Shown: positions 1 through 64,000 of the stretch, one piece after another
Layout: the number at the start of each line of letters is the position of its first letter
Position numbering within the stretch: the stretch's first letter is position 1
Source of the DNA: a virus
Virus record (IMG/VR): IMGVR_UViG_3300032288_004702
Location: 1 to 64,000 of that record
Length of the DNA: 64,000 nt
Direction: 5' to 3' (one strand)
The notes under the pieces: generated by a model
Told to the model about the DNA's origin: nothing
Database searches by the model: none
The model's input: the letters and a program-made list of their open reading frames with translations, nothing else
Translations under genes and position numbers: made by a program

Positions 1-1036
1 AAAGTATTAGATTGCTTTTTGCAATCTTCTGCTTGGTATTTAGGTCGTCCCTATCGAGAAGCTCTTTCAGTTTGAGGAGAGCAAGCCCCTCTGGAGAAGC
101 TTCTTCGTCTATCTGGTGTTGCTGCGGCTCTACCTCATGAAATCCATCTTCAGAAACTTCTTTTGTATTTATTTCCGAGTATTCTTCGTACGCAATTAAA
201 TCTTCGATTGATTTTCCAGCAGACAAGTGGTCGGTTATGTCTTTATGCGATGGGCACACCCATACCTGCGCATCGCATCCAGCTTCAGTAAGTTTTTGCT
301 GGACGTCAAGCGCGTGGCGGATTCCAACTTCGTCATTATCGGCAATAATTTCAACAAGACTGCCAGCAAGTGGTTCAGTGTGCAGTTCAAGCCATTTACC
401 AGCCCCACCTGGCATGGTGGTGGCTATAAAACCGGCCTCAATAAGCGTGTCGGCGTCTTTTTCCCCCTCAACTACCCATACTGGCGCATTATATGCCTTT
501 GCTGAAATAACAGCAGGGAGATTGTAGAGGACTTTAGGAATGTCACCAAGACTGTATTCCCAGCCACCATTCCCATCCGGCTTGCGCTGGCGAAACGTCT
601 TCTTGCCGTCCTCATCCACGTAACGCAGTTTTTGGAAAAGCAAGACTCCGTTTTCATCGGTGTAGTCGTATGTTGCAACTAGTGTCTGTTTTTTCGGTGG
701 CTCAACAGGCCTTGGTGTTGATTGTCTTTGTTCTGTCCTTTTTGGCGCTAGTGTCGGCCTGCTCTCTAGTTTATTGAAATTCCCAAACTCATCTTTAGGG
801 GGCATTAGGTCGGATACGCCAAGACCAACAGCGGAGCAGATTTCTTCGACATTGCATGACATTCCCCGATGACATGTCACCAGTACTCGGCCGTCAGCCC
901 CTTGCCCAACCGAAAGCGACGGATTGGAATCGTCGTTTCTGCATGGACAGCGCGCCACCCAACCAGAACCAGCTTTTCTGACACCATCAAGCAGGCTTAA
1001 AAAATTTTCTGTCTGTGGAGATGGCGATATTGTCAT
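1..1036 (-). CDS. DNA primase (Zn-finger + TOPRIM), partial; C-terminus runs off the left edge (not in the ORF track)
   Basis: Manual translation from ATG at 1036 gives MTISPSPQ...WVARCPCRNDDSNPSLSV...VTCHRGMSC (Zn-binding) and VWVVEGEKDADTL...IIADNDEVG...KDITDHL (TOPRIM E and DxD motifs). No stop was found in the translated part. Confidence 0.85.
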   Translation of the reverse strand, partial: MTISPSPQTENFLSLLDGVRKAGSGWVARCPCRNDDSNPSLSVGQGADGRVLVTCHRGMSCNVEEICSAVGLGVSDLMPPKDEFGNFNKLESRPTLAPKRTEQRQSTPRPVEPPKKQTLVATYDYTDENGVLLFQKLRYVDEDGKKTFRQRKPDGNGGWEYSLGDIPKVLYNLPAVISAKAYNAPVWVVEGEKDADTLIEAGFIATTMPGGAGKWLELHTEPLAGSLVEIIADNDEVGIRHALDVQQKLTEAGCDAQVWVCPSHKDITDHLSAGKSIEDLIAYEEYSEINTKEVSEDGFHEVEPQQHQIDEEASPEGLALLKLKELLDRDDLNTKQKIAKSNLIL

Positions 1037-1052
1037 TTCTTCCGTCTTAGCA

Positions 1053-1376
1053 CTACTGGGGGAGAAGGATATTAACAGGTACGCGCGGTACTGGAATAAT
1101 ATTTAACTGCTTGCGCATCTTGTATCTCTCTCGCTCTGTTGCTCCACCCCATATTCCGAACATCTCGTGGTAAAGAGCGTAAGAAAGGCATTCAATTCTA
1201 ATTGCACATTCGGAGCAGATTTTCTTAGCAGTCTCAGTGTCCGCTTTTGCCTGTCTGTACTTTTTTGAAAACTGACCAGGCTCTGTTTTGTCGGCTAGCG
1301 GGAACCACATCTCTGGATTCTTCCCAACACATGCCCCTCCCCGTGGCAGTTCATCAATGCGACGAATAGGCGTCAT
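1053..1376 (-). CDS. whiB: WhiB-family Fe-S transcription factor
   Basis: Four Cys (C...CSEC.....C), WFP after the first Cys, FGIWGG turn followed by ERER; classic WhiB signature. Confidence 0.93.
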   Translation of the reverse strand: MTPIRRIDELPRGGACVGKNPEMWFPLADKTEPGQFSKKYRQAKADTETAKKICSECAIRIECLSYALYHEMFGIWGGATERERYKMRKQLNIIPVPRVPVNILLPQ

Positions 1377-1403
1377 GTTCCCTCCCTATTTTGGCGGAAT
1401 TTA

Positions 1404-1814
1404 TTATTCCCCCGCTAATCGACTAATGTCTCGTGCAGAAAGATACACGACTGCACTGCGAATTACAAGGACTCCGTTGACATCTTCCGCAGCAACATCA
1501 ACAGCTTCCATTGGGACACCTATTCTCGCCGCTATGGCAGCTCGCGTTTTTTCAATCCGTGTCTCTTCTTCGGCGAGGTTGTCGTCATAAAAAACACTCT
1601 GGATGGGCGGTGCTGTTAGCTTCTTCAGCTCTGCCGCTTGCTCTTCCGCGCGCAAACACCACATACATGCTATTTCTTCCGAAGTAGCAGCACGCTTGCG
1701 AACATCGACATGTCCGCACTCAAGCTTATGGTTGTAGGTAAGTTGACCCCATCTACCGATTTTTTCGATAGAGATTATTTTTTTCCTTGGGGCTCGGCGT
1801 CGCTCTGTCGTCAT
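1404..1814 (-). CDS. hypothetical protein, probable Zn ribbon
   Basis: 136-aa ORF with LECGH...CMWC, in line with its minus-strand neighbours. Confidence 0.65.
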   Translation of the reverse strand: MTTERRRAPRKKIISIEKIGRWGQLTYNHKLECGHVDVRKRAATSEEIACMWCLRAEEQAAELKKLTAPPIQSVFYDDNLAEEETRIEKTRAAIAARIGVPMEAVDVAAEDVNGVLVIRSAVVYLSARDISRLAGE

Positions 1815-1842
1815 CCGGCAAGATTTTTCTTACCGTTATTTC

Positions 1843-2307
1843 TTAGTGCTTAAAAAACTTCTTGAAGAAGCGCTTAAGGACACCATTTTTGGCGTTTAGA
1901 TTTATCTCAACCTTGTCGTTCTTGACGGAAATAAAGTCTGATGACTCCTCGTCAACCCACTCCTTGGCCCACTCGACAATTGTGTCTCGGGCGTCATCAA
2001 GGAGGTCGATTTTAATTGACTCTGTCGAATCAAGCGCCTCCATCATTTTCGCATTTAGGGATTCCATCATCTCCCCATGCATGATTTCGTGGGCCTCAAT
2101 TGAATTGACTGCTTCAAAAGCCGATTCGATTGTCTGCTTGGGCTTCTTGGGCGCCGCCTTCTTCGCAGGCGCTGCCTTCTTCGCGGGCGCCTTTTTAGCT
2201 GGCTGCTTCTTAGCTACAGCCTTCTTGGCGGGCGCCTTTTTTGCGGGTGCCTTCTTGGCTGGAGATTTCTTTGGTTGGCTTTTCTTCTTGCTATCGCTCA
2301 TGCTCAA
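1843..2307 (-). CDS. histone H1-like Lys/Ala/Pro-rich protein
   Basis: N-terminal PAKKA repeats (about 8) followed by an acidic half; -10-like TAGTGT 6 nt before ATG. Confidence 0.7.
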   Translation of the reverse strand: MSMSDSKKKSQPKKSPAKKAPAKKAPAKKAVAKKQPAKKAPAKKAAPAKKAAPKKPKQTIESAFEAVNSIEAHEIMHGEMMESLNAKMMEALDSTESIKIDLLDDARDTIVEWAKEWVDEESSDFISVKNDKVEINLNAKNGVLKRFFKKFFKH

Positions 2308-2392
2308 ACACTAGCGCACCCATGGGTGCCGTGTGTGAAAAGAGGTTTATTTCTTTACCTTAAAATATAGACGCACAAACTAGAATCTGCCC

Positions 2393-3031
2393 ATGGAGCA
2401 GTATGTCAATGATTTTAGCAAAATGGCCCTGGCTCTTACGTCTGCCCAGATGGCAAAAGATGATGCAGTCCAGGAGCATGGGGTTGGCGAGGAGCTGGCA
2501 ATCCACTTTCTAGCGTGGGTAGATGATGGCCTGATTGCAATCTGCCAAATGAACGCCGAAACAGTCAAGCTCGAGCCGGAAATAAGATTCAACAGGTGTA
2601 AAGACTTGTGTAAAATTATGCGCAAAGACATGTGGGCGAGCGCCATAACAATGGTTTCCGAGGGCTACTGCTCTTTGGACTCCTCAAAAACCCACGACAT
2701 GGACCTGTCAATTGCCTTTGCCGACCCCAAAATGCCGGTCTATGAATGCATAACAATCTCACACGTCTCAATAGAAGAAGAAACGGGCCATATAGCTCCG
2801 GTTTCAATGGTTGCGGCACCATACAAGGTCGGCGTAGGCAGGAAGGTTCAATGGAAAGAGGTTTTGGTGTATCCAGAAAAGGCCGAGGAACACACCAAAC
2901 AGGCTAAATACCCGTCAATGCTGAAGAGGGTAATGCAAATGACCCCGAACGACGGAATCAGCGATGAAAGCCTCTTGGAAACATCGCAAAAAATAGCCAA
3001 TTTAGGCTTTGTTGTGCAAAGTATTATTTAG
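2393..3031 (+). CDS. hypothetical protein
   Basis: 212-aa ORF with TAGAAT 6 nt upstream of ATG. Confidence 0.7.
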   Translation: MEQYVNDFSKMALALTSAQMAKDDAVQEHGVGEELAIHFLAWVDDGLIAICQMNAETVKLEPEIRFNRCKDLCKIMRKDMWASAITMVSEGYCSLDSSKTHDMDLSIAFADPKMPVYECITISHVSIEEETGHIAPVSMVAAPYKVGVGRKVQWKEVLVYPEKAEEHTKQAKYPSMLKRVMQMTPNDGISDESLLETSQKIANLGFVVQSII

Positions 3032-3043
3032 TAAACTTTATAT

Positions 3044-3379
3044 ATGAACCCGTTTTATACTAGCCCTGGATTCGGCGAAATATCAATATTTGAAGACGGG
3101 CTTAATGGCGTCAAGATTTCACGTGCGGACCGACTGCCGTGCCCCGTGTGTGGACACCCAACGGGAGACTGCACTGGCGACAGTGCGCCATTGTCTCCAG
3201 AAAAAGTTTGGGGATACAACACAAACTCATCGCTTGATGATTCGGTGAGTTATTATTTCGAAGAAGATTATGTAGAAGAGCGAGAAATTGCTCCGGGAAT
3301 AATCACAAAAGTGGTTATCCACAAGAGAGGAAAAAACATCCCTCTCTCTGAAGCCAAAAAATTGGGGCTCGTAAAATAA
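3044..3379 (+). CDS. hypothetical protein with CPVCGH..GDC motif
   Basis: 111-aa ORF with TAAACT 6 nt upstream of ATG. Confidence 0.65.
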   Translation: MNPFYTSPGFGEISIFEDGLNGVKISRADRLPCPVCGHPTGDCTGDSAPLSPEKVWGYNTNSSLDDSVSYYFEEDYVEEREIAPGIITKVVIHKRGKNIPLSEAKKLGLVK

Positions 3380-3469
3380 ATCTCATCGTCTCTCGACTTT
3401 TTCTGTATTTGTTCTTGCGCTAAACTCTTTCTCTCGCGTCATCACACGACCTACTTAAGACAGGAAATC

Positions 3470-5395
3470 ATGAGCATTATTGATAACGAATTTGTTGCGT
3501 CCTACTCGAATCGACCAGTTCCGTGGGGTTTTAACGGAATGGGTGAAATCGTTTTTCTTCGCACCTATAGCAGAACAAAAGACGATGGCTCGATTGAGAC
3601 ATGGGGCGAAACAATCCAGCGGGTTATCAATGGCGCTGTTGAAATTGGAGTCCCATATACGAGAGCAGAAGCAGAAGAGCTTTTTGACCATATGTACAAC
3701 CTGCGCTGCTCAATGAGCGGTCGCGCTCTGTGGCAGTTGGGCACATCGATGGTTTCACGTTTTGGCGGAGCATCTCTCAACAACTGCTACTTCACAAATA
3801 TTGAAAAGATTGAAGACTTTGAGTTTCTTTTCGATTACTTAATGCTTGGAGGTGGAGTCGGATTTTCCGTAGAGCGCTCAAAGATTCACGATTTGCCCAA
3901 AGTAAAAACTGGTGTGACAATTACGCACGAGCGGACAAACGATGCAGACATTATTGTTCCTGATAGTCGCACTGGGTGGCGCCGACTGCTTCATAGCGTG
4001 CTTAAGTCGTATTTTGATACCGGAAAGTCGTTTAGCTACTCGACAATTTTGATTCGCGAATTTGGTGCGCCGCTGAAGACTTTCGGCGGAACGGCATCCG
4101 GTCCTGGGGCTCTAATTGAGGGCATCACCGACATTTGCAAAGTTCTCGATAATCGAGTTGGGAAAAAGCTGAGGTCAGTAGATGTTTTGGATATTTGTAA
4201 CATTATTGGTCGCATTGTTGTGTCCGGCTCGTCTAGGCGGTCCGCGCAAATAGCAATGGGTGACCCAGATGATGTGCTCTTCCTGCGCGCAAAAAACTGG
4301 GGTTCTGGCAACATTCCTGGGTGGAGAGCCAATAGTAATAACTCTCTTTATGCAGATGGCTGGGATGAGATGCCCAATGAATTGTGGCGTGGATATGACG
4401 GTTCTGGTGAGCCGTATGGCCTGGTTAACCGCAAACTAGCGCGCACATACGGAAGATTGGGGGAGAAGCGTCCCGACCCAACAATTGAAGGCTTCAACCC
4501 ATGTGCAGAAATTGGTCTAGCGGACGGCGAGTCGTGCAATCTTGCAACAATATTTTTGCCGAATGTTGAGTCACTTCCACAGCTTCTCTCCATATCACGA
4601 CTTCTTTACATGACGCAGAAGCAAATCACCAGATTGCCGTACCCGTACGAGAAGACAACATCAATCGTTAAGCAGAACGCTCGTCTCGGCCAGAGCATCA
4701 CTGGGGTTCTGCAAGCCACAGAGCAGCAGATTGAGTGGCTTGATGCGACATATAAGTACCTGAGAGACCTTGATGCTGAGTACTCAGCAGCAAACGGGTT
4801 CCCTGAGTCGGTAAGAATGACGACAGTTCAGCCGTCGGGAACGCTTTCCCTTCTTCCTGGCGTAACGCCCGGAATCCACCCAGCGTTTGCCCCCTACTAC
4901 ATCCGCCGTGTTCGTTTTGGTTCAGCCGACCCGCTTGTTGACGCCTGCCGCAAGCGTGGCTACAAGGTCGTATGGGATATCGGAATCGACGGTCGTGAAG
5001 ACCACACTAGATATGTCGTTGAATTCCCATGCATGTCGCCAGAGGGCTCAACGATGGCTAGCGAAATGACCGCCGTACAGCAGCTCGAATGGGTTAAGAA
5101 AATGCAGACCGAGTGGGCAGATAACGCTGTTTCGGTTACTGTGTATTACCGAAAAGAAGAGCTAGACAGCATCAAGGAATGGCTGTCAAAGAACTACGAC
5201 AAGAGCGTGAAGTCTGTTTCTTTCCTACTACACAGTGACCACAACTTTGTTCTCCCCCCATACGAGGAAATCAGCAAAGATGCTTACGACAAAATGGTTT
5301 CAAAGATTGATTTCTCCATTCCGCTTGTTCAGTCTCGATTCGACGGAGAGCTGGACATGGACAATTGCGCCACAGGAGCCTGTCCTGTAAAGTAA
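3470..5395 (+). CDS. nrdJ: class II (B12-dependent) ribonucleotide reductase
   Basis: RTYSR, NNCYF, GGGVGFS, RRSAQI, NPCAEI thiyl-Cys motif, TTVQPSGT and C-terminal CATGACP; RBS AGGA. Confidence 0.95.
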   Translation: MSIIDNEFVASYSNRPVPWGFNGMGEIVFLRTYSRTKDDGSIETWGETIQRVINGAVEIGVPYTRAEAEELFDHMYNLRCSMSGRALWQLGTSMVSRFGGASLNNCYFTNIEKIEDFEFLFDYLMLGGGVGFSVERSKIHDLPKVKTGVTITHERTNDADIIVPDSRTGWRRLLHSVLKSYFDTGKSFSYSTILIREFGAPLKTFGGTASGPGALIEGITDICKVLDNRVGKKLRSVDVLDICNIIGRIVVSGSSRRSAQIAMGDPDDVLFLRAKNWGSGNIPGWRANSNNSLYADGWDEMPNELWRGYDGSGEPYGLVNRKLARTYGRLGEKRPDPTIEGFNPCAEIGLADGESCNLATIFLPNVESLPQLLSISRLLYMTQKQITRLPYPYEKTTSIVKQNARLGQSITGVLQATEQQIEWLDATYKYLRDLDAEYSAANGFPESVRMTTVQPSGTLSLLPGVTPGIHPAFAPYYIRRVRFGSADPLVDACRKRGYKVVWDIGIDGREDHTRYVVEFPCMSPEGSTMASEMTAVQQLEWVKKMQTEWADNAVSVTVYYRKEELDSIKEWLSKNYDKSVKSVSFLLHSDHNFVLPPYEEISKDAYDKMVSKIDFSIPLVQSRFDGELDMDNCATGACPVK

Positions 5396-5400
5396 TTGGC

Positions 5401-5907
5401 ATGTCCAAAAACATGTCCATGGAAGATAGGTTCTTCCAGAAGGTGCGGAAAACAGATTCATGCTGGCTTTGGACTGGCGCGCTCAACTCGCGTGGCTACG
5501 GGGCATTTGGCGTTAATGGGAAATCCGTTAGTGCCCATAGGTACTCGTATGAAACGTACGTAGGGCCCATACCGGAAGGCATGGTTGTTTGCCATTCTTG
5601 TGATATTCGCAACTGTGTCAACCCGCAGCACCTGTGGGTTGGGTCGACTGCAGATAACAATAAGGACATGTTTCAAAAAGAAAGAAACGGCTCCTCAACA
5701 AGAAGACAAACGCACTGCAGAAGGGGCCATGACTTTTCTGAATACGGCGTATATGAAAGAAAACGCAAGGACGGCACTATCGATAGATTTTGTCGGGAGT
5801 GCAAAAGAATCTCTTCTGAAAAACGACGCAATAGCCCTGAGACGCGCGAGGCATATCTCGCATACCAGCGTGAATACCAAAGAAAATATTACCGCCGGGA
5901 TAGGTAG
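5401..5907 (+). CDS. HNH endonuclease (freestanding, homing type)
   Basis: CWLWTGA..RGYG...AHRYSY...VCHSCDIRNCVNPQHL...NNKD plus C-terminal THCRRGH...CREC; start reassigned to ATG 5401. Confidence 0.9.
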   Translation: MSKNMSMEDRFFQKVRKTDSCWLWTGALNSRGYGAFGVNGKSVSAHRYSYETYVGPIPEGMVVCHSCDIRNCVNPQHLWVGSTADNNKDMFQKERNGSSTRRQTHCRRGHDFSEYGVYERKRKDGTIDRFCRECKRISSEKRRNSPETREAYLAYQREYQRKYYRRDR

Positions 5908-5913
5908 CTTCTG

Positions 5914-5989
<76 letters not shown>

Positions 5990-6008
5990 CTTTCTATAAG
6001 ATAGCAGA

Positions 6009-6374
6009 ATGAAAGAGTACATAAATTCTGACCCAGAATTTCAGAACATTCTCGACCGTTTTGCCGACAACATTCCGGCACGGATAGATTGCGGTTATGG
6101 CTGGGCAGGCCTAATCAGGGAGTGCGATGAGACGCTATTTTCTCTTGACCCAAATTACGAAATTGCGCAGATAAAAGAGAAGTTCGGCGGGCTTAGGTTT
6201 TACTTCAATCCGACCGACATGAATCAGTACAGCAAACTTAACTCTATCGTGATGGCCATAGAAGAGAAATCTCTAGAGACCTGCGAGGAGTGTGGAGAGC
6301 CCGGGTACCGGAGACGCCGGCACGACACTGGATATATGTATACGTCGTGCGACGAACACGAAAACAGAGGCTAA
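6009..6374 (+). CDS. conserved phage hypothetical protein (QIKEKFGGLRFY...CEECG family)
   Basis: Motif is typical of a widespread phage family; TAAGAT 6 nt before ATG. Confidence 0.75.
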   Translation: MKEYINSDPEFQNILDRFADNIPARIDCGYGWAGLIRECDETLFSLDPNYEIAQIKEKFGGLRFYFNPTDMNQYSKLNSIVMAIEEKSLETCEECGEPGYRRRRHDTGYMYTSCDEHENRG

Positions 6375-6500
6375 CTATTCCCACATTTCAGGGTTGGGGT
6401 GCCTCGATGCCCGCCTAAGCCCAATGGATACTCTTGCGGCCATAAACGAGCCAACAAGAAGAGTGACAAACGTAATTAGTCTACTTACTTTTGGTTTCAC
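6375..6500 (-). CDS. small putative membrane protein (41 aa)
   Basis: GTG at 6500 overlaps the upstream stop; hydrophobic LITFVTLLVGSFMAA. Confidence 0.4.
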   Translation of the reverse strand: MKPKVSRLITFVTLLVGSFMAARVSIGLRRASRHPNPEMWE

Positions 6501-6936
6501 GTATTGGACCACCGGTAACCCATGCCCTACATGTGCGCTCTGATGCACACTTAAAGTCAAATGCTTCGCAATAACCAAGCTCTCCAGCGGAGTCTATTGC
6601 ATCCCATTCATCCTGTCGCTCATCGCCGACCAGTCCGGACTTAATGCATGACTTCATTTCTGGGGTAACAATAAATACAGCACAGTTACCGCAACGCTGC
6701 TTCTTTGCTTCGGATTCAGACACATCCCATTCCTTAGCCATTTTTGCCCAGTACTCTTCGTTAGGTTCAGAAGGATTTAACGGTCCGTAGTCAGCCACGG
6801 CAATAGATTTTTTTCTATTTTCTAGATTTACGGCTATGTCTTTTGTGGCTGTCGGGCATGATTCTGGGTCTGCCTTTGCCTCTATGCGAAAACCATTAAT
6901 TGGCCCGGTGTACGAACCCCATCTAATATCTGTCAT
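6481..6936 (-). CDS. Cys-rich (HiPIP-like) head-module protein
   Basis: CGNCAVF...GYC...FKCASERTCRAW; ATG 6936 overlaps the stop of the nuclease gene (ATGA). Confidence 0.7.
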   Translation of the reverse strand: MTDIRWGSYTGPINGFRIEAKADPESCPTATKDIAVNLENRKKSIAVADYGPLNPSEPNEEYWAKMAKEWDVSESEAKKQRCGNCAVFIVTPEMKSCIKSGLVGDERQDEWDAIDSAGELGYCEAFDFKCASERTCRAWVTGGPIRETKSK

Positions 6937-7334
6937 TTTCTGAATTCCTCCCAAGTCTTGTCGCCGACACCAAAATAGGCACGCGCATAACCAGAGGACA
7001 CTATATCCGAGTTGAGACAGGCAGTCAGCTCCGACTTTACGTCTTTGTCGGAGTAAACCATTGCCAGTATTCTGCCGTATTTGTCATCTTTGCCAGCGAT
7101 TGTGTTGATAAACACTTCACTATGTCTAGTTGCCCAGTCTGAGGTGAATGATTTTGCCTTCATTCCAAGCTCTTTTTCAGCGAGGTCTTTTGTTCTTGAT
7201 TCCGGGGTGTTGACCCCATATAGCCTAACCCTGGCCTTATGGTGGATATTAAAGCCAAGGTCAATCATTACATCCAGAGTGTCGCCATCAATTACTTTCA
7301 AGACCCGCGCAGAGTACCAAAACTGCTCAGCCAT
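6933..7334 (-). CDS. SNase/thermonuclease-family nuclease
   Basis: VIDGDT, RVRLYGVNTPE and DKYGRILA motifs. Confidence 0.9.
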   Translation of the reverse strand: MAEQFWYSARVLKVIDGDTLDVMIDLGFNIHHKARVRLYGVNTPESRTKDLAEKELGMKAKSFTSDWATRHSEVFINTIAGKDDKYGRILAMVYSDKDVKSELTACLNSDIVSSGYARAYFGVGDKTWEEFRK

Positions 7335-8130
7335 TCTTGGCCTTTTTTGCTCGTCTTTTTTTCATCATGGCTGATGCTTTTTTGATTCTGTCTTTATCGA
7401 AATTGTCTGACGGCATGTACCCCATCGACTTTCCATATACAGCAGAAAGCTCGCCCATTACAAAGATTCTAATATCCAGGTCGTCTAGCTCGTCTCCGGA
7501 AATTACTGTTGGCATCGCCTTGTATAAAATTCCAGCAAGGTCTGCATTTTTTATTTCATCAAAATAATTCCCATCAGATGTTTTATTAAACACATCTAGA
7601 ACATATTCGGATTTCTTCTTTGTATTTTGGTATCTCTCAAGCAGTCTTCTGCCCTTGGCTGCCAACTTCTTTGCATCCTCAATGTTTTGAGGAACCGGTT
7701 CACCCCAGGCCGCAGCAGATAGAGCAAGTCTGGTTGCTCTGCCCTTCTCGTCTTTCATTGGGCCTGAAGGGTTGGTGAAAAATCTAGTCAGAAAAGAGCC
7801 TTTTCTTCTCATTTTCTGTGGGGTATTAGCAGCACCACGTACGCCCGGTTTCAGGTTTGCCCCCTCTTTCCTTTTAAAGTAGGCCCTGCCGGCTGCTGTC
7901 AGTCCACCCTTCGGGTCTCTTAGGACCGGTTTCTTTTGCCCCTTCTCAAGAATGTCAATAAATACATCTGAGCCATAGTATTCGTCAAATATCGGCTGCA
8001 TCTCCAGGCGCTTCAGCTCAATTAGGGACTGTTCCGCTATCTGCTCTAGCAGCAGTTCAGCCTCAATCTGATTTGCAATACTCTGCAACTCTTCATAGAG
8101 CTTTTCTGTTTCATCAATAGGATTTGTCAT
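7327..8130 (-). CDS. DUF6321-like domain protein
   Basis: DPKGGLTAAGRAYF...NLKP...RRKGSFLTRF...KDEKG..TRLAL...W resembles DUF6321; recognised from memory. Confidence 0.65.
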   Translation of the reverse strand: MTNPIDETEKLYEELQSIANQIEAELLLEQIAEQSLIELKRLEMQPIFDEYYGSDVFIDILEKGQKKPVLRDPKGGLTAAGRAYFKRKEGANLKPGVRGAANTPQKMRRKGSFLTRFFTNPSGPMKDEKGRATRLALSAAAWGEPVPQNIEDAKKLAAKGRRLLERYQNTKKKSEYVLDVFNKTSDGNYFDEIKNADLAGILYKAMPTVISGDELDDLDIRIFVMGELSAVYGKSMGYMPSDNFDKDRIKKASAMMKKRRAKKAKNG

Positions 8131-8160
8131 ATATATAATCTTCCCACATTTCTCGGCACA

Positions 8161-8217
8161 AACGGCAAACCCCCGGTTTCACCGCCTATTCAGCGATTAC
8201 TCCCGGGGGCGCCCGTT
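8161..8217 (-). terminator. long hairpin downstream of the MCP (terminator-like, with an internal AGUA/GAA loop)
   Basis: Minus strand reads GCCCCCGG-G-AGUA-AUCGCU-GAAUA-GGCGGU-GAA-A-CCGGGGGU, followed by UUGCCGUUU. Confidence 0.65.
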
Positions 8218-8231
8218 GATTTAGCTACCTA

Positions 8232-9587
8232 TCAGGCAGGAGCGCTGTCGAAGTCCACCTTCACGAAGGCCTCTGGGCGCTTGACGGCTAGTGCCAGTCT
8301 CTGCTCTGCGAGGATGACGATGGCGTTGCGGACGAAGAAGTCCGAGTGCTGCTCGCTGATGCGGATGCTGGCCTCTTCGCGGTCGTACAGCTGAGCGCCG
8401 GTGCCGAAAGCTCCGACAAGGGCTGTACCCTCTTCCATCGCTGGGGTGTCGACGATTGGCATTCTCCAGACGCGTGGCTCGCCACCCATCGCAACAGAAA
8501 CTGCGATGAGGTATTGACCCTGCTCGTCCTTCGTCAGCTCGATGTCCTCCCAGTCGTTCGGGTGCAATACGACGCCCGATGGCTCGTAGTAAGCGAGGAA
8601 CGAGAGAGTTGCAGCGCGGCGGATTGCGTCAGCCTTGGTGTCGGCGACCGGTGCGGCAACGCCGTCCGACCATGCGTACTCCTGAATGTTCGGTGTCTGA
8701 AGAACGCCGAGCAGGTTCTCGCCAGTGCCATCGCCGTTGAGGATTTGGTTATCCTCAAGAAGACGAAGACCGTACATGAGCTCGTTGTCGATGATTGAAC
8801 GCAGCTGCGGCTCATCGGCAAGAACGTTACGGTGTGCTGCTTCCCAGTGCGCAAGGGTGCGAACCGGAGCCTGCTCGCCAACAAAGGCGAACGATGACTG
8901 CGGCTTGATACCGAATGCGGTGTTACCAGCGTTGCGCTCAGCGACAGAAGAAGCTGAGTTCGTGCCATGACCAGCCTGAAGCGTGGTGAAGCCGAGCTGA
9001 CGGAAGTACTCAATCACTGCGGCATTTGTCTTGCGGACCGGGAACAGGTCGCGAACGCGCTTGGTGCGCATTGGCGGTGTTACCATCGGGTCACGCTGGA
9101 CGGTGCCGAATGAACCGAGACGGCTGTCGCCAACTGCAGTTGTCGGCAGGCCTGAGTACACGTCCTTCACGTTGTATGAAGTTAGTGAAGCAGCAACTTG
9201 CCACGGAGCAGCCATGTTTGCACCGTTGCGGCCACCATTGAGGGCCTTGAACTCTGCTGACTCAAGGAACAGCTGACCGATGCTCTTGATTTCGCGTGAT
9301 GAAAGCTGGCTTAGGTCTGCAGCGGCAGCGGCGTATGCAGCAGCAGCTGAGTCACCTGAAGGCTGTGAGCCCCAGCTGTCAACGTTGTTCATGGTCTCAA
9401 GGTCGCCAAGCAGTGACTTGATTTCCTTGATGTCGCGCATGTTCTTGTCGAATGCGCTCTTTTGCTCTGGAGTAACGACAACGGTGCCGTCCTCAACTCT
9501 GAATGAATCTGCGATGGTCTTATTGTCTGCCATCTTCTGACGGAGTGCTGATTGCAGCTCCTCGATGCGGGCTTTGTCTTCCGACAT
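8232..9587 (-). CDS. major capsid protein, HK97 fold, with N-terminal delta/scaffold domain
   Basis: RVRDLFP, KPQSS, PVRTLAHW, QILNGDGTGENLLG, FFVRNAIVILAEQRLALAVKRPEAFVK; strong RBS GAGGAG. Confidence 0.96.
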   Translation of the reverse strand: MSEDKARIEELQSALRQKMADNKTIADSFRVEDGTVVVTPEQKSAFDKNMRDIKEIKSLLGDLETMNNVDSWGSQPSGDSAAAAYAAAAADLSQLSSREIKSIGQLFLESAEFKALNGGRNGANMAAPWQVAASLTSYNVKDVYSGLPTTAVGDSRLGSFGTVQRDPMVTPPMRTKRVRDLFPVRKTNAAVIEYFRQLGFTTLQAGHGTNSASSVAERNAGNTAFGIKPQSSFAFVGEQAPVRTLAHWEAAHRNVLADEPQLRSIIDNELMYGLRLLEDNQILNGDGTGENLLGVLQTPNIQEYAWSDGVAAPVADTKADAIRRAATLSFLAYYEPSGVVLHPNDWEDIELTKDEQGQYLIAVSVAMGGEPRVWRMPIVDTPAMEEGTALVGAFGTGAQLYDREEASIRISEQHSDFFVRNAIVILAEQRLALAVKRPEAFVKVDFDSAPA

Positions 9588-9672
9588 TACTTTTCTCCTC
9601 TTTTGAGATTAAGTGATTTGGGTTGTTGGGTTAGCAATGGCTTAGGTCAGCACCCAGCCCTACATATAAACA

Positions 9673-9708
9673 AAAATAACAGATGATTGACATTATTCAG
9701 TGGAACTA
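9673..9708 (-). promoter_or_regulatory. putative late promoter of the MCP
   Basis: TAGTTCCAC-N21-TATTTT; same architecture as four other structural-gene promoters. Confidence 0.65.
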
Positions 9709-9754
9709 ATAATATTTTGCAATTAAAGTGTGTAAATAGATAGAGCGTAAATTT

Positions 9755-10414
9755 CTAGCGCAATTCTTCGGCTAGCGAGCTCTTTCTTTTAACAGTCGCG
9801 CGTGATGGTTCCCGGAGAACTGTTCGCACAGCTTGTCTAGTTTCTTCTTCACGACGCTTGCTCATATTTCTCCTGCCGAGGGCAGTTGAGCCAGTTCTAT
9901 TCGCATAATCAGTCATGTTGGTGCATGGCATCCAGACTGTCCTGCCAGCCTTACTGATTCTTCTACTTATCCCTATACAGCCAAGCTGTCTTGAGCGCGC
10001 CCTGGCGGATTCGGCGTCCATAAATACGTCGGCATCATTATCTCTGACGAACTCCGGGCCAACACCTTTCGAGCCACAACAGTCAAGAGTTTTCCCGCTA
10101 AAACTTGGCGAGGAGACTATTCCCCCGCCATCAAGCGAACCTATTCCCCTGATTGGGGCCTCCGTTAAATTTTCCCACCCCTGGACGTGGCGACGACGGT
10201 TTTTGCCCTTTCGCCTTCCCTGTGATGATTTTCCGTCAGGAACAACAGTTCTCCATTTTGAAGTCTCCGCAACATTGGAGATTCTCTCTAGCTCTTCCAT
10301 GGATGAGCACGGCATCCAGTTGCCGTCCTCCCCCTTGTGCGCGCCGGAGCAACCAATGTCGCGAGCAAGCCTGAGGGCCTCTGCCTTCTTGACGAGCTCT
10401 TTTTTATCGGCCAT
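9755..10414 (-). CDS. head-module protein with two GCxG...WMPC repeats
   Basis: ARDIGCSGAH...WMPCSS and SRQLGCIGIS...WMPCTN. Confidence 0.75.
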   Translation of the reverse strand: MADKKELVKKAEALRLARDIGCSGAHKGEDGNWMPCSSMEELERISNVAETSKWRTVVPDGKSSQGRRKGKNRRRHVQGWENLTEAPIRGIGSLDGGGIVSSPSFSGKTLDCCGSKGVGPEFVRDNDADVFMDAESARARSRQLGCIGISRRISKAGRTVWMPCTNMTDYANRTGSTALGRRNMSKRREEETRQAVRTVLREPSRATVKRKSSLAEELR

Positions 10415-11090
10415 GTCTAATCTGTTTTCTTGCTACCGATACACGCGCCATCAGAGGTTCACCCGTGGCAGCATGTGGCGACCTGTCGCCCAATAGTGCT
10501 TTTGCCCTGCGCGCCGCTCTTCTTGATGTCGTAAATACGAATGTTTTTTCTGCTGTTTTTCTAATAAAACTATCGGAAAAGCTGCTTTTAATTAGGTCGT
10601 ATTCAATGTGTCCGAGTGGGTTCTTGCTGTTAACCAAAACCTTCCCAAGAGAATCATTAAAAATAACTTTACCTGAAGCTATTTTTCTCAGTAGCTCGGA
10701 TTTTTTACTTGAGTTCTTAAATGCTCCGGCCTTGAATGCAACAGCGTTTATTTTTGCATGAGGTTTTACAAACTTGGATAGCGATAAAGATGAGGCCCTT
10801 AGCTTTTGGTTGCCTACAACATTAGATACAGAACCGCTGTACGAAAACCCCGGAGTATCAACGGCAGTTATTGCGGTTTCGGAATCTGAAACTACTGATT
10901 TTTCACTGAACCCAGTAAACACAAAGCCAGCAGGAATAGTGTTTGCTATGTCGTTCGCCTTAAATGATGTTTCAGAAATTATTGACTTTCCGAACTCAGT
11001 AATAGACTTTACCTGTATCCCGTTATCAGAGATTGTCGCCATAACGTGCGGCATCCCACGAAATGCATCTTTTATAAAACCGACTTTCAT
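10404..11090 (-). CDS. hypothetical head-module protein
   Basis: 228-aa ORF overlapping both neighbours. Confidence 0.7.
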   Translation of the reverse strand: MKVGFIKDAFRGMPHVMATISDNGIQVKSITEFGKSIISETSFKANDIANTIPAGFVFTGFSEKSVVSDSETAITAVDTPGFSYSGSVSNVVGNQKLRASSLSLSKFVKPHAKINAVAFKAGAFKNSSKKSELLRKIASGKVIFNDSLGKVLVNSKNPLGHIEYDLIKSSFSDSFIRKTAEKTFVFTTSRRAARRAKALLGDRSPHAATGEPLMARVSVARKQIRHGR

Positions 11091-13120
11091 TGGTTAGCTC
11101 CAGTTATAAGTCTGCGGAGAGTATTTTTTTGACCCCTAAGCACATCGAGCCGTGATTCAAACAGCTTTTCAATGATATTAAGGTGTATTTTTTCACCATC
11201 GGACATTCCGTATTGGTTCATTGAATCGGTGAAAGAGTTGGGATTGAACTTTCTTGCTCTGTTAATTAATTCAGATAGATAGCGCATAAAGATAACTCTT
11301 TGCTCAGCCTTCAATGCCTGGTAGTAGTCGGAGTATGACGGAGTTAGTTGTGTTGCATAAAAGTCATCTATGCGCATTTTCATACGTTTTGTTATTTCAA
11401 TTTTTGACAAATCGACGAGGCCGGAAGTTGAGTTTTGACCAAGCACTAGCCGGCGGGCATCAGGTGTATCAAGTGTGTATATTGACGTCATTGGACGTTC
11501 TCTTTGGTCTGTTAGGAAGTCAGAGATAAGCATTGCGGCAACATCACGTGGCTCAAGTTCGTTGAACTTTGCATCAGGATTAAAATTGCTCCCAGGTATT
11601 GCCGATGTTACGTCTTGACGTAGGAACTGGCGTGTTTCTGATGCTTTTCCCGAAAATATAACGTCAGGTGATTCGAGGCCTAGGACCTGCTGGACATCAG
11701 AAGCGAACCGCTCTCCAAGATGCTGAAAGCGTGATGGTTTTTCGTAGAGAAATAGTTGCTCTGATGGCGTTGAGATGGCCGTTATGTTGTTTGCCAGCTT
11801 TTGTTTTTGGATAACTCCAGTTTTTGACAACACTTTTGGCATTATTGATGGGTCAATTGCCGAAAGTTGGCCGCCCTCAACAATGTGCTGTATAGCCGAA
11901 TCTACGCTGGTAATAAGCTTGCGTCGTGGTCCAAAAGTTTCTGTGTTTCTTATGGATGACGAATCTGGCTTGGAAGAAAGTCTTCCGCCCCAGACTTGAG
12001 ATGCCCAGCTAACTCTTCCCTTTAGAACTTCATTTGGATTTTTTACACCAACAAAATTCTCCGAGTACTTAAGTCCGCCATCTATTTCTGCGGCAACAGC
12101 TCTAAGTTTTTTTGCAGGGTCACGAGAGTTATCGATTGACGATACTTCATTGACGACCCTGCCCAGCTTGCGCCTCTCTCCGATTTCCAACTGGCGAGCT
12201 TTTTCTAGTGTTATAGAAGAGCCACCGGGAAGAACATATATAAGTGACGTTATGCCGGTATTCGAAAGAAGGCCAAGCTCTTCTCCTCCGATATCCTTTG
12301 GGGACAGTGCCGACATAATAAATGCCGCCCCCTCCATGTCTCGGTTATCCGGTATTGCTCTTAGCACCTTATTGGGAACTACTGGTTCGAGCACGAAGCC
12401 GTCACGACGAACCATTCTCCGAACTTTTATTCCCGAATCCCTATTGAATGTCCCAATAGATGATATTGCGTCTTTAATTCTGCTTGACGAAACTCGCGGA
12501 TTAGAGTTTGTAACTTTTGGAATCTGCGGAGCTCGAGAAACAATTATTGAACTGTCGTAAGGTGCTCCAGTTATTTCGCGACCACGAGTTTGTGGGGAAA
12601 TTCCCGATGTCAGGGCCCGTCTGCCGGCCCCAATTGCAGCGCCGAGGGCCGACGGTATGTCGAATAGTTTTGCACCACACGTGGACAGGCGGTTGTCCGT
12701 AAATCTTCCACCGTATTGATAACCCTCCGGGCATCTATGTGCGCGATTTTCTCCTGGCCGCGAACCGCCCCTGCCCCCTCCACCAAAACCTGGAGTGATT
12801 GTTCTGTAAAACGCAGAACGAACCGGCGACCTAAGCGGCCCCATGTCCCCTGGTGTTATTGTGCTTAATATACTGCTTGCTATTTGACGCCCAGCGTTTG
12901 CCTTGAACTGAATCCCGCTTGCGCTGTTTGGTTTGCCTGTTCGTCTTATGCTCCCAAATCTTTTGGCAAGAGCTTTATATTCCGTAATTTTCCCACTAGC
13001 TACCTTAACTCCACGTATGTAGTCGACATGCTGTTTTTGGGCAGGATTAAATAAGATAACCCTGGTTACAAGAACATCATGACCACCACAGCAGCGGTCG
13101 GTCTCAGCCACAGCACTCAT
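11087..13120 (-). CDS. putative virion cargo protein with a degenerate HipA/PI3K-like kinase C-terminal domain
   Basis: RCPEGYQYGGRFTD motif; C-terminal KP...GERFASDV..VLGLESP...DFLTDQRERPMTSI resembles the kinase fold with catalytic Asp substituted. Confidence 0.55.
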   Translation of the reverse strand: MSAVAETDRCCGGHDVLVTRVILFNPAQKQHVDYIRGVKVASGKITEYKALAKRFGSIRRTGKPNSASGIQFKANAGRQIASSILSTITPGDMGPLRSPVRSAFYRTITPGFGGGGRGGSRPGENRAHRCPEGYQYGGRFTDNRLSTCGAKLFDIPSALGAAIGAGRRALTSGISPQTRGREITGAPYDSSIIVSRAPQIPKVTNSNPRVSSSRIKDAISSIGTFNRDSGIKVRRMVRRDGFVLEPVVPNKVLRAIPDNRDMEGAAFIMSALSPKDIGGEELGLLSNTGITSLIYVLPGGSSITLEKARQLEIGERRKLGRVVNEVSSIDNSRDPAKKLRAVAAEIDGGLKYSENFVGVKNPNEVLKGRVSWASQVWGGRLSSKPDSSSIRNTETFGPRRKLITSVDSAIQHIVEGGQLSAIDPSIMPKVLSKTGVIQKQKLANNITAISTPSEQLFLYEKPSRFQHLGERFASDVQQVLGLESPDVIFSGKASETRQFLRQDVTSAIPGSNFNPDAKFNELEPRDVAAMLISDFLTDQRERPMTSIYTLDTPDARRLVLGQNSTSGLVDLSKIEITKRMKMRIDDFYATQLTPSYSDYYQALKAEQRVIFMRYLSELINRARKFNPNSFTDSMNQYGMSDGEKIHLNIIEKLFESRLDVLRGQKNTLRRLITGANQ

Positions 13121-13757
13121 CCTCTATTGATTTAGACAAAATGACCGGAGAGTATGCTTTTTCTCCGGACAAATCCTCTCCCTCTATTTGCCAGTTTTCA
13201 TCATTTTGTAAGAATTTAACAAAGTCTGGCTCCATCTCGCAGAATTCCCCGAGCACCTTAATTGCGTGCTCTATATCCATCTCGGTTACTACTGCATTTT
13301 CTTGAGTTTTTGTCGATACGTCCGGATACTCATAAAAAAATATTTCAGATGAAGCATTGTCATATGCCTTCCCCGAACTTCTTATTATGTTTTTAGGTTT
13401 TTTACCGCTGAGTGACGCTGAAAATTGAGAGTCTGTCCAGTTTGTAAGTTTACGAAATTTTTTGCGACAGTTTTTCATGCCGGGGTGGTGGCACCCCTCG
13501 TTTGGCCATAGCCCTGTTGTTTCGTGGTGTAGCCACGCGCAAATGTTATTTAGTGGATACAGCTCGGGGTGATTTGCCAGTATCACCCTGCATCTCCTGA
13601 ATCCGCCAGGCTTCTTCATTATTGGACGCCAATAGCGAAGTAGTCGTTCCAGATTTCCACGCCGCGGCCCTCTGCCACGAAGAATGTCACCAGTGATGAG
13701 CTCCTGTGGAAGCAGCCCGCCAAGTGGGTCTGCCTTTATAGAATCATCAATTGACAT
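13104..13757 (-). CDS. head-module protein with RYW...GGFRRC...CAWLH...GLWP motif
   Basis: Putative C/C/H metal-binding motif of a type seen in actinophage head-region proteins. Confidence 0.7.
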   Translation of the reverse strand: MSIDDSIKADPLGGLLPQELITGDILRGRGPRRGNLERLLRYWRPIMKKPGGFRRCRVILANHPELYPLNNICAWLHHETTGLWPNEGCHHPGMKNCRKKFRKLTNWTDSQFSASLSGKKPKNIIRSSGKAYDNASSEIFFYEYPDVSTKTQENAVVTEMDIEHAIKVLGEFCEMEPDFVKFLQNDENWQIEGEDLSGEKAYSPVILSKSIEDECCG

Positions 13758-14262
13758 TTTCGGTCTCCTCTAGCTGGCGAAGAAGAAGCATCGATTTCCA
13801 TGCGAAATCACGTTCTTCCAGCGTTTTGAATTCATATATATTGACATCTAACTTTATCATTCCATCACAGCATGAATTGGTCAGCATTTTCTGTTCGATG
13901 TCCCTGTCGATAAAGGACTTGACCGCTCTTTCTGTCTTGTCAATCTTTTTCCCCTTTTTGCCAACAGATTTCTTCGCTGGCATCTTGTCAAGCATTGAGT
14001 CTTTTATCGGGCGTGTCTTTTCTATGAAAGTTTCGTACCATGCTCCAGATGTTGGATTCTTTGGCGCATCCCACAGAAATCTCTGAAAGGGTGTTGAGCG
14101 AAGCTTTCTAAAGTCGCGAGCAGTTGCCGCGATGCTCATTATGTATCCCTTTACGGTTGTTCCATCCGGTTTTTCTATTATTGCGTCTTTTTCTCCGGGC
14201 TTTGCTTCGGCGTTGTAGTACACCCTGCTGTCGTTTAGTAGGCCAACAAGTATTGATTTCAT
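13747..14262 (-). CDS. hypothetical head-module protein
   Basis: 171-aa ORF overlapping both neighbours. Confidence 0.7.
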   Translation of the reverse strand: MKSILVGLLNDSRVYYNAEAKPGEKDAIIEKPDGTTVKGYIMSIAATARDFRKLRSTPFQRFLWDAPKNPTSGAWYETFIEKTRPIKDSMLDKMPAKKSVGKKGKKIDKTERAVKSFIDRDIEQKMLTNSCCDGMIKLDVNIYEFKTLEERDFAWKSMLLLRQLEETENVN

Positions 14263-17200
14263 AGCATCCCGCCAGACGTGGAGGTTATTTGTGGCCTGCG
14301 GCTGTTCTTCATCTCTTTCATCATGTCTTTTGCTGCTTCGGTTATTTCATTTCCGATAGCTTTAATCAGGACAGACTCGACCGACTCCCCACCCTTTGCT
14401 GCCTTGGAGTGTGAGCGCGGGTCCTCTATGTTGAAGCCTGTTGGGTGGGCAAACTTAATGTTGTTCAATCCCTTGCCGGCCATATCTGTCTTAATTTTTT
14501 GCGCCGCCCTATACTGCCTCAGCATTGCCATGCTCTGCGTGTTGATGTTTTTGCCGCCACCAATTGAGTAAAAATACTGAATCTCTTCTGGCGTAAATCC
14601 AGCAGCCCTTAGCCTGTCCGCTATGGACCGCTCGTTCACTGCGTCGCTGATATCTTCTTTTTCACCGGCAGCTTCTAGTCTCTTGAATGGGATATTAATC
14701 TGTTCAATTTCATTTACATCGAATCCGCCAAGTATCTGTGCCTCAAACGGCTCTCTAGATGAGCCATCTGGGAGGTTTCTATCGAACGAATTAGGCATTG
14801 CGCCCTTTGAGCCCCTAGATGCGTTTACGTTAGAGAAGTCATTGTTGATTGATGACGACAACATATGCAGGAATGCTTCCTGTGCTTGTTGATTTCCGTT
14901 TATCCCATCAGGATTAAGGATTGCGTCGGCAACATCTTCCCTATTTCGCGAGTTCAGCTTAACTGGGCGATGCGCCGATGATATCGAGTTTCCACGACCA
15001 TAGGCAGTTCTCTCTGACACAGATGGTCTTAGGACGATTTCTATGTCACCAAATGCGGTCAAGCCGTCACCAACAACATCTTCATCGCCTATTTCGTACA
15101 CCGCGTCTGGTCTTAGATTTCCATTCCTGGAATTCATTATTTGCTGTCTCTTGGCGTCAATGTGCGACTTATGAACAAGATAGCCGCTGACCGGCAAAGA
15201 GTCGGTTGGTACGGAATCTGGAATGCCTATTCGCGAGTAGTACTCCCTTGCGTAGTTTTCCGAGGATAGACCAACAGTCTTCCCAGACTCTATGTCTTCA
15301 CCCTGGTTGGCATTATTCGCAGAACGACCACTTGATAGTCGCAATTTCGCCATTCTTCCAACATTTTCTCTACCACTGGAGAGCCTTGACGACCTCTCAA
15401 TATCAGCAGCGCGAATAATTTCATCTAGCTGGCGCTCTCTTTCTATTGCAGCAGCGCTCGGGCGTCTTGTGTCGGCTAGTCGACGCCTATTTTCAAGAGC
15501 CTCAGCGTAGTTTGCATTGTTTTTTAGGCCAACAGAACCAAGCTGGATGTAGTCGCCTTCTGCGTACTTTTCGTCAATAAGTCGTGGTGCATTTTCCGAG
15601 AGGTCGACTGATATTGCATCAAACTCCTCTTGAGTTATCGGTGATATATCTTCCTGACGGCCTTCCCACTGTAGTTCAGCACCAAGACGCGCCTCCTTAA
15701 TGCCGAAAGCGTCCTGGAACACCTTTCCAAGAGTCAAACCCTCAACAATGTCTGTTTGGACTTCGTTTGCAGACAGGGGTATTTGAAGTTCTTTAGGAAG
15801 AGACCTATTCCCTACAACAATTCCAGCCCACCTATGATGGCCGTCAAGAATGTAATTATCTTTGGTCGTTAGGATTGGCTGCATAAACCATTCCTTGCCC
15901 ATCTCTTCCAGGTACTTCTCTCTAAATTCTGAGTCAGATAGACCTGGTGACTCTTTGCGTATTCTTTCAGCTACCTCGATGGCTTTTTCCTGAATTGTTT
16001 GAGCAGTGCCGTCTACTTTTGATGCCACTAATTGCTGTTGAGATGGCGCGTATTCACTCGGGTCTACTGTTCTTAATCTGACTGCTGGGCCATTTTCTGG
16101 GTCCTCTACAGTTATTATGCCATTTAGCCAATCAATAAATGGCGTTTCAAGGTTTACCTCAGTGTCGTTCCAGTTTGTATTTTCATAAAGCCACTGTTTT
16201 GCGGCATCAGAAAGATTGTCAAAAGAAGCTGCTTTATGCTCTCGTGCCGTAGTGCCGCCGAATTCATTGCGTAGCGAATGTTTTTCAGCAATTATTTCAT
16301 ATAAAATTCCGGGGATTTCCTCGTCTGATACTGGGTCCTCTGGCTCGTCTAGCTCTGCACGCTTCTTATTTATTTTTGCAATTTTTGCGTCGAGCTCGTC
16401 GGCGAATTCTATTTCTAGCTCGCGATTGCGCTTTACTCCATCTTTTGAGGGCTCCCATTTACCCGCAGCAATTCCCGCCTTAAGCGCCATTATCGCCTTT
16501 GTGTTTTGCCCAGACGACCTACCGTTAGTCTGCGGCATTTTCGCCCTATCAATTCCTATATGCCCTGAACACATAAGGTTATTTTCCGGGTTATATAGCG
16601 AGCATAGGTCGGCCTGGTAGTTGCCAACGTACTCATCTTCCATGTCTTTTCTGGTTTTGGGGTTGTCCAGGTCAGCATCTGGATTCAACTTTGCATATTC
16701 ATCCTGGAATGCCTTCCATCTTGGATGCCCGTCTTCTATGTGTTTTTTAGCTACTTCCTTTACCTGTTTCTCAAAAGCTTTTTGCGCCTGCTCGGTCAAC
16801 CTGACATCCTGGTCCTTAACTTCAACATGGTGACCGAGCATCATGAGAGCTACTGCAGTAGAAACATCATCAACTTCATAGAGGTTTGAGTCTTTTTCGC
16901 TAATTGACTTTCTACCTGACCTTTTAACGGAACCACCAAATCTCCTTGATAGTTCAGCGTCAGACATATCATTTACGTTTTGTCCGCTGTTAATAATGTC
17001 GTCAAAGACGGATAGGGCGCGTTTTGCTACTTCTTTTTCTTGACGTCTACGCTCGGCTAAATTTTCACTTGAATCAATAGTTCTGCCTGAGGACAGACGT
17101 GATGAGCGTTGCTCTGCTGGCATCCCGGCGAGGCGCTCTGCTCTCCTAGATGCACGTGAAGCCTCGTCTGAAGGCGATGAAAACGGAGAGCGTATTGAGC

Positions 17201-20200
17201 CACCTGACGCAAGTCTTTCGATGTCTGCATCAGTCGCGCGTACCCTGACTCTTCTGTCAAAACCTTCGTGCATTCTGTACGCGGCCATCTGCGCTCTAAC
17301 TATAAGTACCTCTTCTGGAACATTAGCAATCAGGTCTGCAACTTCCGGATGAATATCACCTCGAGAAATACTGCCGTCACCGCGTCCTCCGCCAAGCGCC
17401 TTTTTGATGTTCCTCGTGATGGATGACATTCTTGATTCGCGCGACTGGGTCCTCTGCTGTCTTGTGGCAGGCCTGCCAAGAGCATCACTTTTTGTCTTTG
17501 CCATAATTGTCGCCGACGCTGCAGCTGCAGCAGCACCAGATGAAAGCCTTGATGAGCCATCTGGCAATTCATCAACACCTTCGCCGAATGAGCCCCCAGC
17601 GTCTATGACATCATCTAGCACTTCAGAAGTTGATTTAGCCGCCGACTCATCGTAGTCGCTCCGCGGGCCCGGGAATGTGTCCCCAGACGCGCGTCTCTTC
17701 GCAACATATCTGTCTGCAACAGCCTGTATCTTTTTCGAGTGGCTTTGCGCCCATATGGCATCAGTTTTATTCTTTGACAAGCTATCTGCCATACTGTCGA
17801 CAACTTCAACAGCGTCTTTCTGGTAAGAAATTTCTGCCCGTATCGTGCCATCGGAATCCCGGCCAATAATTCTCAGCCTTCCAGGCGGTGCAACAAATTT
17901 CTGTTCGCCTTCTCCGCCTGTTGCCGGGAATAGGCCACGGTCACCCTCTCTCACCTGGACAACTACGCGTCGTGAAGTTCTGCCAGTTTTGGCGTCTCTC
18001 CTGCCACGTTCTGGCATGTCTGTCTTTTTGGTTCTGCTTGTTATCACGCGACCAGAAACAAACTTATCAACATCAACTTCCTTCCCGTCCATTTTGCCCT
18101 TTAGGGCCCCTGGTTCGAAGTCGATAATCGCTTCTATTTCAAATGGGTCCGCGACAGACGTACCGTCGATTGCTTCCATCGTTGGTATTAAGAGTTTTTC
18201 GACCTGCTGAACAGCATCTGCTTCATCGGAAGACATTGGGTCAACCTCTAGGCCAAGACGCTTGAGTCTTGCGTTTCTCTTGTTCATTGCACGCCCAGCC
18301 CTTGTCTGGTTGGCGGGGTCAAGAAGCATCCCAACGTCAGATTCCGCTACGTCACCGAGCTCTTTCATGGCTTTCTTTTGTTCTGGCGTAGCTTTTACAC
18401 GTCTGCGCTCACGTGCTCCGTGGTCAGCAGCTTCTTTTGCGCTCTTGAACTTCTTGCTTGGCTTGGGTGGGGGGCTTATTGTGTCCTTTACCCTCTTATC
18501 AATATCTCTCTTAATTGCCGGAATACTCCTGGTATCTCCAGCTTCTTTTAGATTCTTTGCATGTTGGTCTTTTACAACATCGATACGCTCTGCGAGGTCT
18601 CTTGCCTCAGGCGATGCTGGGTCCATTGTTGAAAGGCGCACCTCATCGTCGGCAAGCTTGCGGATTACTTTTTTATCCGGCATACCCTTTACGCGCTCAC
18701 GCAAGTCATCTAGGTCTGCGAGCCTTGCAATTTCTTCCATTTCTCCTGCATCCAAGAGACCCTCGCGCTCCCTGATGGCCCGTACTTTTTCCTCAAAACG
18801 CTTCTTTTCGCCACTAGCGCCAACGCCATACTTTTTTCTCCATAGCTTTGATGCTTCGTCATATCTTTTACTATGAAAATCGAACTCCCTCTGGGCATCC
18901 TTTATCGCTTCTGATTTAAGAAGTTCGAGCGCACTTCTATCATCGTCTGGTAGCGATGGGTCAATTTCCATTGCACTAAAACCATCAACTCTGCGCTTAG
19001 CATCATCGCGCTGAGAGGCAATTATCGCAGCCTCGCTAAACATTTCCTCTTCTGGAAGTTCGCTGAATGCTGTCTTGAATCGCTTTATTTCCTCGCGCAG
19101 CTCCGATGCAAGTCTTTCATCCCTATCCGCAAGCGTCTCTTCAATAACGTCTTCGGGAATATCGTCCGGTACGGTAGTCGGGGTTGGGATGCGGAATACA
19201 TCGTCCATTGACTCCATAGCCGAATCGTCGTCTGCAGAGGCCCTTTCACGCGCTGCGGTGGCAAAACTGAGATTGTCCATCCACTCGAGAGCAGCGTCTA
19301 TGTCATCGCCATAGATGATTCCACGCTCACGCAGTGCCCACAATTCCGCTGCGGCCTCTAGGGCCCAAACCTCAGTGCCTTCGGCGTATACGTCACGCGG
19401 ATATGAGCCCGCAAGTGGAGCTATAGCCTTGATTCTCTCCATTGCGTCATCAAGTGACTCTATGTTTATCGAGTCGGCAACGTCTGTCATTATTGCCATG
19501 ATGTCATCGCCGTTTAGAGCATAAATAGAGTCAACATTCCTTGAGCCGACTGCGACCCCATCGCGCATTATAGGAACAGATATGAAACCCTTTTCGTCTA
19601 TTTCATTTTGAATCTTTTCGACAAACAATTGAGCCTGTCTGTGGTGTGCCAACTCGTGGAGCATAATGTGCCCCGAAAAAGAGTAAACGCCATCGATTAG
19701 GCCTGCCATCCCGCGAGCCGCATAGTCGGCGTTAACCAAAAAGTCAGCCACTGCTAGGCGAGATTCAGCTTCGCTTCTTGCTCCAACTGCAGAAATCGCA
19801 AGACGTTCATCTGGCCTCATATCGGGGAGCATTGACTCCTGGTTTGCCAGAATCATCCCCATATTTATGTGTATGACGCTTCGCAGTTCCCCCGGAACCT
19901 TGCGCATAACTGGATTGCCATCGCGGTCAAGAACTGGTGTTCCGTCTGGATTTAGTCGTGGAACAAGTTCTGGTGCGGACCTATAAACACCTGTTCCAGC
20001 TTCATCTGGGGAGTTAAAGTCATATTCGATTCTGCCCAAAAATCTTGTGCTGGATGGGTCCTTCATGAACTGGTCAAGAAGTGTTTCGAATAATGCTTTC
20101 TCCGTATCTTGGTAGCGCTTCACGTCAGCATCAAGAAGTCGAGTTTGCTCTTCTTTAGACAAAGAAGGCCAGCCAGGTATTGATTCAAGACGTGCTTCAG

Positions 20201-21464
20201 TAAATCTTCTTACTTCCAAATCCGTCAAACGCCCAGCACCACCGCCAGATATGTTGACCAACTGCACATCCCAGCCCGCACGTCCGCCAGAATCTGAATG
20301 CATTTTCTGCAGAGCCTCTACGGCCTTGATATGCGCATCAGGGTCGGCCGGGTCTATTCCTAGCGAATCGTAAAGTCTGGCGACATTTGCTTTTTGTCTC
20401 GCGATATCATCCTGTCCACGAATTGCACCATTCTTAAACATGCGCAAGTTTTCTGGAACTGGGATATCTCTCCACTCCGGAGCCTCAAACTGCTCCGGCC
20501 ATAGCTCTTTGTAATAGGCGCATCTACCAAGAAATGCCGGGTCTGCCACGCCTCGCGATGATTCGCTCCATTGGTCGTTGTATACGAAGTTGAGCAACGA
20601 CCTAGCCGTATTTCTAAGCCCCTGGTATTCGCCTTCTGCGGTCATCTGCGCTGCTTGGCGTGCAGCAAATCTTGCAAAACGTGATGCACTAAAGCCGAAA
20701 CAGTTTGAACCAGTTGCATCGGTGAACTGATTGGCGGCAGGAGTTCCAGGCGGGCATCTGAATTTGTTATTTTCGTCCCGCAGAACACCAAATGCTGCGG
20801 CAGCGCGTGCTAAAAGTGAGCCCCCCGGAACGCGCGAGGCCAAACTTCTGCCAGGGAGCATTTTTTGCTCAACACCATTGTTTTTATGCTTTTGCAGTGC
20901 GCGTTGTTTTTCTTCGTAGGTCATCCCTGCGGCAATGCCAAAGGGGTCCATGACCCTTTCTGATTCAGGTATTACTTCGTCTGTTTTGGGGTTGACTTTG
21001 TATTTGCTTATTTTGATTGATGGCTTTTTTCTATAGCGCTCTATCAGCTCATCGAATGTCTTTGTTTGGTTTGGGGATGGAGAAATCCACCCAACATTTG
21101 GGCCAGTCCCCATGCCTTCACGTGACTGGAACGATGGGCTAATTACGAGTTTGTCGCCCGGCTCCCATTTCTTTGATGATTCCCACCTATACCCGAGGTT
21201 GTTTGACTCTACGCCAGGCTGCTTATCGCCGCTGAAGTCTCTTTTCTTATTGTCTGTGTCCGTGTAGGCCTTTACGCGAATTCCAAAGTTTGAGGTAATC
21301 GCTTTTACGGCAAGCTCAGGCTCAAGCCTTCCAGTTGATACAGATGAGTTTATTGCACGCCTGAATCTAATTGCTTTTTCGTTGAATCCACCACAGCATG
21401 AAGTTGGGACTATAAGCCGGGCAGAAACTATGACTCTTTCGCGTGTAGCAGGGGTATCCGCCAC
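14259..21464 (-). CDS. 2401-aa polyvalent protein (zincin peptidase, ART-like, ParB-like, DUF3626-like)
   Basis: HELAH (19644-19658) with downstream EAAAE; VIP2-like ART-shaped segment (~17820-18400); GIDRAKMPQ...PSQ...ILDGHHRW ParB-like; PVSGYL...FGDIEIVLRP...RTAY...EAQILGG DUF3626-like. Confidence 0.75.
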   Translation of the reverse strand: MADTPATRERVIVSARLIVPTSCCGGFNEKAIRFRRAINSSVSTGRLEPELAVKAITSNFGIRVKAYTDTDNKKRDFSGDKQPGVESNNLGYRWESSKKWEPGDKLVISPSFQSREGMGTGPNVGWISPSPNQTKTFDELIERYRKKPSIKISKYKVNPKTDEVIPESERVMDPFGIAAGMTYEEKQRALQKHKNNGVEQKMLPGRSLASRVPGGSLLARAAAAFGVLRDENNKFRCPPGTPAANQFTDATGSNCFGFSASRFARFAARQAAQMTAEGEYQGLRNTARSLLNFVYNDQWSESSRGVADPAFLGRCAYYKELWPEQFEAPEWRDIPVPENLRMFKNGAIRGQDDIARQKANVARLYDSLGIDPADPDAHIKAVEALQKMHSDSGGRAGWDVQLVNISGGGAGRLTDLEVRRFTEARLESIPGWPSLSKEEQTRLLDADVKRYQDTEKALFETLLDQFMKDPSSTRFLGRIEYDFNSPDEAGTGVYRSAPELVPRLNPDGTPVLDRDGNPVMRKVPGELRSVIHINMGMILANQESMLPDMRPDERLAISAVGARSEAESRLAVADFLVNADYAARGMAGLIDGVYSFSGHIMLHELAHHRQAQLFVEKIQNEIDEKGFISVPIMRDGVAVGSRNVDSIYALNGDDIMAIMTDVADSINIESLDDAMERIKAIAPLAGSYPRDVYAEGTEVWALEAAAELWALRERGIIYGDDIDAALEWMDNLSFATAARERASADDDSAMESMDDVFRIPTPTTVPDDIPEDVIEETLADRDERLASELREEIKRFKTAFSELPEEEMFSEAAIIASQRDDAKRRVDGFSAMEIDPSLPDDDRSALELLKSEAIKDAQREFDFHSKRYDEASKLWRKKYGVGASGEKKRFEEKVRAIREREGLLDAGEMEEIARLADLDDLRERVKGMPDKKVIRKLADDEVRLSTMDPASPEARDLAERIDVVKDQHAKNLKEAGDTRSIPAIKRDIDKRVKDTISPPPKPSKKFKSAKEAADHGARERRRVKATPEQKKAMKELGDVAESDVGMLLDPANQTRAGRAMNKRNARLKRLGLEVDPMSSDEADAVQQVEKLLIPTMEAIDGTSVADPFEIEAIIDFEPGALKGKMDGKEVDVDKFVSGRVITSRTKKTDMPERGRRDAKTGRTSRRVVVQVREGDRGLFPATGGEGEQKFVAPPGRLRIIGRDSDGTIRAEISYQKDAVEVVDSMADSLSKNKTDAIWAQSHSKKIQAVADRYVAKRRASGDTFPGPRSDYDESAAKSTSEVLDDVIDAGGSFGEGVDELPDGSSRLSSGAAAAAASATIMAKTKSDALGRPATRQQRTQSRESRMSSITRNIKKALGGGRGDGSISRGDIHPEVADLIANVPEEVLIVRAQMAAYRMHEGFDRRVRVRATDADIERLASGGSIRSPFSSPSDEASRASRRAERLAGMPAEQRSSRLSSGRTIDSSENLAERRRQEKEVAKRALSVFDDIINSGQNVNDMSDAELSRRFGGSVKRSGRKSISEKDSNLYEVDDVSTAVALMMLGHHVEVKDQDVRLTEQAQKAFEKQVKEVAKKHIEDGHPRWKAFQDEYAKLNPDADLDNPKTRKDMEDEYVGNYQADLCSLYNPENNLMCSGHIGIDRAKMPQTNGRSSGQNTKAIMALKAGIAAGKWEPSKDGVKRNRELEIEFADELDAKIAKINKKRAELDEPEDPVSDEEIPGILYEIIAEKHSLRNEFGGTTAREHKAASFDNLSDAAKQWLYENTNWNDTEVNLETPFIDWLNGIITVEDPENGPAVRLRTVDPSEYAPSQQQLVASKVDGTAQTIQEKAIEVAERIRKESPGLSDSEFREKYLEEMGKEWFMQPILTTKDNYILDGHHRWAGIVVGNRSLPKELQIPLSANEVQTDIVEGLTLGKVFQDAFGIKEARLGAELQWEGRQEDISPITQEEFDAISVDLSENAPRLIDEKYAEGDYIQLGSVGLKNNANYAEALENRRRLADTRRPSAAAIERERQLDEIIRAADIERSSRLSSGRENVGRMAKLRLSSGRSANNANQGEDIESGKTVGLSSENYAREYYSRIGIPDSVPTDSLPVSGYLVHKSHIDAKRQQIMNSRNGNLRPDAVYEIGDEDVVGDGLTAFGDIEIVLRPSVSERTAYGRGNSISSAHRPVKLNSRNREDVADAILNPDGINGNQQAQEAFLHMLSSSINNDFSNVNASRGSKGAMPNSFDRNLPDGSSREPFEAQILGGFDVNEIEQINIPFKRLEAAGEKEDISDAVNERSIADRLRAAGFTPEEIQYFYSIGGGKNINTQSMAMLRQYRAAQKIKTDMAGKGLNNIKFAHPTGFNIEDPRSHSKAAKGGESVESVLIKAIGNEITEAAKDMMKEMKNSRRPQITSTSGGML

Positions 21465-21478
21465 CTGGCGCCCCCTTT

Positions 21479-23062
21479 TCAGTCGTCGTTCAGGGTGTCT
21501 TCGAGCAACTGGAACTCAACAAGCGATGCCATAAAGTCTGCGTCGCTAACATCGCCGGCTTTCTCTTCGCTGCCAGCTATCCAGTTTGCGGGGATAAGGC
21601 TTTCAAGCTTGAGCGCTCTTGCGCGCTTCATGATGTGCTTCTTGGTAGCTTCTTTATCCTTGGCGCGCCCAAAAGCTTGAATTGCATTACGCAAGTCATT
21701 CTCGGAAACTATTGGGTATGAGCCGTCAGCCATGGCCATGCCCTCTTTTGCGAGGTCCATTCTGCGCTCTTCAGAGAAAGCACGCTTTAATGCAATCTCG
21801 GCAGCCTCTGCCTCGATTTGCTCAACCTCATCAGCTTCGTACTTGTCGTAGCCGAGGACTTCTCCGTCAAGAGCAACAAACACGTCATATGATTTGCCGT
21901 CAAAGCCTTCAATTTCTACCGCATATGCATCAAAGCCCTCGAAAACATCTGGCTCTACTGCAATAACAGTTCCATCTATTGACTTAACAGCAATTTCTGC
22001 TGCCTCAGTGAAGTCAATTAGCTTGTAGCTCACCGAGTCGGACTTCTGCTCGAAGCTGGAAGAATCAAGCTTGTGGAATCCGAGTATTTCTGCAGACTGG
22101 CCGTCGATGAATACCTCATTGATTGAGCCGTCTTTGACTTGAACGTCAACGACGAACATGTCGGCGTCAGACGAGTATCCGGAATCCACGACCACACCGC
22201 TGAACATTTTTTCGGCAAGACCCTCAACGTGGAGGATTCCTGGCATACCTTTTTCTGCGACGCACCCACCCGGACAGTCATCGCACACCTGGGAAGAGCC
22301 GCCGTACGCCTTGCGCTCTATGGCGCAGACATAACCAGCTGCTCCAACATCTGAAACCTTTAGGCCCATGGACTTGATTCGCGCTCTGCGAATCTCCTCC
22401 CATTCAGAGTCCTGTGGTGAGAATGACTTTGTACCCATCTCTGAATACTCCTCTTCATCCTCCTCTTCGTCCTCCTCCATTTCGGGCTCTTCATCCATGC
22501 CCTCTTCGTCTTCAAGCGAAGCCTTTGCGCCCTTCATGCGCGCAATGCGCTGCATTCGTGCACCGCGGCCGCCATTGGAAGCCATCATCTTCTCTTCATC
22601 GGATTCCATGTCCTCTTCGTCTTCTGGCATATCCTCGTCAAGCTCGTCCTCATCAAGCTCGTCCTCTTCTGCCATCATCTCTTCCGACTCGTCATCCATC
22701 ATTTCGGCCATTCCGGCCTTTTTTTCTGGCATGTAAGCAGCCATCTCTTCATCTGAGATTTCTGGCTCTTCTGACTCGTCTGTCATGTCAAGAAGTGCAT
22801 GCCCCGGCTTTTTTTTGTTCATCTTTTTTGTTGCAGAACCAGCAGCTGTTGGGTTCATTGCGTCCTCTGCATCGACGTTCTCGTCTTCCACTTCCTCGTC
22901 CATCGCTGGGACCATTTTCATTTCGACCGGCATAGCTCCGCATTTGGCGCAAATTTCAGCACCTTTAACAAAGCCGCACTCAGATGCTGCAGCGCCCTTG
23001 GCACACTTCAGGACGTTGCCGTCGCTGTCAATGCTTACAGTAGCTTTCTCGTCGTATTTCAT
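21479..23062 (-). CDS. acidic scaffold-like protein with Cys clusters, two PepSY-like domains and a C-terminal DGSYPI...NA...GRA domain
   Basis: IDFTEAAEIAVKSIDGTVIAVE...YAVEIEGFDGKSYDVFVALDGEVL is a typical PepSY; long D/E/M tract; C-terminal DUF6582-like motif. Confidence 0.7.
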   Translation of the reverse strand: MKYDEKATVSIDSDGNVLKCAKGAAASECGFVKGAEICAKCGAMPVEMKMVPAMDEEVEDENVDAEDAMNPTAAGSATKKMNKKKPGHALLDMTDESEEPEISDEEMAAYMPEKKAGMAEMMDDESEEMMAEEDELDEDELDEDMPEDEEDMESDEEKMMASNGGRGARMQRIARMKGAKASLEDEEGMDEEPEMEEDEEEDEEEYSEMGTKSFSPQDSEWEEIRRARIKSMGLKVSDVGAAGYVCAIERKAYGGSSQVCDDCPGGCVAEKGMPGILHVEGLAEKMFSGVVVDSGYSSDADMFVVDVQVKDGSINEVFIDGQSAEILGFHKLDSSSFEQKSDSVSYKLIDFTEAAEIAVKSIDGTVIAVEPDVFEGFDAYAVEIEGFDGKSYDVFVALDGEVLGYDKYEADEVEQIEAEAAEIALKRAFSEERRMDLAKEGMAMADGSYPIVSENDLRNAIQAFGRAKDKEATKKHIMKRARALKLESLIPANWIAGSEEKAGDVSDADFMASLVEFQLLEDTLNDD

Positions 23063-23127
23063 ACAACTCCCGTTAGTGCAGGGAAATGACCTGATGGACC
23101 ATTAACCATTAAATGTCTTTAAATTAT

Positions 23128-23163
23128 AACCTATCACGCTATACATGCGTGAATTAGCAACAC
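23128..23163 (-). promoter_or_regulatory. putative late promoter
   Basis: GTGTTGCTA-N21-TAGGTT, with a TCACGC/GCGTGA inverted repeat in the spacer. Confidence 0.5.
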
Positions 23164-23189
23164 CAGTTAGTTCTGTTCAATTTTTATTG

Positions 23190-26100
23190 CTACTTTTTGC
23201 CAGAGGTTCTCTTCTTGCCTGAGAGTGTTTCCCCAGACTCGATTCTTTCCCTAGCTGTCCTCAACTGCTCGTCGCTAAATATGTCGTCGATGGTGTAGCT
23301 GGTGCCGAATATTTCATTAAACCTGTCAACCATTGATTGCATTTCTGCGCCAGAGAATCGCGGCTCATTTCCCTTTTTGGGAGACCATGGGGAGCCTTTC
23401 GCCGTGGCAGCAGCGCTCAGTGTCACGCCCATGTCCGTTGCCCCAGTGATTCTGTTCCGATTATCTCTGTTATTAAGTCTTGAATCAGGGAAACTCTTGT
23501 CAATGAACTCGTTTAATGCTTCATAGACAACATATTTTGAGTTTTTAAGTTCTGAATCAAAACGCTCGCCGGTATCTCCGTCTTTCCAGACTGACGAGGC
23601 GTCGGGCAGAACGCCGGTCCTAATCATCTGCGCAACGGTTGCAGTTGGAATTCCGTTCTTTGACCATTCATTGTTAATTCCGACATCGTCGGTACCAAAT
23701 GCGGCAGAAAGTCTTTCTTGCAATCCCTTTTTCCACTCCGCCCTGTCTATGCCGAGATAGTCAAGTAATGGCTCGATTTCAAAGTCTTCTCGTGAAGTCT
23801 TGTCTGCGATTATTGCCTCGCCAGCGCGCGCAACCTGCTCATCAGATGGGTTCAGAAGGTCGAATGATTCGCCGTATAGGTCAACTTCAGCCTCGGAATC
23901 ACCCTTTGTTGCGCTGTCTGGGGCAAATCGTCCAGTTGCACGGAATTTAGAAACCTCGCTGACCTCACCTAGCTGAGCGTACTCATCCGGCGTCATTGAC
24001 TCGTTCTCTTCCGTGTCAAACCAATGCGGGAAAGCGTCTTTACCGAATGTCTCGATAATGAATCTGTCTCGCATATTTGCGCGTCCAGCATTCTCTCTTG
24101 CTAGGTCAACATATGGGATATTTTCCGTCGTGTCGCCATCTGGGGATGGGATAATTCTCTTTGCCTCGTCAGCCGTTACGGGGGCAAAATATCTCCATGC
24201 TGCAAGGTCTGGCTGTTTGCCGAGCTCGGCAACTAACAAACGAACTGCATCATGGTTGATACCGGCGTCTGGCTCCTTGATTTTTGCTGTGTCGGCAGGG
24301 CTCAGTCCGAGCATTTTAGCCAACTCTTCACGTGTTGCTGGCCTTGATTGCGTCCAGCGAATCGTGGTGCCGCCTTCAGTATTTTCCCGTGAGGTGAACT
24401 CCGTTGGTATCCGTATTGTTTCGGCGAGCTTGTCTACCGAAAGCATCCACGTCTCAGCAGAAGGATTCTCGTTTCTGGAGTTGTCGCCAACTCTTCCAAC
24501 TCTGACGCGGTTCTGCTTCATCTGCATTGCCTTGCCAACATCCCTCATTGCCCCGCGCGTTCTTTGCTGGCGCTCATTTACTGAAAGGTCGTCAACATCG
24601 ACATCGATGGCAATGCCACGCTTGCGGACGCCATCCCATGCCTGCATTGCGTACTGTAGAGCCTCGCGATTTCGTGGAGTATCTGGGTTGCCATCTATGC
24701 GTATGCCGGCAAGCTGCTGGGCGCTAAGTGTGCCTGGATAAATGCTGCTTCCTGCGACGCGGCGGCTTCTGCGGCCAGGACGAGTGCCTGTCGCGCCGCT
24801 AGATAGGCGCATAGCTGTTCCATCGGCATTATCACCGTAATCCGCTTCCCCGTCTCCATCTATGTCATTGTCACGAATAGAGCCATCGATATCGTCATCT
24901 GTATCGATGTCGTCAGGTTCATAATCTTCTTTGTCTATGCCAATTTCGTTACCGTTTTCAGACCCAGGACCATCAGTAATCATGTCGTCCGTGATGACAA
25001 TAGGGCTATCGTCTTTTTCTTCCTTCTTATTCCCACGAGGTGGAAGGTTTTCAAAGTCAATATCCTCGAGGCGCGTTTCATTTAGTTGTTTATAGAATGC
25101 TGGCAGAGGTATCCCGCCATCATCGCTGAAAGCGCCTTTGTCAAGCTCCTGTGGGATGTGCCCATCTTTCACTGCCTGCGTCATTGCTGCGCGAATGTCT
25201 TTGGTCTTTTCATCATGCAAGTAGAATGCAAACGCTTTTGCGCCGGGGTCAATCATTTCCTTGGCGCGCGACATCGCTACGTGAACAAGGTTCGCTTCTT
25301 CCATGTAGCCGATAGATGCTTGACCAGGCTGTAGGGATTGGGCGATTGACTCCGCAGGGTCGCTCAGGTCTTCTGCTATTGCAACAAATCTCGACTCGCG
25401 ACCCTTTGACAGCTGCATTGTTGTTATTTCAACATCTCCGCCAGCATGTCTTGCCTCATCGCGTAGCGCTTGACCAATTCTATTTAGAATGTCGGCGCTT
25501 TCTTCTAGCGTTGCCCCCTCGATAACAAAACCATCATAAGCGCGTCGCTTTGCGTTTCCTTTCATGCCCTTTTCGGCTCCAGCCTGCGGTTTTACTTTAT
25601 CCTGAAGCCCGAGGCGCTTGATGATTTTTTCTAGGTCTCTTCTATAGCGTCCATTGCCGCCCTTGCGGTTTCCTGGAGGCTGGTTTGGAGACTGTGAGCC
25701 ATCTGGATTATCGATTGGACGCCCAGTATCAGCGCCATCTCCAGTTATCAGAATACGCCCAGTTGGCTTTCCTGGTTTTTTATTATCTCCGCCATCGATT
25801 TCAAGCTGTGCATACACTGCTTGGCGACCATCATTTGCAAATTTCGGCTGCGGTATTATTATTATTTGAGCCCTTTGGCTATCGATTGCCTGAACTGCCT
25901 CTGCAGCAGTTTTGCCGCGGGATATCCGAAGAACCTCTTCCCGTCCCGCAGTAAACGCATCTAGCTCAAGGGTCTTTCTTTCCGGGAGAAGACTTGGCGG
26001 TATAACCTTGACAATCTCTTTTCCTTTGTCGTTGGTCTCTCTTATCTGGCGCCCTTCAAGGAGGGTCAGCATGCCCATCGTTCCAAGTGGAGGGGCAGTT

Positions 26101-29100
26101 TTGTCGCCCTTGGGAGGCTCCATAATTAGCCTAAATGCAGTATTTGCCTGCTGATATCCAGCTTGATTAAGAATTCTCTCCAAGCCCTTTGCATCATAAA
26201 TCGGCCCAAGCCAGCTCGACTGTTCTGGAAGGCCAAACTTTTTCCTATATTCAGCTTTTGCAGTTGGCGACTTAAGTATGTAATCGAGATGTTTTGTAAA
26301 TTTGAGCAATTCTTCCCATTTGCTCAATGGGATGATTACTTCTGGCAGCTTCGGCAACCCATTTTCGTCGCGCTCAACGGCATCGCTATTGATTACTAGG
26401 CGTACGAAGTTAAGGGCCTCGTTGATTATCTCTGCGTTGCTTCTACACAGAATCATTGTTGGTAGATTGCCCTTATCGGCTTCTTCGACTCTGTCAACAA
26501 TCTTGCCAGCCTTGGGGCCGTATAGACTGTCTCTTAGCTCTGTTAGCGCAACATCTTGGGCATCGCGGTCCATTGCCGATATGTCAAGTTTTTTATCCGG
26601 CGTGGAGAATTTCTTATCTATGTCGGCAATCATTAGGGCGCGAGTTGCGTCGTCTACTTCATCTACCGGGTTATTACCTTTTCTGTCTTTTTCAGGGAGG
26701 AGGGGGTCGAAAAGTCTATTAATAACAGTCTGGGCCTGGCCCTTGACGTGTTTCCACGGGAGCTGGGGAACCCCCTGCTTGCGCAAGTAAAGATTTTGTT
26801 GCCCAAGAACAAGGTTAGCTAGATGCCCAATCACTTCCCCATATCTAAATGATTCTGTAATTGTCAATGCGTAGTCTGCATCCAGTGATTCAAGAATATT
26901 CTTTGCTTCGCGGAAAGCATAGACAGCCTGCCTATCGTCGCCCACAATAACAATAGGAAGATTTTTTCTGTTAGCGTCAAGAACGGCTTCTAGAACCTCG
27001 TTTGAGTCCTGTGCTTCGTCCACCATAAATGCGCCAAGTGGATTTTCTTTTGTTGCCATTCTTTTTGCGAGTTTTGCCTCGTTGTTTTTGCTGCCTTGCT
27101 GTTTTTTAACAGAAGTAACAATCCACTCTGCGCCATCTTTATCGACAATAACGTCGCCAACGGAGTACGAGTTTGGTATCTGGACCTTGTCTCTTGTTTG
27201 ATTTTCGGTATGTGTTATAAGGCCTGGGTCGCTGCGAAGGTCGGGATTTGTCAACATCCACAGTTTGGCAATTGAATCCCGTGGCGGAAGCATGTTGTTG
27301 TTACCGTCAGACATTGCGTCTATCGCTTTTTGTAGGTAACCGACCCATGAGTCTGGGATTTGCGCATCAGTCAAGACGGTGTCTACGGCGTGACGTTTTT
27401 TGCTTTGGCCCCTCTGTGTATCGAGTTCCTGCAGCACCCTTTCGGATGGTGTAAACATCCATTTTGCTGCTTTTTCTTCTTTTGATATATTCCAACGCTT
27501 AAGCGCATTGTTGAATACGTCTCCCATTTCCTCAATGGAGACGAATGTGCCGTCTGGGAGATTGAAGCCAGTTACTTCATACTCCTCCATTTGGGGCTTT
27601 CCGTCAGGGCCACGAACAACCTTCCCCTTGGCGTCCCTCACTTTGCGGCGTCGCTTCTGGGTTATCTGGTCTGGCCACTTATCCATGCCAAGGAACTTGG
27701 CCCAGTCCGTGCCGTCGTCTAGACGCTCCCATCCAAGGGCTCTGTATCCAGGCTCTTCTCCTGAGAATGTTTCAAAAGAGCCATCAAATAGTTCTCTTAC
27801 ATAATCAAAAGGAATGAACTCTGGCTCATCTGGGGTTTTTTCTGCGCTGATGAATTTTGGATTCTTTTTTGCACCGCGCGTCTTTTTTGATTCTGCACCG
27901 AGAAGAGCGAATTGCATTTTCCTGCGCATCCCCACGCCGTATCTCTCGTCCCCCTGGCCAAGCTTCAGAGACCAATACCAGAGCTTGTCGGTCGTGGAGA
28001 TTCCGGTATTCTTGGGGAATTCAAGTTCTGCTTCGAGCTGGTTCTTTTTATTGAACACTGCATAGTAGATATTGCCAATTTGATTTTCTTTTGCAAGCTT
28101 GTCTACTGCCGCCTTCACCTCATCAGCAGACATACCAGAGAAATCGACCTTGTATCTGTCCGCTAGATAGGCAAGCTGCTCGTCGCGTCTCTTATCGCCC
28201 TCTGGCCAAAGGTCAAACTCGCGCTGCAATGCCCACGCAATGCTCTTGAGTGTCGTTGTTTTACCAGTTCCGGCGCCGGCCAATATTGACAATATGCGCG
28301 GGTCTTTTTGTCTTATCAAGCGCATTGCGACATCCATGATGTCCCTCTGCTCATTTGTTGGCTCGTTTGCTAGACCAAAAGCAAACTTCATTGATATTTT
28401 TTCGTCTGTCCGCTCTACCTCTGGGACGCCATCTTTGCGCCCCTTAATTGGCCCGGCTGATTTACCACTGGCTAGACGACCGGATGGCGTTATTACAATT
28501 CCGTCCTTATTCTTCGACGGAGCATTTGGTGAGCGGTCAAATGAGCGAAGCTCGCGTTCGGCGACGCTTAGATTGACTGCGTCTGGAACAAGAGCTTCAA
28601 ATTCATCTGTATCCAACAGGTCTTCCATTGGTCCAGTTATTGTCGTGGTTGGCTTTATGCTTGGAGCGTCTTCGTAGCCGGCAAGCATCGGAACCTCAAA
28701 CCACGTGTCCATCCTGCCCTTGCGCTCGTCGTCCGGTATTCCGGCGAGTCGGCGCATTGTCGCTGAACGATTAAGCAGGTAATCGTTTGCCTGCTGTGCC
28801 TGAAGAATTGCGCGATGAAGGGCGAGTGGGTCCTGCTTCAGTTTCTTCAGCCATGAGTTTAGGTAAAGAAGATGGTCTTCTCTGACGGTTGGCTCAAGAC
28901 CCATTGCGCCCATTGCAAATGCTGAGCCAATTTCAGCAACAAGTTCCTCAAATGCATACTGTTCATCACCGAACTGCAAACCGAGCGTTCTGTTAAGTCT
29001 TGTTGGATGAGAAGTCCAGTGAATGGTCTCATGCATGGCGGTCCCATAGAAAGCAAGTGCATTTTCAAATTGCTCAAACGCCGGCATGTGTATTTTATCT

Positions 29101-32100
29101 GTTGATGGGCGATAGAAAGCCTGTGAACCCTTAGACTCAACAAACGCAGGACCAATCTCCTGAATTACGTTCTCAATATCCTGAAGCCGCTCTTCCTGAT
29201 TTATCTCTAAATCATCAACTTTGTAGAACCTTTCAGGAAGGCCCTCTACATCGTCAACGTTATAAACAGTTTGGACAACGTAGAATTTTCCTTGACTCAC
29301 TTCTTTCCCGTCAGAGCCAACAAACGTTCTTCCCTCGCGAGGTACCAGAATTGCGACACCCTTGCTGCGTGCCCCGGGCTTTAGTCGACCACCCAAACGC
29401 TTCCACTGGCTCTCCCCTGCCCACCTGCTGGTTTTGTATCCGCGCGCAGAACCAGTAAGTGAAAGAATCATCTGGTTCATGCCCTGATAGATGCGACCGC
29501 GCGTTGGATTACGCGCGTATAGCTCTGGATTTCTCCACGGCATCTTCCACTGCCCAGCCTTGTCTGGGTTATCAATTAGCTCCTGTAGGAGGTCGACAAT
29601 GTTCTTTGCCATCTCTTCGTACAGCTCTTGTAGCTGAGATGAATCCTCCGGAAGCTCCGCTTTGTCTTTTAGCTTTCCTGAAGAAAGTGAAGCCAGTGGA
29701 CCGTCAAACTTTCTTGCTTCATCGCGCGAGCGCTTGGACTCTGGCTTATCCAGGTACTTGGCATAACCACTCGACAGCATCTGCGTGTCGGCTGCCTGCG
29801 ATGCTGTTTTTGGAGCCTTGCGGACAATTGATTCTTTTTTGGGTTTTGCTTTTGGCTTCTTCTCGCGCTCCATGTCGCGTTCTGCAAGCTTTTCAACCCT
29901 CTTCATGTATCTATCTAGCTCGGCAATAGCTTTCTTTAAGCGCTTTACCTGCTCTGGGTCGGTCGCACCATCAAGTACACCCTGAAGCTCATCTCTCTGT
30001 GATTCCGCAATTCCGTATTTTTGAGCAGAATCAACATCCGGGTCGTCGATGCGGGGGAGGTCAAACAGTTTTCCGCTACTCAAAACAAAATCATCGGCTG
30101 ATGAGGGTTTTGTGGGGGCTGGCCCACGTGAATACTTGCCCGGCTTTTCTCTGAAATTTTCATCAAGCTCCGGTCTACTGACCGGTTTGGTAAATTTTGG
30201 TACCCCTATTTCAGACTCTGGCTTGGCGAGCTGGCGTGGTGATGGTTTTGGGTTCCTTATCGAGCCTGGCCCATCTGGTGTCGGGTCCGGCGTGGCGAGG
30301 GGTACGCCTCGGAGAAACAATCCCTCTCCAACTATCCCGTTAAGGTTTGCATCACGAGCTGTGAATGGGTCGAAGTCTTCCGCCCCAATTGATGTGAAGA
30401 ATCTTCCGCGCGAGCGTCCGCCACCAATGTTTGGTCTGTCTATTAATCTGCTGCCGATTGCGCGGCCAAGCCTATAGCCAGCCGCTTTCCATTCTATGTC
30501 GTCTTCAGTTAGAGATTTTTTTTTTAGGTTTTCTATAGCGGTATCAACCGCCTCAATCAGTTCGTAGCTAACGCCAGACGTCATGACGATTCCATCAACG
30601 TCGACAAACGAATCAACACCGTGGTAATCAAAAATTGGGTCTAGGGCCTGCTTTACGCGGAATGCAAACTTGGGCATTATCGGAAGCACATAAGCCTTGC
30701 CTGAAACATCGTCATCGTCAGGCATTCCAAATTCGCTGAGCGTCTTATACTTGCGGCGCTTCTTGCGACGTCTGCCGATTGCGCCACGGAGGCCAGCTAT
30801 TAGAAGTTCCCCTGGGTACTTGACCTCAAGGTCATATACGTAATCCTCTTCGTTTACTTCTTCGTCTATCTCGTAGCTCTTCTTGGCCATTGCATCGCCA
30901 TTAACGACGCCATTAGGTATAACCGCAAAGCGGCACTTGCCCTCTGACTCAATGTCCATATCAATTATCTTGCAGGAATTTCCACCCTGGAAAAAGACGC
31001 AGTTCGCGCACTTAACCCCAATTCCCGCAACCGGGTTCTCGGCTGCTGGCTTATATCCAGCCCATACGCCGTCCGAATCCTCGTTGAATTTGCCGTGGCG
31101 CTTTACGATTTTTAGCAACGCATCGCGTAGGTCGGCTTCCTCTTTGTCGAGGTTGTTGGGGTCAAAATCTTGTTCTTTTTCGTTTTCGTACTCAACCGGG
31201 GGAAGGGGGACGATTCTGTTTCCATTCTCCCCAGGCTTAATCGCTATCGGCATCGACGGCATTTGCGGAGGGCGCACAATTCTGCGTGGCTCATCCATTG
31301 GCATCATCGGTTGAGACATTGGGGCGACCGGCTTGCGTGTCGGAAGAACTATGATTTGCTCTGGTGCGCCAAACATGAAACGACCATGATTTCGGCTAAA
31401 TCCACACTTGAAGCGCCCAACCTCGCCATTTTCCATTCTTTTAGCGAAAGTTATTTCATCTTCCCCAATATCCATAAGGGAGACTTTTGAGCCAATGATT
31501 GTTGCTAGCTGCTTTTCTAGTTCGGCGCGGTCGATAGAGTCGTCTTCGTCGTCCATCATGGCCATCGCACCCATTGCCATGTCCTCCGACTTTACGGAAA
31601 TAGTTCCGGTGAGCTGATTTGCCCCATGAAGAACTGGGGAAACCTCATAAAGCTCCAGCTCATAGATGACATTCGCCTGAGACTTCTGGTCATATTGAGC
31701 GCGCAGGGTCTTGTAGCCAATTGACCACTCCTGCTCTTCACCAAAAAACGCAACCATCGCAAATGCTTCGCGGCCTTTTTCTGAGTTAAGGTTAAATTGC
31801 ACTCTTGCAAATAGACCGCCGATGCCGGCCATCTTCATTTTCATCGGGAGGCGCGGGTCGGTATTGGGAACTTCGTAAATCTCTAGAACTTTTCCGATTG
31901 GGTCGTTCCAGTTGTGCCCCCATACAACTCTTGGCTTTCTGCGCTGGAGGCTCTTCGTAAAAGCCCCACTGGAAACAATGTCGCCTACGGAGTCCCTATT
32001 GCCAATGCCGGCAACAAAACACTCAACTATCCCCTGAGCCTCGTCCAGATTAATCGCTCCGGCCTTAGCGGAAATCCCGCTACCTAGCGAAGTTGACTTA

Positions 32101-32126
32101 TATTCGAACAGTTCAGCCGGCATCAA
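23190..32126 (-). CDS. 2978-aa prohead protease-fused polyprotein (S78 protease, HiPIP-like, ArdC/zincin, UvrD-like SF1 helicase, unknown C-terminus)
   Basis: Protease: WGHNW, WSIGY, LYEVSPV. ArdC: WKMPW..NPTRGRIYQGMN...AFYRPSTDKIHMP...HETIHWT...YAFEELVAE. Helicase: AGAGTGKTT, DEAQD, GDDRQAVYAFR, SFRYG, SKGRE, HVAMSRA. Confidence 0.88.
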   Translation of the reverse strand: MMPAELFEYKSTSLGSGISAKAGAINLDEAQGIVECFVAGIGNRDSVGDIVSSGAFTKSLQRRKPRVVWGHNWNDPIGKVLEIYEVPNTDPRLPMKMKMAGIGGLFARVQFNLNSEKGREAFAMVAFFGEEQEWSIGYKTLRAQYDQKSQANVIYELELYEVSPVLHGANQLTGTISVKSEDMAMGAMAMMDDEDDSIDRAELEKQLATIIGSKVSLMDIGEDEITFAKRMENGEVGRFKCGFSRNHGRFMFGAPEQIIVLPTRKPVAPMSQPMMPMDEPRRIVRPPQMPSMPIAIKPGENGNRIVPLPPVEYENEKEQDFDPNNLDKEEADLRDALLKIVKRHGKFNEDSDGVWAGYKPAAENPVAGIGVKCANCVFFQGGNSCKIIDMDIESEGKCRFAVIPNGVVNGDAMAKKSYEIDEEVNEEDYVYDLEVKYPGELLIAGLRGAIGRRRKKRRKYKTLSEFGMPDDDDVSGKAYVLPIMPKFAFRVKQALDPIFDYHGVDSFVDVDGIVMTSGVSYELIEAVDTAIENLKKKSLTEDDIEWKAAGYRLGRAIGSRLIDRPNIGGGRSRGRFFTSIGAEDFDPFTARDANLNGIVGEGLFLRGVPLATPDPTPDGPGSIRNPKPSPRQLAKPESEIGVPKFTKPVSRPELDENFREKPGKYSRGPAPTKPSSADDFVLSSGKLFDLPRIDDPDVDSAQKYGIAESQRDELQGVLDGATDPEQVKRLKKAIAELDRYMKRVEKLAERDMEREKKPKAKPKKESIVRKAPKTASQAADTQMLSSGYAKYLDKPESKRSRDEARKFDGPLASLSSGKLKDKAELPEDSSQLQELYEEMAKNIVDLLQELIDNPDKAGQWKMPWRNPELYARNPTRGRIYQGMNQMILSLTGSARGYKTSRWAGESQWKRLGGRLKPGARSKGVAILVPREGRTFVGSDGKEVSQGKFYVVQTVYNVDDVEGLPERFYKVDDLEINQEERLQDIENVIQEIGPAFVESKGSQAFYRPSTDKIHMPAFEQFENALAFYGTAMHETIHWTSHPTRLNRTLGLQFGDEQYAFEELVAEIGSAFAMGAMGLEPTVREDHLLYLNSWLKKLKQDPLALHRAILQAQQANDYLLNRSATMRRLAGIPDDERKGRMDTWFEVPMLAGYEDAPSIKPTTTITGPMEDLLDTDEFEALVPDAVNLSVAERELRSFDRSPNAPSKNKDGIVITPSGRLASGKSAGPIKGRKDGVPEVERTDEKISMKFAFGLANEPTNEQRDIMDVAMRLIRQKDPRILSILAGAGTGKTTTLKSIAWALQREFDLWPEGDKRRDEQLAYLADRYKVDFSGMSADEVKAAVDKLAKENQIGNIYYAVFNKKNQLEAELEFPKNTGISTTDKLWYWSLKLGQGDERYGVGMRRKMQFALLGAESKKTRGAKKNPKFISAEKTPDEPEFIPFDYVRELFDGSFETFSGEEPGYRALGWERLDDGTDWAKFLGMDKWPDQITQKRRRKVRDAKGKVVRGPDGKPQMEEYEVTGFNLPDGTFVSIEEMGDVFNNALKRWNISKEEKAAKWMFTPSERVLQELDTQRGQSKKRHAVDTVLTDAQIPDSWVGYLQKAIDAMSDGNNNMLPPRDSIAKLWMLTNPDLRSDPGLITHTENQTRDKVQIPNSYSVGDVIVDKDGAEWIVTSVKKQQGSKNNEAKLAKRMATKENPLGAFMVDEAQDSNEVLEAVLDANRKNLPIVIVGDDRQAVYAFREAKNILESLDADYALTITESFRYGEVIGHLANLVLGQQNLYLRKQGVPQLPWKHVKGQAQTVINRLFDPLLPEKDRKGNNPVDEVDDATRALMIADIDKKFSTPDKKLDISAMDRDAQDVALTELRDSLYGPKAGKIVDRVEEADKGNLPTMILCRSNAEIINEALNFVRLVINSDAVERDENGLPKLPEVIIPLSKWEELLKFTKHLDYILKSPTAKAEYRKKFGLPEQSSWLGPIYDAKGLERILNQAGYQQANTAFRLIMEPPKGDKTAPPLGTMGMLTLLEGRQIRETNDKGKEIVKVIPPSLLPERKTLELDAFTAGREEVLRISRGKTAAEAVQAIDSQRAQIIIIPQPKFANDGRQAVYAQLEIDGGDNKKPGKPTGRILITGDGADTGRPIDNPDGSQSPNQPPGNRKGGNGRYRRDLEKIIKRLGLQDKVKPQAGAEKGMKGNAKRRAYDGFVIEGATLEESADILNRIGQALRDEARHAGGDVEITTMQLSKGRESRFVAIAEDLSDPAESIAQSLQPGQASIGYMEEANLVHVAMSRAKEMIDPGAKAFAFYLHDEKTKDIRAAMTQAVKDGHIPQELDKGAFSDDGGIPLPAFYKQLNETRLEDIDFENLPPRGNKKEEKDDSPIVITDDMITDGPGSENGNEIGIDKEDYEPDDIDTDDDIDGSIRDNDIDGDGEADYGDNADGTAMRLSSGATGTRPGRRSRRVAGSSIYPGTLSAQQLAGIRIDGNPDTPRNREALQYAMQAWDGVRKRGIAIDVDVDDLSVNERQQRTRGAMRDVGKAMQMKQNRVRVGRVGDNSRNENPSAETWMLSVDKLAETIRIPTEFTSRENTEGGTTIRWTQSRPATREELAKMLGLSPADTAKIKEPDAGINHDAVRLLVAELGKQPDLAAWRYFAPVTADEAKRIIPSPDGDTTENIPYVDLARENAGRANMRDRFIIETFGKDAFPHWFDTEENESMTPDEYAQLGEVSEVSKFRATGRFAPDSATKGDSEAEVDLYGESFDLLNPSDEQVARAGEAIIADKTSREDFEIEPLLDYLGIDRAEWKKGLQERLSAAFGTDDVGINNEWSKNGIPTATVAQMIRTGVLPDASSVWKDGDTGERFDSELKNSKYVVYEALNEFIDKSFPDSRLNNRDNRNRITGATDMGVTLSAAATAKGSPWSPKKGNEPRFSGAEMQSMVDRFNEIFGTSYTIDDIFSDEQLRTARERIESGETLSGKKRTSGKK

Positions 32127-32153
32127 GAGGCCCTTCTTTTGCGTCTATTCAAG

Positions 32154-32189
32154 ATAATAAGCGATTGGGAAGTCTGTTCGTAGCAACTA
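32154..32189 (-). promoter_or_regulatory. putative late promoter of the protease polyprotein
   Basis: TAGTTGCTA-N21-TATTAT. Confidence 0.65.
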
Positions 32190-32255
32190 TTGCTTTAAGT
32201 TTTGAGTATAAAGAAACCACTTATATTTTTGTGGTTAATATACTGAAACTAGCTA

Positions 32256-34361
32256 TTAAACAGTTTGTCCAAAGCTCCAGGCAGACCTAGTTTCCCGCTC
32301 GGCAAGCTCTTCCTGCTCGTGGGCAAAAAAGTTTGTGTACATCTCAACAAGGCCGTCTCTGAAGAACGAGAATCTTCTTTCCTCATCTGCGTATTCAAAC
32401 GACTTAATCATCAGTGAATTTATCTCGCTGAAGTTTTCGTCGTTTATTTTCTTGATTCTTGCAACATGTGCGTCAACCATTGTTCGTACATCTTTCGCCG
32501 GCATCGCCTTTACTCTTATGCCGTTTTCCGATGCATCCTTGACTCTTGCCTCAAAAGAATCGTTAATGATTGACGAAATGACTGGTCGGAGGTCTTCGTC
32601 AAACTGACGATTCCATGTGTCAATCGAAAGCACCGCATCTATGTCAAGCGTTCCGCCCATAAGGGCTTTTTTGGCTTTTGCTCCGCTGGCTTTTTCCAGA
32701 ACAACGCGCTGCTGTCTTTCAACAACGCGCTCTATCCCGCGCGCAAGAATGTTCGACCACCGCTCAACTGCTAGCTCGGTTTTGTCTATCGACTCTTTTA
32801 CGTCTTGTTGTTCATCTTCGGTTTTGGTTTCAATTTCATCAGATGCTGACGAAGCCATTGTCATAGGGCCTGGCGGCATTCCGGGGGCAGGTACTCCTGC
32901 CATTGCCTCTGGCGGAACTGTTGTTTGGGCGAGCTGACCTTCTGTGGCAGATTCTGCGAGGGCTCCAGCCATTGTGTTGACATCGAGCGGAACGCTTTCG
33001 CCCGGAGGAGGAACCGGCCCAGGCACTCCCGGGGGCATACCCGGCATACCAGGCGGCATACCAGGCATTCCCGGCATTCCCGGCATGCCTGGTGCTCCAG
33101 GGATTTGCGTTTGCCCTTCTTCCATCTTCTTTTTTGTATTTGCTATAGGTATTAGGTTTGGATTCTGGAGCAAAGAGTCAGCCAAATCTGCTTCTACCTC
33201 TTTGCGCGAAGAGCCGATTCTGTATTCATTGGCACTGATGAGTCCAGACTGGAACTCCTGAAGAAGATATTTATCCCTCTCCTGCTTATAAAGCATAAGA
33301 ATAGGAACTTCCGAGGTATCAAAATCTAAGTAGTACTTCTCGTCAAGTTCGTCTAATGCTCTGGCCAAAGGCTCTAGGTGAGGAAGCATTGTTTCCATCC
33401 AGAACACCCGTATTTCCTCTGCGGCGTTGCTAAATGTTCTTCCAGCTGCATTACCGATGACTGATTCCGGTACGCCGAAGGCCGAAAGAATTTCCTCTTT
33501 TGTTATCTGTCTCATCTGGATGTAGGCAGCATCTCTTGGATTGGCAGATGTATCAACAAAGTCGACACCATCATCTGCCGCGATAACTGTGGTGTGCCCA
33601 GCCCTGGCCAGATTCCCCCTAAACCTGCTACGCAACTCTTCCTTGTCGTCCTCATCTATCTCGCCGCGGACAACCAATAGACCGCCAGGCCTGCCATCAT
33701 TCAGTAGATAATTTCTGTTATATAGCTTGGCTAGATTCTCAATCTCAATCGCCACGCCAGATGCCTCAAGGGGCGTAAGCGATAGATATGGGTCCAGCGG
33801 GTGCGGTCTTCTAACCCAGCAAACATCTTCTGGTTTTAAAAATTTCTTTTCTCCGTAAGGCATCTGTACTTCGTAGCCGGAAACAAATGTCTTTGGGTCT
33901 GGAATTGGCGCTGTCGATTGTGGTGGAAGAAGATTCAGTGCAATTATTCTTCCGTCTCGGCCATATATCTTTTCAATAAACGCGCCGCGCGTGCCCAATA
34001 GAAGCTGAGCAGAGAGCCTGTACCTAAAGATGAAGGAGTTTTCACCAATATTGGCCTTATTGTTCAGAAGCTCCAACAAAGTTGAACGGTTTGCTTCCCT
34101 GCCACGGACTATCTCGCCCTGATTGGAATTATCTTTCCTCAGGATTATTGGAAGCCGTGCTTGGTTGCCGGCAATTGCATCAATGCACCGATTAACCCAG
34201 GTGATTTTGGACATTCCCTCGCGGTATGCCCGCTCGATGTCCCACGAATCCCTATACGCCTTGCCGGCAAGGGATGGGTTGATGGAGATTGGCGCTCCAT
34301 ACCCAAGGTCTTTGCGAGACTGGGAATTTATATTCTTGTTTTGCGGCGAGTTCCAGCCCAT
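32256..34361 (-). CDS. portal protein (HK97 family) with PGM-repeat linker and C-terminal MuF-like extension
   Basis: WVNRCIDAIA, PLDPYLSLTPL, NDGRPGGLL, EILSAFGVPESVIG, ISANEYR; about 290 extra C-terminal residues. Confidence 0.92.
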   Translation of the reverse strand: MGWNSPQNKNINSQSRKDLGYGAPISINPSLAGKAYRDSWDIERAYREGMSKITWVNRCIDAIAGNQARLPIILRKDNSNQGEIVRGREANRSTLLELLNNKANIGENSFIFRYRLSAQLLLGTRGAFIEKIYGRDGRIIALNLLPPQSTAPIPDPKTFVSGYEVQMPYGEKKFLKPEDVCWVRRPHPLDPYLSLTPLEASGVAIEIENLAKLYNRNYLLNDGRPGGLLVVRGEIDEDDKEELRSRFRGNLARAGHTTVIAADDGVDFVDTSANPRDAAYIQMRQITKEEILSAFGVPESVIGNAAGRTFSNAAEEIRVFWMETMLPHLEPLARALDELDEKYYLDFDTSEVPILMLYKQERDKYLLQEFQSGLISANEYRIGSSRKEVEADLADSLLQNPNLIPIANTKKKMEEGQTQIPGAPGMPGMPGMPGMPPGMPGMPPGVPGPVPPPGESVPLDVNTMAGALAESATEGQLAQTTVPPEAMAGVPAPGMPPGPMTMASSASDEIETKTEDEQQDVKESIDKTELAVERWSNILARGIERVVERQQRVVLEKASGAKAKKALMGGTLDIDAVLSIDTWNRQFDEDLRPVISSIINDSFEARVKDASENGIRVKAMPAKDVRTMVDAHVARIKKINDENFSEINSLMIKSFEYADEERRFSFFRDGLVEMYTNFFAHEQEELAERETRSAWSFGQTV
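33020..33100. repeat. coding tandem repeat (about 9-nt units, Pro-Gly-Met) in the portal
   Basis: ccggcata/ccggcatt units encode PGMPGMPGMPGMPPGMPGM. Confidence 0.7.
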
Positions 34362-34368
34362 GCGTTAT

Positions 34369-34635
34369 CTACTCAGAACCCAGTAAAAAGCCGAAAATTC
34401 CACAACAAACACCAGCGACCACCCAACCGGCAGGCAAAAATATCAAACCTGCTCCAATACTGGTAAATATTATAAAGCAAAGCATTAATAAATTTGCGAA
34501 AGTACTGCGATTGGCTCTGTTTTTGATGAAACCCCAGGCCAGAACCATCGGTCTAGCGACCTTTCTGGCGGCAATTTTTAATGCTCTAGATGATTTACGA
34601 CGTTTATTTTTTATGTCTGCTGATGCTGGGGGCAT
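34369..34635 (-). CDS. small membrane protein upstream of the portal
   Basis: Basic N-terminus plus two hydrophobic segments; TACTGT 7 nt before ATG. Confidence 0.7.
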   Translation of the reverse strand: MPPASADIKNKRRKSSRALKIAARKVARPMVLAWGFIKNRANRSTFANLLMLCFIIFTSIGAGLIFLPAGWVVAGVCCGIFGFLLGSE

Positions 34636-34704
34636 GTAAGATACAGTAGCGCAGAAGTTGGCCCCAAAGTATTAAGGGCCCTATCGAATTGGTGCAAAGT
34701 TTCT

Positions 34705-36018
34705 ATGGCAGCAAAACCGAACTGGGAAGAAGTACTGGAGTATCTAAGCCCCAAAATGCCGCCATTTTGCCCCGAAGAGCCCTCCATCAACCAAAAAGTG
34801 TTTTTGCGAACAAACTCAATCGAGGCTCTTTTTGGCGGTGCTGCTGGGGGTGGCAAATCTTCGGCCCTATTGATGGCCGCACTGCAATACGTAGATGTCC
34901 CCAACTACTCGGCAATCCTTTTCCGTAGAACATTTGCCGACCTGTCACTTCCTGGGGCGCTAATGGACCGCTTCAAGTCGTGGATGAGCAACTACGACGA
35001 CGTGCATTGGAACAATAATACATTCGTGGCGACCTTCCCCTCCGGGGCAAGAATTTCCTTTGGTTACTTAAATAATGTCAATGACTATTTACGCTATAAG
35101 GGCTCAGAATTCCAGTTCATCGGCATGGATGAGGTCACAGAAATAAGAGAGTCCGACTATAGGTACCTCTTCTCTCGTCTTCGCCGCCCAGCAAGCGGTC
35201 CAATCGCTCAGGTCCCCCTAAGGATGAGGGCAGCATCAAACCCCGCACCCAATTGGGTTCGTCAACGATTTATTGTAGAAGGCAAGGAAACTGGCAGGGT
35301 ATTCGTCCCCTCAACCCTGAAGGACAACCCCGGAATTGATGCAGAGTCTTACCGACAGGCCCTGTCCGCCCTTGACCCCGTAGAAAGAAGGAGGCTCGAG
35401 GAAGGCGACTGGTGGTCAACAACACTGGGTAGCCTTTTTGAGCGAGAATCTTTTATAATTATTGACCCAGACGAGATTCCGGTGATTACAAATTCTGCTC
35501 GGGTTGTTAGATACTGGGACTTGGCCGCCACGGAACCCCACCAGGGGAACCCAGACCCCGACTGGACAGTAGGAACCCTTATGCTTTTTGACGGGGGAAT
35601 CGCATACATCCTGGACGTCAAAAAGGCCAGGGTTAAGGGTGAAAAAGTAGAACAGCTCATTGCTCAAACTGCTGAAGAGGACGGTTACGGCGTATCAATA
35701 AGAATGGAGCAGGAGCCGGGCTCGTCCGGGAAAGCCCTGGTTGACCAATATGCCAGATACGTCATCCCGGGTTACGATTTCGGCGCAATGCGCCCGAGCG
35801 GGGACAAAGTGACCAGAGCTAGGCCATTTGCGGCGGCGGCGGCAAACGGCAATGTCCGCCTCGTGCGAGCCTCATGGTTGACTGACTGGCTTGATGAATT
35901 TTCTTCGTTCCCTGAAGCGGCTAACCACGATGACCAAGTTGACTCGGCTGTTGGGGCATTTACGTACCTGACCGGACTGGGGTTGCCTCAGCGCAAAAGG
36001 GCATCTATACTCATCTGA
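34705..36018 (+). CDS. terL: terminase large subunit
   Basis: GGAAGGGKS Walker A, IGMDEVT Walker B, ASNP, nuclease YWDLA...HDDQVDS. Confidence 0.95.
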   Translation: MAAKPNWEEVLEYLSPKMPPFCPEEPSINQKVFLRTNSIEALFGGAAGGGKSSALLMAALQYVDVPNYSAILFRRTFADLSLPGALMDRFKSWMSNYDDVHWNNNTFVATFPSGARISFGYLNNVNDYLRYKGSEFQFIGMDEVTEIRESDYRYLFSRLRRPASGPIAQVPLRMRAASNPAPNWVRQRFIVEGKETGRVFVPSTLKDNPGIDAESYRQALSALDPVERRRLEEGDWWSTTLGSLFERESFIIIDPDEIPVITNSARVVRYWDLAATEPHQGNPDPDWTVGTLMLFDGGIAYILDVKKARVKGEKVEQLIAQTAEEDGYGVSIRMEQEPGSSGKALVDQYARYVIPGYDFGAMRPSGDKVTRARPFAAAAANGNVRLVRASWLTDWLDEFSSFPEAANHDDQVDSAVGAFTYLTGLGLPQRKRASILI

Positions 36019-36057
36019 CATAGCCGCCAACCTAGACCTATACAAAGAGGTACTAAA

Positions 36058-36552
36058 ATGAGCTTGGAAAAAATCCAAGAGCTTCGTTCTGCAGTCATGA
36101 ACCTAGATAATGAAATCTATTCATTTCTAGCATCCAACCCTTCTCCAGAAGATGCTGGGGCAGCGCTGGCAGAGCTTAATTATCTAAAACGTGATGTTGC
36201 CCTCGTTTACGACTCATTTGCTGCCGCACTTTCTGAATTGATGGGGTCAATGGAGTCGCTAATGCTTGCAGATGGAACAACGATTGAAAAGAAGTCGGCA
36301 TATGACAGAAAAGGATGGAAGCACGCAGACCTTGGTTCCGCTGTTGCCGACAGGCTTGTAAAAATGTCTATAGACATGGATACTGGAGAGGTAACAAGGT
36401 CACCTAAAGAGATTGCCGAAGAGATGTTGACATACTGCGCTCCTTCCTACTGGAGAATCAAAGAACTCAACAAAATTGGCCTTAATGCCGACAACTTCAG
36501 CGAAGTTGGCGAACTCAAAACAAGCATCATTGTCCGAAAGCCAAAGTCATAG
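36058..36552 (+). CDS. hypothetical protein (recombination cluster)
   Basis: 164-aa ORF with RBS GAGG. Confidence 0.7.
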   Translation: MSLEKIQELRSAVMNLDNEIYSFLASNPSPEDAGAALAELNYLKRDVALVYDSFAAALSELMGSMESLMLADGTTIEKKSAYDRKGWKHADLGSAVADRLVKMSIDMDTGEVTRSPKEIAEEMLTYCAPSYWRIKELNKIGLNADNFSEVGELKTSIIVRKPKS

Positions 36553-36575
36553 AACACATGAGAGGAAGCAATCAA

Positions 36576-37250
36576 ATGAACTCAACAGAAGTAGCAAGAA
36601 TGCTTGCAGAGCCATTTCCTGAGGAGATGGAGAAAACAATCGTCAAGAGCGGTGTGCAGCTTGTCTACTTGCCCATCAGTGAAGTAATCAACCGTCTCAA
36701 TAAAGTTATTGGCGTCAACAATTGGTCATTCGAAATCATCTCTGTCCGCAGGGACGAGATTGATACCGACGAAATCATTGCCCACGTTTCGCTTGTTGCA
36801 ACAATTGATGGACTCACGGTTGTCAAACACGGTTTTGGTGGCCAATCAGTAAAGCGCCAGCGCAAAGACAACAAACCAGTAGACCTTGGCAATGATTTCA
36901 AGGGAGCCGTATCGGATGCCCTAAAGAAAGCAGCACAGCAGCTGGGGGTTGGCCTTTATCTTGCGCGTACAGCTGATGCTCTTGATGCGGAAGACGCACA
37001 AGCGTCGTCTGCACCAGCAAATGATGTTCCTACAGAAATTGATGAAAAGTGGGGCAACTTTGTTGCCATTACAAAAACGCTCACATCGGAGCAGAAGGAT
37101 TCTCTCAATATGTTCTGGGAGAAGCATTCTGGCGGGAAGCCGAAGCCAACCCGTTCTACCGCCACAGAGCAGGACATTGACGCCTTGGTCGTAGAGGCAA
37201 TGCGTTTGTCGTTCGGGGCAACTCTCGTTGAGCCAGACAATGCAGGCTGA
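36576..37250 (+). CDS. Rad52/Sak-like single-strand annealing protein
   Basis: YLPISEVINRLNKVIG..NWSF...KGAVSDALKKAAQQLGVGLYL; start set at the ATG after the GAGGAAG RBS. Confidence 0.88.
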   Translation: MNSTEVARMLAEPFPEEMEKTIVKSGVQLVYLPISEVINRLNKVIGVNNWSFEIISVRRDEIDTDEIIAHVSLVATIDGLTVVKHGFGGQSVKRQRKDNKPVDLGNDFKGAVSDALKKAAQQLGVGLYLARTADALDAEDAQASSAPANDVPTEIDEKWGNFVAITKTLTSEQKDSLNMFWEKHSGGKPKPTRSTATEQDIDALVVEAMRLSFGATLVEPDNAG

Positions 37251-38022
37251 TTCGCCTAGCCCGCTTGTCGCCCCAGACGTGCTGTCGCCGTCTTCAATAT
37301 CGACATTTCGTCAGTGCCCATTAAAGTTCAAGTTCAGCAAGATTGATGGCCTTCGTGACTCCCCAACCGAGGCAACAATGTTGGGAAATTTTGTTCACGA
37401 GATACTTGAAACAATGTATGCCCTTGAGCCGGCAGCCCGCACCAAAGACACCGCACGTAACATAGCAAGAGACCTATGGGCGTCAAAGTGGGAAGAACAG
37501 GTCTGCACGCTAATACACTCCGAAAAGGAACTTAAGTTATTCCGCTGGACAGCATGGTGGTGTGTCGAAAATCTTTGGTTGCTAGAAGAACCGGAATCAG
37601 TATCTCCGTGGGGCATAGAGGAGCACGTTGAGGGCGATATATCTGGAATTAGACTTCACGGGTATATTGACCGCCTCCACGTTGATGGCGATATTGCGCG
37701 TGTGTGTGACTACAAGACTGGCAAAACGCCCAAAAAGAACTATGTCGACGATAAATTCTTTCAGCTTATCATTTACACCCAGCTCCTGAAAAGCATAGGG
37801 ATTGAGGCAGAACGCTTTGAAGTGGAACTCCTTTATCTAAAAGATGGAGTTAGGTTTGAAAAGCAAATAACCCCTGATGACATTGAGAAAGTGGCCTCGG
37901 TTATAGCTGAAGTGCGAAATGGGATAGAGAAACGGTGTGTTGATGGTTATTTTGAACCAAACAAATCTATTCTCTGCAATTGGTGCGGGTTTAAGTCAAT
38001 GTGCCCAGCATGGCAGCGATAA
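37240..38022 (+). CDS. RecB/Cas4-like PD-(D/E)xK exonuclease
   Basis: LSPSSISTFRQCP, GYIDRL, DYKTG, QL..Y, CNWCGFKSMCP. Confidence 0.9.
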   Translation: MQADSPSPLVAPDVLSPSSISTFRQCPLKFKFSKIDGLRDSPTEATMLGNFVHEILETMYALEPAARTKDTARNIARDLWASKWEEQVCTLIHSEKELKLFRWTAWWCVENLWLLEEPESVSPWGIEEHVEGDISGIRLHGYIDRLHVDGDIARVCDYKTGKTPKKNYVDDKFFQLIIYTQLLKSIGIEAERFEVELLYLKDGVRFEKQITPDDIEKVASVIAEVRNGIEKRCVDGYFEPNKSILCNWCGFKSMCPAWQR

Positions 38023-38037
38023 CGCATAACAAAATCT

Positions 38038-38595
38038 ATGAAAACAGCACAACACAAAAACAGGACACTACAAACACGTATGAGCATGCGTTGGAATGAT
38101 GACTCTTTTGCACGACTTGTTGCAGAGGAAGTAAAAAACAGAGTTACCCCATCGGAAAGGGACGAACTCCGCCATCCAGAAAACTGGGAGCGGTGGAAAA
38201 ACGCCCTTCTGGCGCTTTCGGAGAACCTACAGAACCAAATAGATAATGTTGAAGCAGACAGCGAGTCTGACCAGCGGCGCTACTCATCGCTTGGTTCAAA
38301 AGGTGGCAAGCTGACGAGCGAGACACAGCGTTACTACAGCGAAAAAGCAACACGTATCAAGCGGTTCAAGTACCACGTTGATAGACGTCTTGATGAAGTT
38401 TGCGTCATGATTGAGACCGGTGAGCAAAGCGATAATGACGGCTGGAAAGATGTCGAGTTCTATAGGCGCGCAATCATCACACACCGCAACCTCCTCAGAG
38501 AATTTGACCTAGAGGACACGGCAATCGACCGTTCTCTATGGGATGCCCTTGACGGAAAATGGACATTTGACTCAATCAATAACGACAACCTCTAG
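38038..38595 (+). CDS. hypothetical helical protein
   Basis: 185-aa ORF; the true start may be downstream (MSMRW). Confidence 0.65.
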   Translation: MKTAQHKNRTLQTRMSMRWNDDSFARLVAEEVKNRVTPSERDELRHPENWERWKNALLALSENLQNQIDNVEADSESDQRRYSSLGSKGGKLTSETQRYYSEKATRIKRFKYHVDRRLDEVCVMIETGEQSDNDGWKDVEFYRRAIITHRNLLREFDLEDTAIDRSLWDALDGKWTFDSINNDNL

Positions 38596-38617
38596 CTGGT
38601 GTAATATCTCCGCTTAG

Positions 38618-38986
38618 ATGAAGCGGAAGAAGCCACTCAAGCGCACGCAACTTAAGCGAACACCAATAAAAAGAGCGTCAAAACCGATAGCCAAACGAAG
38701 CAAAAAGACAGAAAAAGTCTATGTTGAGAGGCGAAAACTGGTAGCAGAAATGCTTCTAGAATTTCCCCTTTGCTATGCATGCCCTATTTTTGCAAAGCAT
38801 GATGGTTTAGTCACTTTCGTACATAGAACAAGCGTGGACGTCCATGAATTGGTTCGTAGGTCGCAGGGTGGTTCAATACTTGAGCGAGAAAACCTGGTAA
38901 CGGTATGTAGGCAGTGCCACGCGAGAATAGGCAATGAACCGGGTTTATCCTTTTCGCTTGGACTCGCTAAACATTCATGGGAATGA
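38618..38986 (+). CDS. HNH endonuclease
   Basis: CYAC...DVHELVRRSQGGS...NLVTVCRQCH with a basic N-terminus. Confidence 0.85.
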   Translation: MKRKKPLKRTQLKRTPIKRASKPIAKRSKKTEKVYVERRKLVAEMLLEFPLCYACPIFAKHDGLVTFVHRTSVDVHELVRRSQGGSILERENLVTVCRQCHARIGNEPGLSFSLGLAKHSWE

Positions 38987-39000
38987 GTGTATTATTTAAT

Positions 39001-39085
39001 CATTCTCAGATATCGCTACCTGGGGATGGTATAGGTACATCGGCGGGCGGGTGCCAAACTGTGGCCACTGCCCGCCTTTGTATTT
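39001..39085 (+). ncRNA. candidate small RNA (hairpin + linker + intrinsic terminator)
   Basis: TATTAT -10 at 38990; CATTCTCAG/CTGGGGATG hairpin; GGCGGGC...GCCCGCC-TTTGTATTT terminator; no ORF. Confidence 0.4.
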
Positions 39086-39101
39086 GCTATAGTCAGCAAT
39101 T

Positions 39102-39629
39102 ATGCGCTTTATCGGCCTGGACCTTTCTCTTACGTCTACTGGCTACTCAATAAATGGAGAAACGGGCGTAATCAAGACAAACGCCAAGGGCCCGGAGCGC
39201 CTGTCAATTGTTTCAAATAAAATACTTGACTTGATTGCGGACAATGACATAGATGTAGTGATAATCGAGGGGTACTCATTCGCCTCCAGAAATGGCCAGG
39301 CTCACAGTATTGGCGAGCTCGGTGGGGCAGTGAGAATGAGGCTTTGGGAATTCAATATTCCATTTATAGACATTCCCCCAACATGCCGAGCAAAATTTGC
39401 AACAGGCAAAGGTAACGCCGGGAAAACAGAGGTTATATCATCTATTTCAGCGAAAACAGGACTGACATTCGAAGGTTCTGGGGCCGATGATGAATGCGAC
39501 GCGTGGGTTCTTGAACAAATGGGTTTGACATATATTGGTCAGTCAACGCAGTACTGGAATAAAGAGCAACTTAATGCCCTCGAGAAAGTAGACTGGGCTG
39601 AAATTGACAGAATCAGAGAGGGAAAATGA
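39102..39629 (+). CDS. ruvC: RuvC-like Holliday junction resolvase
   Basis: IGLDLSLTSTG, IIEGY, ATGKGNAGK, DDECDA. Confidence 0.9.
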   Translation: MRFIGLDLSLTSTGYSINGETGVIKTNAKGPERLSIVSNKILDLIADNDIDVVIIEGYSFASRNGQAHSIGELGGAVRMRLWEFNIPFIDIPPTCRAKFATGKGNAGKTEVISSISAKTGLTFEGSGADDECDAWVLEQMGLTYIGQSTQYWNKEQLNALEKVDWAEIDRIREGK

Positions 39630-39961
39630 GAACAACACCCATTAGCCAAGTCGATATTGAGCAGGAGCTGCTGCGCTTGATGGACACACTAGAAAACGAG
39701 ACAGAGCAATTTGAGTCTTTGTCTATGGATATGGCAAAAAAAGAAGCTCTCTATAAGGCGAACTGGGCACGCGAATATCTTTCGGCAAAGGGCTCTATCA
39801 AGGAGCGCGAAGCGTGGGCTGACTACAAGCTAGACCAGGAGCTGTTTGAATACAAGTGTGCAGAAGCTTTAGTTAAAGCGAAGAGAGAAAAACTTTTATC
39901 AGTCAGGTCATCCATGGATGCAATAAGAACACTGAACGCAAACGTAAGAACACAGGTGTAA
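39626..39961 (+). CDS. coiled-coil protein (possibly a UvsY-like recombination mediator)
   Basis: 111-aa helical ORF overlapping the ruvC stop; the function is a guess. Confidence 0.55.
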   Translation: MRTTPISQVDIEQELLRLMDTLENETEQFESLSMDMAKKEALYKANWAREYLSAKGSIKEREAWADYKLDQELFEYKCAEALVKAKREKLLSVRSSMDAIRTLNANVRTQV

Positions 39962-39964
39962 CAA

Positions 39965-40843
39965 ATGTCAAACGGCATACATGAATCATTACTTTCCCTA
40001 GCAGTAGACATAGACACCCTGATACCACTAGACAACAACCCGCGGCGAGGTGATGTTGCTGCGATTATGTCCTCGTATAAAGAGTTTGGTCAAATAAAGC
40101 CAATAGTGATACGTCCGAACGATGATGGAACAGCAACCGTAATTGCTGGCAACCATCAGTTGCAGGCTGCAAAACAACTTGGATGGAACAAAATTGCAGC
40201 AGTCCCATATGACGTAGATGGCGAACGCGCAATAGCATTCGCAATAGCGGACAATAGAACAATGGAACTTGGCTACACGGAGCCAGAACTGCTTAATGAA
40301 GTAATCCTTGAATTGGCTGATGTTTACCCAGAGTTGATGACAGGACTCGGATGGGATGAATTCTCTACGGCGGAGATAGAGCAAAAAGTAATCCGCCAAG
40401 ACAATAGAGTTATCGAGCCTGGTGCTGGTTTTGTCCCGCCTGTCATAACTGACAATTCTGGTAACGGTTTCACGTCAAGCGGAACTGGGTTCGATAGATA
40501 TGGAGACTCAGGGGATGATGAAGAAGACGAGTACGAGCCTGTTCCCAATCGTCCATCGCTCGATAGAAATGCTGTCACTGTTACACAAACGGACGATGGA
40601 AAACAGAGAATAGACATAAGGCCTGGAATTGACCAAAACGACGCTGTTATTCGAGGCTCAACAACCGTTGCCCCTGGCTCTGCTCCACAGGCCGTAGTTC
40701 AATACACAATAGTATTTGACAACACAGCGCAACAGGCTAGGTGGTATGAATTTATTAAGTGGCTGCGCTCTGACTCTGCAGTAGTAGGAACAACGACTGC
40801 AGAAAAATTAATCGACTTTATTGACCAACACATAGAGATTTGA
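39965..40843 (+). CDS. ParB/Srx-domain protein
   Basis: NPRRGD...EFGQIKPIVI...VIAGNHQLQAAKQLGW...IADNRT. Confidence 0.85.
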   Translation: MSNGIHESLLSLAVDIDTLIPLDNNPRRGDVAAIMSSYKEFGQIKPIVIRPNDDGTATVIAGNHQLQAAKQLGWNKIAAVPYDVDGERAIAFAIADNRTMELGYTEPELLNEVILELADVYPELMTGLGWDEFSTAEIEQKVIRQDNRVIEPGAGFVPPVITDNSGNGFTSSGTGFDRYGDSGDDEEDEYEPVPNRPSLDRNAVTVTQTDDGKQRIDIRPGIDQNDAVIRGSTTVAPGSAPQAVVQYTIVFDNTAQQARWYEFIKWLRSDSAVVGTTTAEKLIDFIDQHIEI

Positions 40844-40844
40844 A

Positions 40845-41048
40845 ATGAATCAAGAACTAGAACAAAAATGTCGTTATCTTCTTAATCGCGGTAGAGTATC
40901 AAAGCAGGAATGCGTAGACATCCTGTCGATTCTCGATGAGCGCATATCCGAAGCAACCTACTGGAAAGCCGTCGCCGAAAAAGCACTCTCAGAGAATGGC
41001 GAGCTAAAAGCCGAAGTAGCAAGACTAAACCAAATAGCGCGGTACTGA
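40845..41048 (+). CDS. hypothetical protein
   Basis: 67-aa ORF tightly packed in the operon. Confidence 0.6.
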   Translation: MNQELEQKCRYLLNRGRVSKQECVDILSILDERISEATYWKAVAEKALSENGELKAEVARLNQIARY

Positions 41049-41049
41049 A

Positions 41050-42189
41050 ATGACTCGCCAGCGTCTATTCTTGGACATGAGCTGCGTCGACGCTGCTCGT
41101 CAGAGGATTAGGCACGTTTACGACACATTTGATACCGTATGTGTTCAGTTCTCCGGTGGGAAAGATTCAACTGCTGTTCTTCTGTTGGCAAAAGAAGTTC
41201 ATGAAGAGCGCGGTCTCGGGCCAGTAAAAGTTATATTCCGTGATGAGGAAATGGTTAGCCCTGTAGTGGCTGAATATGTGGAGAAGGTCCGCAACTATGA
41301 CTGGGTTGATATGGAGTGGTACTGCTTGCCATACCCAGCAGAAATCTGGGTTCTTGGTTATCGGATAACGACACTACTTTGGAGCCAGGAGCGCTTTGAG
41401 CAGGACAGATGGGTAAGACAAATGCCACCATGGGCCATAAGCGGAAAGCACTTTGGGCTTAGTCACAGCGTTTCATTACCGGAGCAGACCGATTACTACA
41501 CGATGCAGGGGAAGAAGGGAAACGTTGCCTTCCTTACTGGCGTTCGGGCGAGCGAATCGATGGTCAGATACAGGTCTATTGTCCAGAAACTGCACGAAAA
41601 CTACATAAATACTCCCTACAAACTCAAAAAGGGAATACCCCTAAAGTTCGCAAAAGTCATTTATGACTGGAACACAAATGATGTCTTCAAGTTCATAATC
41701 GAAGAACATGGAGCAGAGTACTGCGAATACTATGACCTGGCGGCACTAACTGGAAGCAATACGAGAGTCGGTATACCACTTCATGCTACTGCTATTAGAA
41801 GAATTGGTGACGTAATCGCTACTGAGCCAGAATTTTACGACAGATTATTTGAGTGTTTCCCGTACATCGACGCACAGCGCAGGCTTTGGCCAGAATTTGA
41901 TTCCGAACAGCTAATAGAAAGCTATGCGCGTTTTGGCTTTGATGGGGCATCTAGTTTTATTGATGAGTACCTAGTTGGGGATAGGCGCAAAACTGAAGCA
42001 CGAGCATATGTCTCCAAGTTTAGAAAAAAACACCTAACAGACCCTCACGGGTACCCCGTTAGCTGGCTAATCAGAAATCTTATGCTTAACGATATCGACG
42101 TTAACTCCCCAACTCCAGTTGGGCCCAAAACAAAAGCCCACTCAATCAGGGCCGTGGAAATGGAAAGAGCTGATATTTATGAGTATTAA
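41050..42189 (+). CDS. PAPS-reductase/PP-loop family protein (IbrA/YbdN-like)
   Basis: QFSGGKDS PP-loop, GVRASES..R, IYDW...DVF, RVGIP. Confidence 0.88.
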   Translation: MTRQRLFLDMSCVDAARQRIRHVYDTFDTVCVQFSGGKDSTAVLLLAKEVHEERGLGPVKVIFRDEEMVSPVVAEYVEKVRNYDWVDMEWYCLPYPAEIWVLGYRITTLLWSQERFEQDRWVRQMPPWAISGKHFGLSHSVSLPEQTDYYTMQGKKGNVAFLTGVRASESMVRYRSIVQKLHENYINTPYKLKKGIPLKFAKVIYDWNTNDVFKFIIEEHGAEYCEYYDLAALTGSNTRVGIPLHATAIRRIGDVIATEPEFYDRLFECFPYIDAQRRLWPEFDSEQLIESYARFGFDGASSFIDEYLVGDRRKTEARAYVSKFRKKHLTDPHGYPVSWLIRNLMLNDIDVNSPTPVGPKTKAHSIRAVEMERADIYEY

Positions 42190-42736
42190 TATTGAATATG
42201 TTGACCCATCTGTCCTTTCTGTACCAGATTGGCGCGCAACATATACTCTCAGGCCTGAGATGCTTGTTATTTCCGCATCTTTATCGCAGTTTGGATTTAT
42301 TCAGCCCATTCACGTCCGGCGAGAAACGGGCGAAATTATTGACGGTTCCGAAAGGTTCTTGCTGGCAACGAATATTCCACAAATATTAAGAAAAAGCTCA
42401 GGGAAGGTACCTGTTGTATTTCACGATGTTGACAAAATTGATGCAATGTTGATGCATTTGAGGCTCAACAGGGGTCATTCTCAGGTTCTGGCGCTCAAGA
42501 CTTCAAGCATAATTAGGTCAGTAAAGCGTTCTGGTAAATATGGTGTTGCCGACTTTGAGGACATGCTCTGCATGAGGGCTGAAGAATTATCGATAATGCT
42601 CGATGGTTCGTTGCTTAAAACTAGAAAACTGAAGGAGCATAACTATGCTCGCGCATGGATACCAATCGAGGCTCCCCCGGGTTCAATGGAGCAAGACCCT
42701 CTTTCTATTGAAAGACCCCCAAATCCTGACAGATAA
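42179..42736 (+). CDS. ParB-like protein (IbrB/YbdM-like)
   Basis: SLSQFGFIQPI...EIIDGSER...RLNRG; ATG 42179 overlaps the upstream gene. Confidence 0.8.
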   Translation: MSINIEYVDPSVLSVPDWRATYTLRPEMLVISASLSQFGFIQPIHVRRETGEIIDGSERFLLATNIPQILRKSSGKVPVVFHDVDKIDAMLMHLRLNRGHSQVLALKTSSIIRSVKRSGKYGVADFEDMLCMRAEELSIMLDGSLLKTRKLKEHNYARAWIPIEAPPGSMEQDPLSIERPPNPDR

Positions 42737-42782
42737 ATAAAGTCATTTTCTGGTATATTTAGAAAAAGACCAGAGGAGCCAC

Positions 42783-43505
42783 ATGCCCGGAGTACGCTAC
42801 GGCCCAGACATTACAGACGACGCTGCACAAATTCTTGACTTTGTCAGGGATGCTCAGGCGCGCATGCGAAAGGGTCTAAAGCTTTCTAAGCGCGACCAGG
42901 GCAGGTATGACGCATTTAGGGATGTCGCAGATAAGGTTTTCGGAGTCGGGAACAAGCGTTTTGACAAGGGGCAGTTTGGCGACCTTGCTGTACTAGCGCA
43001 ATATGGTGGCTCCAAGTCGCGCAGTAAGATAGCCAAGAGCTGGCGAACCGGCGGACAAATGAAAAAGTCCGTCACTCAGGAATTCATAGACAGAGGAACT
43101 CCTGGTGGCCGCAAGGCTGGAAGTACAAAAACGCCAAGCGATGCATGGTATGTCGGCAGAACAAATCCAAAACGACTACGCGAGGCAACCGCGCGCGCAC
43201 AGCGGCGTATGAATAGAAATGGAGCCACTTTTGGAAAAACCAAAATTGCTCCTCGTTCGACAAAGCCAGACAACTTTTTGGCGCAAGTTGACAAGCTTAA
43301 TATAACAAAAGCCAGAACGGGCTCGAGCGACATAGTCAACAGGCCTCGCGGAACCACGTCAGTTCGGAAACCGGGCGCACCAATTAGGCCACCGCTGCCA
43401 AAGTCTGCGGCGCGTGCGCAACAGCGTAAGCGAGCAAAGACTGGTACTAAGAAAGCTAGAGAATTGGCCGGGAAGGGCAAAACGGGTGGCAAGCGGAAGA
43501 AGTAA
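42783..43505 (+). CDS. highly basic (K/R-rich) protein
   Basis: RBS GAGGAG; very high K/R content. Confidence 0.7.
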   Translation: MPGVRYGPDITDDAAQILDFVRDAQARMRKGLKLSKRDQGRYDAFRDVADKVFGVGNKRFDKGQFGDLAVLAQYGGSKSRSKIAKSWRTGGQMKKSVTQEFIDRGTPGGRKAGSTKTPSDAWYVGRTNPKRLREATARAQRRMNRNGATFGKTKIAPRSTKPDNFLAQVDKLNITKARTGSSDIVNRPRGTTSVRKPGAPIRPPLPKSAARAQQRKRAKTGTKKARELAGKGKTGGKRKK

Positions 43506-43524
43506 TCTTGGCTCTTGGGCCAGA

Positions 43525-43917
43525 CTAGTCTCCGATTATTTTTTCATCATGGCGCCCAAACCCAGAGTCTCTCCCAAGGTCTTCTAGATAGTCCTCATAG
43601 AAAATATGGTCATCTCTGCCGATGTCCTCATTTATTAGAAAATCTTTTACCGATTTCGCCGGCTTCAGGCTTGCGATGTAATTCCCGTCGTTATCTTTGC
43701 CCAGAATCTTTATTCCGGTTGACGCCATTGCCGAAACTGTCATATCCCACAGGAAATCAGAGAAATCCTCCATGGCCCCCTCTTCATCGAGGCCCTCCTG
43801 TTCTTCCTCTAGGTAAAAAAACAAAACCTTCATGACGTTCTCAAAAACATCGACAGCTGCTGCTCTTTTTGACCCTTCATCGACAAAGAAATCAATTGAA
43901 GAAATATTTGTTTTCAC
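43525..43917 (-). CDS. acidic hypothetical protein (paralog A)
   Basis: MASTGIKILGKDNDGNYIASLKP matches the neighbouring gene. Confidence 0.7.
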   Translation of the reverse strand: MKTNISSIDFFVDEGSKRAAAVDVFENVMKVLFFYLEEEQEGLDEEGAMEDFSDFLWDMTVSAMASTGIKILGKDNDGNYIASLKPAKSVKDFLINEDIGRDDHIFYEDYLEDLGRDSGFGRHDEKIIGD

Positions 43918-44216
43918 TGTAAGCCATTCTCCTTGCCAAAATGCTCTAATGAATCATACGGTTTAAATCTGGCCACGTATTCGCCGTGGGGGTTTTCCCC
44001 TATTACGTCCATTCCGGCTACGGCCATAATTATTGATGCCATACCGGAAGATTCCTCAATAAGTTCATCGAACTCATTCTCGGACATTGGTTCATCGTCC
44101 GGCATGAAGGCCATGAAAATCACCCTCGTAACCCTGTCAAGTATTTCTTGATTAATGTCTGATTTTTCAGAATTATCAAACTTCTTGGATACCTGAAATA
44201 TCTCATTTTTCTGCAC
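43914..44216 (-). CDS. acidic hypothetical protein (paralog B)
   Basis: MAVAGMDVIGENPHGEYVARFKP; GTG 44216 lies 7 nt after TAGATT. Confidence 0.65.
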   Translation of the reverse strand: MQKNEIFQVSKKFDNSEKSDINQEILDRVTRVIFMAFMPDDEPMSENEFDELIEESSGMASIIMAVAGMDVIGENPHGEYVARFKPYDSLEHFGKENGLQ

Positions 44217-44336
44217 GGTTGCAAATCTACACCCTGACAGTGGCCTGGTCAACGCCCCCTGCGTCCCCAGATATTAACTAGGTGTTAGAATTTGATACCG
44301 CATTTATTTGCAAAATCGCTTTAAACGGGAGCAGCC

Positions 44337-44981
44337 ATGATTGTCTCAGTCAACGATGTCAAGACATACATGGATATCAAGCTTTCTGCGCGTCAAGAGG
44401 ATGCCGCAGAAATCATTTTAGCCGGGCTACAGAGCGAGCTTGAGTCATTTCTGAGACGACCCATAGAGGTTGCGGAGTTTGAAGAAGAGCATCGACTCGA
44501 TGCCGGGCATGTCGGCGTGCCCATGGGGAGCTTCTTAACGGCAAACGACAATACGTATAACTCCTCATTTACGACCAGCCCGAGAAATGATATGACAACT
44601 TGGGCTACTCCGCCTCCGGCTATTTACTTCAAGAACACTCCAATAGTTTCGATACTGGAAGTAAAGGTCAAACCAGTTTTTGGACAGGAAAGGGTATTAG
44701 CGGAAGAGACCGATTACATACCAAGAAAATACGGAATAGATTACTATTATGGGTATTCAGACGACCTAGTCACCGTTACCTACACTGCTGGGCTAGATGG
44801 AGCGTCAATACCTGTTTTCAAGCTTCTCATACTGCGCGCAGCATCGCGTGAAATGCAGAACATGCACGACGATGTGGTTGGAGTCAAGGACATCACCACG
44901 CGAAATACTGGACCGTTGGTGACGGGGTTTCTTGATAGCGAGCTGGCGACTGTCCGCAAGTACCGTCGTGTCAGGGCGTAA
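44337..44981 (+). CDS. head-tail adaptor (gp6/gp15-like)
   Basis: VSVNDVKTYM...ESFLRR...VTVTYTAG...RKYRR; position at the start of the tail module. Confidence 0.75.
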   Translation: MIVSVNDVKTYMDIKLSARQEDAAEIILAGLQSELESFLRRPIEVAEFEEEHRLDAGHVGVPMGSFLTANDNTYNSSFTTSPRNDMTTWATPPPAIYFKNTPIVSILEVKVKPVFGQERVLAEETDYIPRKYGIDYYYGYSDDLVTVTYTAGLDGASIPVFKLLILRAASREMQNMHDDVVGVKDITTRNTGPLVTGFLDSELATVRKYRRVRA

Positions 44982-44983
44982 TA

Positions 44984-45484
44984 ATGGCCGGTAAAGAAGT
45001 TTTTGTCTACATTAAAGACGTTGACTTTCATGGAGAAGACGCCAAAGACCGTCTCGAAAACATGAAAGACCGGGCGAAAAAAATGAGCCCTGTTTTGCAT
45101 TGGGCAAAAAATTACCTAGAGCGCGCTTACTCAAAAAACTTCACAACAATGGGTTCGTTGTCGGCCAAAGCGATGCTCAAAGGGGCATGGCCGCCCCTTG
45201 ATGAAGAGTATGCATCATGGAAGTTCGAGAGGGTCCCCGGTGCTCCGCCACTTGTGTTGACTGGAGAGCTTTTCAGAAGCGTTGCGAACATGGCATCAAG
45301 CCCCAAAAATGTAATAAGCGATATGGAGGGAACGTTTGTTATTGATAGCCCAATAGCTAAGTTCCATCAATACGGCACACAGGACATGCCGGCTCGCAAA
45401 ATTTTATTTGTTCCTCGTGACTTTGACAGGGACATCAATAAAAAGGCGACAAAATACATAGTTGAAGGAAGCAAGCTGACATGA
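44984..45484 (+). CDS. virion morphogenesis/neck protein
   Basis: WPPL...LVLTGEL..S...AKFHQYGT..MPARKIL. Confidence 0.8.
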   Translation: MAGKEVFVYIKDVDFHGEDAKDRLENMKDRAKKMSPVLHWAKNYLERAYSKNFTTMGSLSAKAMLKGAWPPLDEEYASWKFERVPGAPPLVLTGELFRSVANMASSPKNVISDMEGTFVIDSPIAKFHQYGTQDMPARKILFVPRDFDRDINKKATKYIVEGSKLT

Positions 45485-46089
45485 CGGCCCTAATGAATGG
45501 CTCACACTTCGCGAAGAAGTATGTCAATGATTATTTAAAAGCTGACCTGCCAATAAGACTCATTCGATATAGGAACGGCTGGAATCTCGATAGCACCGCA
45601 CTTCCGGACCCAGGGCAATTCATTGCCTACGAACCTTTGGCCATTGATGAGTGGCCGTCGATAATTACCGTCGCCTTATCAATGACTGGCTTGGAGCGTA
45701 TTGGTTATGACAGCACTGACCCCCTATACCGCGTCGGCTACAGCATGAGGACATATATATGGGTTAGGGACGAAGGCAACGAAGACACAACACTCATGAG
45801 AGACAGGCTGACAACAGTTGTTAGAAGTGCGCTTCTTGACTATCCATGTCTTAAGGCGTATGACTCAAGAACCACATTTAGGGCATTGATTTCGGAAAAT
45901 AGTATCCGTGAAGAATATTCCGATATCACTTTGCTTAAAGGCGACAGGATGATGGCCGGCGCATACATTGCTTACACGCTGGAACTTGATGAAGTAGTAA
46001 CACGCGAACCTCTTGGAATTGTTTCTGAAGTTGAGATAGAAGCAAGGTCTGCCGGCGCTGGTCAGGAAATGCCGTCCCTAAATGACTGA
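45481..46089 (+). CDS. tail completion/terminator protein
   Basis: Synteny between the neck and sheath genes. Confidence 0.6.
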   Translation: MTALMNGSHFAKKYVNDYLKADLPIRLIRYRNGWNLDSTALPDPGQFIAYEPLAIDEWPSIITVALSMTGLERIGYDSTDPLYRVGYSMRTYIWVRDEGNEDTTLMRDRLTTVVRSALLDYPCLKAYDSRTTFRALISENSIREEYSDITLLKGDRMMAGAYIAYTLELDEVVTREPLGIVSEVEIEARSAGAGQEMPSLND

Positions 46090-46115
46090 AAACGTTCTTT
46101 TAAAAGTTCAATTCA

Positions 46116-46151
46116 TAGTTGCACAAAATAATAGAATCTCGTCTGTACAAT
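46116..46151 (+). promoter_or_regulatory. putative late promoter of sheath/tube
   Basis: TAGTTGCAC-N21-TACAAT. Confidence 0.7.
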
Positions 46152-46194
46152 TGACCATACAAACGGGATTCCCTATTCGAAACAGTGAGGTCCT

Positions 46195-47652
46195 ATGCCT
46201 GGCGTAGTCATTTCAACTTCAGTTAGAACCGGTCCATCAACGGAGACAGTTCGCGAGTCATCTCAGCTCTTCATTGTCGGCCTAACTGAGCGTGGTCCGT
46301 CCGACGAGCCAGTGCTTGTAGAAAGCCTTGCCGAGTTCGAGGATATTTTTGGTGGATACCAGTCGTGGTCGTACACCCATCCAACAATGGAGACATTCTT
46401 TGAAGAGGGCGGAACTCGCGCCTATGTGGCACGTGCCGTTGGGGCATCAGCCACCGTTGGTTCATTGACGCTGGTTGATGACGGTGATGATGATGTAATT
46501 ACGCTTACCGCAAACGGCGCAGGTGCATGGAGCGCCGATGTGGCAGTCAGCGTTTCGCACCCGACAGCATCGACTTTTAAGATTGACATCTGGTATGACG
46601 ATGTTCTTAAGTACACAACTGGAAATGTTTCTAGCGCTTCACAGGCTGTCGGTCGCATTAATCTGAGCGCTGTTGCAACACGTTACGTAACCGCGTCAGT
46701 AGATGACGCCACACTAACGCCAGCAGTTCTTTCTACTACTGCTCTCAGTGCCGGCAACGACCAAAAGGCTCTTGTGGATACTGGCGTATATGCAGCACAG
46801 CTTGAACTCTTCAATGATGCTCTTGGTGCCGGTGCTGTAGTGTGTGCCGAGGATTCAAGCGATGCTATGGGTGTCGAGCTAATTACGCACGCCAATACAT
46901 ATAGCCGGGTTGCTCTATTGTTCGATAGTGAAACAGCGACGGCCGCAGACGTCAAGACAAAGGCACTTTCGCTCCAGGCAGAATCTGGCTCGGAGCACGC
47001 GGCACTGTATTACCCATGGGTAGAGGTTCCTACTGGAACTCCAGGCGTTACACGCTTTATCCCACCGATTGGGTATGTTGCCGGCAAGCGTGCGGTCGCA
47101 CATAACCAGACCGGGCCACATCTACCTGCAGCAGGTTTGCTGTCATCGGCAAAATTCGTGGTTGGGATTAAGAGCGACATCAATAAAACCGTTGGTGATG
47201 ACCTGGACGAAAACTATGTCAACGCTATCCGGGTGATTCAAAACACAATCAGAGTCTATGGAGCTCGCTCGCTTTCTGCTGACACAGACAACTTCCGCTA
47301 TATCACGCAACAAGATGTTGTCAATACAATCGTCACGGAATGCTACCGCTCAATAGAGGACGTAGTTTTCAGCTCAATCGACGGAAGAAACACCATCTTT
47401 GCCAATATCGAATCACGACTAATCTCGATTCTTTCGGTAATGCGCAACATCGGTGCTCTTTACCCCGCATTTGATGCAAATGGCCGCCAGCTGGACAATG
47501 GGTACATTGTGAAGTGTGACTCCTCACTGAACCCAACATTGCAACTGGCTGACGGTCTGGTCAAGGCAAAGGTTGGCGTCCGCGTCAGCAGCGTCGGGGA
47601 CAGAATCGAAATTGACATTGTCAAGTCGAACCTCACTTCAACAGTGGTTTAA
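46195..47652 (+). CDS. tail sheath protein
   Basis: MPGVVI, FIVGLTERGP, YYPWV, PPIGYVAG, VNAIR...VYGARSL. Confidence 0.93.
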   Translation: MPGVVISTSVRTGPSTETVRESSQLFIVGLTERGPSDEPVLVESLAEFEDIFGGYQSWSYTHPTMETFFEEGGTRAYVARAVGASATVGSLTLVDDGDDDVITLTANGAGAWSADVAVSVSHPTASTFKIDIWYDDVLKYTTGNVSSASQAVGRINLSAVATRYVTASVDDATLTPAVLSTTALSAGNDQKALVDTGVYAAQLELFNDALGAGAVVCAEDSSDAMGVELITHANTYSRVALLFDSETATAADVKTKALSLQAESGSEHAALYYPWVEVPTGTPGVTRFIPPIGYVAGKRAVAHNQTGPHLPAAGLLSSAKFVVGIKSDINKTVGDDLDENYVNAIRVIQNTIRVYGARSLSADTDNFRYITQQDVVNTIVTECYRSIEDVVFSSIDGRNTIFANIESRLISILSVMRNIGALYPAFDANGRQLDNGYIVKCDSSLNPTLQLADGLVKAKVGVRVSSVGDRIEIDIVKSNLTSTVV

Positions 47653-47668
47653 TCGGAGGAAGTAACCA

Positions 47669-48166
47669 ATGGCAAAAGTAGCGCAGAGACAAGTACTTGC
47701 AACAATCGTTCCAAGCACTTTTACCAATAACGCTAAGCAGCAAACCAACGTGCAGGTGAACTTGCCGAAATGGAATGAGTTCCGCTTTGCTCAGGTCTCC
47801 GGTGGTGAAATCACCGCTTCTGTGGAGAAGATTTACGAGGGTGGCAAGTCTCGCCCAACCGTACTGTGTGCTCCTTCAGAAATAGGTGACATCACGCTTA
47901 CGGCCCACTACGACGACGACATGAACGCGGCAGAGACGGCAGCCGGTATTGGTGCAAAAATCAAGGGTTTGCGTAAGTATGTGGGTACGGCCTACTACAA
48001 CATTACGGTATCCGTTTACGACTGCGACATCAAGGACCCGACAAACGACCGTGTTTACACAAATGCGCTCCTAGTTGGCATGACTGAGCCAGAGGGTGAC
48101 TCCTCATCTGGAGCCCCCGCTACATTCGCCCTAACATTTGCCATTTCTGACGTCGACGCCGTCTGA
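47669..48166 (+). CDS. tail tube protein
   Basis: Follows the sheath; FAQVSGGE...GDITLT...EPEGDSSS; RBS GGAGGA. Confidence 0.8.
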   Translation: MAKVAQRQVLATIVPSTFTNNAKQQTNVQVNLPKWNEFRFAQVSGGEITASVEKIYEGGKSRPTVLCAPSEIGDITLTAHYDDDMNAAETAAGIGAKIKGLRKYVGTAYYNITVSVYDCDIKDPTNDRVYTNALLVGMTEPEGDSSSGAPATFALTFAISDVDAV

Positions 48167-48172
48167 TTAGGC

Positions 48173-48208
48173 TAGTTGCACGAATGGCACACAGACGTGT
48201 GCTAGTTT
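48173..48208 (+). promoter_or_regulatory. putative late promoter of the chaperone/TMP operon (leaderless)
   Basis: TAGTTGCAC-N21-TAGTTT, with ATG 7 nt downstream. Confidence 0.65.
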
Positions 48209-48215
48209 CTGCGGC

Positions 48216-48767
48216 ATGAGCGAAAATTCATTGTACGTAAGCGAAGACTCCGATGATGCCAAGGGCGGCAAGAAGTCGCCCCAGCGCGACAGCGGCCTAT
48301 CCCAGGTGAAGGAAGAGACTCAACTTGAGCGCCTTCGTTCTGTTGTTAAAAAGAAGGTTGAACGCCCTGTTGTCCACATCCAGGTCCCTGAGCGTCCAGG
48401 CGTAAGCATCCGGGTTAGCCCAAATATCACCCAGAGCCAAATGAAGAACTGGCGAAAGAATGCTGGTGAGGATTCACGAAACGGTCTTGATGCGACAAAG
48501 TTTGCCTGCCTTGTTATTGGACACACCACTGTCGGTATCTGCATGGATGATGAAGAGATTTTCGACGAGAATGGTAATAATCTCAACTTTGCCCACCCAT
48601 CAATTCTTGAGATGACAGAGACAACACGCCCAGTCCCAGATGCGGTTCGAGCAATGTTTGGAGTTGACCCGCACGTTGAGTCGGCTGCACTGGCAATCCT
48701 CGATGCCGCTGGATACTCGGACACGGTTGCGGCGGTGGACCCTACGAAGGAATCTTCGACGAACTAG
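48216..48767 (+). CDS. tail assembly chaperone (gpG-like)
   Basis: Between tube and TMP; ends ...VDPTKESSTN. Confidence 0.75.
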   Translation: MSENSLYVSEDSDDAKGGKKSPQRDSGLSQVKEETQLERLRSVVKKKVERPVVHIQVPERPGVSIRVSPNITQSQMKNWRKNAGEDSRNGLDATKFACLVIGHTTVGICMDDEEIFDENGNNLNFAHPSILEMTETTRPVPDAVRAMFGVDPHVESAALAILDAAGYSDTVAAVDPTKESSTN

Positions 48768-48940
48768 TTGAAGATTCCATTGTCACTTCAGCCGCGAGGC
48801 TAGGGGAACTTTTCCACGTCAACCCATTAGAGATAATGGATGTATCTGATAATGACTGGATGATTCTGCTTGCCTGTGCTAAAGTTATAAGTAACGACCG
48901 CGAAGAGCAAGAGCGAAAGTCGAAGACTCAGGGAGCCTAG
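48743..48940 (+). CDS. tail assembly chaperone -1 frameshift extension (gpT-like)
   Basis: Open -1 frame YEGIFDELVEDS...KTQGA* without its own start, entered at GAC CCT AC. Confidence 0.65.
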   Translation, partial: YEGIFDELVEDSIVTSAARLGELFHVNPLEIMDVSDNDWMILLACAKVISNDREEQERKSKTQGA

Positions 48941-48997
48941 TCCCATAGCTCGGCCGCCTTACACTCACGTGACTTAAAAATCACTCTGGAGTAAGTA

Positions 48998-51900
48998 ATG
49001 GCCGACGAAACAGTCGATATTAAAATTAAGTTTGATGCCCAAACGGCTCAACTTAATAAAGCCATTGCAAAGCTTGCCCTTCTTGAAAAGCAGGTCCAAA
49101 AGCTCTCTAGTGGTAGAGAAAAAGCATTCGCCAAGCGCACAACTCAAGACCTCTTCAATGTAACAAAAGGTTGGAAGAGAAGCTTTGACTTTATAGACGC
49201 CGGTGCCAAAATGGCCGGCAAAGGCCTTACTAAGTTTCTCGGCCTGGCCATCAAGGGCGTAATTATAGAAATGGCAGCACTCGGTGCCGCGATGATTGCT
49301 GTTCACGCGCTTTTTGCGGCTGGGCAATTTTTAATGAAGGCGTATCGAGGGGCAATGCAGATGTTGGCCGCTGGGGCGGCCGGCGTAACGGTAGCAATTG
49401 CTGCTGCCTCCGCTGCAATACGCGAACAGCAGGCTGCCATATTTGCCTATAGAGGAAAGGGTGCACCAGCTTTTGGTTCTGCCATGAACCAAACACGAAT
49501 GGGAATGCGCAACCTCCAGATGGATGCTGACCTAGCAACCCTTGGTGTTGAGTCTTTGAATAAGGCCTACGGCAACATGTCAAAGACGATGAGCACATCT
49601 CAAATAAATACAAGCAAGGGCGCGATAAAAGCCCTCATGGACTTTGGGTCCGCAGGCCAGGACCCAGCAAAAGGCCTGGAGCAGGTTTCTATAGTCATAG
49701 CTGCCCTATCGGACAAGAAAAAGGGAATATCTGACGTCATAACCGAAGCCAAAAAACTTGGTCCAGAAATGGAACAAGCACTTAAGAAGGCAAATGTTAA
49801 GACAAAAAAGCAGTTTCAAGAACTGCTCATGTCTGGGGAGTTGGCCAAAAAGGGTGGAGTAGCCGGACAGTTCGACGCCGTTAACAACACGCTCATAAGC
49901 CAACTAAAAGGATACTTCCAACGCCTGCGCGGTGAATTCGCCGACTTTGGAGACCAATTTCTTGAGCCGCTAAAAGTTGCATTTGAAAAAGTGTTCGGCA
50001 CTATCAGGCGAGACCTACAGCGCGTTATGGGCGCTGTTATGTTCAGCTTTGGAACGCAGGGCGTAATTAACAACTTTTCTGGCGCAATCGAAAAGGCGTC
50101 TAACTGGCTTGTAAAAATGATTCGCGAATACCTGCCTGGTGCTATAGGTATGTTCGACAGAATCGGCGACTGGTTTACACGATTTAAGCGTGGGTGGAAC
50201 ATTGTTCTTGACCAAACTAGACCATTAATAGATGGAGCGCGTGTTCTTTACAAGGCATTTGACCCAGTATGGGAAGCGCTAAAGCGTGGCGCTGGGAACA
50301 TGACCCTTTTTAGGGAGCTGTTGATAGACAACAAAGACAATGTCGAGGAATTCGGCCAAAGGGTTGGAAACCTAATTGATGCCTTGTCTAAGTTCTTTAT
50401 GAACTTGAAAAAAATGTTCATGGACATGCTCCCGTTCCTGAATGACCTAGTCGGTGGCCTAACTGAAGTATTCAAGATGATTTCCGGCATGTTCACAATG
50501 GGCGCAGGGGGTGGGCTGGCAACTGCCCTCGCTCCGCTGCTTGGCTTTGGGATTCTCGGACGAACAATGGCTGGCGTTAAGGGTCGCCTGATGCCTGGCC
50601 AGGGCGTCATGAACCCAAATACTATGAACGTCACAGCTACAAATGTAAATATTGCCAACGCCGTTGGTCCGCGGGCAATGAATAGAACAATGATGGGTGG
50701 AGGTCCTGGCGCTGTTCCAAGCCCATACGGTCCAGTTCTATCTTCTGGTCGACTTCCATCTGGTGCACCAATGCCAGTTGCCCCTGGTGCAATACCAGCT
50801 GGGATGAGCGTTTACCCATCGAGCCCCCTTGCGCTACCTGCAGGAAAGATAAAAGACCTGTCTAAAAGCCCATATAGCACATTTGGGCAAAACGTTAAAC
50901 TCGGAAGCCGGATGATTGTTCGCGGAAGCGACTTTGAGCAAAGAAAGCTTGAGAGGATTACTAGCCGAGAAATGACTGGACGTGGAGTTGGCTACGCAAT
51001 GTTTGGCCAACCAGCAGACCCATACGCAAGCCCGACAATAATGACAAAAGACGGCCCAATAGCTAATCCTCGGTACAACCTGCTTGAAAGCGCTCGGTTC
51101 AGGGCAACACAATCCCTTAATGGCCGCTCAATGGATGAGATTCGCTCAATCGCAACTGCACGCGGAATAACTGTTGGCCCAGACGCAACGAGAGAGGCTC
51201 TTACTCAGCAGATATTACGCAAGAAGGGTGCAATAAAGCAATACAAGGACGAGCCGCGCCCTGTGTCGATAGGCCAGGGTATAGCAAACGATGCTCGTCG
51301 TGGTGCTCTTGCTATTGGCGGGGCAGTTGATAGAGCTCAATATGGAGCCAGACGTTTTGCTGGTGGAGTACGTGGTGGATTTGCTTACATGAACTCTGCA
51401 GCATTTGATGCAGAAAAGGGTGAGTACGTTAATCTCCAGGAACAAAAGGACGCAATACGCGCAAGACGAGACAGAATTCTCCAGCAACGTGGTGGCCGAT
51501 TGAGCAGAATGTCGGCAAATTTACAAGCTTTTAGAGATACGAATCGGGCCAATAGAACTGGTTCTAAATTTGGCAATGCTTATAACAATAAATTTGCCAA
51601 GAGCATGACTGGTCGCATGGGAACGGGAATGGGTTTGGGTCTTGCAAGTCAATACGCCCCAGAAGAAATGCGTGGGGCCATGGCGCTCGGCGCTACAGTT
51701 GCACAGTTCGACCCACGCGCAGGACTTGCCGTAGCTGGCCTTGGTGGTGCCATGAAGGCTAAGGGCGCAATGAAGGGCGCTCTTTCTGGTGCTGCCGGTG
51801 GAGCCGCACTAGGCGCAATGTTTGGACCACAGGCTGCACTTGCGGGCGCTGCGATTGGCCTTGTTTTTGGCGGAATCATGGGTGCCATAAATAAGGGTAA

Positions 51901-53785
51901 AGAAAATATGAAGCAGGCACGTGCTGCGGTTAGGGAGCAGTTCACGTCGCTTTACCAAACTGCTGCCGGTGCAGCTGGTAGCCAAATGGCGCAGAATAAG
52001 CTCCGTTTAGAGCGCGGCGAGAATATAACAGGGCAGACTGGTGCATTTGCCAACATGGGCAAAGAAATGTCAAAAAAGGCAGCCCAGGCAAGGCTTGACA
52101 TGATTGCATCCCTGGAGGCAGCTGGGGCCGTAGGTGAAAAAAATGATGATGGTTCAACCACCTATGACTATCACAACCGAAAGCAACAAACGCTCGATGC
52201 TTATTTTAGGACGGAAAGCGCTAAGGGGCTTACGGCTGACCAGAAAAAAGCAATGCGCAAAGCGGGTGGCACGACAATAGACGCGGTGTTGAAGGAAGGC
52301 GGGCTTCGTGATGACTACGGCAAAATTGATGACGTAAACGCCAAGCGCATTGCAGAGCTATCGAAAGCCACCGGCAAGAGCACTGCAGAACTAGAGTTGC
52401 TTGCCCAAACAATGGGGGTAAACCTATATGACGCAACGATGGACTACGATACGTTGCTCGGCAAATTCACCAAGAACCTTAGAAAAAATAAAGAACAGCT
52501 AAATGCAGCACTGACAGACGTTTTTCTCGCGGGAGCAAATCCATTCGCAAAAAATAGACAACAGAATGAAGCGCAGTACGCACTAAATCAGAACTTCCGG
52601 CAAATAGGCGACATCCTTAGGGGTGGCGGAAGTGAAGCTGAAAAAATGGGTGCTATCAACACCGGCATGGAGCAGGCGTTCTCGCAAATACTTACTGTTG
52701 CTGGTGGAGATGCGTTTAAAGCATACGAAATGTTCAACAAGATGTTCCGCGCCGGAGAGGGCAAGGGGCTATTTGCCGAAAACGCTGAATTTGCTGGAAT
52801 GGACAAATACTTTGCGAATAACCCATTATTCCAAGAAGCTGCATCATCAATAGATAAGGGAGTTGCAAAAGAAGCTGGCACTCAGGTCCGAGGAATTCTT
52901 GCCGACAAAGGCATGACTATTAATGGGGCAAAGCTTGAAAGCATAATTGAATCAATGTCGCCACAGGACAGGGAAAAATTCCTTAAAGACCTGTCTACGT
53001 ATGGTGCTGTGCCACCAGCTGGCGCAAATGCGAAAGGTTTTACAATTAGCCCGCTTCAGGCGGCCCTTGATTCTAAAGACCCAGCCAAGGCGCTGGCTGC
53101 GTTAAACCCAGCATTTGCTCAGCTGGAGATTGGAAAAACAGACAAAGGCGAAATGAATGAGCTGGTAAATGCTGCCGGCGATATGGCAACTGCGCTTGAA
53201 GAGTTCAATAAACTTGTGGGCGGATTTTTTACCGGACCTAACGGTGGACCGGACTGGTGGAATAAAGGGCTAAAAATAACTGGCTCCGGAGACGATATGC
53301 GCCTAATGCCTGGAGATACATCAAGTCCTCGTGGATGGATGGTTGGAGATACATCAACAAGCAAGCTTTCACAGACAATGTCGCGTCATGCGGCAATGAA
53401 TGGTCAATTAACTGGAAAGCGCACGATTACATCAAGTTTACGAAACTATGCTCTCGGCTCTCCAAGTTCTGACCATGCAACTGGGGCCGCATATGACCTA
53501 ACTGGGCAAAATCTTGGACAGTACGCAAAGCTTGTTCACGCTAATGGCGGTTTTGCCGAGTTCCACGGAAGCATGGCAAGCCGTCACCTACACGTAGTGC
53601 CTGGTCCCGGAGTAGGCGACACAAGTACTGTTCGCCCAGTTGCTTCAGTTTCTTCAGGCGGAGGTGGAACAACTAATTATTATTCAATTGAGATAAACGG
53701 CGCAAACGCATCTCCGGAGGCAATAGCAAATATGGTTATGGCCAAAATTGAGGCTAAAGAACGTTCCAACAGGGAGCGCAGATAA
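48998..53785 (+). CDS. tape measure protein with a C-terminal M15/LAS-like Zn peptidase domain
   Basis: 1595 aa, Ala/Gly-rich and helical; ITSSLR...SDHATGAAYD...HLHV. Confidence 0.88.
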   Translation: MADETVDIKIKFDAQTAQLNKAIAKLALLEKQVQKLSSGREKAFAKRTTQDLFNVTKGWKRSFDFIDAGAKMAGKGLTKFLGLAIKGVIIEMAALGAAMIAVHALFAAGQFLMKAYRGAMQMLAAGAAGVTVAIAAASAAIREQQAAIFAYRGKGAPAFGSAMNQTRMGMRNLQMDADLATLGVESLNKAYGNMSKTMSTSQINTSKGAIKALMDFGSAGQDPAKGLEQVSIVIAALSDKKKGISDVITEAKKLGPEMEQALKKANVKTKKQFQELLMSGELAKKGGVAGQFDAVNNTLISQLKGYFQRLRGEFADFGDQFLEPLKVAFEKVFGTIRRDLQRVMGAVMFSFGTQGVINNFSGAIEKASNWLVKMIREYLPGAIGMFDRIGDWFTRFKRGWNIVLDQTRPLIDGARVLYKAFDPVWEALKRGAGNMTLFRELLIDNKDNVEEFGQRVGNLIDALSKFFMNLKKMFMDMLPFLNDLVGGLTEVFKMISGMFTMGAGGGLATALAPLLGFGILGRTMAGVKGRLMPGQGVMNPNTMNVTATNVNIANAVGPRAMNRTMMGGGPGAVPSPYGPVLSSGRLPSGAPMPVAPGAIPAGMSVYPSSPLALPAGKIKDLSKSPYSTFGQNVKLGSRMIVRGSDFEQRKLERITSREMTGRGVGYAMFGQPADPYASPTIMTKDGPIANPRYNLLESARFRATQSLNGRSMDEIRSIATARGITVGPDATREALTQQILRKKGAIKQYKDEPRPVSIGQGIANDARRGALAIGGAVDRAQYGARRFAGGVRGGFAYMNSAAFDAEKGEYVNLQEQKDAIRARRDRILQQRGGRLSRMSANLQAFRDTNRANRTGSKFGNAYNNKFAKSMTGRMGTGMGLGLASQYAPEEMRGAMALGATVAQFDPRAGLAVAGLGGAMKAKGAMKGALSGAAGGAALGAMFGPQAALAGAAIGLVFGGIMGAINKGKENMKQARAAVREQFTSLYQTAAGAAGSQMAQNKLRLERGENITGQTGAFANMGKEMSKKAAQARLDMIASLEAAGAVGEKNDDGSTTYDYHNRKQQTLDAYFRTESAKGLTADQKKAMRKAGGTTIDAVLKEGGLRDDYGKIDDVNAKRIAELSKATGKSTAELELLAQTMGVNLYDATMDYDTLLGKFTKNLRKNKEQLNAALTDVFLAGANPFAKNRQQNEAQYALNQNFRQIGDILRGGGSEAEKMGAINTGMEQAFSQILTVAGGDAFKAYEMFNKMFRAGEGKGLFAENAEFAGMDKYFANNPLFQEAASSIDKGVAKEAGTQVRGILADKGMTINGAKLESIIESMSPQDREKFLKDLSTYGAVPPAGANAKGFTISPLQAALDSKDPAKALAALNPAFAQLEIGKTDKGEMNELVNAAGDMATALEEFNKLVGGFFTGPNGGPDWWNKGLKITGSGDDMRLMPGDTSSPRGWMVGDTSTSKLSQTMSRHAAMNGQLTGKRTITSSLRNYALGSPSSDHATGAAYDLTGQNLGQYAKLVHANGGFAEFHGSMASRHLHVVPGPGVGDTSTVRPVASVSSGGGGTTNYYSIEINGANASPEAIANMVMAKIEAKERSNRERR

Positions 53786-55290
53786 TGGCTGTTGGAAATA
53801 TCGTTTACATCACTGTTGGTTATACAGAAACAGACAACGCGAGCCTTCGCAAGGGATACCCCGTAAAACGTAAGTATAAGCAGACGGAGAATACGCAATC
53901 GCCGAAATTCCCATCTTCATATATGGAAGTGTCCGACCAGCTTTATTGGTTTCCGTTCACGTCTCTTGGCGCATCTGATGAAAACTACATACCATACACG
54001 GTTGGTGATGAGTATGGGTGGTCGGACGACCAGGCGAAGCGCGCACCAGAGATACCGTATTCAAATCCACGGACGACAAAATATGACGACTTCCCTGTGG
54101 GGCAAAAAATTGTGTACGGCGGCTCGATATATGTAGCTACGCGCTATACATTTGATTGGGGCGAAACAAAGTTTGATGTTTCAATTAACCCATACAAAAC
54201 GGGACGAATAAGAAAGTGGCGTAAATTTACAGACACTTCTGATGAGTGGACGCAATACTGGTATCACCCGTTGCTAAAGCGTTTTTATACACTCGCTTCT
54301 ACTGACGAACTTCAAGAGCTGCCGGATTTTGACGAACCGTCACAATCCAGGTGGGACAGGTTCAAGGGCGACGCGAAAGACATGAATCTCAATAACTTCA
54401 CATTTGCTCAAATACGAGAACTTGTATCTACCGGCTCCGCCCTAACCACGGCGCAGTCTGCTGTTCAGTCGCTAGAAGAGAGGTCAATGTCGCCACTTAC
54501 TGGGCAGATTGAAGCTGGAACTGATGTCAGGGTCTCTAGCGTTCAGCAATCGGGGTCTTTTGTAATAAACAATAGTATCGCTGGTCAAAATGGGGAGGGG
54601 CAGCTCCTGCCAGACAACCTGCCGAAGATGATTCAACGCATGAGTACGGGTAAATCTGGTGTTAAAACAGTACTTGATACGTATGTATTTAACCTACGGC
54701 CAAACAATGTCTCATATTCAAATATAGGTATTACATGGACGGAAGTTGACAGGGTTAACAACTTCCCGCTAGTTGACTATAGAAATAACAAACTTATGAA
54801 AATAACTTTCGAGTTTGTTGTTGAAGCTCAGTTGATTGGGATATCAAGCCTTTACGAATCATGTGAAGATAGATTGAAACAAGTTCAGCGCATGGCAAGT
54901 AGGCCAGAGCTTGTAGTTTTTACGAATTTTGACTCATTATTCGGTGAAGTCTCTTTTGACAACTTGACCGCCTCTAATTATCGCGAGTGGGCAATTGTTG
55001 AGATGTCAATTAACTCAATTCAGCGAACACCTGCCGGCACGGATACTGCACAAGGTTCAATAAGCAGAGCAACAGTAAGTATGACAATTCAAGAAGTACG
55101 ACTCTCGCCTGACCAGGTTATTTTTATGCCAAAACTAAGAAAAGTTCCTGGCGTTCCAAATATCCCAACCGACATACCTGACCCAACACCATGTATAGAG
55201 CTTGCAACAGACACAGTCGTTGGAAAGGTGCCAGGCCTGAAATATAGCCCATGTTGGTATAAGAATAGGGGCCTCCCTGTTCCGGGGTGA
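53785..55290 (+). CDS. tail tube initiator/baseplate hub-associated protein
   Basis: Synteny after the TMP; C-terminal half is tube-like (FNLRP.NVSY...ITFEF...ATVSMTIQE). Confidence 0.55.
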   Translation: MAVGNIVYITVGYTETDNASLRKGYPVKRKYKQTENTQSPKFPSSYMEVSDQLYWFPFTSLGASDENYIPYTVGDEYGWSDDQAKRAPEIPYSNPRTTKYDDFPVGQKIVYGGSIYVATRYTFDWGETKFDVSINPYKTGRIRKWRKFTDTSDEWTQYWYHPLLKRFYTLASTDELQELPDFDEPSQSRWDRFKGDAKDMNLNNFTFAQIRELVSTGSALTTAQSAVQSLEERSMSPLTGQIEAGTDVRVSSVQQSGSFVINNSIAGQNGEGQLLPDNLPKMIQRMSTGKSGVKTVLDTYVFNLRPNNVSYSNIGITWTEVDRVNNFPLVDYRNNKLMKITFEFVVEAQLIGISSLYESCEDRLKQVQRMASRPELVVFTNFDSLFGEVSFDNLTASNYREWAIVEMSINSIQRTPAGTDTAQGSISRATVSMTIQEVRLSPDQVIFMPKLRKVPGVPNIPTDIPDPTPCIELATDTVVGKVPGLKYSPCWYKNRGLPVPG

Positions 55291-57020
55291 TAAGTATGTC
55301 TTCTAAGCTTTTTCTACCGCCAACAGTTGATACATACAGGGACAGCCTTAACGCCACAAATTTTCGTGGGCCTTTTGAGCGTAAAATAATTATTGCCTCT
55401 CTACCGGACAATCTCCAGGCTGACATTTCTCACAACGTTACTCAGGTAAGTGTTAGCTACTCGATATCGCTTGTTTCGGAGTTGTCATTTGACGTAATTG
55501 ACGTTGACCTGCTTATGTCTAGAAATAATTATTTCATACTTGGGCGAGACGTAATATACGAAACACAGACACTTGGTCGCGTTGATTCATATACCGGAGA
55601 AGTTCGCCCAGTTCGCCAGCTTTTTGAAATCTCCGATGTGACTGTTTCCCAGGGTCCAGGTGGTTCTGCCGTTTACTCAGTTAAGTGCTACACCAAGGCA
55701 ATACAGCAAATGAAACGGGATAAAAAACCCGGCTCAATTAAAGGCAATGGAAGTCAGTACATTAGGAATGCGGCGAAAAAATATGGACTTGAGGTGTATT
55801 ACCAGGAAACCTCAAAAGCTAAAACTATTTCGAAAGCCAGTGGTTCAAAGCAGACAGAATCGCTCTGGGACGTAATGCTCAGGCTCGCGGATGATGCAAA
55901 ATTTGTTTTATTTGAAGTAGATGGAATTTTGATATTTGCGTCTGAAAAATTTTTAATGCATAAATGGGGAACAAATATACGTTATGTTGAAAAAACTGTT
56001 GCTGACCCAAAGACAAAGAAGAAGAAAAAAAAGAGGCTTGCTAGGAGATTTATACCGCTTCAGTGGCCAAATGGTGGAGATGGGTATGTTGGCACTCCTG
56101 GGTATTTCCGGCTTGTAGAACGTCCAACATTTAGAAAATCAGCAAATGACCCATACGCAGGAGAGGGGAGCTGCCTAGTAGAAAGATTTAACGGAACGCA
56201 AATACGTCCGGGTATGACGGCATATGTTGGTCTTGTTCCAAACATGTCTGGTTATTACCTAATTGATTCTGTCTCGTATAACGAAATGGTTCCTGACCCA
56301 GTATCTGTTTCTTTTAGAACTCTTACAAGAGATGAAGAAAAAGAAAAAATTGAATTACTGCCAATAGGAAAAACATATCAACAGACAGCTTTAATTGGTC
56401 AACCGATTAGAACTACGGCAGAGGCCGCAAAAATAGAAAAAGGCAATCCAATTTCTAAGCCATCGGCAGATAAAAGAATAATTGGGGAAAACCTACCGAC
56501 AGCAGAATTTAGATATAGATACCCACAAATGGAATACGCCAACATATCTCGAACATATGCATCTGTTTTGGGTAAAGTTGAAGAAAGCACAAATCAAAGA
56601 AACACAGTGATAATTACTGGAAATATTGATTTATGGGAAAGACCCGTTCTACCAACTCTGAATAATTCGGGTACGCAAACAATCGGATACCAGACACTCT
56701 CCCAAGTGGTTCACGTTGTTACTGCTGGCTCAGAGTACAGGGCAATAATATTGCCGCTTCTCTACACCGAAGGCGGAATTCCAGTATTAAAAACAGAGGC
56801 TCAGGCTATTGAGAAATACAACAGCGCTGGGGGGTATTCTGGAACGGCAAAACATTTTGGGGTCGTATCCGGGCCAACAAGAAACGCTGCACTTCTAAAC
56901 GCCCGAGACTATTCTTTTCTGCTCAATCTGCAGCAAAGTTTGATAATGAGCAAGCGTTTTCCAGATTTTAGCCTGTCAACAATAGTCGCAACACCTGGCT
57001 CTGCTGACAGTCAGTGGTAA
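55287..57020 (+). CDS. baseplate hub protein (gpD/gp27-like)
   Basis: ESLWDVMLRLA...FEVDGILIF...IRPGMT...GYYLIDSV. Confidence 0.7.
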   Translation: MISMSSKLFLPPTVDTYRDSLNATNFRGPFERKIIIASLPDNLQADISHNVTQVSVSYSISLVSELSFDVIDVDLLMSRNNYFILGRDVIYETQTLGRVDSYTGEVRPVRQLFEISDVTVSQGPGGSAVYSVKCYTKAIQQMKRDKKPGSIKGNGSQYIRNAAKKYGLEVYYQETSKAKTISKASGSKQTESLWDVMLRLADDAKFVLFEVDGILIFASEKFLMHKWGTNIRYVEKTVADPKTKKKKKKRLARRFIPLQWPNGGDGYVGTPGYFRLVERPTFRKSANDPYAGEGSCLVERFNGTQIRPGMTAYVGLVPNMSGYYLIDSVSYNEMVPDPVSVSFRTLTRDEEKEKIELLPIGKTYQQTALIGQPIRTTAEAAKIEKGNPISKPSADKRIIGENLPTAEFRYRYPQMEYANISRTYASVLGKVEESTNQRNTVIITGNIDLWERPVLPTLNNSGTQTIGYQTLSQVVHVVTAGSEYRAIILPLLYTEGGIPVLKTEAQAIEKYNSAGGYSGTAKHFGVVSGPTRNAALLNARDYSFLLNLQQSLIMSKRFPDFSLSTIVATPGSADSQW

Positions 57021-57055
57021 ACGTGAACATGTTTAAGATTTAAAATAGTAAGGTT

Positions 57056-57418
57056 ATGAATATGCGCCCAGACATAGTTGATAGAACAAAATCCTCTTCC
57101 CACCCACTGCGGGCTGGACGATTCTACACTGGCGTCATTAAATCAGTTGACACCAGGGGGGCTGTTGTGGTGCATATTACAGAGTTGGGCTCTTCATATG
57201 AAAAGGTAGTGCCAATCGGAACTACGCCAGCAAACCATCTATCTGTTGGCGATGTAGTCAAATGCACATTTGCCGATGAATTTTTTAATGAGTTAATAGT
57301 TTTTGGAAGCGCACAAATAAAAGACTCCGATTATCCGACCATTGAGCAATACAACTCCCTTTTATCAACGGTAAATGACCTGGTTTCAAGAGTTGAAACG
57401 CTTGAGGGTGGTGCCTAA
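57056..57418 (+). CDS. baseplate spike protein (OB-fold, gpV-like)
   Basis: YTGVI...VGDVVKCTF; synteny. Confidence 0.6.
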   Translation: MNMRPDIVDRTKSSSHPLRAGRFYTGVIKSVDTRGAVVVHITELGSSYEKVVPIGTTPANHLSVGDVVKCTFADEFFNELIVFGSAQIKDSDYPTIEQYNSLLSTVNDLVSRVETLEGGA

Positions 57419-57420
57419 TT

Positions 57421-57723
57421 ATGCAGATGATTAAGTTTCCACTCAGGTTTGACTCCACTGGATTTGAGAAAATCGACGAAGGAACTACTGATTACTATTC
57501 TCAGCTTTTATCAATATGCATGTTGACCGAGCCTGGCACACACCCAATGAGCCCGCAGTTTGGTGCATATGACCCGTCGTTTAGGGTTATAGATAAAAGT
57601 ATTTTTGTTTTGAATGCTTCTCAGTTTGTACCAGAAGTAACAATAACAAATATTGACATATCCGAAAAAGACTCAGCAGACGGCGCAGTTAAAGTTGCCG
57701 TCTCTTTCAACATCAACACGTAG
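57421..57723 (+). CDS. baseplate wedge protein (gp25-like)
   Basis: KFPLRF...LTEPGTHPMSPQFG. Confidence 0.75.
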   Translation: MQMIKFPLRFDSTGFEKIDEGTTDYYSQLLSICMLTEPGTHPMSPQFGAYDPSFRVIDKSIFVLNASQFVPEVTITNIDISEKDSADGAVKVAVSFNINT

Positions 57724-57734
57724 GGATTGTAGCC

Positions 57735-59192
57735 ATGGCAGCAGATTTTTCAGAATATGTCGACCTTTCAATATTCGACAAAGAACCAGGAGATATATAT
57801 CGCGACGCCATTGAGCTGGCGCGGCTATCCCTGCCCGATTTTAATCTACGCGTAGGCACTCCAGAGGATGCAATATTTCAAGCTGCAGCGTACGTCGGCG
57901 CGCTAAACATTAACGCAATTAATAGGCTTCCAGACAGATTGATGGCTGGAATAGTTTCAATGCTTGGATACCAGCGACAAGAAGCAATACCAGCAGAAGT
58001 TGATGTTGAAATAACTATAGGCTCATACGAAGGCGGCGTCATACCCGTTGGGACGGTATTCGTTTATGACTCAGTATTCGAAGATGAAGTTCAGCAATAC
58101 GCATTCCAACTAACATCCGCATTGACGATACCCGCAACAATAGGGACCGATTACCCTTCCGAAATTGCCACAGTTACAGCAATTGAGGCTGGTGTAATGC
58201 CTCCGCTTACTGCGGGAACTGAACTTGCTGTCATTTCATCAGGTACAGATATTGTTTCTGTCGTAGTGGCCGATGATGCAAATTTTGCGAATGGCATAAA
58301 TGCTGATATGGATAATGAGTACCTTTCAAAGGCAACAACATATCTCCGGTCTCTTGCCTCTGCCCTTGTGAGACCATCTCAGGTTGATGCATATCTGCTA
58401 ACCAATTATCCAGGAATCGTGTCTAGGGCAAAAACATTTGACCTGACAAATGGCGACCCCGATGGTGGCGACATAACAACGAAGCGCTCTAGCGGAGTTA
58501 TACAAACATTTCTATCTAGCAACTTGGCAACAATAGAGACAGAGGCACCGCATTTGTTTATTGTTGGCGATGTTGTTGAGCTCGATATATTTAACTCGTC
58601 TGTCAGTGCAACATTTAATGGTACACATACGATAACTGGTGCTGACGACACAACGTTCAGCTTTGTAAAAGTTGCAGGAAATTCAGCCAGCACTGTTGTT
58701 ACCGGCTCGGCATATGCTGGGCAGGATGTCCCGGGATACGTAACAGTTGTCGCATACGGAAATAATACAGAACTTACTTCGCCGCAAAAAATTGATATCT
58801 TAAGCGAAATACGGGCGAAGTCTGTTGCCGGCCTAACAATTGAGCTAATTGACCCGACATTGGTGACGCTCGAAATATCTGGTTCAATAACACTGAACCA
58901 ACAATATGAACAAACATCCCTATATCAAACAATAGAGGATGCATTAGTAGAGTATTTAAGTCCATCAAAGTTCTCGTTTAATTTCGACAGAATAAGACAT
59001 AGCCAAGTTGTGTCACTAATTAGCGGCATTCCCGGTGTTGTCTATGTTGAGTCTCTGACGCTTACCCCCACTGGTAGCGGATGGTTGCCACAGCATGATA
59101 ATGATTTGCTGTTCAGGGACAAGGGTTCGCTGCCAATACTCTCACTAGACGACATTGATTTTACCTATGTCGCAGTAGACGTGGAGGGCTGA
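57735..59192 (+). CDS. baseplate J-like protein
   Basis: IPVGT, TVTAIEAG, NGINAD.DNEYL, ISGIPGVVYV; inserted beta-domain (ATIETEAPH...FNGTHTIT). Confidence 0.85.
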   Translation: MAADFSEYVDLSIFDKEPGDIYRDAIELARLSLPDFNLRVGTPEDAIFQAAAYVGALNINAINRLPDRLMAGIVSMLGYQRQEAIPAEVDVEITIGSYEGGVIPVGTVFVYDSVFEDEVQQYAFQLTSALTIPATIGTDYPSEIATVTAIEAGVMPPLTAGTELAVISSGTDIVSVVVADDANFANGINADMDNEYLSKATTYLRSLASALVRPSQVDAYLLTNYPGIVSRAKTFDLTNGDPDGGDITTKRSSGVIQTFLSSNLATIETEAPHLFIVGDVVELDIFNSSVSATFNGTHTITGADDTTFSFVKVAGNSASTVVTGSAYAGQDVPGYVTVVAYGNNTELTSPQKIDILSEIRAKSVAGLTIELIDPTLVTLEISGSITLNQQYEQTSLYQTIEDALVEYLSPSKFSFNFDRIRHSQVVSLISGIPGVVYVESLTLTPTGSGWLPQHDNDLLFRDKGSLPILSLDDIDFTYVAVDVEG

Positions 59193-59193
59193 G

Positions 59194-60405
59194 GTGGCAC
59201 GCACGGTTAACCTTCTTTCAGACGCAAATGCACTTCTTAGGTTTTCGTCAAATGACGGCGCGAATATAGGAATATCATCTGTTGCATATGATTGGGAGAC
59301 AGAAAACGCAACGCTTTCCCTTATAAGTACTGAATTCGTTGTAAATACAAGATATGTACTTCAGGCTTTCCCGAGCAGCTCTGACGACGTGGTGATAAAG
59401 CTAGAAAATATTCCATTAAAAATATCCGATAACGGGAGAGTGCTGTCGGCAAATATGCGAATCAAAGCAAGCTCGCCGATGACCATTAATTCATTGCTCT
59501 ACGTCGATTCGGATTCTAATGCATATTCTGGGAACTCGTTATCCTATACAAGCGGACTATACAATGCAGTGCACACTAATCAAGTTGTGATTCCAGATGA
59601 CGAGACTCTTCATACAGTAACCATACTTATAACCATCTCTGGTCATTCGCCAGTGCCAATACACCTAACTTTGCCGCACCTAATACATGACATGGCATTA
59701 TTTGAAAACCCATTTGTCCGCCGGTCAAGAACCTTTCTTCCAGACTTTTACTTTGAAATAGATTCATCACAGACGCAGCCCTCATATCCATTTTTTAGAT
59801 TAATAGACATACTTACTGCAGCTGCCGGAGAAACAGCAATTGAGCACGACAGAATGTACGGGGTTGAAGTCGGTCAAGTTCCGCTTCCTGAACAAACGGC
59901 AGAATATTGGGCCCGCAGCTCGTTGGTATCTCCACGTTCTGTAAGAGATGCATACATACCGTGGCTTGCGCAATTTACCGGTGGACCGCTTCGTCAGAAT
60001 ATCCAGAAATCAGATGGTTCATTATTTTTTCAGAATGAAGGCGTGCGTCGGGATTTTATAGAGTGGCAGTTAGTAAATGGTTACTACGGGAGGGCATCTG
60101 GCTCAAGAGAAGCCATGACAGAGGCAGCCAAGCAAGTTCTGCTTTACACAAAGGATGGCACCCAGAGCACGCTGTCTGTTGCGGTAACCCCGCGTTATCT
60201 TGACGAACCCTTTACTGTTCGTGTCCAGACGCTAACGAATGAAACACCGGATGCTGACGCCGGCGAAGAAAGTGAGCTCGTATTGAAAACTGTTTCATGG
60301 GCCAAACCGATGGGATATCGAGTTTTGCATCAAACAGTTGACGAATTCTTCTTTTCGTTCGATGACCCAACGTTGGGCGTCCTGGACTCAATGAGGTTTG
60401 GGTAA
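59194..60405 (+). CDS. baseplate wedge/tail protein (gpI-like C-terminal region)
   Basis: YIPWLAQFTG...GSREAM...KPMG; synteny. Confidence 0.65.
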   Translation: MARTVNLLSDANALLRFSSNDGANIGISSVAYDWETENATLSLISTEFVVNTRYVLQAFPSSSDDVVIKLENIPLKISDNGRVLSANMRIKASSPMTINSLLYVDSDSNAYSGNSLSYTSGLYNAVHTNQVVIPDDETLHTVTILITISGHSPVPIHLTLPHLIHDMALFENPFVRRSRTFLPDFYFEIDSSQTQPSYPFFRLIDILTAAAGETAIEHDRMYGVEVGQVPLPEQTAEYWARSSLVSPRSVRDAYIPWLAQFTGGPLRQNIQKSDGSLFFQNEGVRRDFIEWQLVNGYYGRASGSREAMTEAAKQVLLYTKDGTQSTLSVAVTPRYLDEPFTVRVQTLTNETPDADAGEESELVLKTVSWAKPMGYRVLHQTVDEFFFSFDDPTLGVLDSMRFG

Positions 60406-60443
60406 AATGATAAACTCGATTATTAAGATTCAGGAGAAATAAC

Positions 60444-61454
60444 ATGGCTGGCTCAGGAGTAAGGCTATTTGTATCGGGTGAAATCGCCTATGCAGCTGAC
60501 GTAAACACCTACCTAATGGACCAGGTGATTAGTCGATTTGCTGATGCCGATGCACGAGATGCTGCTTTCGGTGACGGAATCCCGGTATCACAGGGCGGCG
60601 ACGGCAAACCATCTCTTTCAGAAGGTAGATTTTGCTATCTCGACGACGTTAATGAAGTCCAATTTTACAATGGTGCCGCATGGCAATCCGCTTCACAGTT
60701 TACAGTCGGTGATGGAACAATTACAGAGGCCAAACTTGCTGCAAACTCTGTTACCTCTGACAAAATTGCGCCCGGAACCGTAATCGCCTCGGACATAGGC
60801 GATAACACAATTACGGAAGCAAAACTTACAACATCTGTAGCTGGTTCTGGCCTTTCTGGCGGAAACGGAACAGCACTGGCTGTAAATGTTGACAACTCAA
60901 CCGTAGAAATAAATTCGGATAATTTAAGAATTAAAGACCTTGGCGTAACAACCGCAAAAATAAATGACGGTGCAGTAACATCTGCAAAGCTTGATTCGGA
61001 TATTTCTATATCTGGCGACGTTGCGGCAGGCGGAAACCTAAATGTATCTGGGACTTCATTTATTGCTGAAATAATCGAGAAGGCTCATCTCGTCGGCTCG
61101 GCCTCTGGTACAGAGACAATTGACATTCTGACTGCTGGAATACATTTTTTTGAAACATCAAGCACATCTTCTTTTGTTCTTGATTTTATTGGTGATGGCT
61201 CTAATTCATTTAACAGCCTTACGTCTGTCGGCCAGTCCGTTACTGGCGTAATACTAGTTAACTGCGGTTCAACTTCATGCAAGCCGACCGCAATACGAGT
61301 TGATGGCGTTGCGCAAACAGTTAAATGGTTCGGTGGAGTTTCGTTCCCGGACGGGAGCGGTGGTGGAGCAATAGATTCGTACACAATAACGATTATAAAA
61401 ACCGCGGCTACGCCAACATATGTCGTATTGGCCAGTCAGTCAAAGTTTGCGTAA
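60444..61454 (+). CDS. tail fibre protein with TxAKL/I decapeptide repeats
   Basis: AADVNTYLMDQ N-terminus; GTITEAKL, VTSDKI, VTTAKI, VTSAKL. Confidence 0.75.
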   Translation: MAGSGVRLFVSGEIAYAADVNTYLMDQVISRFADADARDAAFGDGIPVSQGGDGKPSLSEGRFCYLDDVNEVQFYNGAAWQSASQFTVGDGTITEAKLAANSVTSDKIAPGTVIASDIGDNTITEAKLTTSVAGSGLSGGNGTALAVNVDNSTVEINSDNLRIKDLGVTTAKINDGAVTSAKLDSDISISGDVAAGGNLNVSGTSFIAEIIEKAHLVGSASGTETIDILTAGIHFFETSSTSSFVLDFIGDGSNSFNSLTSVGQSVTGVILVNCGSTSCKPTAIRVDGVAQTVKWFGGVSFPDGSGGGAIDSYTITIIKTAATPTYVVLASQSKFA

Positions 61455-61468
61455 GGCTCGAGGTAATT

Positions 61469-63271
61469 ATGCCATTTCTCGGAGGCAGGGCATCAGCATC
61501 TCGCGGATTTTTTGGTGGCGGCTCCACGCCGACAGAACCAACAAATCTGTCTTCAATTGAGGGAAATCAACAGTTAACAATATCATTTGATGCCCCATCG
61601 TTTAATGGTGGTTTAAATATCTCAAACTATGAATATGCTCTTTCAACAAATAGCGGTTCATCGTATGGAGCCTGGACTCCGCTTTCTCCGGTAGACACAT
61701 CTTCGCCGATTATTATTGGTGAGCTAACAAATGGCCAGGAATATTACGTAAAACTGCGGGCTGCCAACCCTCTTGGCGGCGGACAGCAATCAGACCCGCT
61801 GTCCACAAATACGACACCATACACGGTGCCGGGTAAGCCGTCGATTACTGGGCTTACGCCTGGAAACGGGCAGGTTGAAGTAACTTATTCAGCGCCTGCA
61901 TCCAATGGCGGTAGGCCAATAACAAACTACTATATCCAGTACTCGTCCAATAATGGCTCAACATGGTCTAGCCCTATTGATTCTGGCAGCGACCTCAGCC
62001 ATCCGGTGACCGGTTTATCTAACGGTACCAACTATGTATTCAGGGTTTACGCCACAAATATTGCTGGGAATGGCCCTGTTTCCGATACGTCGTCATCCTC
62101 AAAGCCACGAACAGTACCAGCAAAGATTTCACCTGCGCCTACTTCGTCAGCGGGCGATAGAAGTTTCACTATCAGCTGGACAGCACCAAACGATGGCGGC
62201 AGCGATATTACTGGATACAGGGTTCAGTATTCTTCCGATGGCGGCTCAACGTGGGTCGGGACAGACACAACTACATCAACTTCTTATTCATGGGTTCCAC
62301 TTACAAATGGTACATCTTATATAGGAAAAGTTCAGGCATACAATATTGTTGGCAATGGTGAGTACTCTGATGCTTCAGTGGCAAGAACCCCAACATTTTC
62401 TGCCCCTGCACTTTCTGGGGACGGAAGCTGGGCGAGTTCTGCAAGCATTGGGGTGAGGCGAGTTTCGTGGACGGTCAACCCGACAGACGTATATGGCTCA
62501 AATGCTACTGCCGGTACAACAACAGAAATATACCTTCAGTGGATGTACGCAGATGGGACATGGTCAACACCAAATGCGGCAGAAGAATTAGTGGCGACAT
62601 ATACAGGAAACCAGTCATATAGCGGCTATGGCACAGCATTTGCTAATTCTAGTACTGTCGCTCCTGGTGAACAGTACAGGATACGCGCTAAACAATACTC
62701 AAGCGCAGAACCATCATATGCCATTTATACGTCATGGGTAAATATACAGATAATAGGGTACCAAACTCAATATTACGATACGTGGGTTGGTCTTTCGAAT
62801 GTTTCGTCGTCGTCAGAACTTGTTTCAGTTACCGGAACATCATTCACTCATACATATGCCGCGGCAGTGGGCGGAGTTAATACACAAAACTATGGAGACA
62901 TCCAACATAGGGCGGTTTCCGTCTATATAACCTCATATACTGGAGATTCTGGCACAACAATTTGCACATCATCAAGGTACTGGGGCCTATTTTGGTCCGG
63001 CAACTCAACCAGTGGAGGGACGAGCGGAAGCATTGATTACACTGGACTACAGCAGCCATGGTCAAACAACGCAGGGTCTACGCAGCGGAGCGCAACCTGG
63101 ACGCCAACCGCGACGAACTGGGGCGCCGTTGGAGCCGGCAGGGTTAGCGTAAAAGGTTTTGGCACTATAGCAACATGGTCGACAAGCCCTGACCAAAGAA
63201 TCAGGGTGCGAATTAGTGTTACTTACGAAAGACGACAGTGGACACAGAATGGCGGCTCGTTCCTGTATTAG
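61469..63271 (+). CDS. fibronectin type III repeat tail/receptor-binding protein
   Basis: Three FN3 repeats (APxxNGG..I..Y...LxNGxxY..RV.AxN..G); start reassigned to ATG 61469 after GAGG. Confidence 0.85.
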   Translation: MPFLGGRASASRGFFGGGSTPTEPTNLSSIEGNQQLTISFDAPSFNGGLNISNYEYALSTNSGSSYGAWTPLSPVDTSSPIIIGELTNGQEYYVKLRAANPLGGGQQSDPLSTNTTPYTVPGKPSITGLTPGNGQVEVTYSAPASNGGRPITNYYIQYSSNNGSTWSSPIDSGSDLSHPVTGLSNGTNYVFRVYATNIAGNGPVSDTSSSSKPRTVPAKISPAPTSSAGDRSFTISWTAPNDGGSDITGYRVQYSSDGGSTWVGTDTTTSTSYSWVPLTNGTSYIGKVQAYNIVGNGEYSDASVARTPTFSAPALSGDGSWASSASIGVRRVSWTVNPTDVYGSNATAGTTTEIYLQWMYADGTWSTPNAAEELVATYTGNQSYSGYGTAFANSSTVAPGEQYRIRAKQYSSAEPSYAIYTSWVNIQIIGYQTQYYDTWVGLSNVSSSSELVSVTGTSFTHTYAAAVGGVNTQNYGDIQHRAVSVYITSYTGDSGTTICTSSRYWGLFWSGNSTSGGTSGSIDYTGLQQPWSNNAGSTQRSATWTPTATNWGAVGAGRVSVKGFGTIATWSTSPDQRIRVRISVTYERRQWTQNGGSFLY

Positions 63272-63298
63272 GATGAGTTAAGGGGATAATATTTCAGC

Positions 63299-63523
63299 AT
63301 GAGCGATACAGACGACATTTATATAATCCCGGATTGTCAACCTACTGATTTTGCCTCGGGAGATATAGCACTTGCCGACAATGAAACAGTGCTATACAGA
63401 ATTTCTGAATGTTACAAATGTGATGAGTTCATTAGAGAATCATCACTCTGCAGGCAAAGTGGTTGTCAAATTTCAATAAAAGTGAAAGTCAGTAATTCCA
63501 CATGCCCAATAGGAATATGGTGA
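63299..63523 (+). CDS. small Cys-rich protein (DUF6171-like)
   Basis: R..ECYKC...CRQSGC...K...CPIGIW. Confidence 0.7.
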   Translation: MSDTDDIYIIPDCQPTDFASGDIALADNETVLYRISECYKCDEFIRESSLCRQSGCQISIKVKVSNSTCPIGIW

Positions 63524-63524
63524 C

Positions 63525-63746
63525 ATGAGGGAGAGAAGGGCAAACCCTCTAGATTTTTTTAAAACGTCGACAAAGTATGTCGACGACGAGACTGCCGAGT
63601 TGCGATACTCGATATGCGATGGATGCGAATTTTTCTTGCAAATCACAAAACAGTGCCGCAAGTGTGGCTGTTTTATGCATCTAAAGACAAAAATTGCACA
63701 CGCTGAATGCCCGATTAACAAGTGGGGTCCGGTCCTGACAGATTAA
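63525..63746 (+). CDS. small Cys-rich protein (DUF6171-like), tandem paralog
   Basis: RYSICDGC...CRKCGCFMHLK...CPINKW. Confidence 0.75.
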   Translation: MRERRANPLDFFKTSTKYVDDETAELRYSICDGCEFFLQITKQCRKCGCFMHLKTKIAHAECPINKWGPVLTD

Positions 63747-64000
63747 CTGTTCAGCTCGTACCATCCACCTCCCCATAGTGTTTCAAGTCTCCTGAAGTAT
63801 CGCTCATACATCAAACCTACAGCGTCGAGGCCGTATCTGTTCTTTGCGTATTGACCTATTGCCCGCCTATCAAGCTTTTCAGCATTAAGTGCCGCGTCAA
63901 TAAATTCCCGGAGTGTGTGACATCTAAAACCAGTTACCCCATCTTGCACTGTTTCTGTGAACGCCCCCCAGTCCGTTGATATTACGGGCGAGCCGCAGGC
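63743..64000 (-). CDS. glycosyltransferase (GT4/GT-B) C-terminal fragment; start lies beyond the window
   Basis: ACGSPVISTDWGAFTETVQDGVTGF... Confidence 0.85.
   Translation of the reverse strand, partial: ACGSPVISTDWGAFTETVQDGVTGFRCHTLREFIDAALNAEKLDRRAIGQYAKNRYGLDAVGLMYERYFRRLETLWGGGWYELNS

Follow-up and report, generated by a model that had tools for sequence, protein, structure and literature searches.

A short peptide, LSSG, punctuates two giant proteins of the head module and the tape measure protein of this tailed dsDNA phage. In our view it is probably a proteolytic processing code, with a phage-encoded protease as its reader. We found the motif to be under selection, conserved in position, placed in linkers and genome-specific, and it co-varies among the giants and the tape measure. 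The system is larger than first described, with a third giant outside the window (i.e., the whole stretch of 64,000 nt analyzed here) and a motif that drifts throughout the family. An earlier note on this DNA had proposed LSSG as the processing signal of polyproteins ejected together with the DNA. Selection, conservation, the position in linkers and the sharing with the tape measure were borne out by our analysis, and cleavage itself remains putative.

Occurrence and location of the LSSG motif

Ten copies of LSSG were found in the window, where 0.63 are expected from composition (18.7 k residues; Poisson p 1.5e-9). Their number and coordinates are exactly as first reported, each coordinate being the low one of a 12-nt site: four copies in a protein of 2978 aa (giant 1), four in a protein of 2401 aa (giant 2) and two in the tape measure, with none in the 35 other ORFs of at least 150 aa. 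Among all tetrapeptides, only PGMP, which forms a tandem repeat in the portal protein (32256–34361, minus strand), is more strongly over-represented than LSSG. The whole 156-kb phage genome contains 20 copies versus 1.7 expected (Poisson p 5.6e-15), and 19 of them are located in only four proteins, the tape measure and three giants. The third giant (3061 aa; genome positions 145149–154334, beyond the window) carries nine LSSG and contains a DEDD exonuclease. All 19 sites differ in their 12-nt sequence and both TCN and AGY serine codons are used, in agreement with the earlier claim that the peptide is selected rather than copied as DNA. An origin by chance, composition bias or copied DNA repeats could be argued from the linkers, which are rich in Ser and Gly. 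But the Poisson values given above, the distinctness of every site at the DNA level and an enrichment that is reproduced in dozens of independent relatives leave this explanation practically no probability, and we regard it as refuted. A logo derived from 179 dereplicated sites reads [RKG]LSSG[RAK] with Ser, Gly and charged residues in the flanks, which are less hydrophobic than the background (permutation p 1e-4).

Giant 1 (23190–32126; minus strand, as are all of its features) matched PHROGs and the Pfam families PF04586, PF08401, PF18818 and PF00580. An N-terminal S78 prohead protease (HK97 gp4-type domain at aa 33-183, 31578–32030) is followed by ~500 aa and then by cargo modules separated by motif sites, namely ArdC-N with MPTase, a UvrD-type helicase and a C-terminal module. 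Ahead of the first motif lies a module (aa 541-630, 30237–30506) that recurs at the N-terminus of the third giant (aa 18-110; blastp E 1e-3, HMM E 5e-25) and has relatives in ten cargo proteins from three other clades. This shared module is a candidate capsid-targeting or anchor region. The LSSG at aa 682 (30072–30083) closes more than 80 aa of disordered sequence, and the one at aa 784 (29766–29777) stands immediately past a disordered segment upstream of ArdC-N. At aa 814 (29676–29687), 20 aa ahead of ArdC-N, the motif lies in a short coil with a pLDDT of ~80, the sole site within a confidently modelled segment. A variant, LASG, at aa 1218 (28464–28475) occupies the disordered linker between MPTase and helicase and aligns with LSSG in six of nine orthologues. 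The last LSSG (aa 2441, 24795–24806), past the helicase, is a conserved island among indels. In the AlphaFold model of giant 1, three of four sites are located in or beside disordered segments.

For giant 2 (14259–21464; again, all features on the minus strand) no Pfam or PHROG family matched. It starts with a motif-free conserved unit of 1300 aa, which includes a zincin-like domain (aa 480-760, 19185–20027) with the sequence HELAH at aa 603-607 (19644–19658), and continues with motif-separated modules. The first LSSG (aa 1307, 17535–17546) is located in a linker, and LASG at aa 1418 (17202–17213) in a low-confidence segment with disordered stretches on either side. Two further LSSG sites bracket a folded domain (aa 1462-2022, 15399–17081; pLDDT 80-90) within 5-6 aa: one at aa 1457 (17085–17096), 5 aa ahead of it, and one at aa 2028 (15372–15383), in a disordered linker 6 aa past it. 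The same linker holds a tandem second site at aa 2043 (15327–15338). All four LSSG sites are found in linkers with pLDDT below 50. The bracketed domain has a DGHHR ParB/sulfiredoxin-like signature, and a Foldseek search of the giant 2 model against the PDB gave weak, partial Srx/ParB matches only, to this domain.

Overall, seven of the nine modelled sites (seven LSSG, two LASG) are located at domain borders, within or next to a disordered segment, and in comparisons of orthologues the motif sites appear as conserved islands within variable, indel-rich linkers. The border positions first described could be recovered before ArdC-N, in the gap between MPTase and helicase, after the helicase and on both sides of the ParB-like domain. 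The one after an ART-like domain could not, as giant 2 including this putative domain gave no match in Pfam, PHROGs, PADLOC or PDB sequence searches. Among the long stretches free of the motif are aa 1-681 of giant 1 and aa 1-1306 of giant 2, which hold the enzymes that are candidates for reading it; a third is the helicase module (aa 1218-2440) of giant 1.

The tape measure protein (1595 aa; 48998–53785, plus strand) gave no family match and was assigned by the position of its gene after those for sheath, tube and tail chaperone, by its length and by its Gly/hydrophobic-rich make-up. Its LSSG sites, both on the plus strand, are located at aa 36 (49103–49114) and, in a Gly/Pro-rich linker, at aa 581 (50738–50749). 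Some observations speak against a cutting code. The aa 814 site of giant 1 lies in a confidently modelled coil, and the exact motif is missing from the major capsid protein (MCP; 451 aa, 8232–9587, minus strand), the portal and an acidic 527-aa protein encoded between the giants (21479–23062, minus strand). The 527-aa protein was rejected as a motif substrate, since its 15 homologues have no conserved motif, and also as the capsid protein, the true MCP being encoded at 8232–9587.

The motif might instead be a linear binding or modification signal that involves no cutting, serving for docking to the capsid interior, the DNA or the ejection channel, or for modification of Ser. All carriers are expected to pass the tail tube, including the tape measure, and a disordered location is typical of most linear motifs. 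We nevertheless consider such a signal unlikely. The pattern resembles that of a polyprotein, with domains bracketed within 5-6 aa, tandem sites in a single linker and up to 21 copies per protein, and no candidate partner or modifying enzyme was found. To our knowledge, there is no precedent for a binding or modification motif of this kind.

Drift of the motif among related phages

As the earlier note had suggested, we compared the sites with those of homologues, where the motif is likewise enriched and positionally conserved. The lineage comprises 294 representative clusters (E<1e-30) in a library of 1.8 billion proteins. Its closest isolates are Gordonia and Brevibacterium phages with 47% MCP identity, which do not have the giants. 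Neither a megablast of the region against 50,697 isolated phages nor a tblastn search of isolated phages with the N-terminal unit of giant 2 resulted in a match. An independent library yielded 62 S78-fused proteins of at least 1500 aa, 48 of them with a top tetrapeptide at p<1e-6. Thirty-eight of these 48 top tetrapeptides belong to one motif family, which makes up 0.045% of all tetrapeptides and has the consensus (G)-[L/F/M]-[S/A/R]-S-(G/R/S/T).

Where a clade lacks LSSG, its giants have a variant as their most over-represented tetrapeptide, i.e., FSSG, GFAS, GFSS, GMAS or GLRS. Each genome has one variant, which is found in the giants (the third giant included), in other head-module proteins and at the same two places of the tape measure, and from clade to clade the motif of the giants and that of the tape measure change together. 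The site at aa 36 of the tape measure is kept in all nine homologues fetched from viral contigs, as LSSG in six and F-A-S-G in three. A variant near this place also occurs in the tape measures of genomes G002 and G003, but not in that of G001. The counterpart of the aa 581 site is a clade-specific variant at aa 596-619 (GGMSSR at aa 596 in G001, GGFASR at aa 608 and 619 in G002) or at aa 784 (GFASS in G003). The tape measures of L198-200 carry FASG/FASR at aa 36 and 45 and FASG/FSSG at aa 594 and 647.

This drift also bears on the possibility that a host protease reads the motif. Such an enzyme could reach the tape measure, and there are phages whose head proteins are processed by a protease of the host, as reported for Prp and Staphylococcus phage 80alpha (PMC5744158). 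But one coherent variant is present per genome, and the variants differ among phages whose MCPs are 71–94% identical. A co-inherited phage factor therefore fits the drift better than a conserved housekeeping protease does, and we consider a host reader very unlikely.

Candidate reader enzymes

If LSSG is indeed a cutting code, its reader may tentatively be either the S78 protease fused to giant 1 or, with equal likelihood, the HExxH domain of giant 2, and some slight chance goes to another protease of phage or host. The two domains keep their catalytic residues in all clades, with the exception of HExxxH in L073.

The S78 domain of giant 1 matched PF04586 at aa 33-183 (44.6 bits versus a cut-off of 21) and the PHROG head maturation protease (E 1e-28); a PDB sequence search with the S78 unit found no match. 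The candidate catalytic residues are located in WGHNW and EWSIGY. H71 and S135 are invariant across 38 relatives and in all clades, and H167 is conserved in at least 90%. This protease could dice the giants in the prohead during maturation, like T4 gp21 or phiKZ gp175, a possibility that we regard as open to doubt. Its physical fusion to giant 1, often the most site-rich protein, speaks for it, as does the joint occurrence of fusion and motif in 38 of the 48 independent proteins. Moreover, the residue of the motif that varies least is a Ser with S, A or R ahead of it, reminiscent of the x|Ser sites of assemblin-fold proteases. Such sites are A|S in herpesviruses and K|S in HK97. Where short motifs are known to recur in proteins inside the head, the prohead protease is their reader, and the SPN3US enzyme prefers Ser at P1' (PMC10052503).

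A few variable positions just past the catalytic Ser track the motif class in ~50 proteins, with R accompanying PHI-SSG, Q/T/N accompanying G-PHI-R-S and D accompanying G-PHI-[AS]-S. However, this tracking is confounded by phylogeny and L081 is mixed; the classes follow one deep split on the S78 tree, and the correlation is therefore not independent evidence. Two sister proteins that differ by seven substitutions in S78 have GLSSG and GLASG, respectively. It also argues against S78 that the domain is 58-88% identical across clades with differing motifs: the motif differs even between close relatives, although both the enzyme and its essential substrate MCP show high conservation. In addition, the tape measure sites would be out of reach in the prohead. 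The MCP can be read in both directions. Its aa 95-104, where the N-terminal delta-like region ends, have the sequence L-S-S-R-E-I-K-S-I-G with a motif-like L-S-S-R, but there is no exact motif and the boundary looks more like an HK97-type K|S-I-G. We take the K-S-I-G at this boundary to resemble the K|S-L-G site of HK97.

Alternatively, the zincin-like domain of giant 2 might read the linker motif, either in the head or after ejection, while S78 would make HK97-type cuts only. We put this forward as tentatively as the S78 reader. Fifteen clade representatives share without exception the H, E and H of its HExxH motif and a Glu ~96 aa farther on, and at least 90% also keep a Gln at the third position past the second His. 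This catalytic signature is kept in the representatives of all clades, whereas the rest of the domain is only 18-46% identical, and the domain is therefore changing fast enough to follow a drifting motif. The unit is free of the motif, with a site directly after it in four of four genomes. The order of G/R/K followed by L/F/M fits the preference for a hydrophobic residue at P1' that is common in zincins. An ejected enzyme could meet the cargo as well as the tape measure, so that a reader acting after ejection would explain the tape measure as a substrate. Zincin-mediated processing of polyvalent proteins, possibly after injection, has been predicted before (PMC5512222).

On the other side, peptidase activity of this domain is deduced solely from its motif. 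It found no Pfam peptidase family even at E<5 to 10, no PHROG and no PDB sequence, an alignment of the region used against Pfam and PDB sequences matched nothing, and a Protein Atlas search gave nothing beyond leads, with scores below 0.9. Only the HExxH..Q..E signature is common to this domain and known zincin families. Furthermore, L073 has HExxxH but still seven GLRS sites, and giant 2 does not have the shared module. The ArdC-type zincin (HETIH, MPTase), which the earlier note had also named as a possible cleaver, had to be dropped as the common reader. It is absent from many motif-bearing relatives, including giant 1 of clades with 10-13 motif copies and three other genomes fetched.

Both enzymes could also act side by side in a system with two proteases and two codes. 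S78 would then carry the cargo into the prohead and make K|S-type maturation cuts, and a new, unclassified zincin would read the drifting linker motif (LSSG, GFAS, GMRS and others). Either in the head or once ejected, this zincin would dice the tape measure and up to ~30 effector modules per virion. Taken as a whole, we offer this only as a speculative possibility. If true, it would represent a true polyprotein strategy for injected enzymes, in which the motifs are also module borders for shuffling.

Proposed processing and known systems

The fusion to a prohead protease and the position in the head module suggest that the giants are packaged into the virion and delivered with the DNA. For giant 2, virion presence is presumed from the position of its gene. 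In the processing scheme that we favor, giant multi-enzyme proteins would be built into the head. Giant 1 would get there via the S78 head protease fused to it, and the shared module upstream of the first site would bring in giant 3 as well as other cargo proteins. A phage endoprotease would then cut the exposed linker motifs, and the separate modules (ArdC/MPTase, helicase, ParB-like domain, DEDD exonuclease and others) would exit the virion with the DNA. The same enzyme would cut the tape measure at its two conserved places. Since the tape measure is not located inside the prohead, a purely in-head mechanism fails for these sites, and at least part of the cutting would therefore occur outside the closed prohead, e.g., after ejection. 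Packaging and cutting, as well as the scissile bond and the enzyme, we infer from these patterns.

The kinds of system behind such a code are known, namely the protease motifs of T4 and phiKZ and the polyvalent proteins. In SPN3US and phiKZ, AXE is the site at which the prohead protease cleaves proteins of the head and of ejection (PMC10052503). As with T4 gp21 (L/I-x-E plus a capsid targeting sequence) and phiKZ gp175/SPN3US gp245 (A-x-E), a short peptide recurs here in presumably head-packaged, host-delivered proteins and a protease is encoded in the head module; in those systems an N-terminal targeting part is cut off (PMC10052503). In contrast, the protease of our phage is of the HK97/S78 type and itself fused to cargo, and the sites part up to ~20 enzyme modules per polypeptide instead of removing one propeptide. 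The motif drifts between close relatives, and its reader enzymes are candidates only. Confinement to the head would be expected of substrates of the T4 LxE and phiKZ AxE type, whereas here the tape measure carries two conserved, co-varying sites. The MCP has L-S-S-R and K-S-I-G at its delta-like boundary but no exact motif. Our literature search found no paper describing the motif and nothing on cleavage of a tape measure by a prohead protease.

Polyvalent proteins are likewise giant multi-domain proteins with ArdC-N, MPTase, helicase, ParB-like and nuclease domains, for which packaging and processing by embedded peptidases have been predicted (Iyer, Burroughs, Anand, de Souza, Aravind 2017, PMC5512222). 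Our giants have the corresponding set of domains: giant 1 contains ArdC-N, MPTase-PolyVal and a UvrD helicase, giant 2 the ParB-like DGHHR domain and giant 3 a DEDD exonuclease. That paper defined no cleavage motif and described assemblin-like peptidases at C-termini only (PMC5512222). Here, S78 is N-terminal, the MPTase is dispensable, and a conserved, co-varying punctuation motif is visible.

If the motif is a cut site, it would provide a sequence-readable rule for finding the proteins that an uncultured phage lineage injects together with its DNA. Giant 'hypothetical' proteins could be split into functional units with predictable mature termini, and the prediction of 2017 on polyvalent processing could be put to a direct test, as both the substrates and two candidate enzymes would be defined. 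With its 10 to 30 sites drifting coherently, each genome would offer a natural case of protease-substrate co-evolution, and the sites of the tape measure would tie the cargo of the head and the tail into a single scheme of processing. RNA-virus polyproteins, which 3C/NS3-type proteases process, are likewise single translation products cut at a short consensus repeated in interdomain linkers, with co-evolution of site and enzyme. Our system differs from them in belonging to a dsDNA tailed phage and in concerning presumably virion-delivered accessory enzymes instead of the replication machinery, and there is no homology.

Finally, HK97 gp4/gp5 (delta) shares with our phage an S78 domain with conserved His and Ser and an N-terminal delta-like region of the MCP. 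HK97 gp4, however, has ~225 aa and no cargo, whereas the S78 domains analyzed here head proteins of 1000 to 5358 aa. Co-variation between the MCP boundary and the cargo motif across relatives is ambiguous. The MCP holds the only two E-[IL]-K-[SG]-[ILV] peptides of the whole proteome.

LSSG in the giant proteins of the phage

The phage record (IMG/VR) is 156,276 bp long and carries direct terminal repeats; its first 64 kb form the window. On the minus strand of the window, the portal gene (32256-34361, PF04860) is followed by giant 1 (2978 aa, 23190-32126), an acidic 527-aa protein (21479-23062), giant 2 (2401 aa, 14259-21464), five smaller genes and the true major capsid protein (MCP; 8232-9587, PF05065). 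Giant 1 combines an N-terminal HK97-type prohead protease domain (S78, aa 33-183) with ArdC-N (834-925), MPTase-PolyVal (984-1106) and a UvrD-type helicase (about 1250-2290); giant 2 matched no Pfam or PHROG family, lax thresholds included. A 1595-aa protein encoded on the plus strand after the genes for sheath, tube and tail chaperone was assigned, from that position, as the tape measure of a tail of the myovirus type. In the nearest isolates, Gordonia phages and Brevibacterium phage Cantare (MCP identity 47-48%, protease about 40%), the protease and capsid genes adjoin, with no giants in between.

The LSSG copies that the earlier note had located in the two giants and the tape measure are all at the correct coordinates, and their number is far beyond chance: the window has 10, where 0.63 would be expected (Poisson p 1.5e-9). 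By over-representation, LSSG ranks second of all window tetrapeptides, behind the PGMP repeat of the portal. This tandem repeat, PGMPGMPGMPGMP..., occupies aa about 421-446 of the portal, in its C-terminal half (window 32900-33100, minus strand), and Met/Pro-rich stretches are also found after the S78 domain in relatives. The whole genome holds 20 LSSG copies against 1.7 expected, 19 of them in four proteins. Nine belong to a third giant of 3061 aa outside the window (genome 145149-154334, minus strand), in which LSSG at aa 747 and 1033 flanks a DEDD/RNase T exonuclease domain (aa 790-981). The 12-nt sequences differ at all 19 sites. Thus, it is the peptide that is conserved and not the DNA, as had been proposed from the window alone. 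Against the background of the proteins that carry it, the motif also has flanks of lower hydrophobicity (permutation p 1e-4).

The third giant is not part of the head module, but is located 3' of genes for an HTH protein and an AAA_25 protein (genome 140000-156276; locus L082), with the Toprim gene from the start of the window as a neighbour. The cargo genes thus do not form a single cluster but are dispersed across the genome.

Conservation and structural placement of the sites

Using the 527-aa protein, we collected 80 related loci. As the earlier note had suggested, the motif was counted in homologues: most loci carry 2-13 LSSG copies per homologous giant, and their version of the 527-aa protein lacks it. 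The latter protein, which has neither a family match nor a conserved cut motif, has a Cys-rich N-terminus (two CxxC-like pairs) and an extremely acidic central part; its C-terminal half (aa 206-527) is conserved, with 65-88% identity among the 80 relatives. A logo of 179 dereplicated sites reads [R/K/G]-L-S-S-G-[R/A/K]. In a ten-orthologue alignment of giant 1, the sites form conserved islands within variable, indel-rich linkers, and the LASG variant of the window protein (aa 1218) is aligned to LSSG in six of the nine other orthologues. In one relative (L065:2-9193, plus strand), giant 1 is split into two same-frame ORFs (1459 and 1604 aa) by one stop codon, which could reflect read-through, recoding, a pseudogene or a sequencing error.

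AlphaFold2 models based on orthologue alignments covered giant 1 aa 600-1260 and giant 2 aa 1250-2100. The proposed location of the sites at domain borders mostly held. In giant 2, aa 1307, 1457, 2028 and 2043 all lie in segments with pLDDT <50, and in giant 1, aa 682, 784 and 1218 lie in or beside disordered segments. Site 814 of giant 1 is in a short coil with a pLDDT of about 80 immediately before ArdC-N. Sites 1457 and 2028 flank, within 5-6 residues, a giant 2 domain (aa 1462-2022, pLDDT 80-90) with a DGHHR signature and a weak Foldseek likeness to sulfiredoxin and ParB N-domains.

A module that precedes the first motif site is common to giant 1 (aa 541-630; window 30237-30506, minus strand) and the N-terminal part of the third giant (aa 18-110; blastp E 1e-3, HMM E 5e-25). 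A clearer version exists in other clades, with K-[S/A/G]-[I/L]-G, a basic stretch and then FDPNAWDGDGDG[IV]VQEGTPFERPAIPG; a DxDxDG stretch resembling a calcium-binding loop is also present there. Its carriers in these clades are giant 1, the third-giant N-terminus and four to six head-module proteins of 790-1294 aa, in which it occupies aa 225-310 (aa 384-444 in one protein; E 1e-24 to 1e-38). In most cases a motif site follows within at most about 75 residues. Judged from these sequences, the module may serve for capsid targeting or as an anchor, and the first cut would then free the cargo from it.

Genome-coherent variants of the motif

In clades without LSSG, the top over-represented tetrapeptide of the giants is a variant of it, namely FSSG(R), GFSS, GFAS, (R)GMAS(R), GLRS or GLSSG. 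Three contigs from such clades, taken whole (G001-G003), were analyzed genome-wide. The clade variant again tops the tetrapeptides, collagen-like repeats aside, and is limited to the giants, the third giant, the tape measure and a few further proteins of the head module (790-1294 aa). In the present genome (G000), [RK]LSSG of the giants is matched by KLSSGR (aa 36) and VLSSGR (aa 581) in the tape measure. The corresponding pairs are RGMASR and GGMSSR (aa 596) in G001, GF[AS]S and GGFASR (aa 608 and 619) in G002, and GFAS and DGFASS (aa 784) in G003. The tape measure of loci L198-L200 carries RFASGQ (aa 36), RFASRG (aa 45), GFASG (aa 594) and GFSSG (aa 647). Of all the evidence that one factor encoded in the genome may read the motif, this co-variation among unrelated proteins of the same genome is the strongest. 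The long collagen-like G-x-T triplet repeats (GATGPTG...), which dominate the tetrapeptide statistics of G000, G002 and G003 and lie outside the window, probably belong to fibre proteins.

Independent replication came from a search of the S78 domain against 1.8 billion representative proteins. Giant proteins with S78 at the N-terminus define a very large lineage, with 294 representative clusters matched at E<1e-30. Among the best 150 of these, S78 is N-terminal with 58-88% identity, and the proteins reach 5358 aa. This set includes 62 S78-fused proteins of at least 1500 aa, 48 of which have a top tetrapeptide at p<1e-6; 38 of these 48 tetrapeptides fall in the family G[LFM][SAR]S / [LFM][SAR]S[GRST], which makes up 0.045% of all tetrapeptides. 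Up to 21 copies occur per protein. In more distant members the punctuation has drifted further (aGMAg, dTGRMs, GPVGxM[AS], GSRSr). There are two syntaxes, x-PHI-S-S-G versus G-PHI-[A/S/R]-S-[R/S/T], where PHI is L, F or M, and their division coincides with the deepest split of the S78 tree. PHI itself switches between sister lineages, even inside one genome.

Candidate readers of the motif

Enrichment, conservation in homologues, linker placement and sharing with the tape measure partly support the earlier interpretation as a processing signal, and a proteolytic processing code is the likely, predicted function of the motif. Of the cutters proposed there, the HETIH (ArdC-type) zincin of giant 1 is excluded as the common reader, since this MPTase is absent from the giant 1 proteins of clades with 10-13 sites and also from G001-G003.

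For T4 and phiKZ/SPN3US it is established that a protease of the head module recognizes a short motif in proteins that are internal to the head or ejected (PMC10052503), and processing of giant polyvalent proteins by embedded peptidases was predicted in 2017 (Iyer et al., PMC5512222). The latter study gave no cleavage motif and placed assemblin-like peptidases at C-termini only, whereas S78 is N-terminal on the giants described here. In our literature search, neither the motif nor the phage lineage was described in any paper.

Two candidate readers, the S78 domain and a zincin-like domain of giant 2, have equal and rather low weight, and the catalytic residues of both are kept everywhere. The zincin-like domain (aa 480-760; window 19185-20027, minus strand) is a tentative candidate. 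It occurs in all clades and evolves faster than S78; among 15 clade representatives, HExxH does not vary, nor does a Glu about 96 residues further downstream, and the Gln at +3 from the second His is conserved in at least 90%, at only 18-46% identity otherwise. It lies in a motif-free unit of 1150-1300 aa that is always followed by a site, and if ejected, it could meet cargo and tape measure alike. A hydrophobic P1' residue, which zincins commonly prefer, would fit the motif. However, searches of Pfam, PHROGs and PDB sequences gave no match for the domain, and locus L073 carries HExxxH.

That the S78 domain of giant 1 reads the motif is possible, but doubtful to the same degree. It is physically joined to the cargo, has the T4 and phiKZ/SPN3US precedent (PMC10052503) and keeps H71 and S135 invariant. 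In about 50 proteins, the residues directly after its catalytic Ser vary with the class of motif, a correlation confounded by phylogeny. Moreover, the constant Ser of the motif, which follows S, A or R, is reminiscent of the x|Ser cleavage sites of assemblin-fold proteases. On the other hand, the tape measure is outside the prohead, and the motif drifts although S78 and the MCP both show high conservation; sister proteins that are 7 S78 substitutions apart have GLSSG in one case and GLASG in the other at aligned sites. The exact motif is also absent from the MCP, whose delta-like region ends in L-S-S-R-E-I-K-S-I-G. Within the 48.7k-residue proteome, E-[IL]-K-[SG]-[ILV] occurs only at aa 55 and 99 of the MCP, both in its N-terminal region (window 9275-9425, minus strand), the second time inside this boundary peptide. 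The HK97 maturation site is K|S-L-G, which the boundary peptide resembles. It could serve as an HK97-like K|S maturation site, which would hint at a code of its own for S78. The K-S-I-G start of the shared module also appears to resemble this MCP boundary.

What the first reader, a model, noticed from the sequence alone, without database searches (positions are those of the whole stretch)
23190..32126. Prohead protease fused to about 2800 aa of anti-defence/DNA-processing cargo (ArdC-zincin + SF1 helicase)
Seen: residues ~1-180 form an intact HK97-type S78 protease. It is followed by a HiPIP-like Cys domain, a DxNxNGxVxEG Ca-binding-like loop, a complete ArdC (ssDNA-binding + HExxH, ~28770-29630), a ~1050-aa UvrD-like helicase with large insertions (~25230-28370) and a ~530-aa unknown tail. 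Established: the prohead protease is packaged inside the procapsid; ArdC is a plasmid anti-restriction protein; ArdC and zincins are hallmarks of phage/plasmid 'polyvalent proteins'. Inference: the protease acts as a packaging tag that loads enzymes into the head for delivery at injection, protecting or unwinding the incoming DNA.
Basis: partly seen in the sequence, partly recalled or inferred. Interest (0 to 1): 0.85.

Follow-up and report, generated by a model that had tools for sequence, protein, structure and literature searches.

The report
Head protease leading a cargo polyprotein
An uncultured 156-kb tailed phage fuses its only capsid-maturation protease to anti-restriction, helicase and unknown modules in one 331-kDa protein. 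A conserved run of ten A's and a repeated Leu-Ser-Ser-Gly junction peptide suggest a Gag/Gag-Pol-like way of loading, cutting and delivering enzymes through the phage head, but nothing has been shown by experiment.

Summary
ORF 23190-32126 (-) is unbroken and conserved end to end (55-76% identity) in 15 collinear homologues on independent metagenome contigs. It belongs to a family with at least 570 stretches in IMG/VR. The domain calls hold: S78 protease, ArdC-N plus zincin, and an SF1 helicase with all motifs. HiPIP is only a sub-threshold match, and the 535-aa tail folds confidently but matches no known fold.

1. Every inter-module linker carries [RK]-L-S-S-G. Counts are 652 observed against 21 expected across 114 homologues. 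In this genome the motif is confined to three giant proteins and the tape-measure-like protein.
2. An A10 run, the longest homopolymer in the genome, sits exactly between the protease N-module (aa 1-537) and the cargo. An A9-A11 run is kept in 79 of 80 informative related loci, and stops follow within 2-7 codons in both shifted frames. Four loci are out of frame at this site. This fits programmed slippage that gives both a bare protease and a protease-cargo form.
3. A 65-aa leader just after the run also heads a separate 3061-aa giant protein.

Packaging, cleavage, slippage and ejection are all inferred. The scan has reported the same family, motif and A-run on related phage genomes. I rate it a new variant of the polyvalent / internal-protein theme.

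The parts
23190..32126 (-). Whole gene: protease-led cargo polyprotein. 2978 aa from TTG; the probable start is ATG at 32123, giving 2977 aa and 331 kDa.
31557..32126 (-). S78 (HK97-type) prohead protease domain, aa 1-190. H71, S135 and H167 are invariant.
   Evidence: It is the only S78 in the genome.
30516..31556 (-). Rest of the conserved N-module, aa 191-537. It is a scaffold-like extension and includes the invariant Cys4 cluster (aa 373-398, window 30933-31010).
30516..30525 (-). A10 homopolymer (T10 on the + strand) encoding K535-K537. Candidate slip site between the protease module and the cargo.
30294..30488 (-). Leader element, aa 547-611: LGRxxGSRxIDRPxIGxGR followed by a DxNxNGxVxEG loop.
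30072..30083 (-). Junction peptide 1, VLSSGK (aa 682-685).
29766..29777 (-). Junction peptide 2, MLSSGY (aa 784-787).
29676..29687 (-). Junction peptide 3, SLSSGK (aa 814-817).
28809..29627 (-). ArdC-like module: ArdC-N ssDNA-binding domain (aa 834-925) plus the MPTase-PolyVal zincin (aa 984-1106, HETIH at 1032).
28464..28475 (-). Junction peptide 4, RLASGK (aa 1218-1221).
25137..28379 (-). SF1 (UvrD-like) helicase with two large insertions, aa about 1250-2330.
24795..24806 (-). Junction peptide 5, RLSSGA (aa 2441-2444).
   Evidence: It lies in a disordered stretch of the model.
23193..24794 (-). Conserved C-terminal module of 535 aa. It is folded (pLDDT 84), its fold and function are unknown, and it has weak HTH hints.
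32256..34361 (-). Portal protein, immediately upstream in the same operon.
14259..21464 (-). Second giant protein (2401 aa) with 5 LSSG/LASG junctions and an HELAH zincin motif.
8232..9587 (-). HK97-type major capsid protein with an N-terminal delta-like region. The boundary reads QLSSREIK/SIG.
48998..53785 (+). 1595-aa tape-measure-like protein carrying two LSSGR motifs.

Best explanation
The gene encodes a capsid-directed cargo polyprotein led by the phage's only head-maturation protease.

Shown by sequence:
- Residues 1-537 are an S78 protease plus a conserved scaffold-like extension. This corresponds to the roughly 400-550-aa stand-alone proteases of related phages.
- Next comes a run of ten A's, then a 65-aa leader.
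- After the leader come the enzyme modules: an ArdC-type ssDNA binder with zincin, an SF1 helicase and a 535-aa unknown module. They are separated by the peptide [RK]-L-S-S-G.

Inferred:
1. Slippage on the A10 run, most likely by RNA polymerase as in Thermus dnaX, gives two products. One is a roughly 60-kDa bare protease that stops 3-4 codons after the run. The other is the 331-kDa protease-cargo form.
2. The N-module, the leader, or both take the long form into the procapsid.
3. The protease cuts at the junction peptides. This would free ArdC (46 kDa), the helicase (136 kDa) and the tail module (59 kDa) inside the head.
4. These proteins leave with the DNA and act first in the next host, by protecting or unwinding the incoming DNA against restriction.

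Two other giant proteins of the same phage use the same junction code. One of them has the same leader.
For: Real and conserved:
- Collinear homologues at 55-76% identity lie on independent contigs. More than 100 giant relatives have the protease at the N-terminus.
- At least 570 stretches in IMG/VR encode relatives.
- 277 clusters at 50% identity match at E<=1e-30. Lengths run continuously from 180 to 5358 aa, always with the protease first.

Head context:
- The operon runs portal, this gene, a 527-aa acidic protein, the 2401-aa giant, further genes, then an HK97-type capsid gene. The same synteny holds in distant lineages.
- This is the only S78 in a complete genome with terminal repeats.

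Junction peptide:
- There are 5 sites in this protein, all in linkers, and 652 observed against 20.9 expected over 114 homologues.
- LSSG is the only multi-copy 4-mer.
- The flanks are unconserved across 587 contexts.
- Codons vary freely, including TCN and AGY serines, so selection acts on the peptide.
- In the genome's 202 ORFs the motif is confined to three giants and the tape-measure-like protein, apart from one chance hit.
- It occurs in homologues that have no HExxH motif, and it is absent from protease-less polyvalent proteins that carry the same zincin.
- Other lineages carry G-F/L/M-A/R-S-R or A-G-M-A/S at the joints instead.
- The capsid protein of LSSG lineages reads QL(S/T)SR at its delta boundary, and other lineages read G-Y-A or A-Y-A there.

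Slip site:
- The A10 run is the longest homopolymer in 156 kb. The gene uses AAA 102 times and AAG 115 times.
- An A9-A11 run sits at the same codon position in 79 of 80 informative loci, in about 27 different flanking contexts and down to 50% protein identity.
- Both shifted frames stop within 2-7 codons in every locus, against 13% of positions in this gene.
- Four loci are out of frame exactly there, yet keep an intact leader and cargo frame.
- Precedent: the Thermus dnaX A9 run gives about 50% truncated product (PMC1088944).

Leader: an HMM of aa 540-612 finds only one other place in the genome, the N-terminus (aa 21-97) of the 3061-aa giant, at E 5e-13.
Against: - There is no direct evidence for packaging, cleavage, slippage or ejection.
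- The protease domain is almost invariant while the junction peptides differ between lineages. Some proteins with 75-80% identical proteases have no LSSG.
- The tape-measure-like protein, which is not a head protein, also carries LSSG.
- Each giant has its own HExxH zincin, so another protease could read the code.
- The capsid protein has no exact LSSG, and its boundary also carries EIK/S, an HK97-like after-Lys site.
- The A-run is absent from the outgroup lineages and from L078, so the fusion strategy works without it.
- No RNA structure accompanies the run.
- The protease could not be modelled (pLDDT 55), so no docking test was possible.
Confidence: 0.6

Rival explanations
1. The junction peptides are not read by the prohead protease. 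They may be cut by the zincin domains that each giant carries, as Iyer et al. proposed for MPTase autoprocessing. They may be cut by a host protease after ejection. Or they may be uncut flexible linkers, so that the giant travels intact like the N4 virion RNA polymerase.
For: - Each of the three giants has an HExxH motif.
- The tape-measure-like protein, outside the head, has two LSSGR motifs.
- The protease domain stays 75-80% identical in proteins without LSSG.
- The capsid protein boundary has an HK97-like EIK/S. Four invariant Phi-[ES]-x-K sites delimit the domains of the N-module.
- The N4 vRNAP and plasmid ArdC are transferred unprocessed (PMC5512222).
Against: - LSSG-type or GFAS-type motifs are abundant in homologues with no HExxH at all (P0091-P0093).
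- They are absent from polyvalent proteins that carry the same MPTase family without the protease (P0112, P0113).
- P0089 and P0090 have the MPTase but use GFASR, not LSSG.
- The core Phi-small-Ser resembles the (V/L)-x-A/S sites of assemblin, which shares the protease fold (from my own knowledge).
- The capsid boundary of LSSG lineages reads QLSSR.
Confidence: 0.22
2. The protein is not packaged. The protease serves as a cis-acting processing enzyme of a cytoplasmic polyprotein, as in RNA-virus polyproteins. It would release replication or anti-defence enzymes in fixed ratios during late infection.
For: - No packaging evidence exists.
- A load of 331 kDa per protease copy is very large for a capsid that also holds 156 kb of DNA.
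- The outgroup lineages have no slip site to lower the cargo dose.
Against: - The gene sits in the canonical protease slot of the head operon. It is the only head protease, so it must enter the procapsid to mature an HK97-type capsid protein that has a delta domain.
- The cargo types (ArdC, zincin, helicase, exonuclease, HTH or sigma parts) are those of polyvalent proteins that act at entry (PMC5512222).
- Late expression makes little sense for anti-restriction unless the protein is carried to the next cell.
Confidence: 0.1
3. The A-run is not a programmed expression signal. It is a hypermutable DNA tract (phase variation of cargo loading), or is simply tolerated. The out-of-frame loci would then be mutants or sequencing errors.
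For: - Run length differs (A9, A10, A11) between close relatives, and 4 loci are out of frame.
- L054 differs from L026-L030 only by one A.
- Long A-runs are also replication-slippery (PMC1088944).
- No stimulatory RNA structure is present.
Against: - The homopolymer is kept at the nucleotide level in 79 of 80 loci and about 27 contexts, with AAG never used.
- Immediate stops in both alternative frames occur everywhere.
- The out-of-frame loci keep intact downstream frames of more than 2400 codons, and the leader lies 9-16 codons after the frame opens. That makes sense only if slippage restores the fusion.
Confidence: 0.2
4. The fusion is an assembly or annotation artefact, or a pseudogene.
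For: The joint coincides with a homopolymer, the classic place for indel errors.
Against: - 75 of 79 loci from many samples and assemblers are in frame.
- There are no internal stops over 2978 codons.
- All catalytic motifs are intact.
Confidence: 0.02

Closest known systems
Polyvalent proteins of phages and conjugative elements (Iyer, Burroughs, Anand, de Souza, Aravind 2017, PMC5512222)
   Same: It is a giant multi-domain protein encoded beside the portal/terminase genes. It carries ArdC-N, the MPTase-PolyVal zincin and helicase domains in shuffled orders, and is predicted to travel with the DNA.
   Different: That paper reports assemblin-like peptidases as rare and 'always at the C termini'. 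Here the S78 protease is at the N-terminus and is the phage's sole head protease. It is followed by a slip site, a leader and a repeated junction peptide, none of which that paper describes.
T4 internal proteins IPI-III and Alt: capsid targeting sequence removed by prohead protease gp21 (PMC3012670)
   Same: Anti-restriction or host-modifying proteins are loaded into the prohead through a short N-terminal leader, trimmed by the head protease and injected with the DNA.
   Different: The T4 proteins are small separate genes, and the protease (S77) is a separate gene that cuts after Glu. Here many modules are strung into polyproteins, one of them covalently joined to the protease, with a different junction motif.
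Retroviral Gag / Gag-Pro-Pol, and dnaX tau/gamma recoding (Thermus A9 transcriptional slippage, PMC1088944)
   Same: One gene gives a short structural or protease product and a long product that carries enzymes into the particle, where the viral protease cuts them out. The A-run with immediate stops in both other frames has the same layout as Thermus dnaX.
   Different: Standard decoding here gives the long form in most phages, and slippage gives the short one. That is the dnaX logic and the reverse of Gag-Pol. Neither slippage nor the product ratio has been measured.
Brevibacterium phage Cantare gp13 and related actinophage head maturation proteases
   Same: Cantare gp13 is the nearest cultured relative of the protease domain (37% identity over aa 20-190). 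Its portal is 45% identical. It is a myovirus with a similar head gene order, and large unknown proteins lie between the portal and the protease.
   Different: Cantare's protease is 417 aa with no cargo. Its large head-region proteins are separate genes.
phiKZ/SPN3US inner-body and ejection proteins processed by the head protease (PMC5694885; Thomas et al. 2012, from my own knowledge)
   Same: Many large head-internal proteins are cut at a short consensus motif by one prohead protease.
   Different: Those phages have a T4-type protease that cuts after Glu. There is no fusion of cargo to the protease and no slip site.

Membership tests
Peptidase S78 (HK97-type prohead protease) | Match to the family profile above the curated cut-off | tested here: met
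   PF04586 gives 44.6 bits against a cut-off of 21 at aa 33-183. phrog_80 gives 1e-28. Identity to the annotated Cantare protease is 37%.
Peptidase S78 (HK97-type prohead protease) | Conserved catalytic His and Ser | tested here: met
   H71 (GHNW), S135 (EWSIGY) and H167 (VLHGAN) are invariant in 38 and 46 homologues. Their assignment as catalytic residues is by position only, because no usable structure model was obtained.
Peptidase S78 (HK97-type prohead protease) | Position in the head operon next to the portal, with an HK97-fold capsid protein to process | tested here: met
   The portal lies directly upstream. The capsid protein matches 1ohg at E 2.7e-51 and has an N-terminal delta-like region.
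ArdC anti-restriction protein | N-terminal ssDNA-binding ArdC-N domain | tested here: met
   PF08401 gives 55.5 bits against a cut-off of 22.6. phrog_7245 gives 1e-68.
ArdC anti-restriction protein | C-terminal zincin with HExxH plus a downstream Glu | tested here: met
   PF18818 gives 135.5 bits. HETIH is at 1032 and EELVAE lies downstream.
ArdC anti-restriction protein | Protects incoming DNA from restriction | not testable with these tools
   This needs an anti-restriction assay of the isolated module.
SF1 (UvrD/Rep-like) helicase | Full motif set: Walker A, II (DExQ), III, V and VI | tested here: met
   The motifs are GAGTGKT at 1284, DEAQD at 1703, GDDRQAVYAFR at 1729, KGRES at 2241 and VAMSRAK at 2283. 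PF00580 gives 42.6 bits and PF13245 gives 32.6 bits.
Polyvalent protein (Iyer et al. 2017) | Several unrelated effector domains in one chain, encoded with a portal/terminase packaging system | tested here: met
HiPIP (high-potential iron-sulfur protein) | Profile match and a four-Cys cluster | tested here: inconclusive
   Four invariant Cys are present (C-x2-C-x8-C-x12-C). PF01355 gives only 15.4 bits against a cut-off of 22, E 0.024. The model of this part is unreliable.
Programmed transcriptional slippage site (dnaX-type) | A homopolymer of at least 9 A or T, conserved at the nucleotide level, with defined products in the shifted frames | tested here: met
   An A9-A11 run is present in 79 of 80 loci, and stops follow within 2-7 codons in both shifted frames.
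Programmed transcriptional slippage site (dnaX-type) | Heterogeneous mRNA and two protein products | not testable with these tools
   This needs RNA sequencing and protein analysis.

The most novel reading that the evidence does not exclude
A large clade of uncultured actinophage-like myoviruses uses a Gag/Gag-Pol-like system. A programmed slip on a conserved A-run sets the ratio of bare protease-scaffold to protease-scaffold-cargo. A portable 65-aa leader addresses cargo polyproteins to the procapsid. A lineage-specific junction peptide (LSSG here, GFASR, GMASR or AGMA elsewhere) is the cutting code read by the head protease. Together these would make a modular, evolvable platform for injecting many enzymes with the DNA.
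Probability: 0.4. Interest if true: 0.85.

Novelty: new variant of a known kind. Interest (0 to 1): 0.7.

Why it matters
If this holds, tailed phages have their own version of the retroviral strategy. One gene would make a structural protease and, by recoding, a version that drags a string of enzymes into the particle, where a short peptide code releases them. That would explain how phages with 150-kb genomes deliver hundreds of kilodaltons of counter-defence enzymes. It would give a readable rule (leader plus junction peptide) for predicting virion cargo from sequence in uncultured phages. It would also offer a natural design for loading foreign proteins into capsids. The family is abundant in metagenomes and viral contig collections, so the prediction can be tested by viral-fraction proteomics without a cultured host.

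Tried and rejected
- **N-module fold.** An AlphaFold model of aa 1-700 with 38 homologues was poor (mean pLDDT 55, protease part 30-68). I therefore could not test the protease fold or whether a junction peptide docks in the active site.
- **Tail module (aa 2442-2978).** The model is confident (pLDDT 84). Foldseek against PDB gave nothing at E<=0.001. VIA-align wide gave a best Z of 4.7, which is noise level. The ESM Atlas by shape gave TM<=0.33 and by features gave no usable hit. Pfam gave only faint HTH hints.
- **Protease against PDB sequences.** phmmer found no hit.
- **Loci search with the tail alone.** The single-sequence search found nothing.
- **RNA structure near the A-run.** None was found: mean z was -0.4 upstream and -0.7 downstream over 27 lineages.
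- **LSSG as a DNA-level repeat for recombination.** Rejected, because the codons vary freely.
- **The A-run as a by-product of Lys codon bias.** Rejected, because the gene uses AAA 102 times and AAG 115 times.
- **Assembly artefact.** Rejected.
- **Co-variation of the capsid-boundary peptide with the junction peptide.** This could be tested in only three lineages and is suggestive, not clean. The P0091 lineage is not in IMG/VR. The ENA and JGI records L086-L088 could not be searched for their capsid genes. Contigs of the P0097 lineage were too short.
- **The motif Phi-[ES]-x-K-[SAY].** It is not enriched genome-wide (20 observed against 17 expected), only in the N-module.

Full report
**What is there**

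The window is the first 64 kb of a complete 156,276-bp IMG/VR virus record with direct terminal repeats. On the minus strand, ORF 23190..32126 reads 2978 codons without a stop. The probable start is the ATG one codon in, at 32123. A GAAGGG ribosome-binding site lies 7 nt upstream of it, and an identical 2977-aa protein is on record (P0002). Residue numbers below count from the TTG.

The domain calls are as follows.
- Pfam places Peptidase_S78 at aa 33-183, ArdC-N at 834-925, the MPTase-PolyVal zincin at 984-1106, and UvrD/AAA_19 pieces at 1252-1344 and 1683-1743. All core hits are above the curated cut-offs.
- PHROGs agree: anti-restriction protein 1e-68, DNA helicase 1e-28, head maturation protease 1e-28.
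- The zincin HETIH motif and the full SF1 helicase motif set are intact.

Only the HiPIP label stays open. The four Cys are invariant, but the HiPIP profile scores 15.4 bits against a cut-off of 22.

**Context**

The gene lies in a long minus-strand head operon:
- portal (32256-34361)
- this gene
- a 527-aa very acidic protein
- a 2401-aa giant protein
- five smaller genes
- an HK97-type major capsid protein at 8232-9587 (phrog_10 at 5e-58; 1ohg at 2.7e-51)

The large terminase is divergent at 34705-36018. A tail sheath, a 1595-aa tape-measure-like protein and baseplate genes lie on the plus strand. The phage is thus a myovirus.

The portal and protease are closest to cultured actinophages: Brevibacterium phage Cantare (portal 45%, protease domain 37%) and Gordonia phage GMA6. 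This gene holds the only S78 match in the genome.

**The fusion is real and belongs to a big family**

- Fifteen collinear homologues share 55-76% identity over the full length, on independent contigs from JGI, ENA and Logan.
- In all, 113 giant proteins matched. Nearly all carry the protease at residue 1.
- A pattern scan of IMG/VR found at least 570 encoding stretches.
- An exhaustive profile-free search with aa 1-540 found 277 clusters at E<=1e-30. Among the best 150 representatives the lengths form a continuum: 41 are under 650 aa, 47 are 650-1500 aa and 62 are over 1500 aa, up to 5358 aa. The protease is always first.
- Aa 1-640 is conserved at 46-69% across the family, while the cargo is shuffled. 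ArdC may come before or after the helicase, and the tail module may be internal. Some members carry sigma-70 region 4, KTSC, pentapeptide repeats, wHTH arrays or ferritin instead.

**Junction peptide**

All five inter-module linkers of this protein contain L-[SA]-S-G, at aa 682, 784, 814, 1218 and 2441.

- Over 114 homologues the motif occurs 652 times against 20.9 expected, up to 18 times in one protein.
- The logo from 587 distinct contexts is [RK]-L-S-S-G-[KRA] with featureless hydrophilic flanks.
- LSSG is the only multi-copy 4-mer.
- Codons at the 22 sites in this genome vary at every synonymous position, including both serine codon families, so the peptide is what is selected, not the DNA.
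- Among the genome's 202 ORFs the motif is confined to this protein (5 sites), the 2401-aa giant (5), a 3061-aa giant at 145149-154334 (10) and the tape-measure-like protein (2). There is one further chance hit.
- If the sites are cut, the products would be 75.5 kDa (protease, N-module and leader), two small basic peptides, ArdC at 46 kDa, the helicase at 136 kDa and the tail module at 59 kDa.

**Who reads the peptide?**

Three points favour the head protease.
- The motif is abundant in family members that have no HExxH anywhere. It is absent from protease-less polyvalent proteins that carry the same MPTase family.
- Other lineages of the family carry a related core at the joints: G-F/L-A-S-R, R-G-M-A-S-R, G-F-R-S or A-G-M-A/S. 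All share a hydrophobic residue followed by a small residue and Ser or Ala.
- The capsid protein of five LSSG-lineage phages reads Q-L-(S/T)-S-R just before the conserved SIG that starts the region aligned to solved mature capsids. Lineages that use GFASR read G-Y-A there, and those that use AGMA read A-Y-A.

Four points count against it.
- The protease domain is nearly invariant even in proteins without LSSG.
- The tape-measure-like protein is not a head protein.
- Each giant has its own zincin.
- A second motif, Phi-[ES]-x-K followed by S, A or Y, occurs six times in aa 1-548 against about 0.2 expected. Four of its lysines are invariant and sit at domain ends (K10, K179, K436, K547). It occurs again as EIK/S at the capsid boundary, which matches the after-Lys cut known for HK97.

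I put cleavage at LSSG at about 65%, and cleavage by the S78 protease at about 50%.

**Slip site**

One syntenic relative has the gene split into a 543-aa protease and a 2354-aa cargo gene. The two frames change inside a run of ten A's. The window has the same A10 in frame, at 30516-30525 (codons CTA AAA AAA AAA, K535-K537).

- It is the longest homopolymer in the 156-kb genome, although the gene uses AAG slightly more often than AAA.
- Of 80 informative related loci, 79 have an A9-A11 run at this codon position, in about 27 different flanking contexts and down to 50% protein identity. The one exception (L078) has a 15-residue deletion.
- In every locus both shifted frames stop within 2-7 codons. 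That holds at only 13% of positions in this gene.
- 75 loci are in frame. Four need a -1 frame, yet keep an open cargo frame of up to 2551 codons in which the leader starts 9-16 codons after the frame opens.

This is the layout of Thermus dnaX, where an A9 run gives about half truncated product through transcriptional slippage (PMC1088944). No conserved RNA structure flanks the run. The outgroup lineages have no such run.

I reached this reading before seeing that another follow-up of this scan reported the same on a related genome (e1-5685001). The two are not independent evidence, because the sequences are homologous.

**Leader**

Directly after the run lies a 65-aa element, conserved across the family, of the form LGRxxGSRxIDRPxIGxGR followed by DxNxNGxVxEG. 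An HMM of the element finds one other place in the genome, the N-terminus of the 3061-aa giant, at E 5e-13. In both proteins the first LSSG follows roughly 30-70 residues after the element ends.

The cargo part of this gene (leader plus LSSG-delimited modules) is therefore the same kind of unit as a free-standing cargo polyprotein, here joined to the protease module through the slip site. The leader is my candidate for a capsid-targeting sequence of the T4 kind (PMC3012670). This is inference only.

**What could not be settled**

- The N-module model was unreliable.
- The tail module folds well but matches nothing in PDB or the ESM Atlas.

**Comparison with what is known**

The protein meets the definition of a polyvalent protein (PMC5512222). 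That paper found assemblin-like peptidases to be rare and only at C-termini. I found no paper describing an N-terminal head protease leading such a protein, the junction code or the slip site. In function it combines three known ideas:
- T4-type targeting and trimming of internal proteins
- phiKZ-type multi-site processing
- dnaX or Gag-Pol-type production of two proteins from one gene

I file it as a new variant of a known kind.

**Verdict**

All functional steps (slippage, packaging, cutting, ejection, anti-restriction) remain to be shown. The scan has reported the same family, motif and A-run on several related genomes (e1-5742924, e1-5659907, e1-5685001, e1-5765864).

Noticed in passing
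window 14259-21464 (-): A 2401-aa giant with no Pfam or PHROG hit as a whole. It has 5 LSSG/LASG junctions, an HELAH zincin motif at aa 603 and, by eye, a ParB/Srx-like DGHHRW motif near aa 1875. A giant of similar size (1468-2494 aa) lies at the same place in all relatives examined.
   Followed up: partly
G000 145149-154334 (-), outside the window (L085:1150-10335): A 3061-aa giant with the same leader at its N-terminus, 10 LSSG/LASG junctions, an RNase_T/DEDD exonuclease at aa 790-981 (E 1.3e-10) and an HEYGH zincin motif at aa 1382.
   Followed up: partly
window 48998-53785 (+): A 1595-aa tape-measure-like protein between the sheath and baseplate genes. It carries two LSSGR motifs (aa 36 and 581) although it is not a head protein. 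Which protease would reach it is unexplained.
   Followed up: no
window 21479-23062 (-): A 527-aa protein directly after the polyprotein gene, kept in synteny (459-571 aa) in all lineages. It has an N-terminal Cys-rich stretch followed by an extremely acidic Asp/Glu/Met-rich region, and no family hit. It could be a scaffold or an internal acidic protein.
   Followed up: no
window 8232-9587 (-): The HK97-type capsid protein has a delta-like N-terminal region of about 100-140 aa. It carries EIK/S twice (K57, K101), YNVK/D (K141) and LSSR at 95-98. The true maturation site cannot be chosen from sequence alone.
   Followed up: partly
window 39965-42189 (+): A ParB_N-like gene and a PAPS-reductase-like gene lie side by side. 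The same pair is conserved next to the terminase side of the head module in all distant relatives examined (L004, L086-L088). They may be a DNA-modification pair.
   Followed up: no
window 32256-34361 (-): The portal profile covers only aa 56-381 of the 701-aa portal. The C-terminal 300 aa or so are unassigned. Related actinophage portals are annotated as portal-MuF fusions.
   Followed up: no
L086-L088, L091-L099, L114 (related loci): Outgroup lineages of the same phage group use other junction peptides (DGFASRG, RGMASR, GF/LRS, AGMA/S) and have no homopolymer of 8 or more bases in the protease-polyprotein gene.
   Followed up: partly
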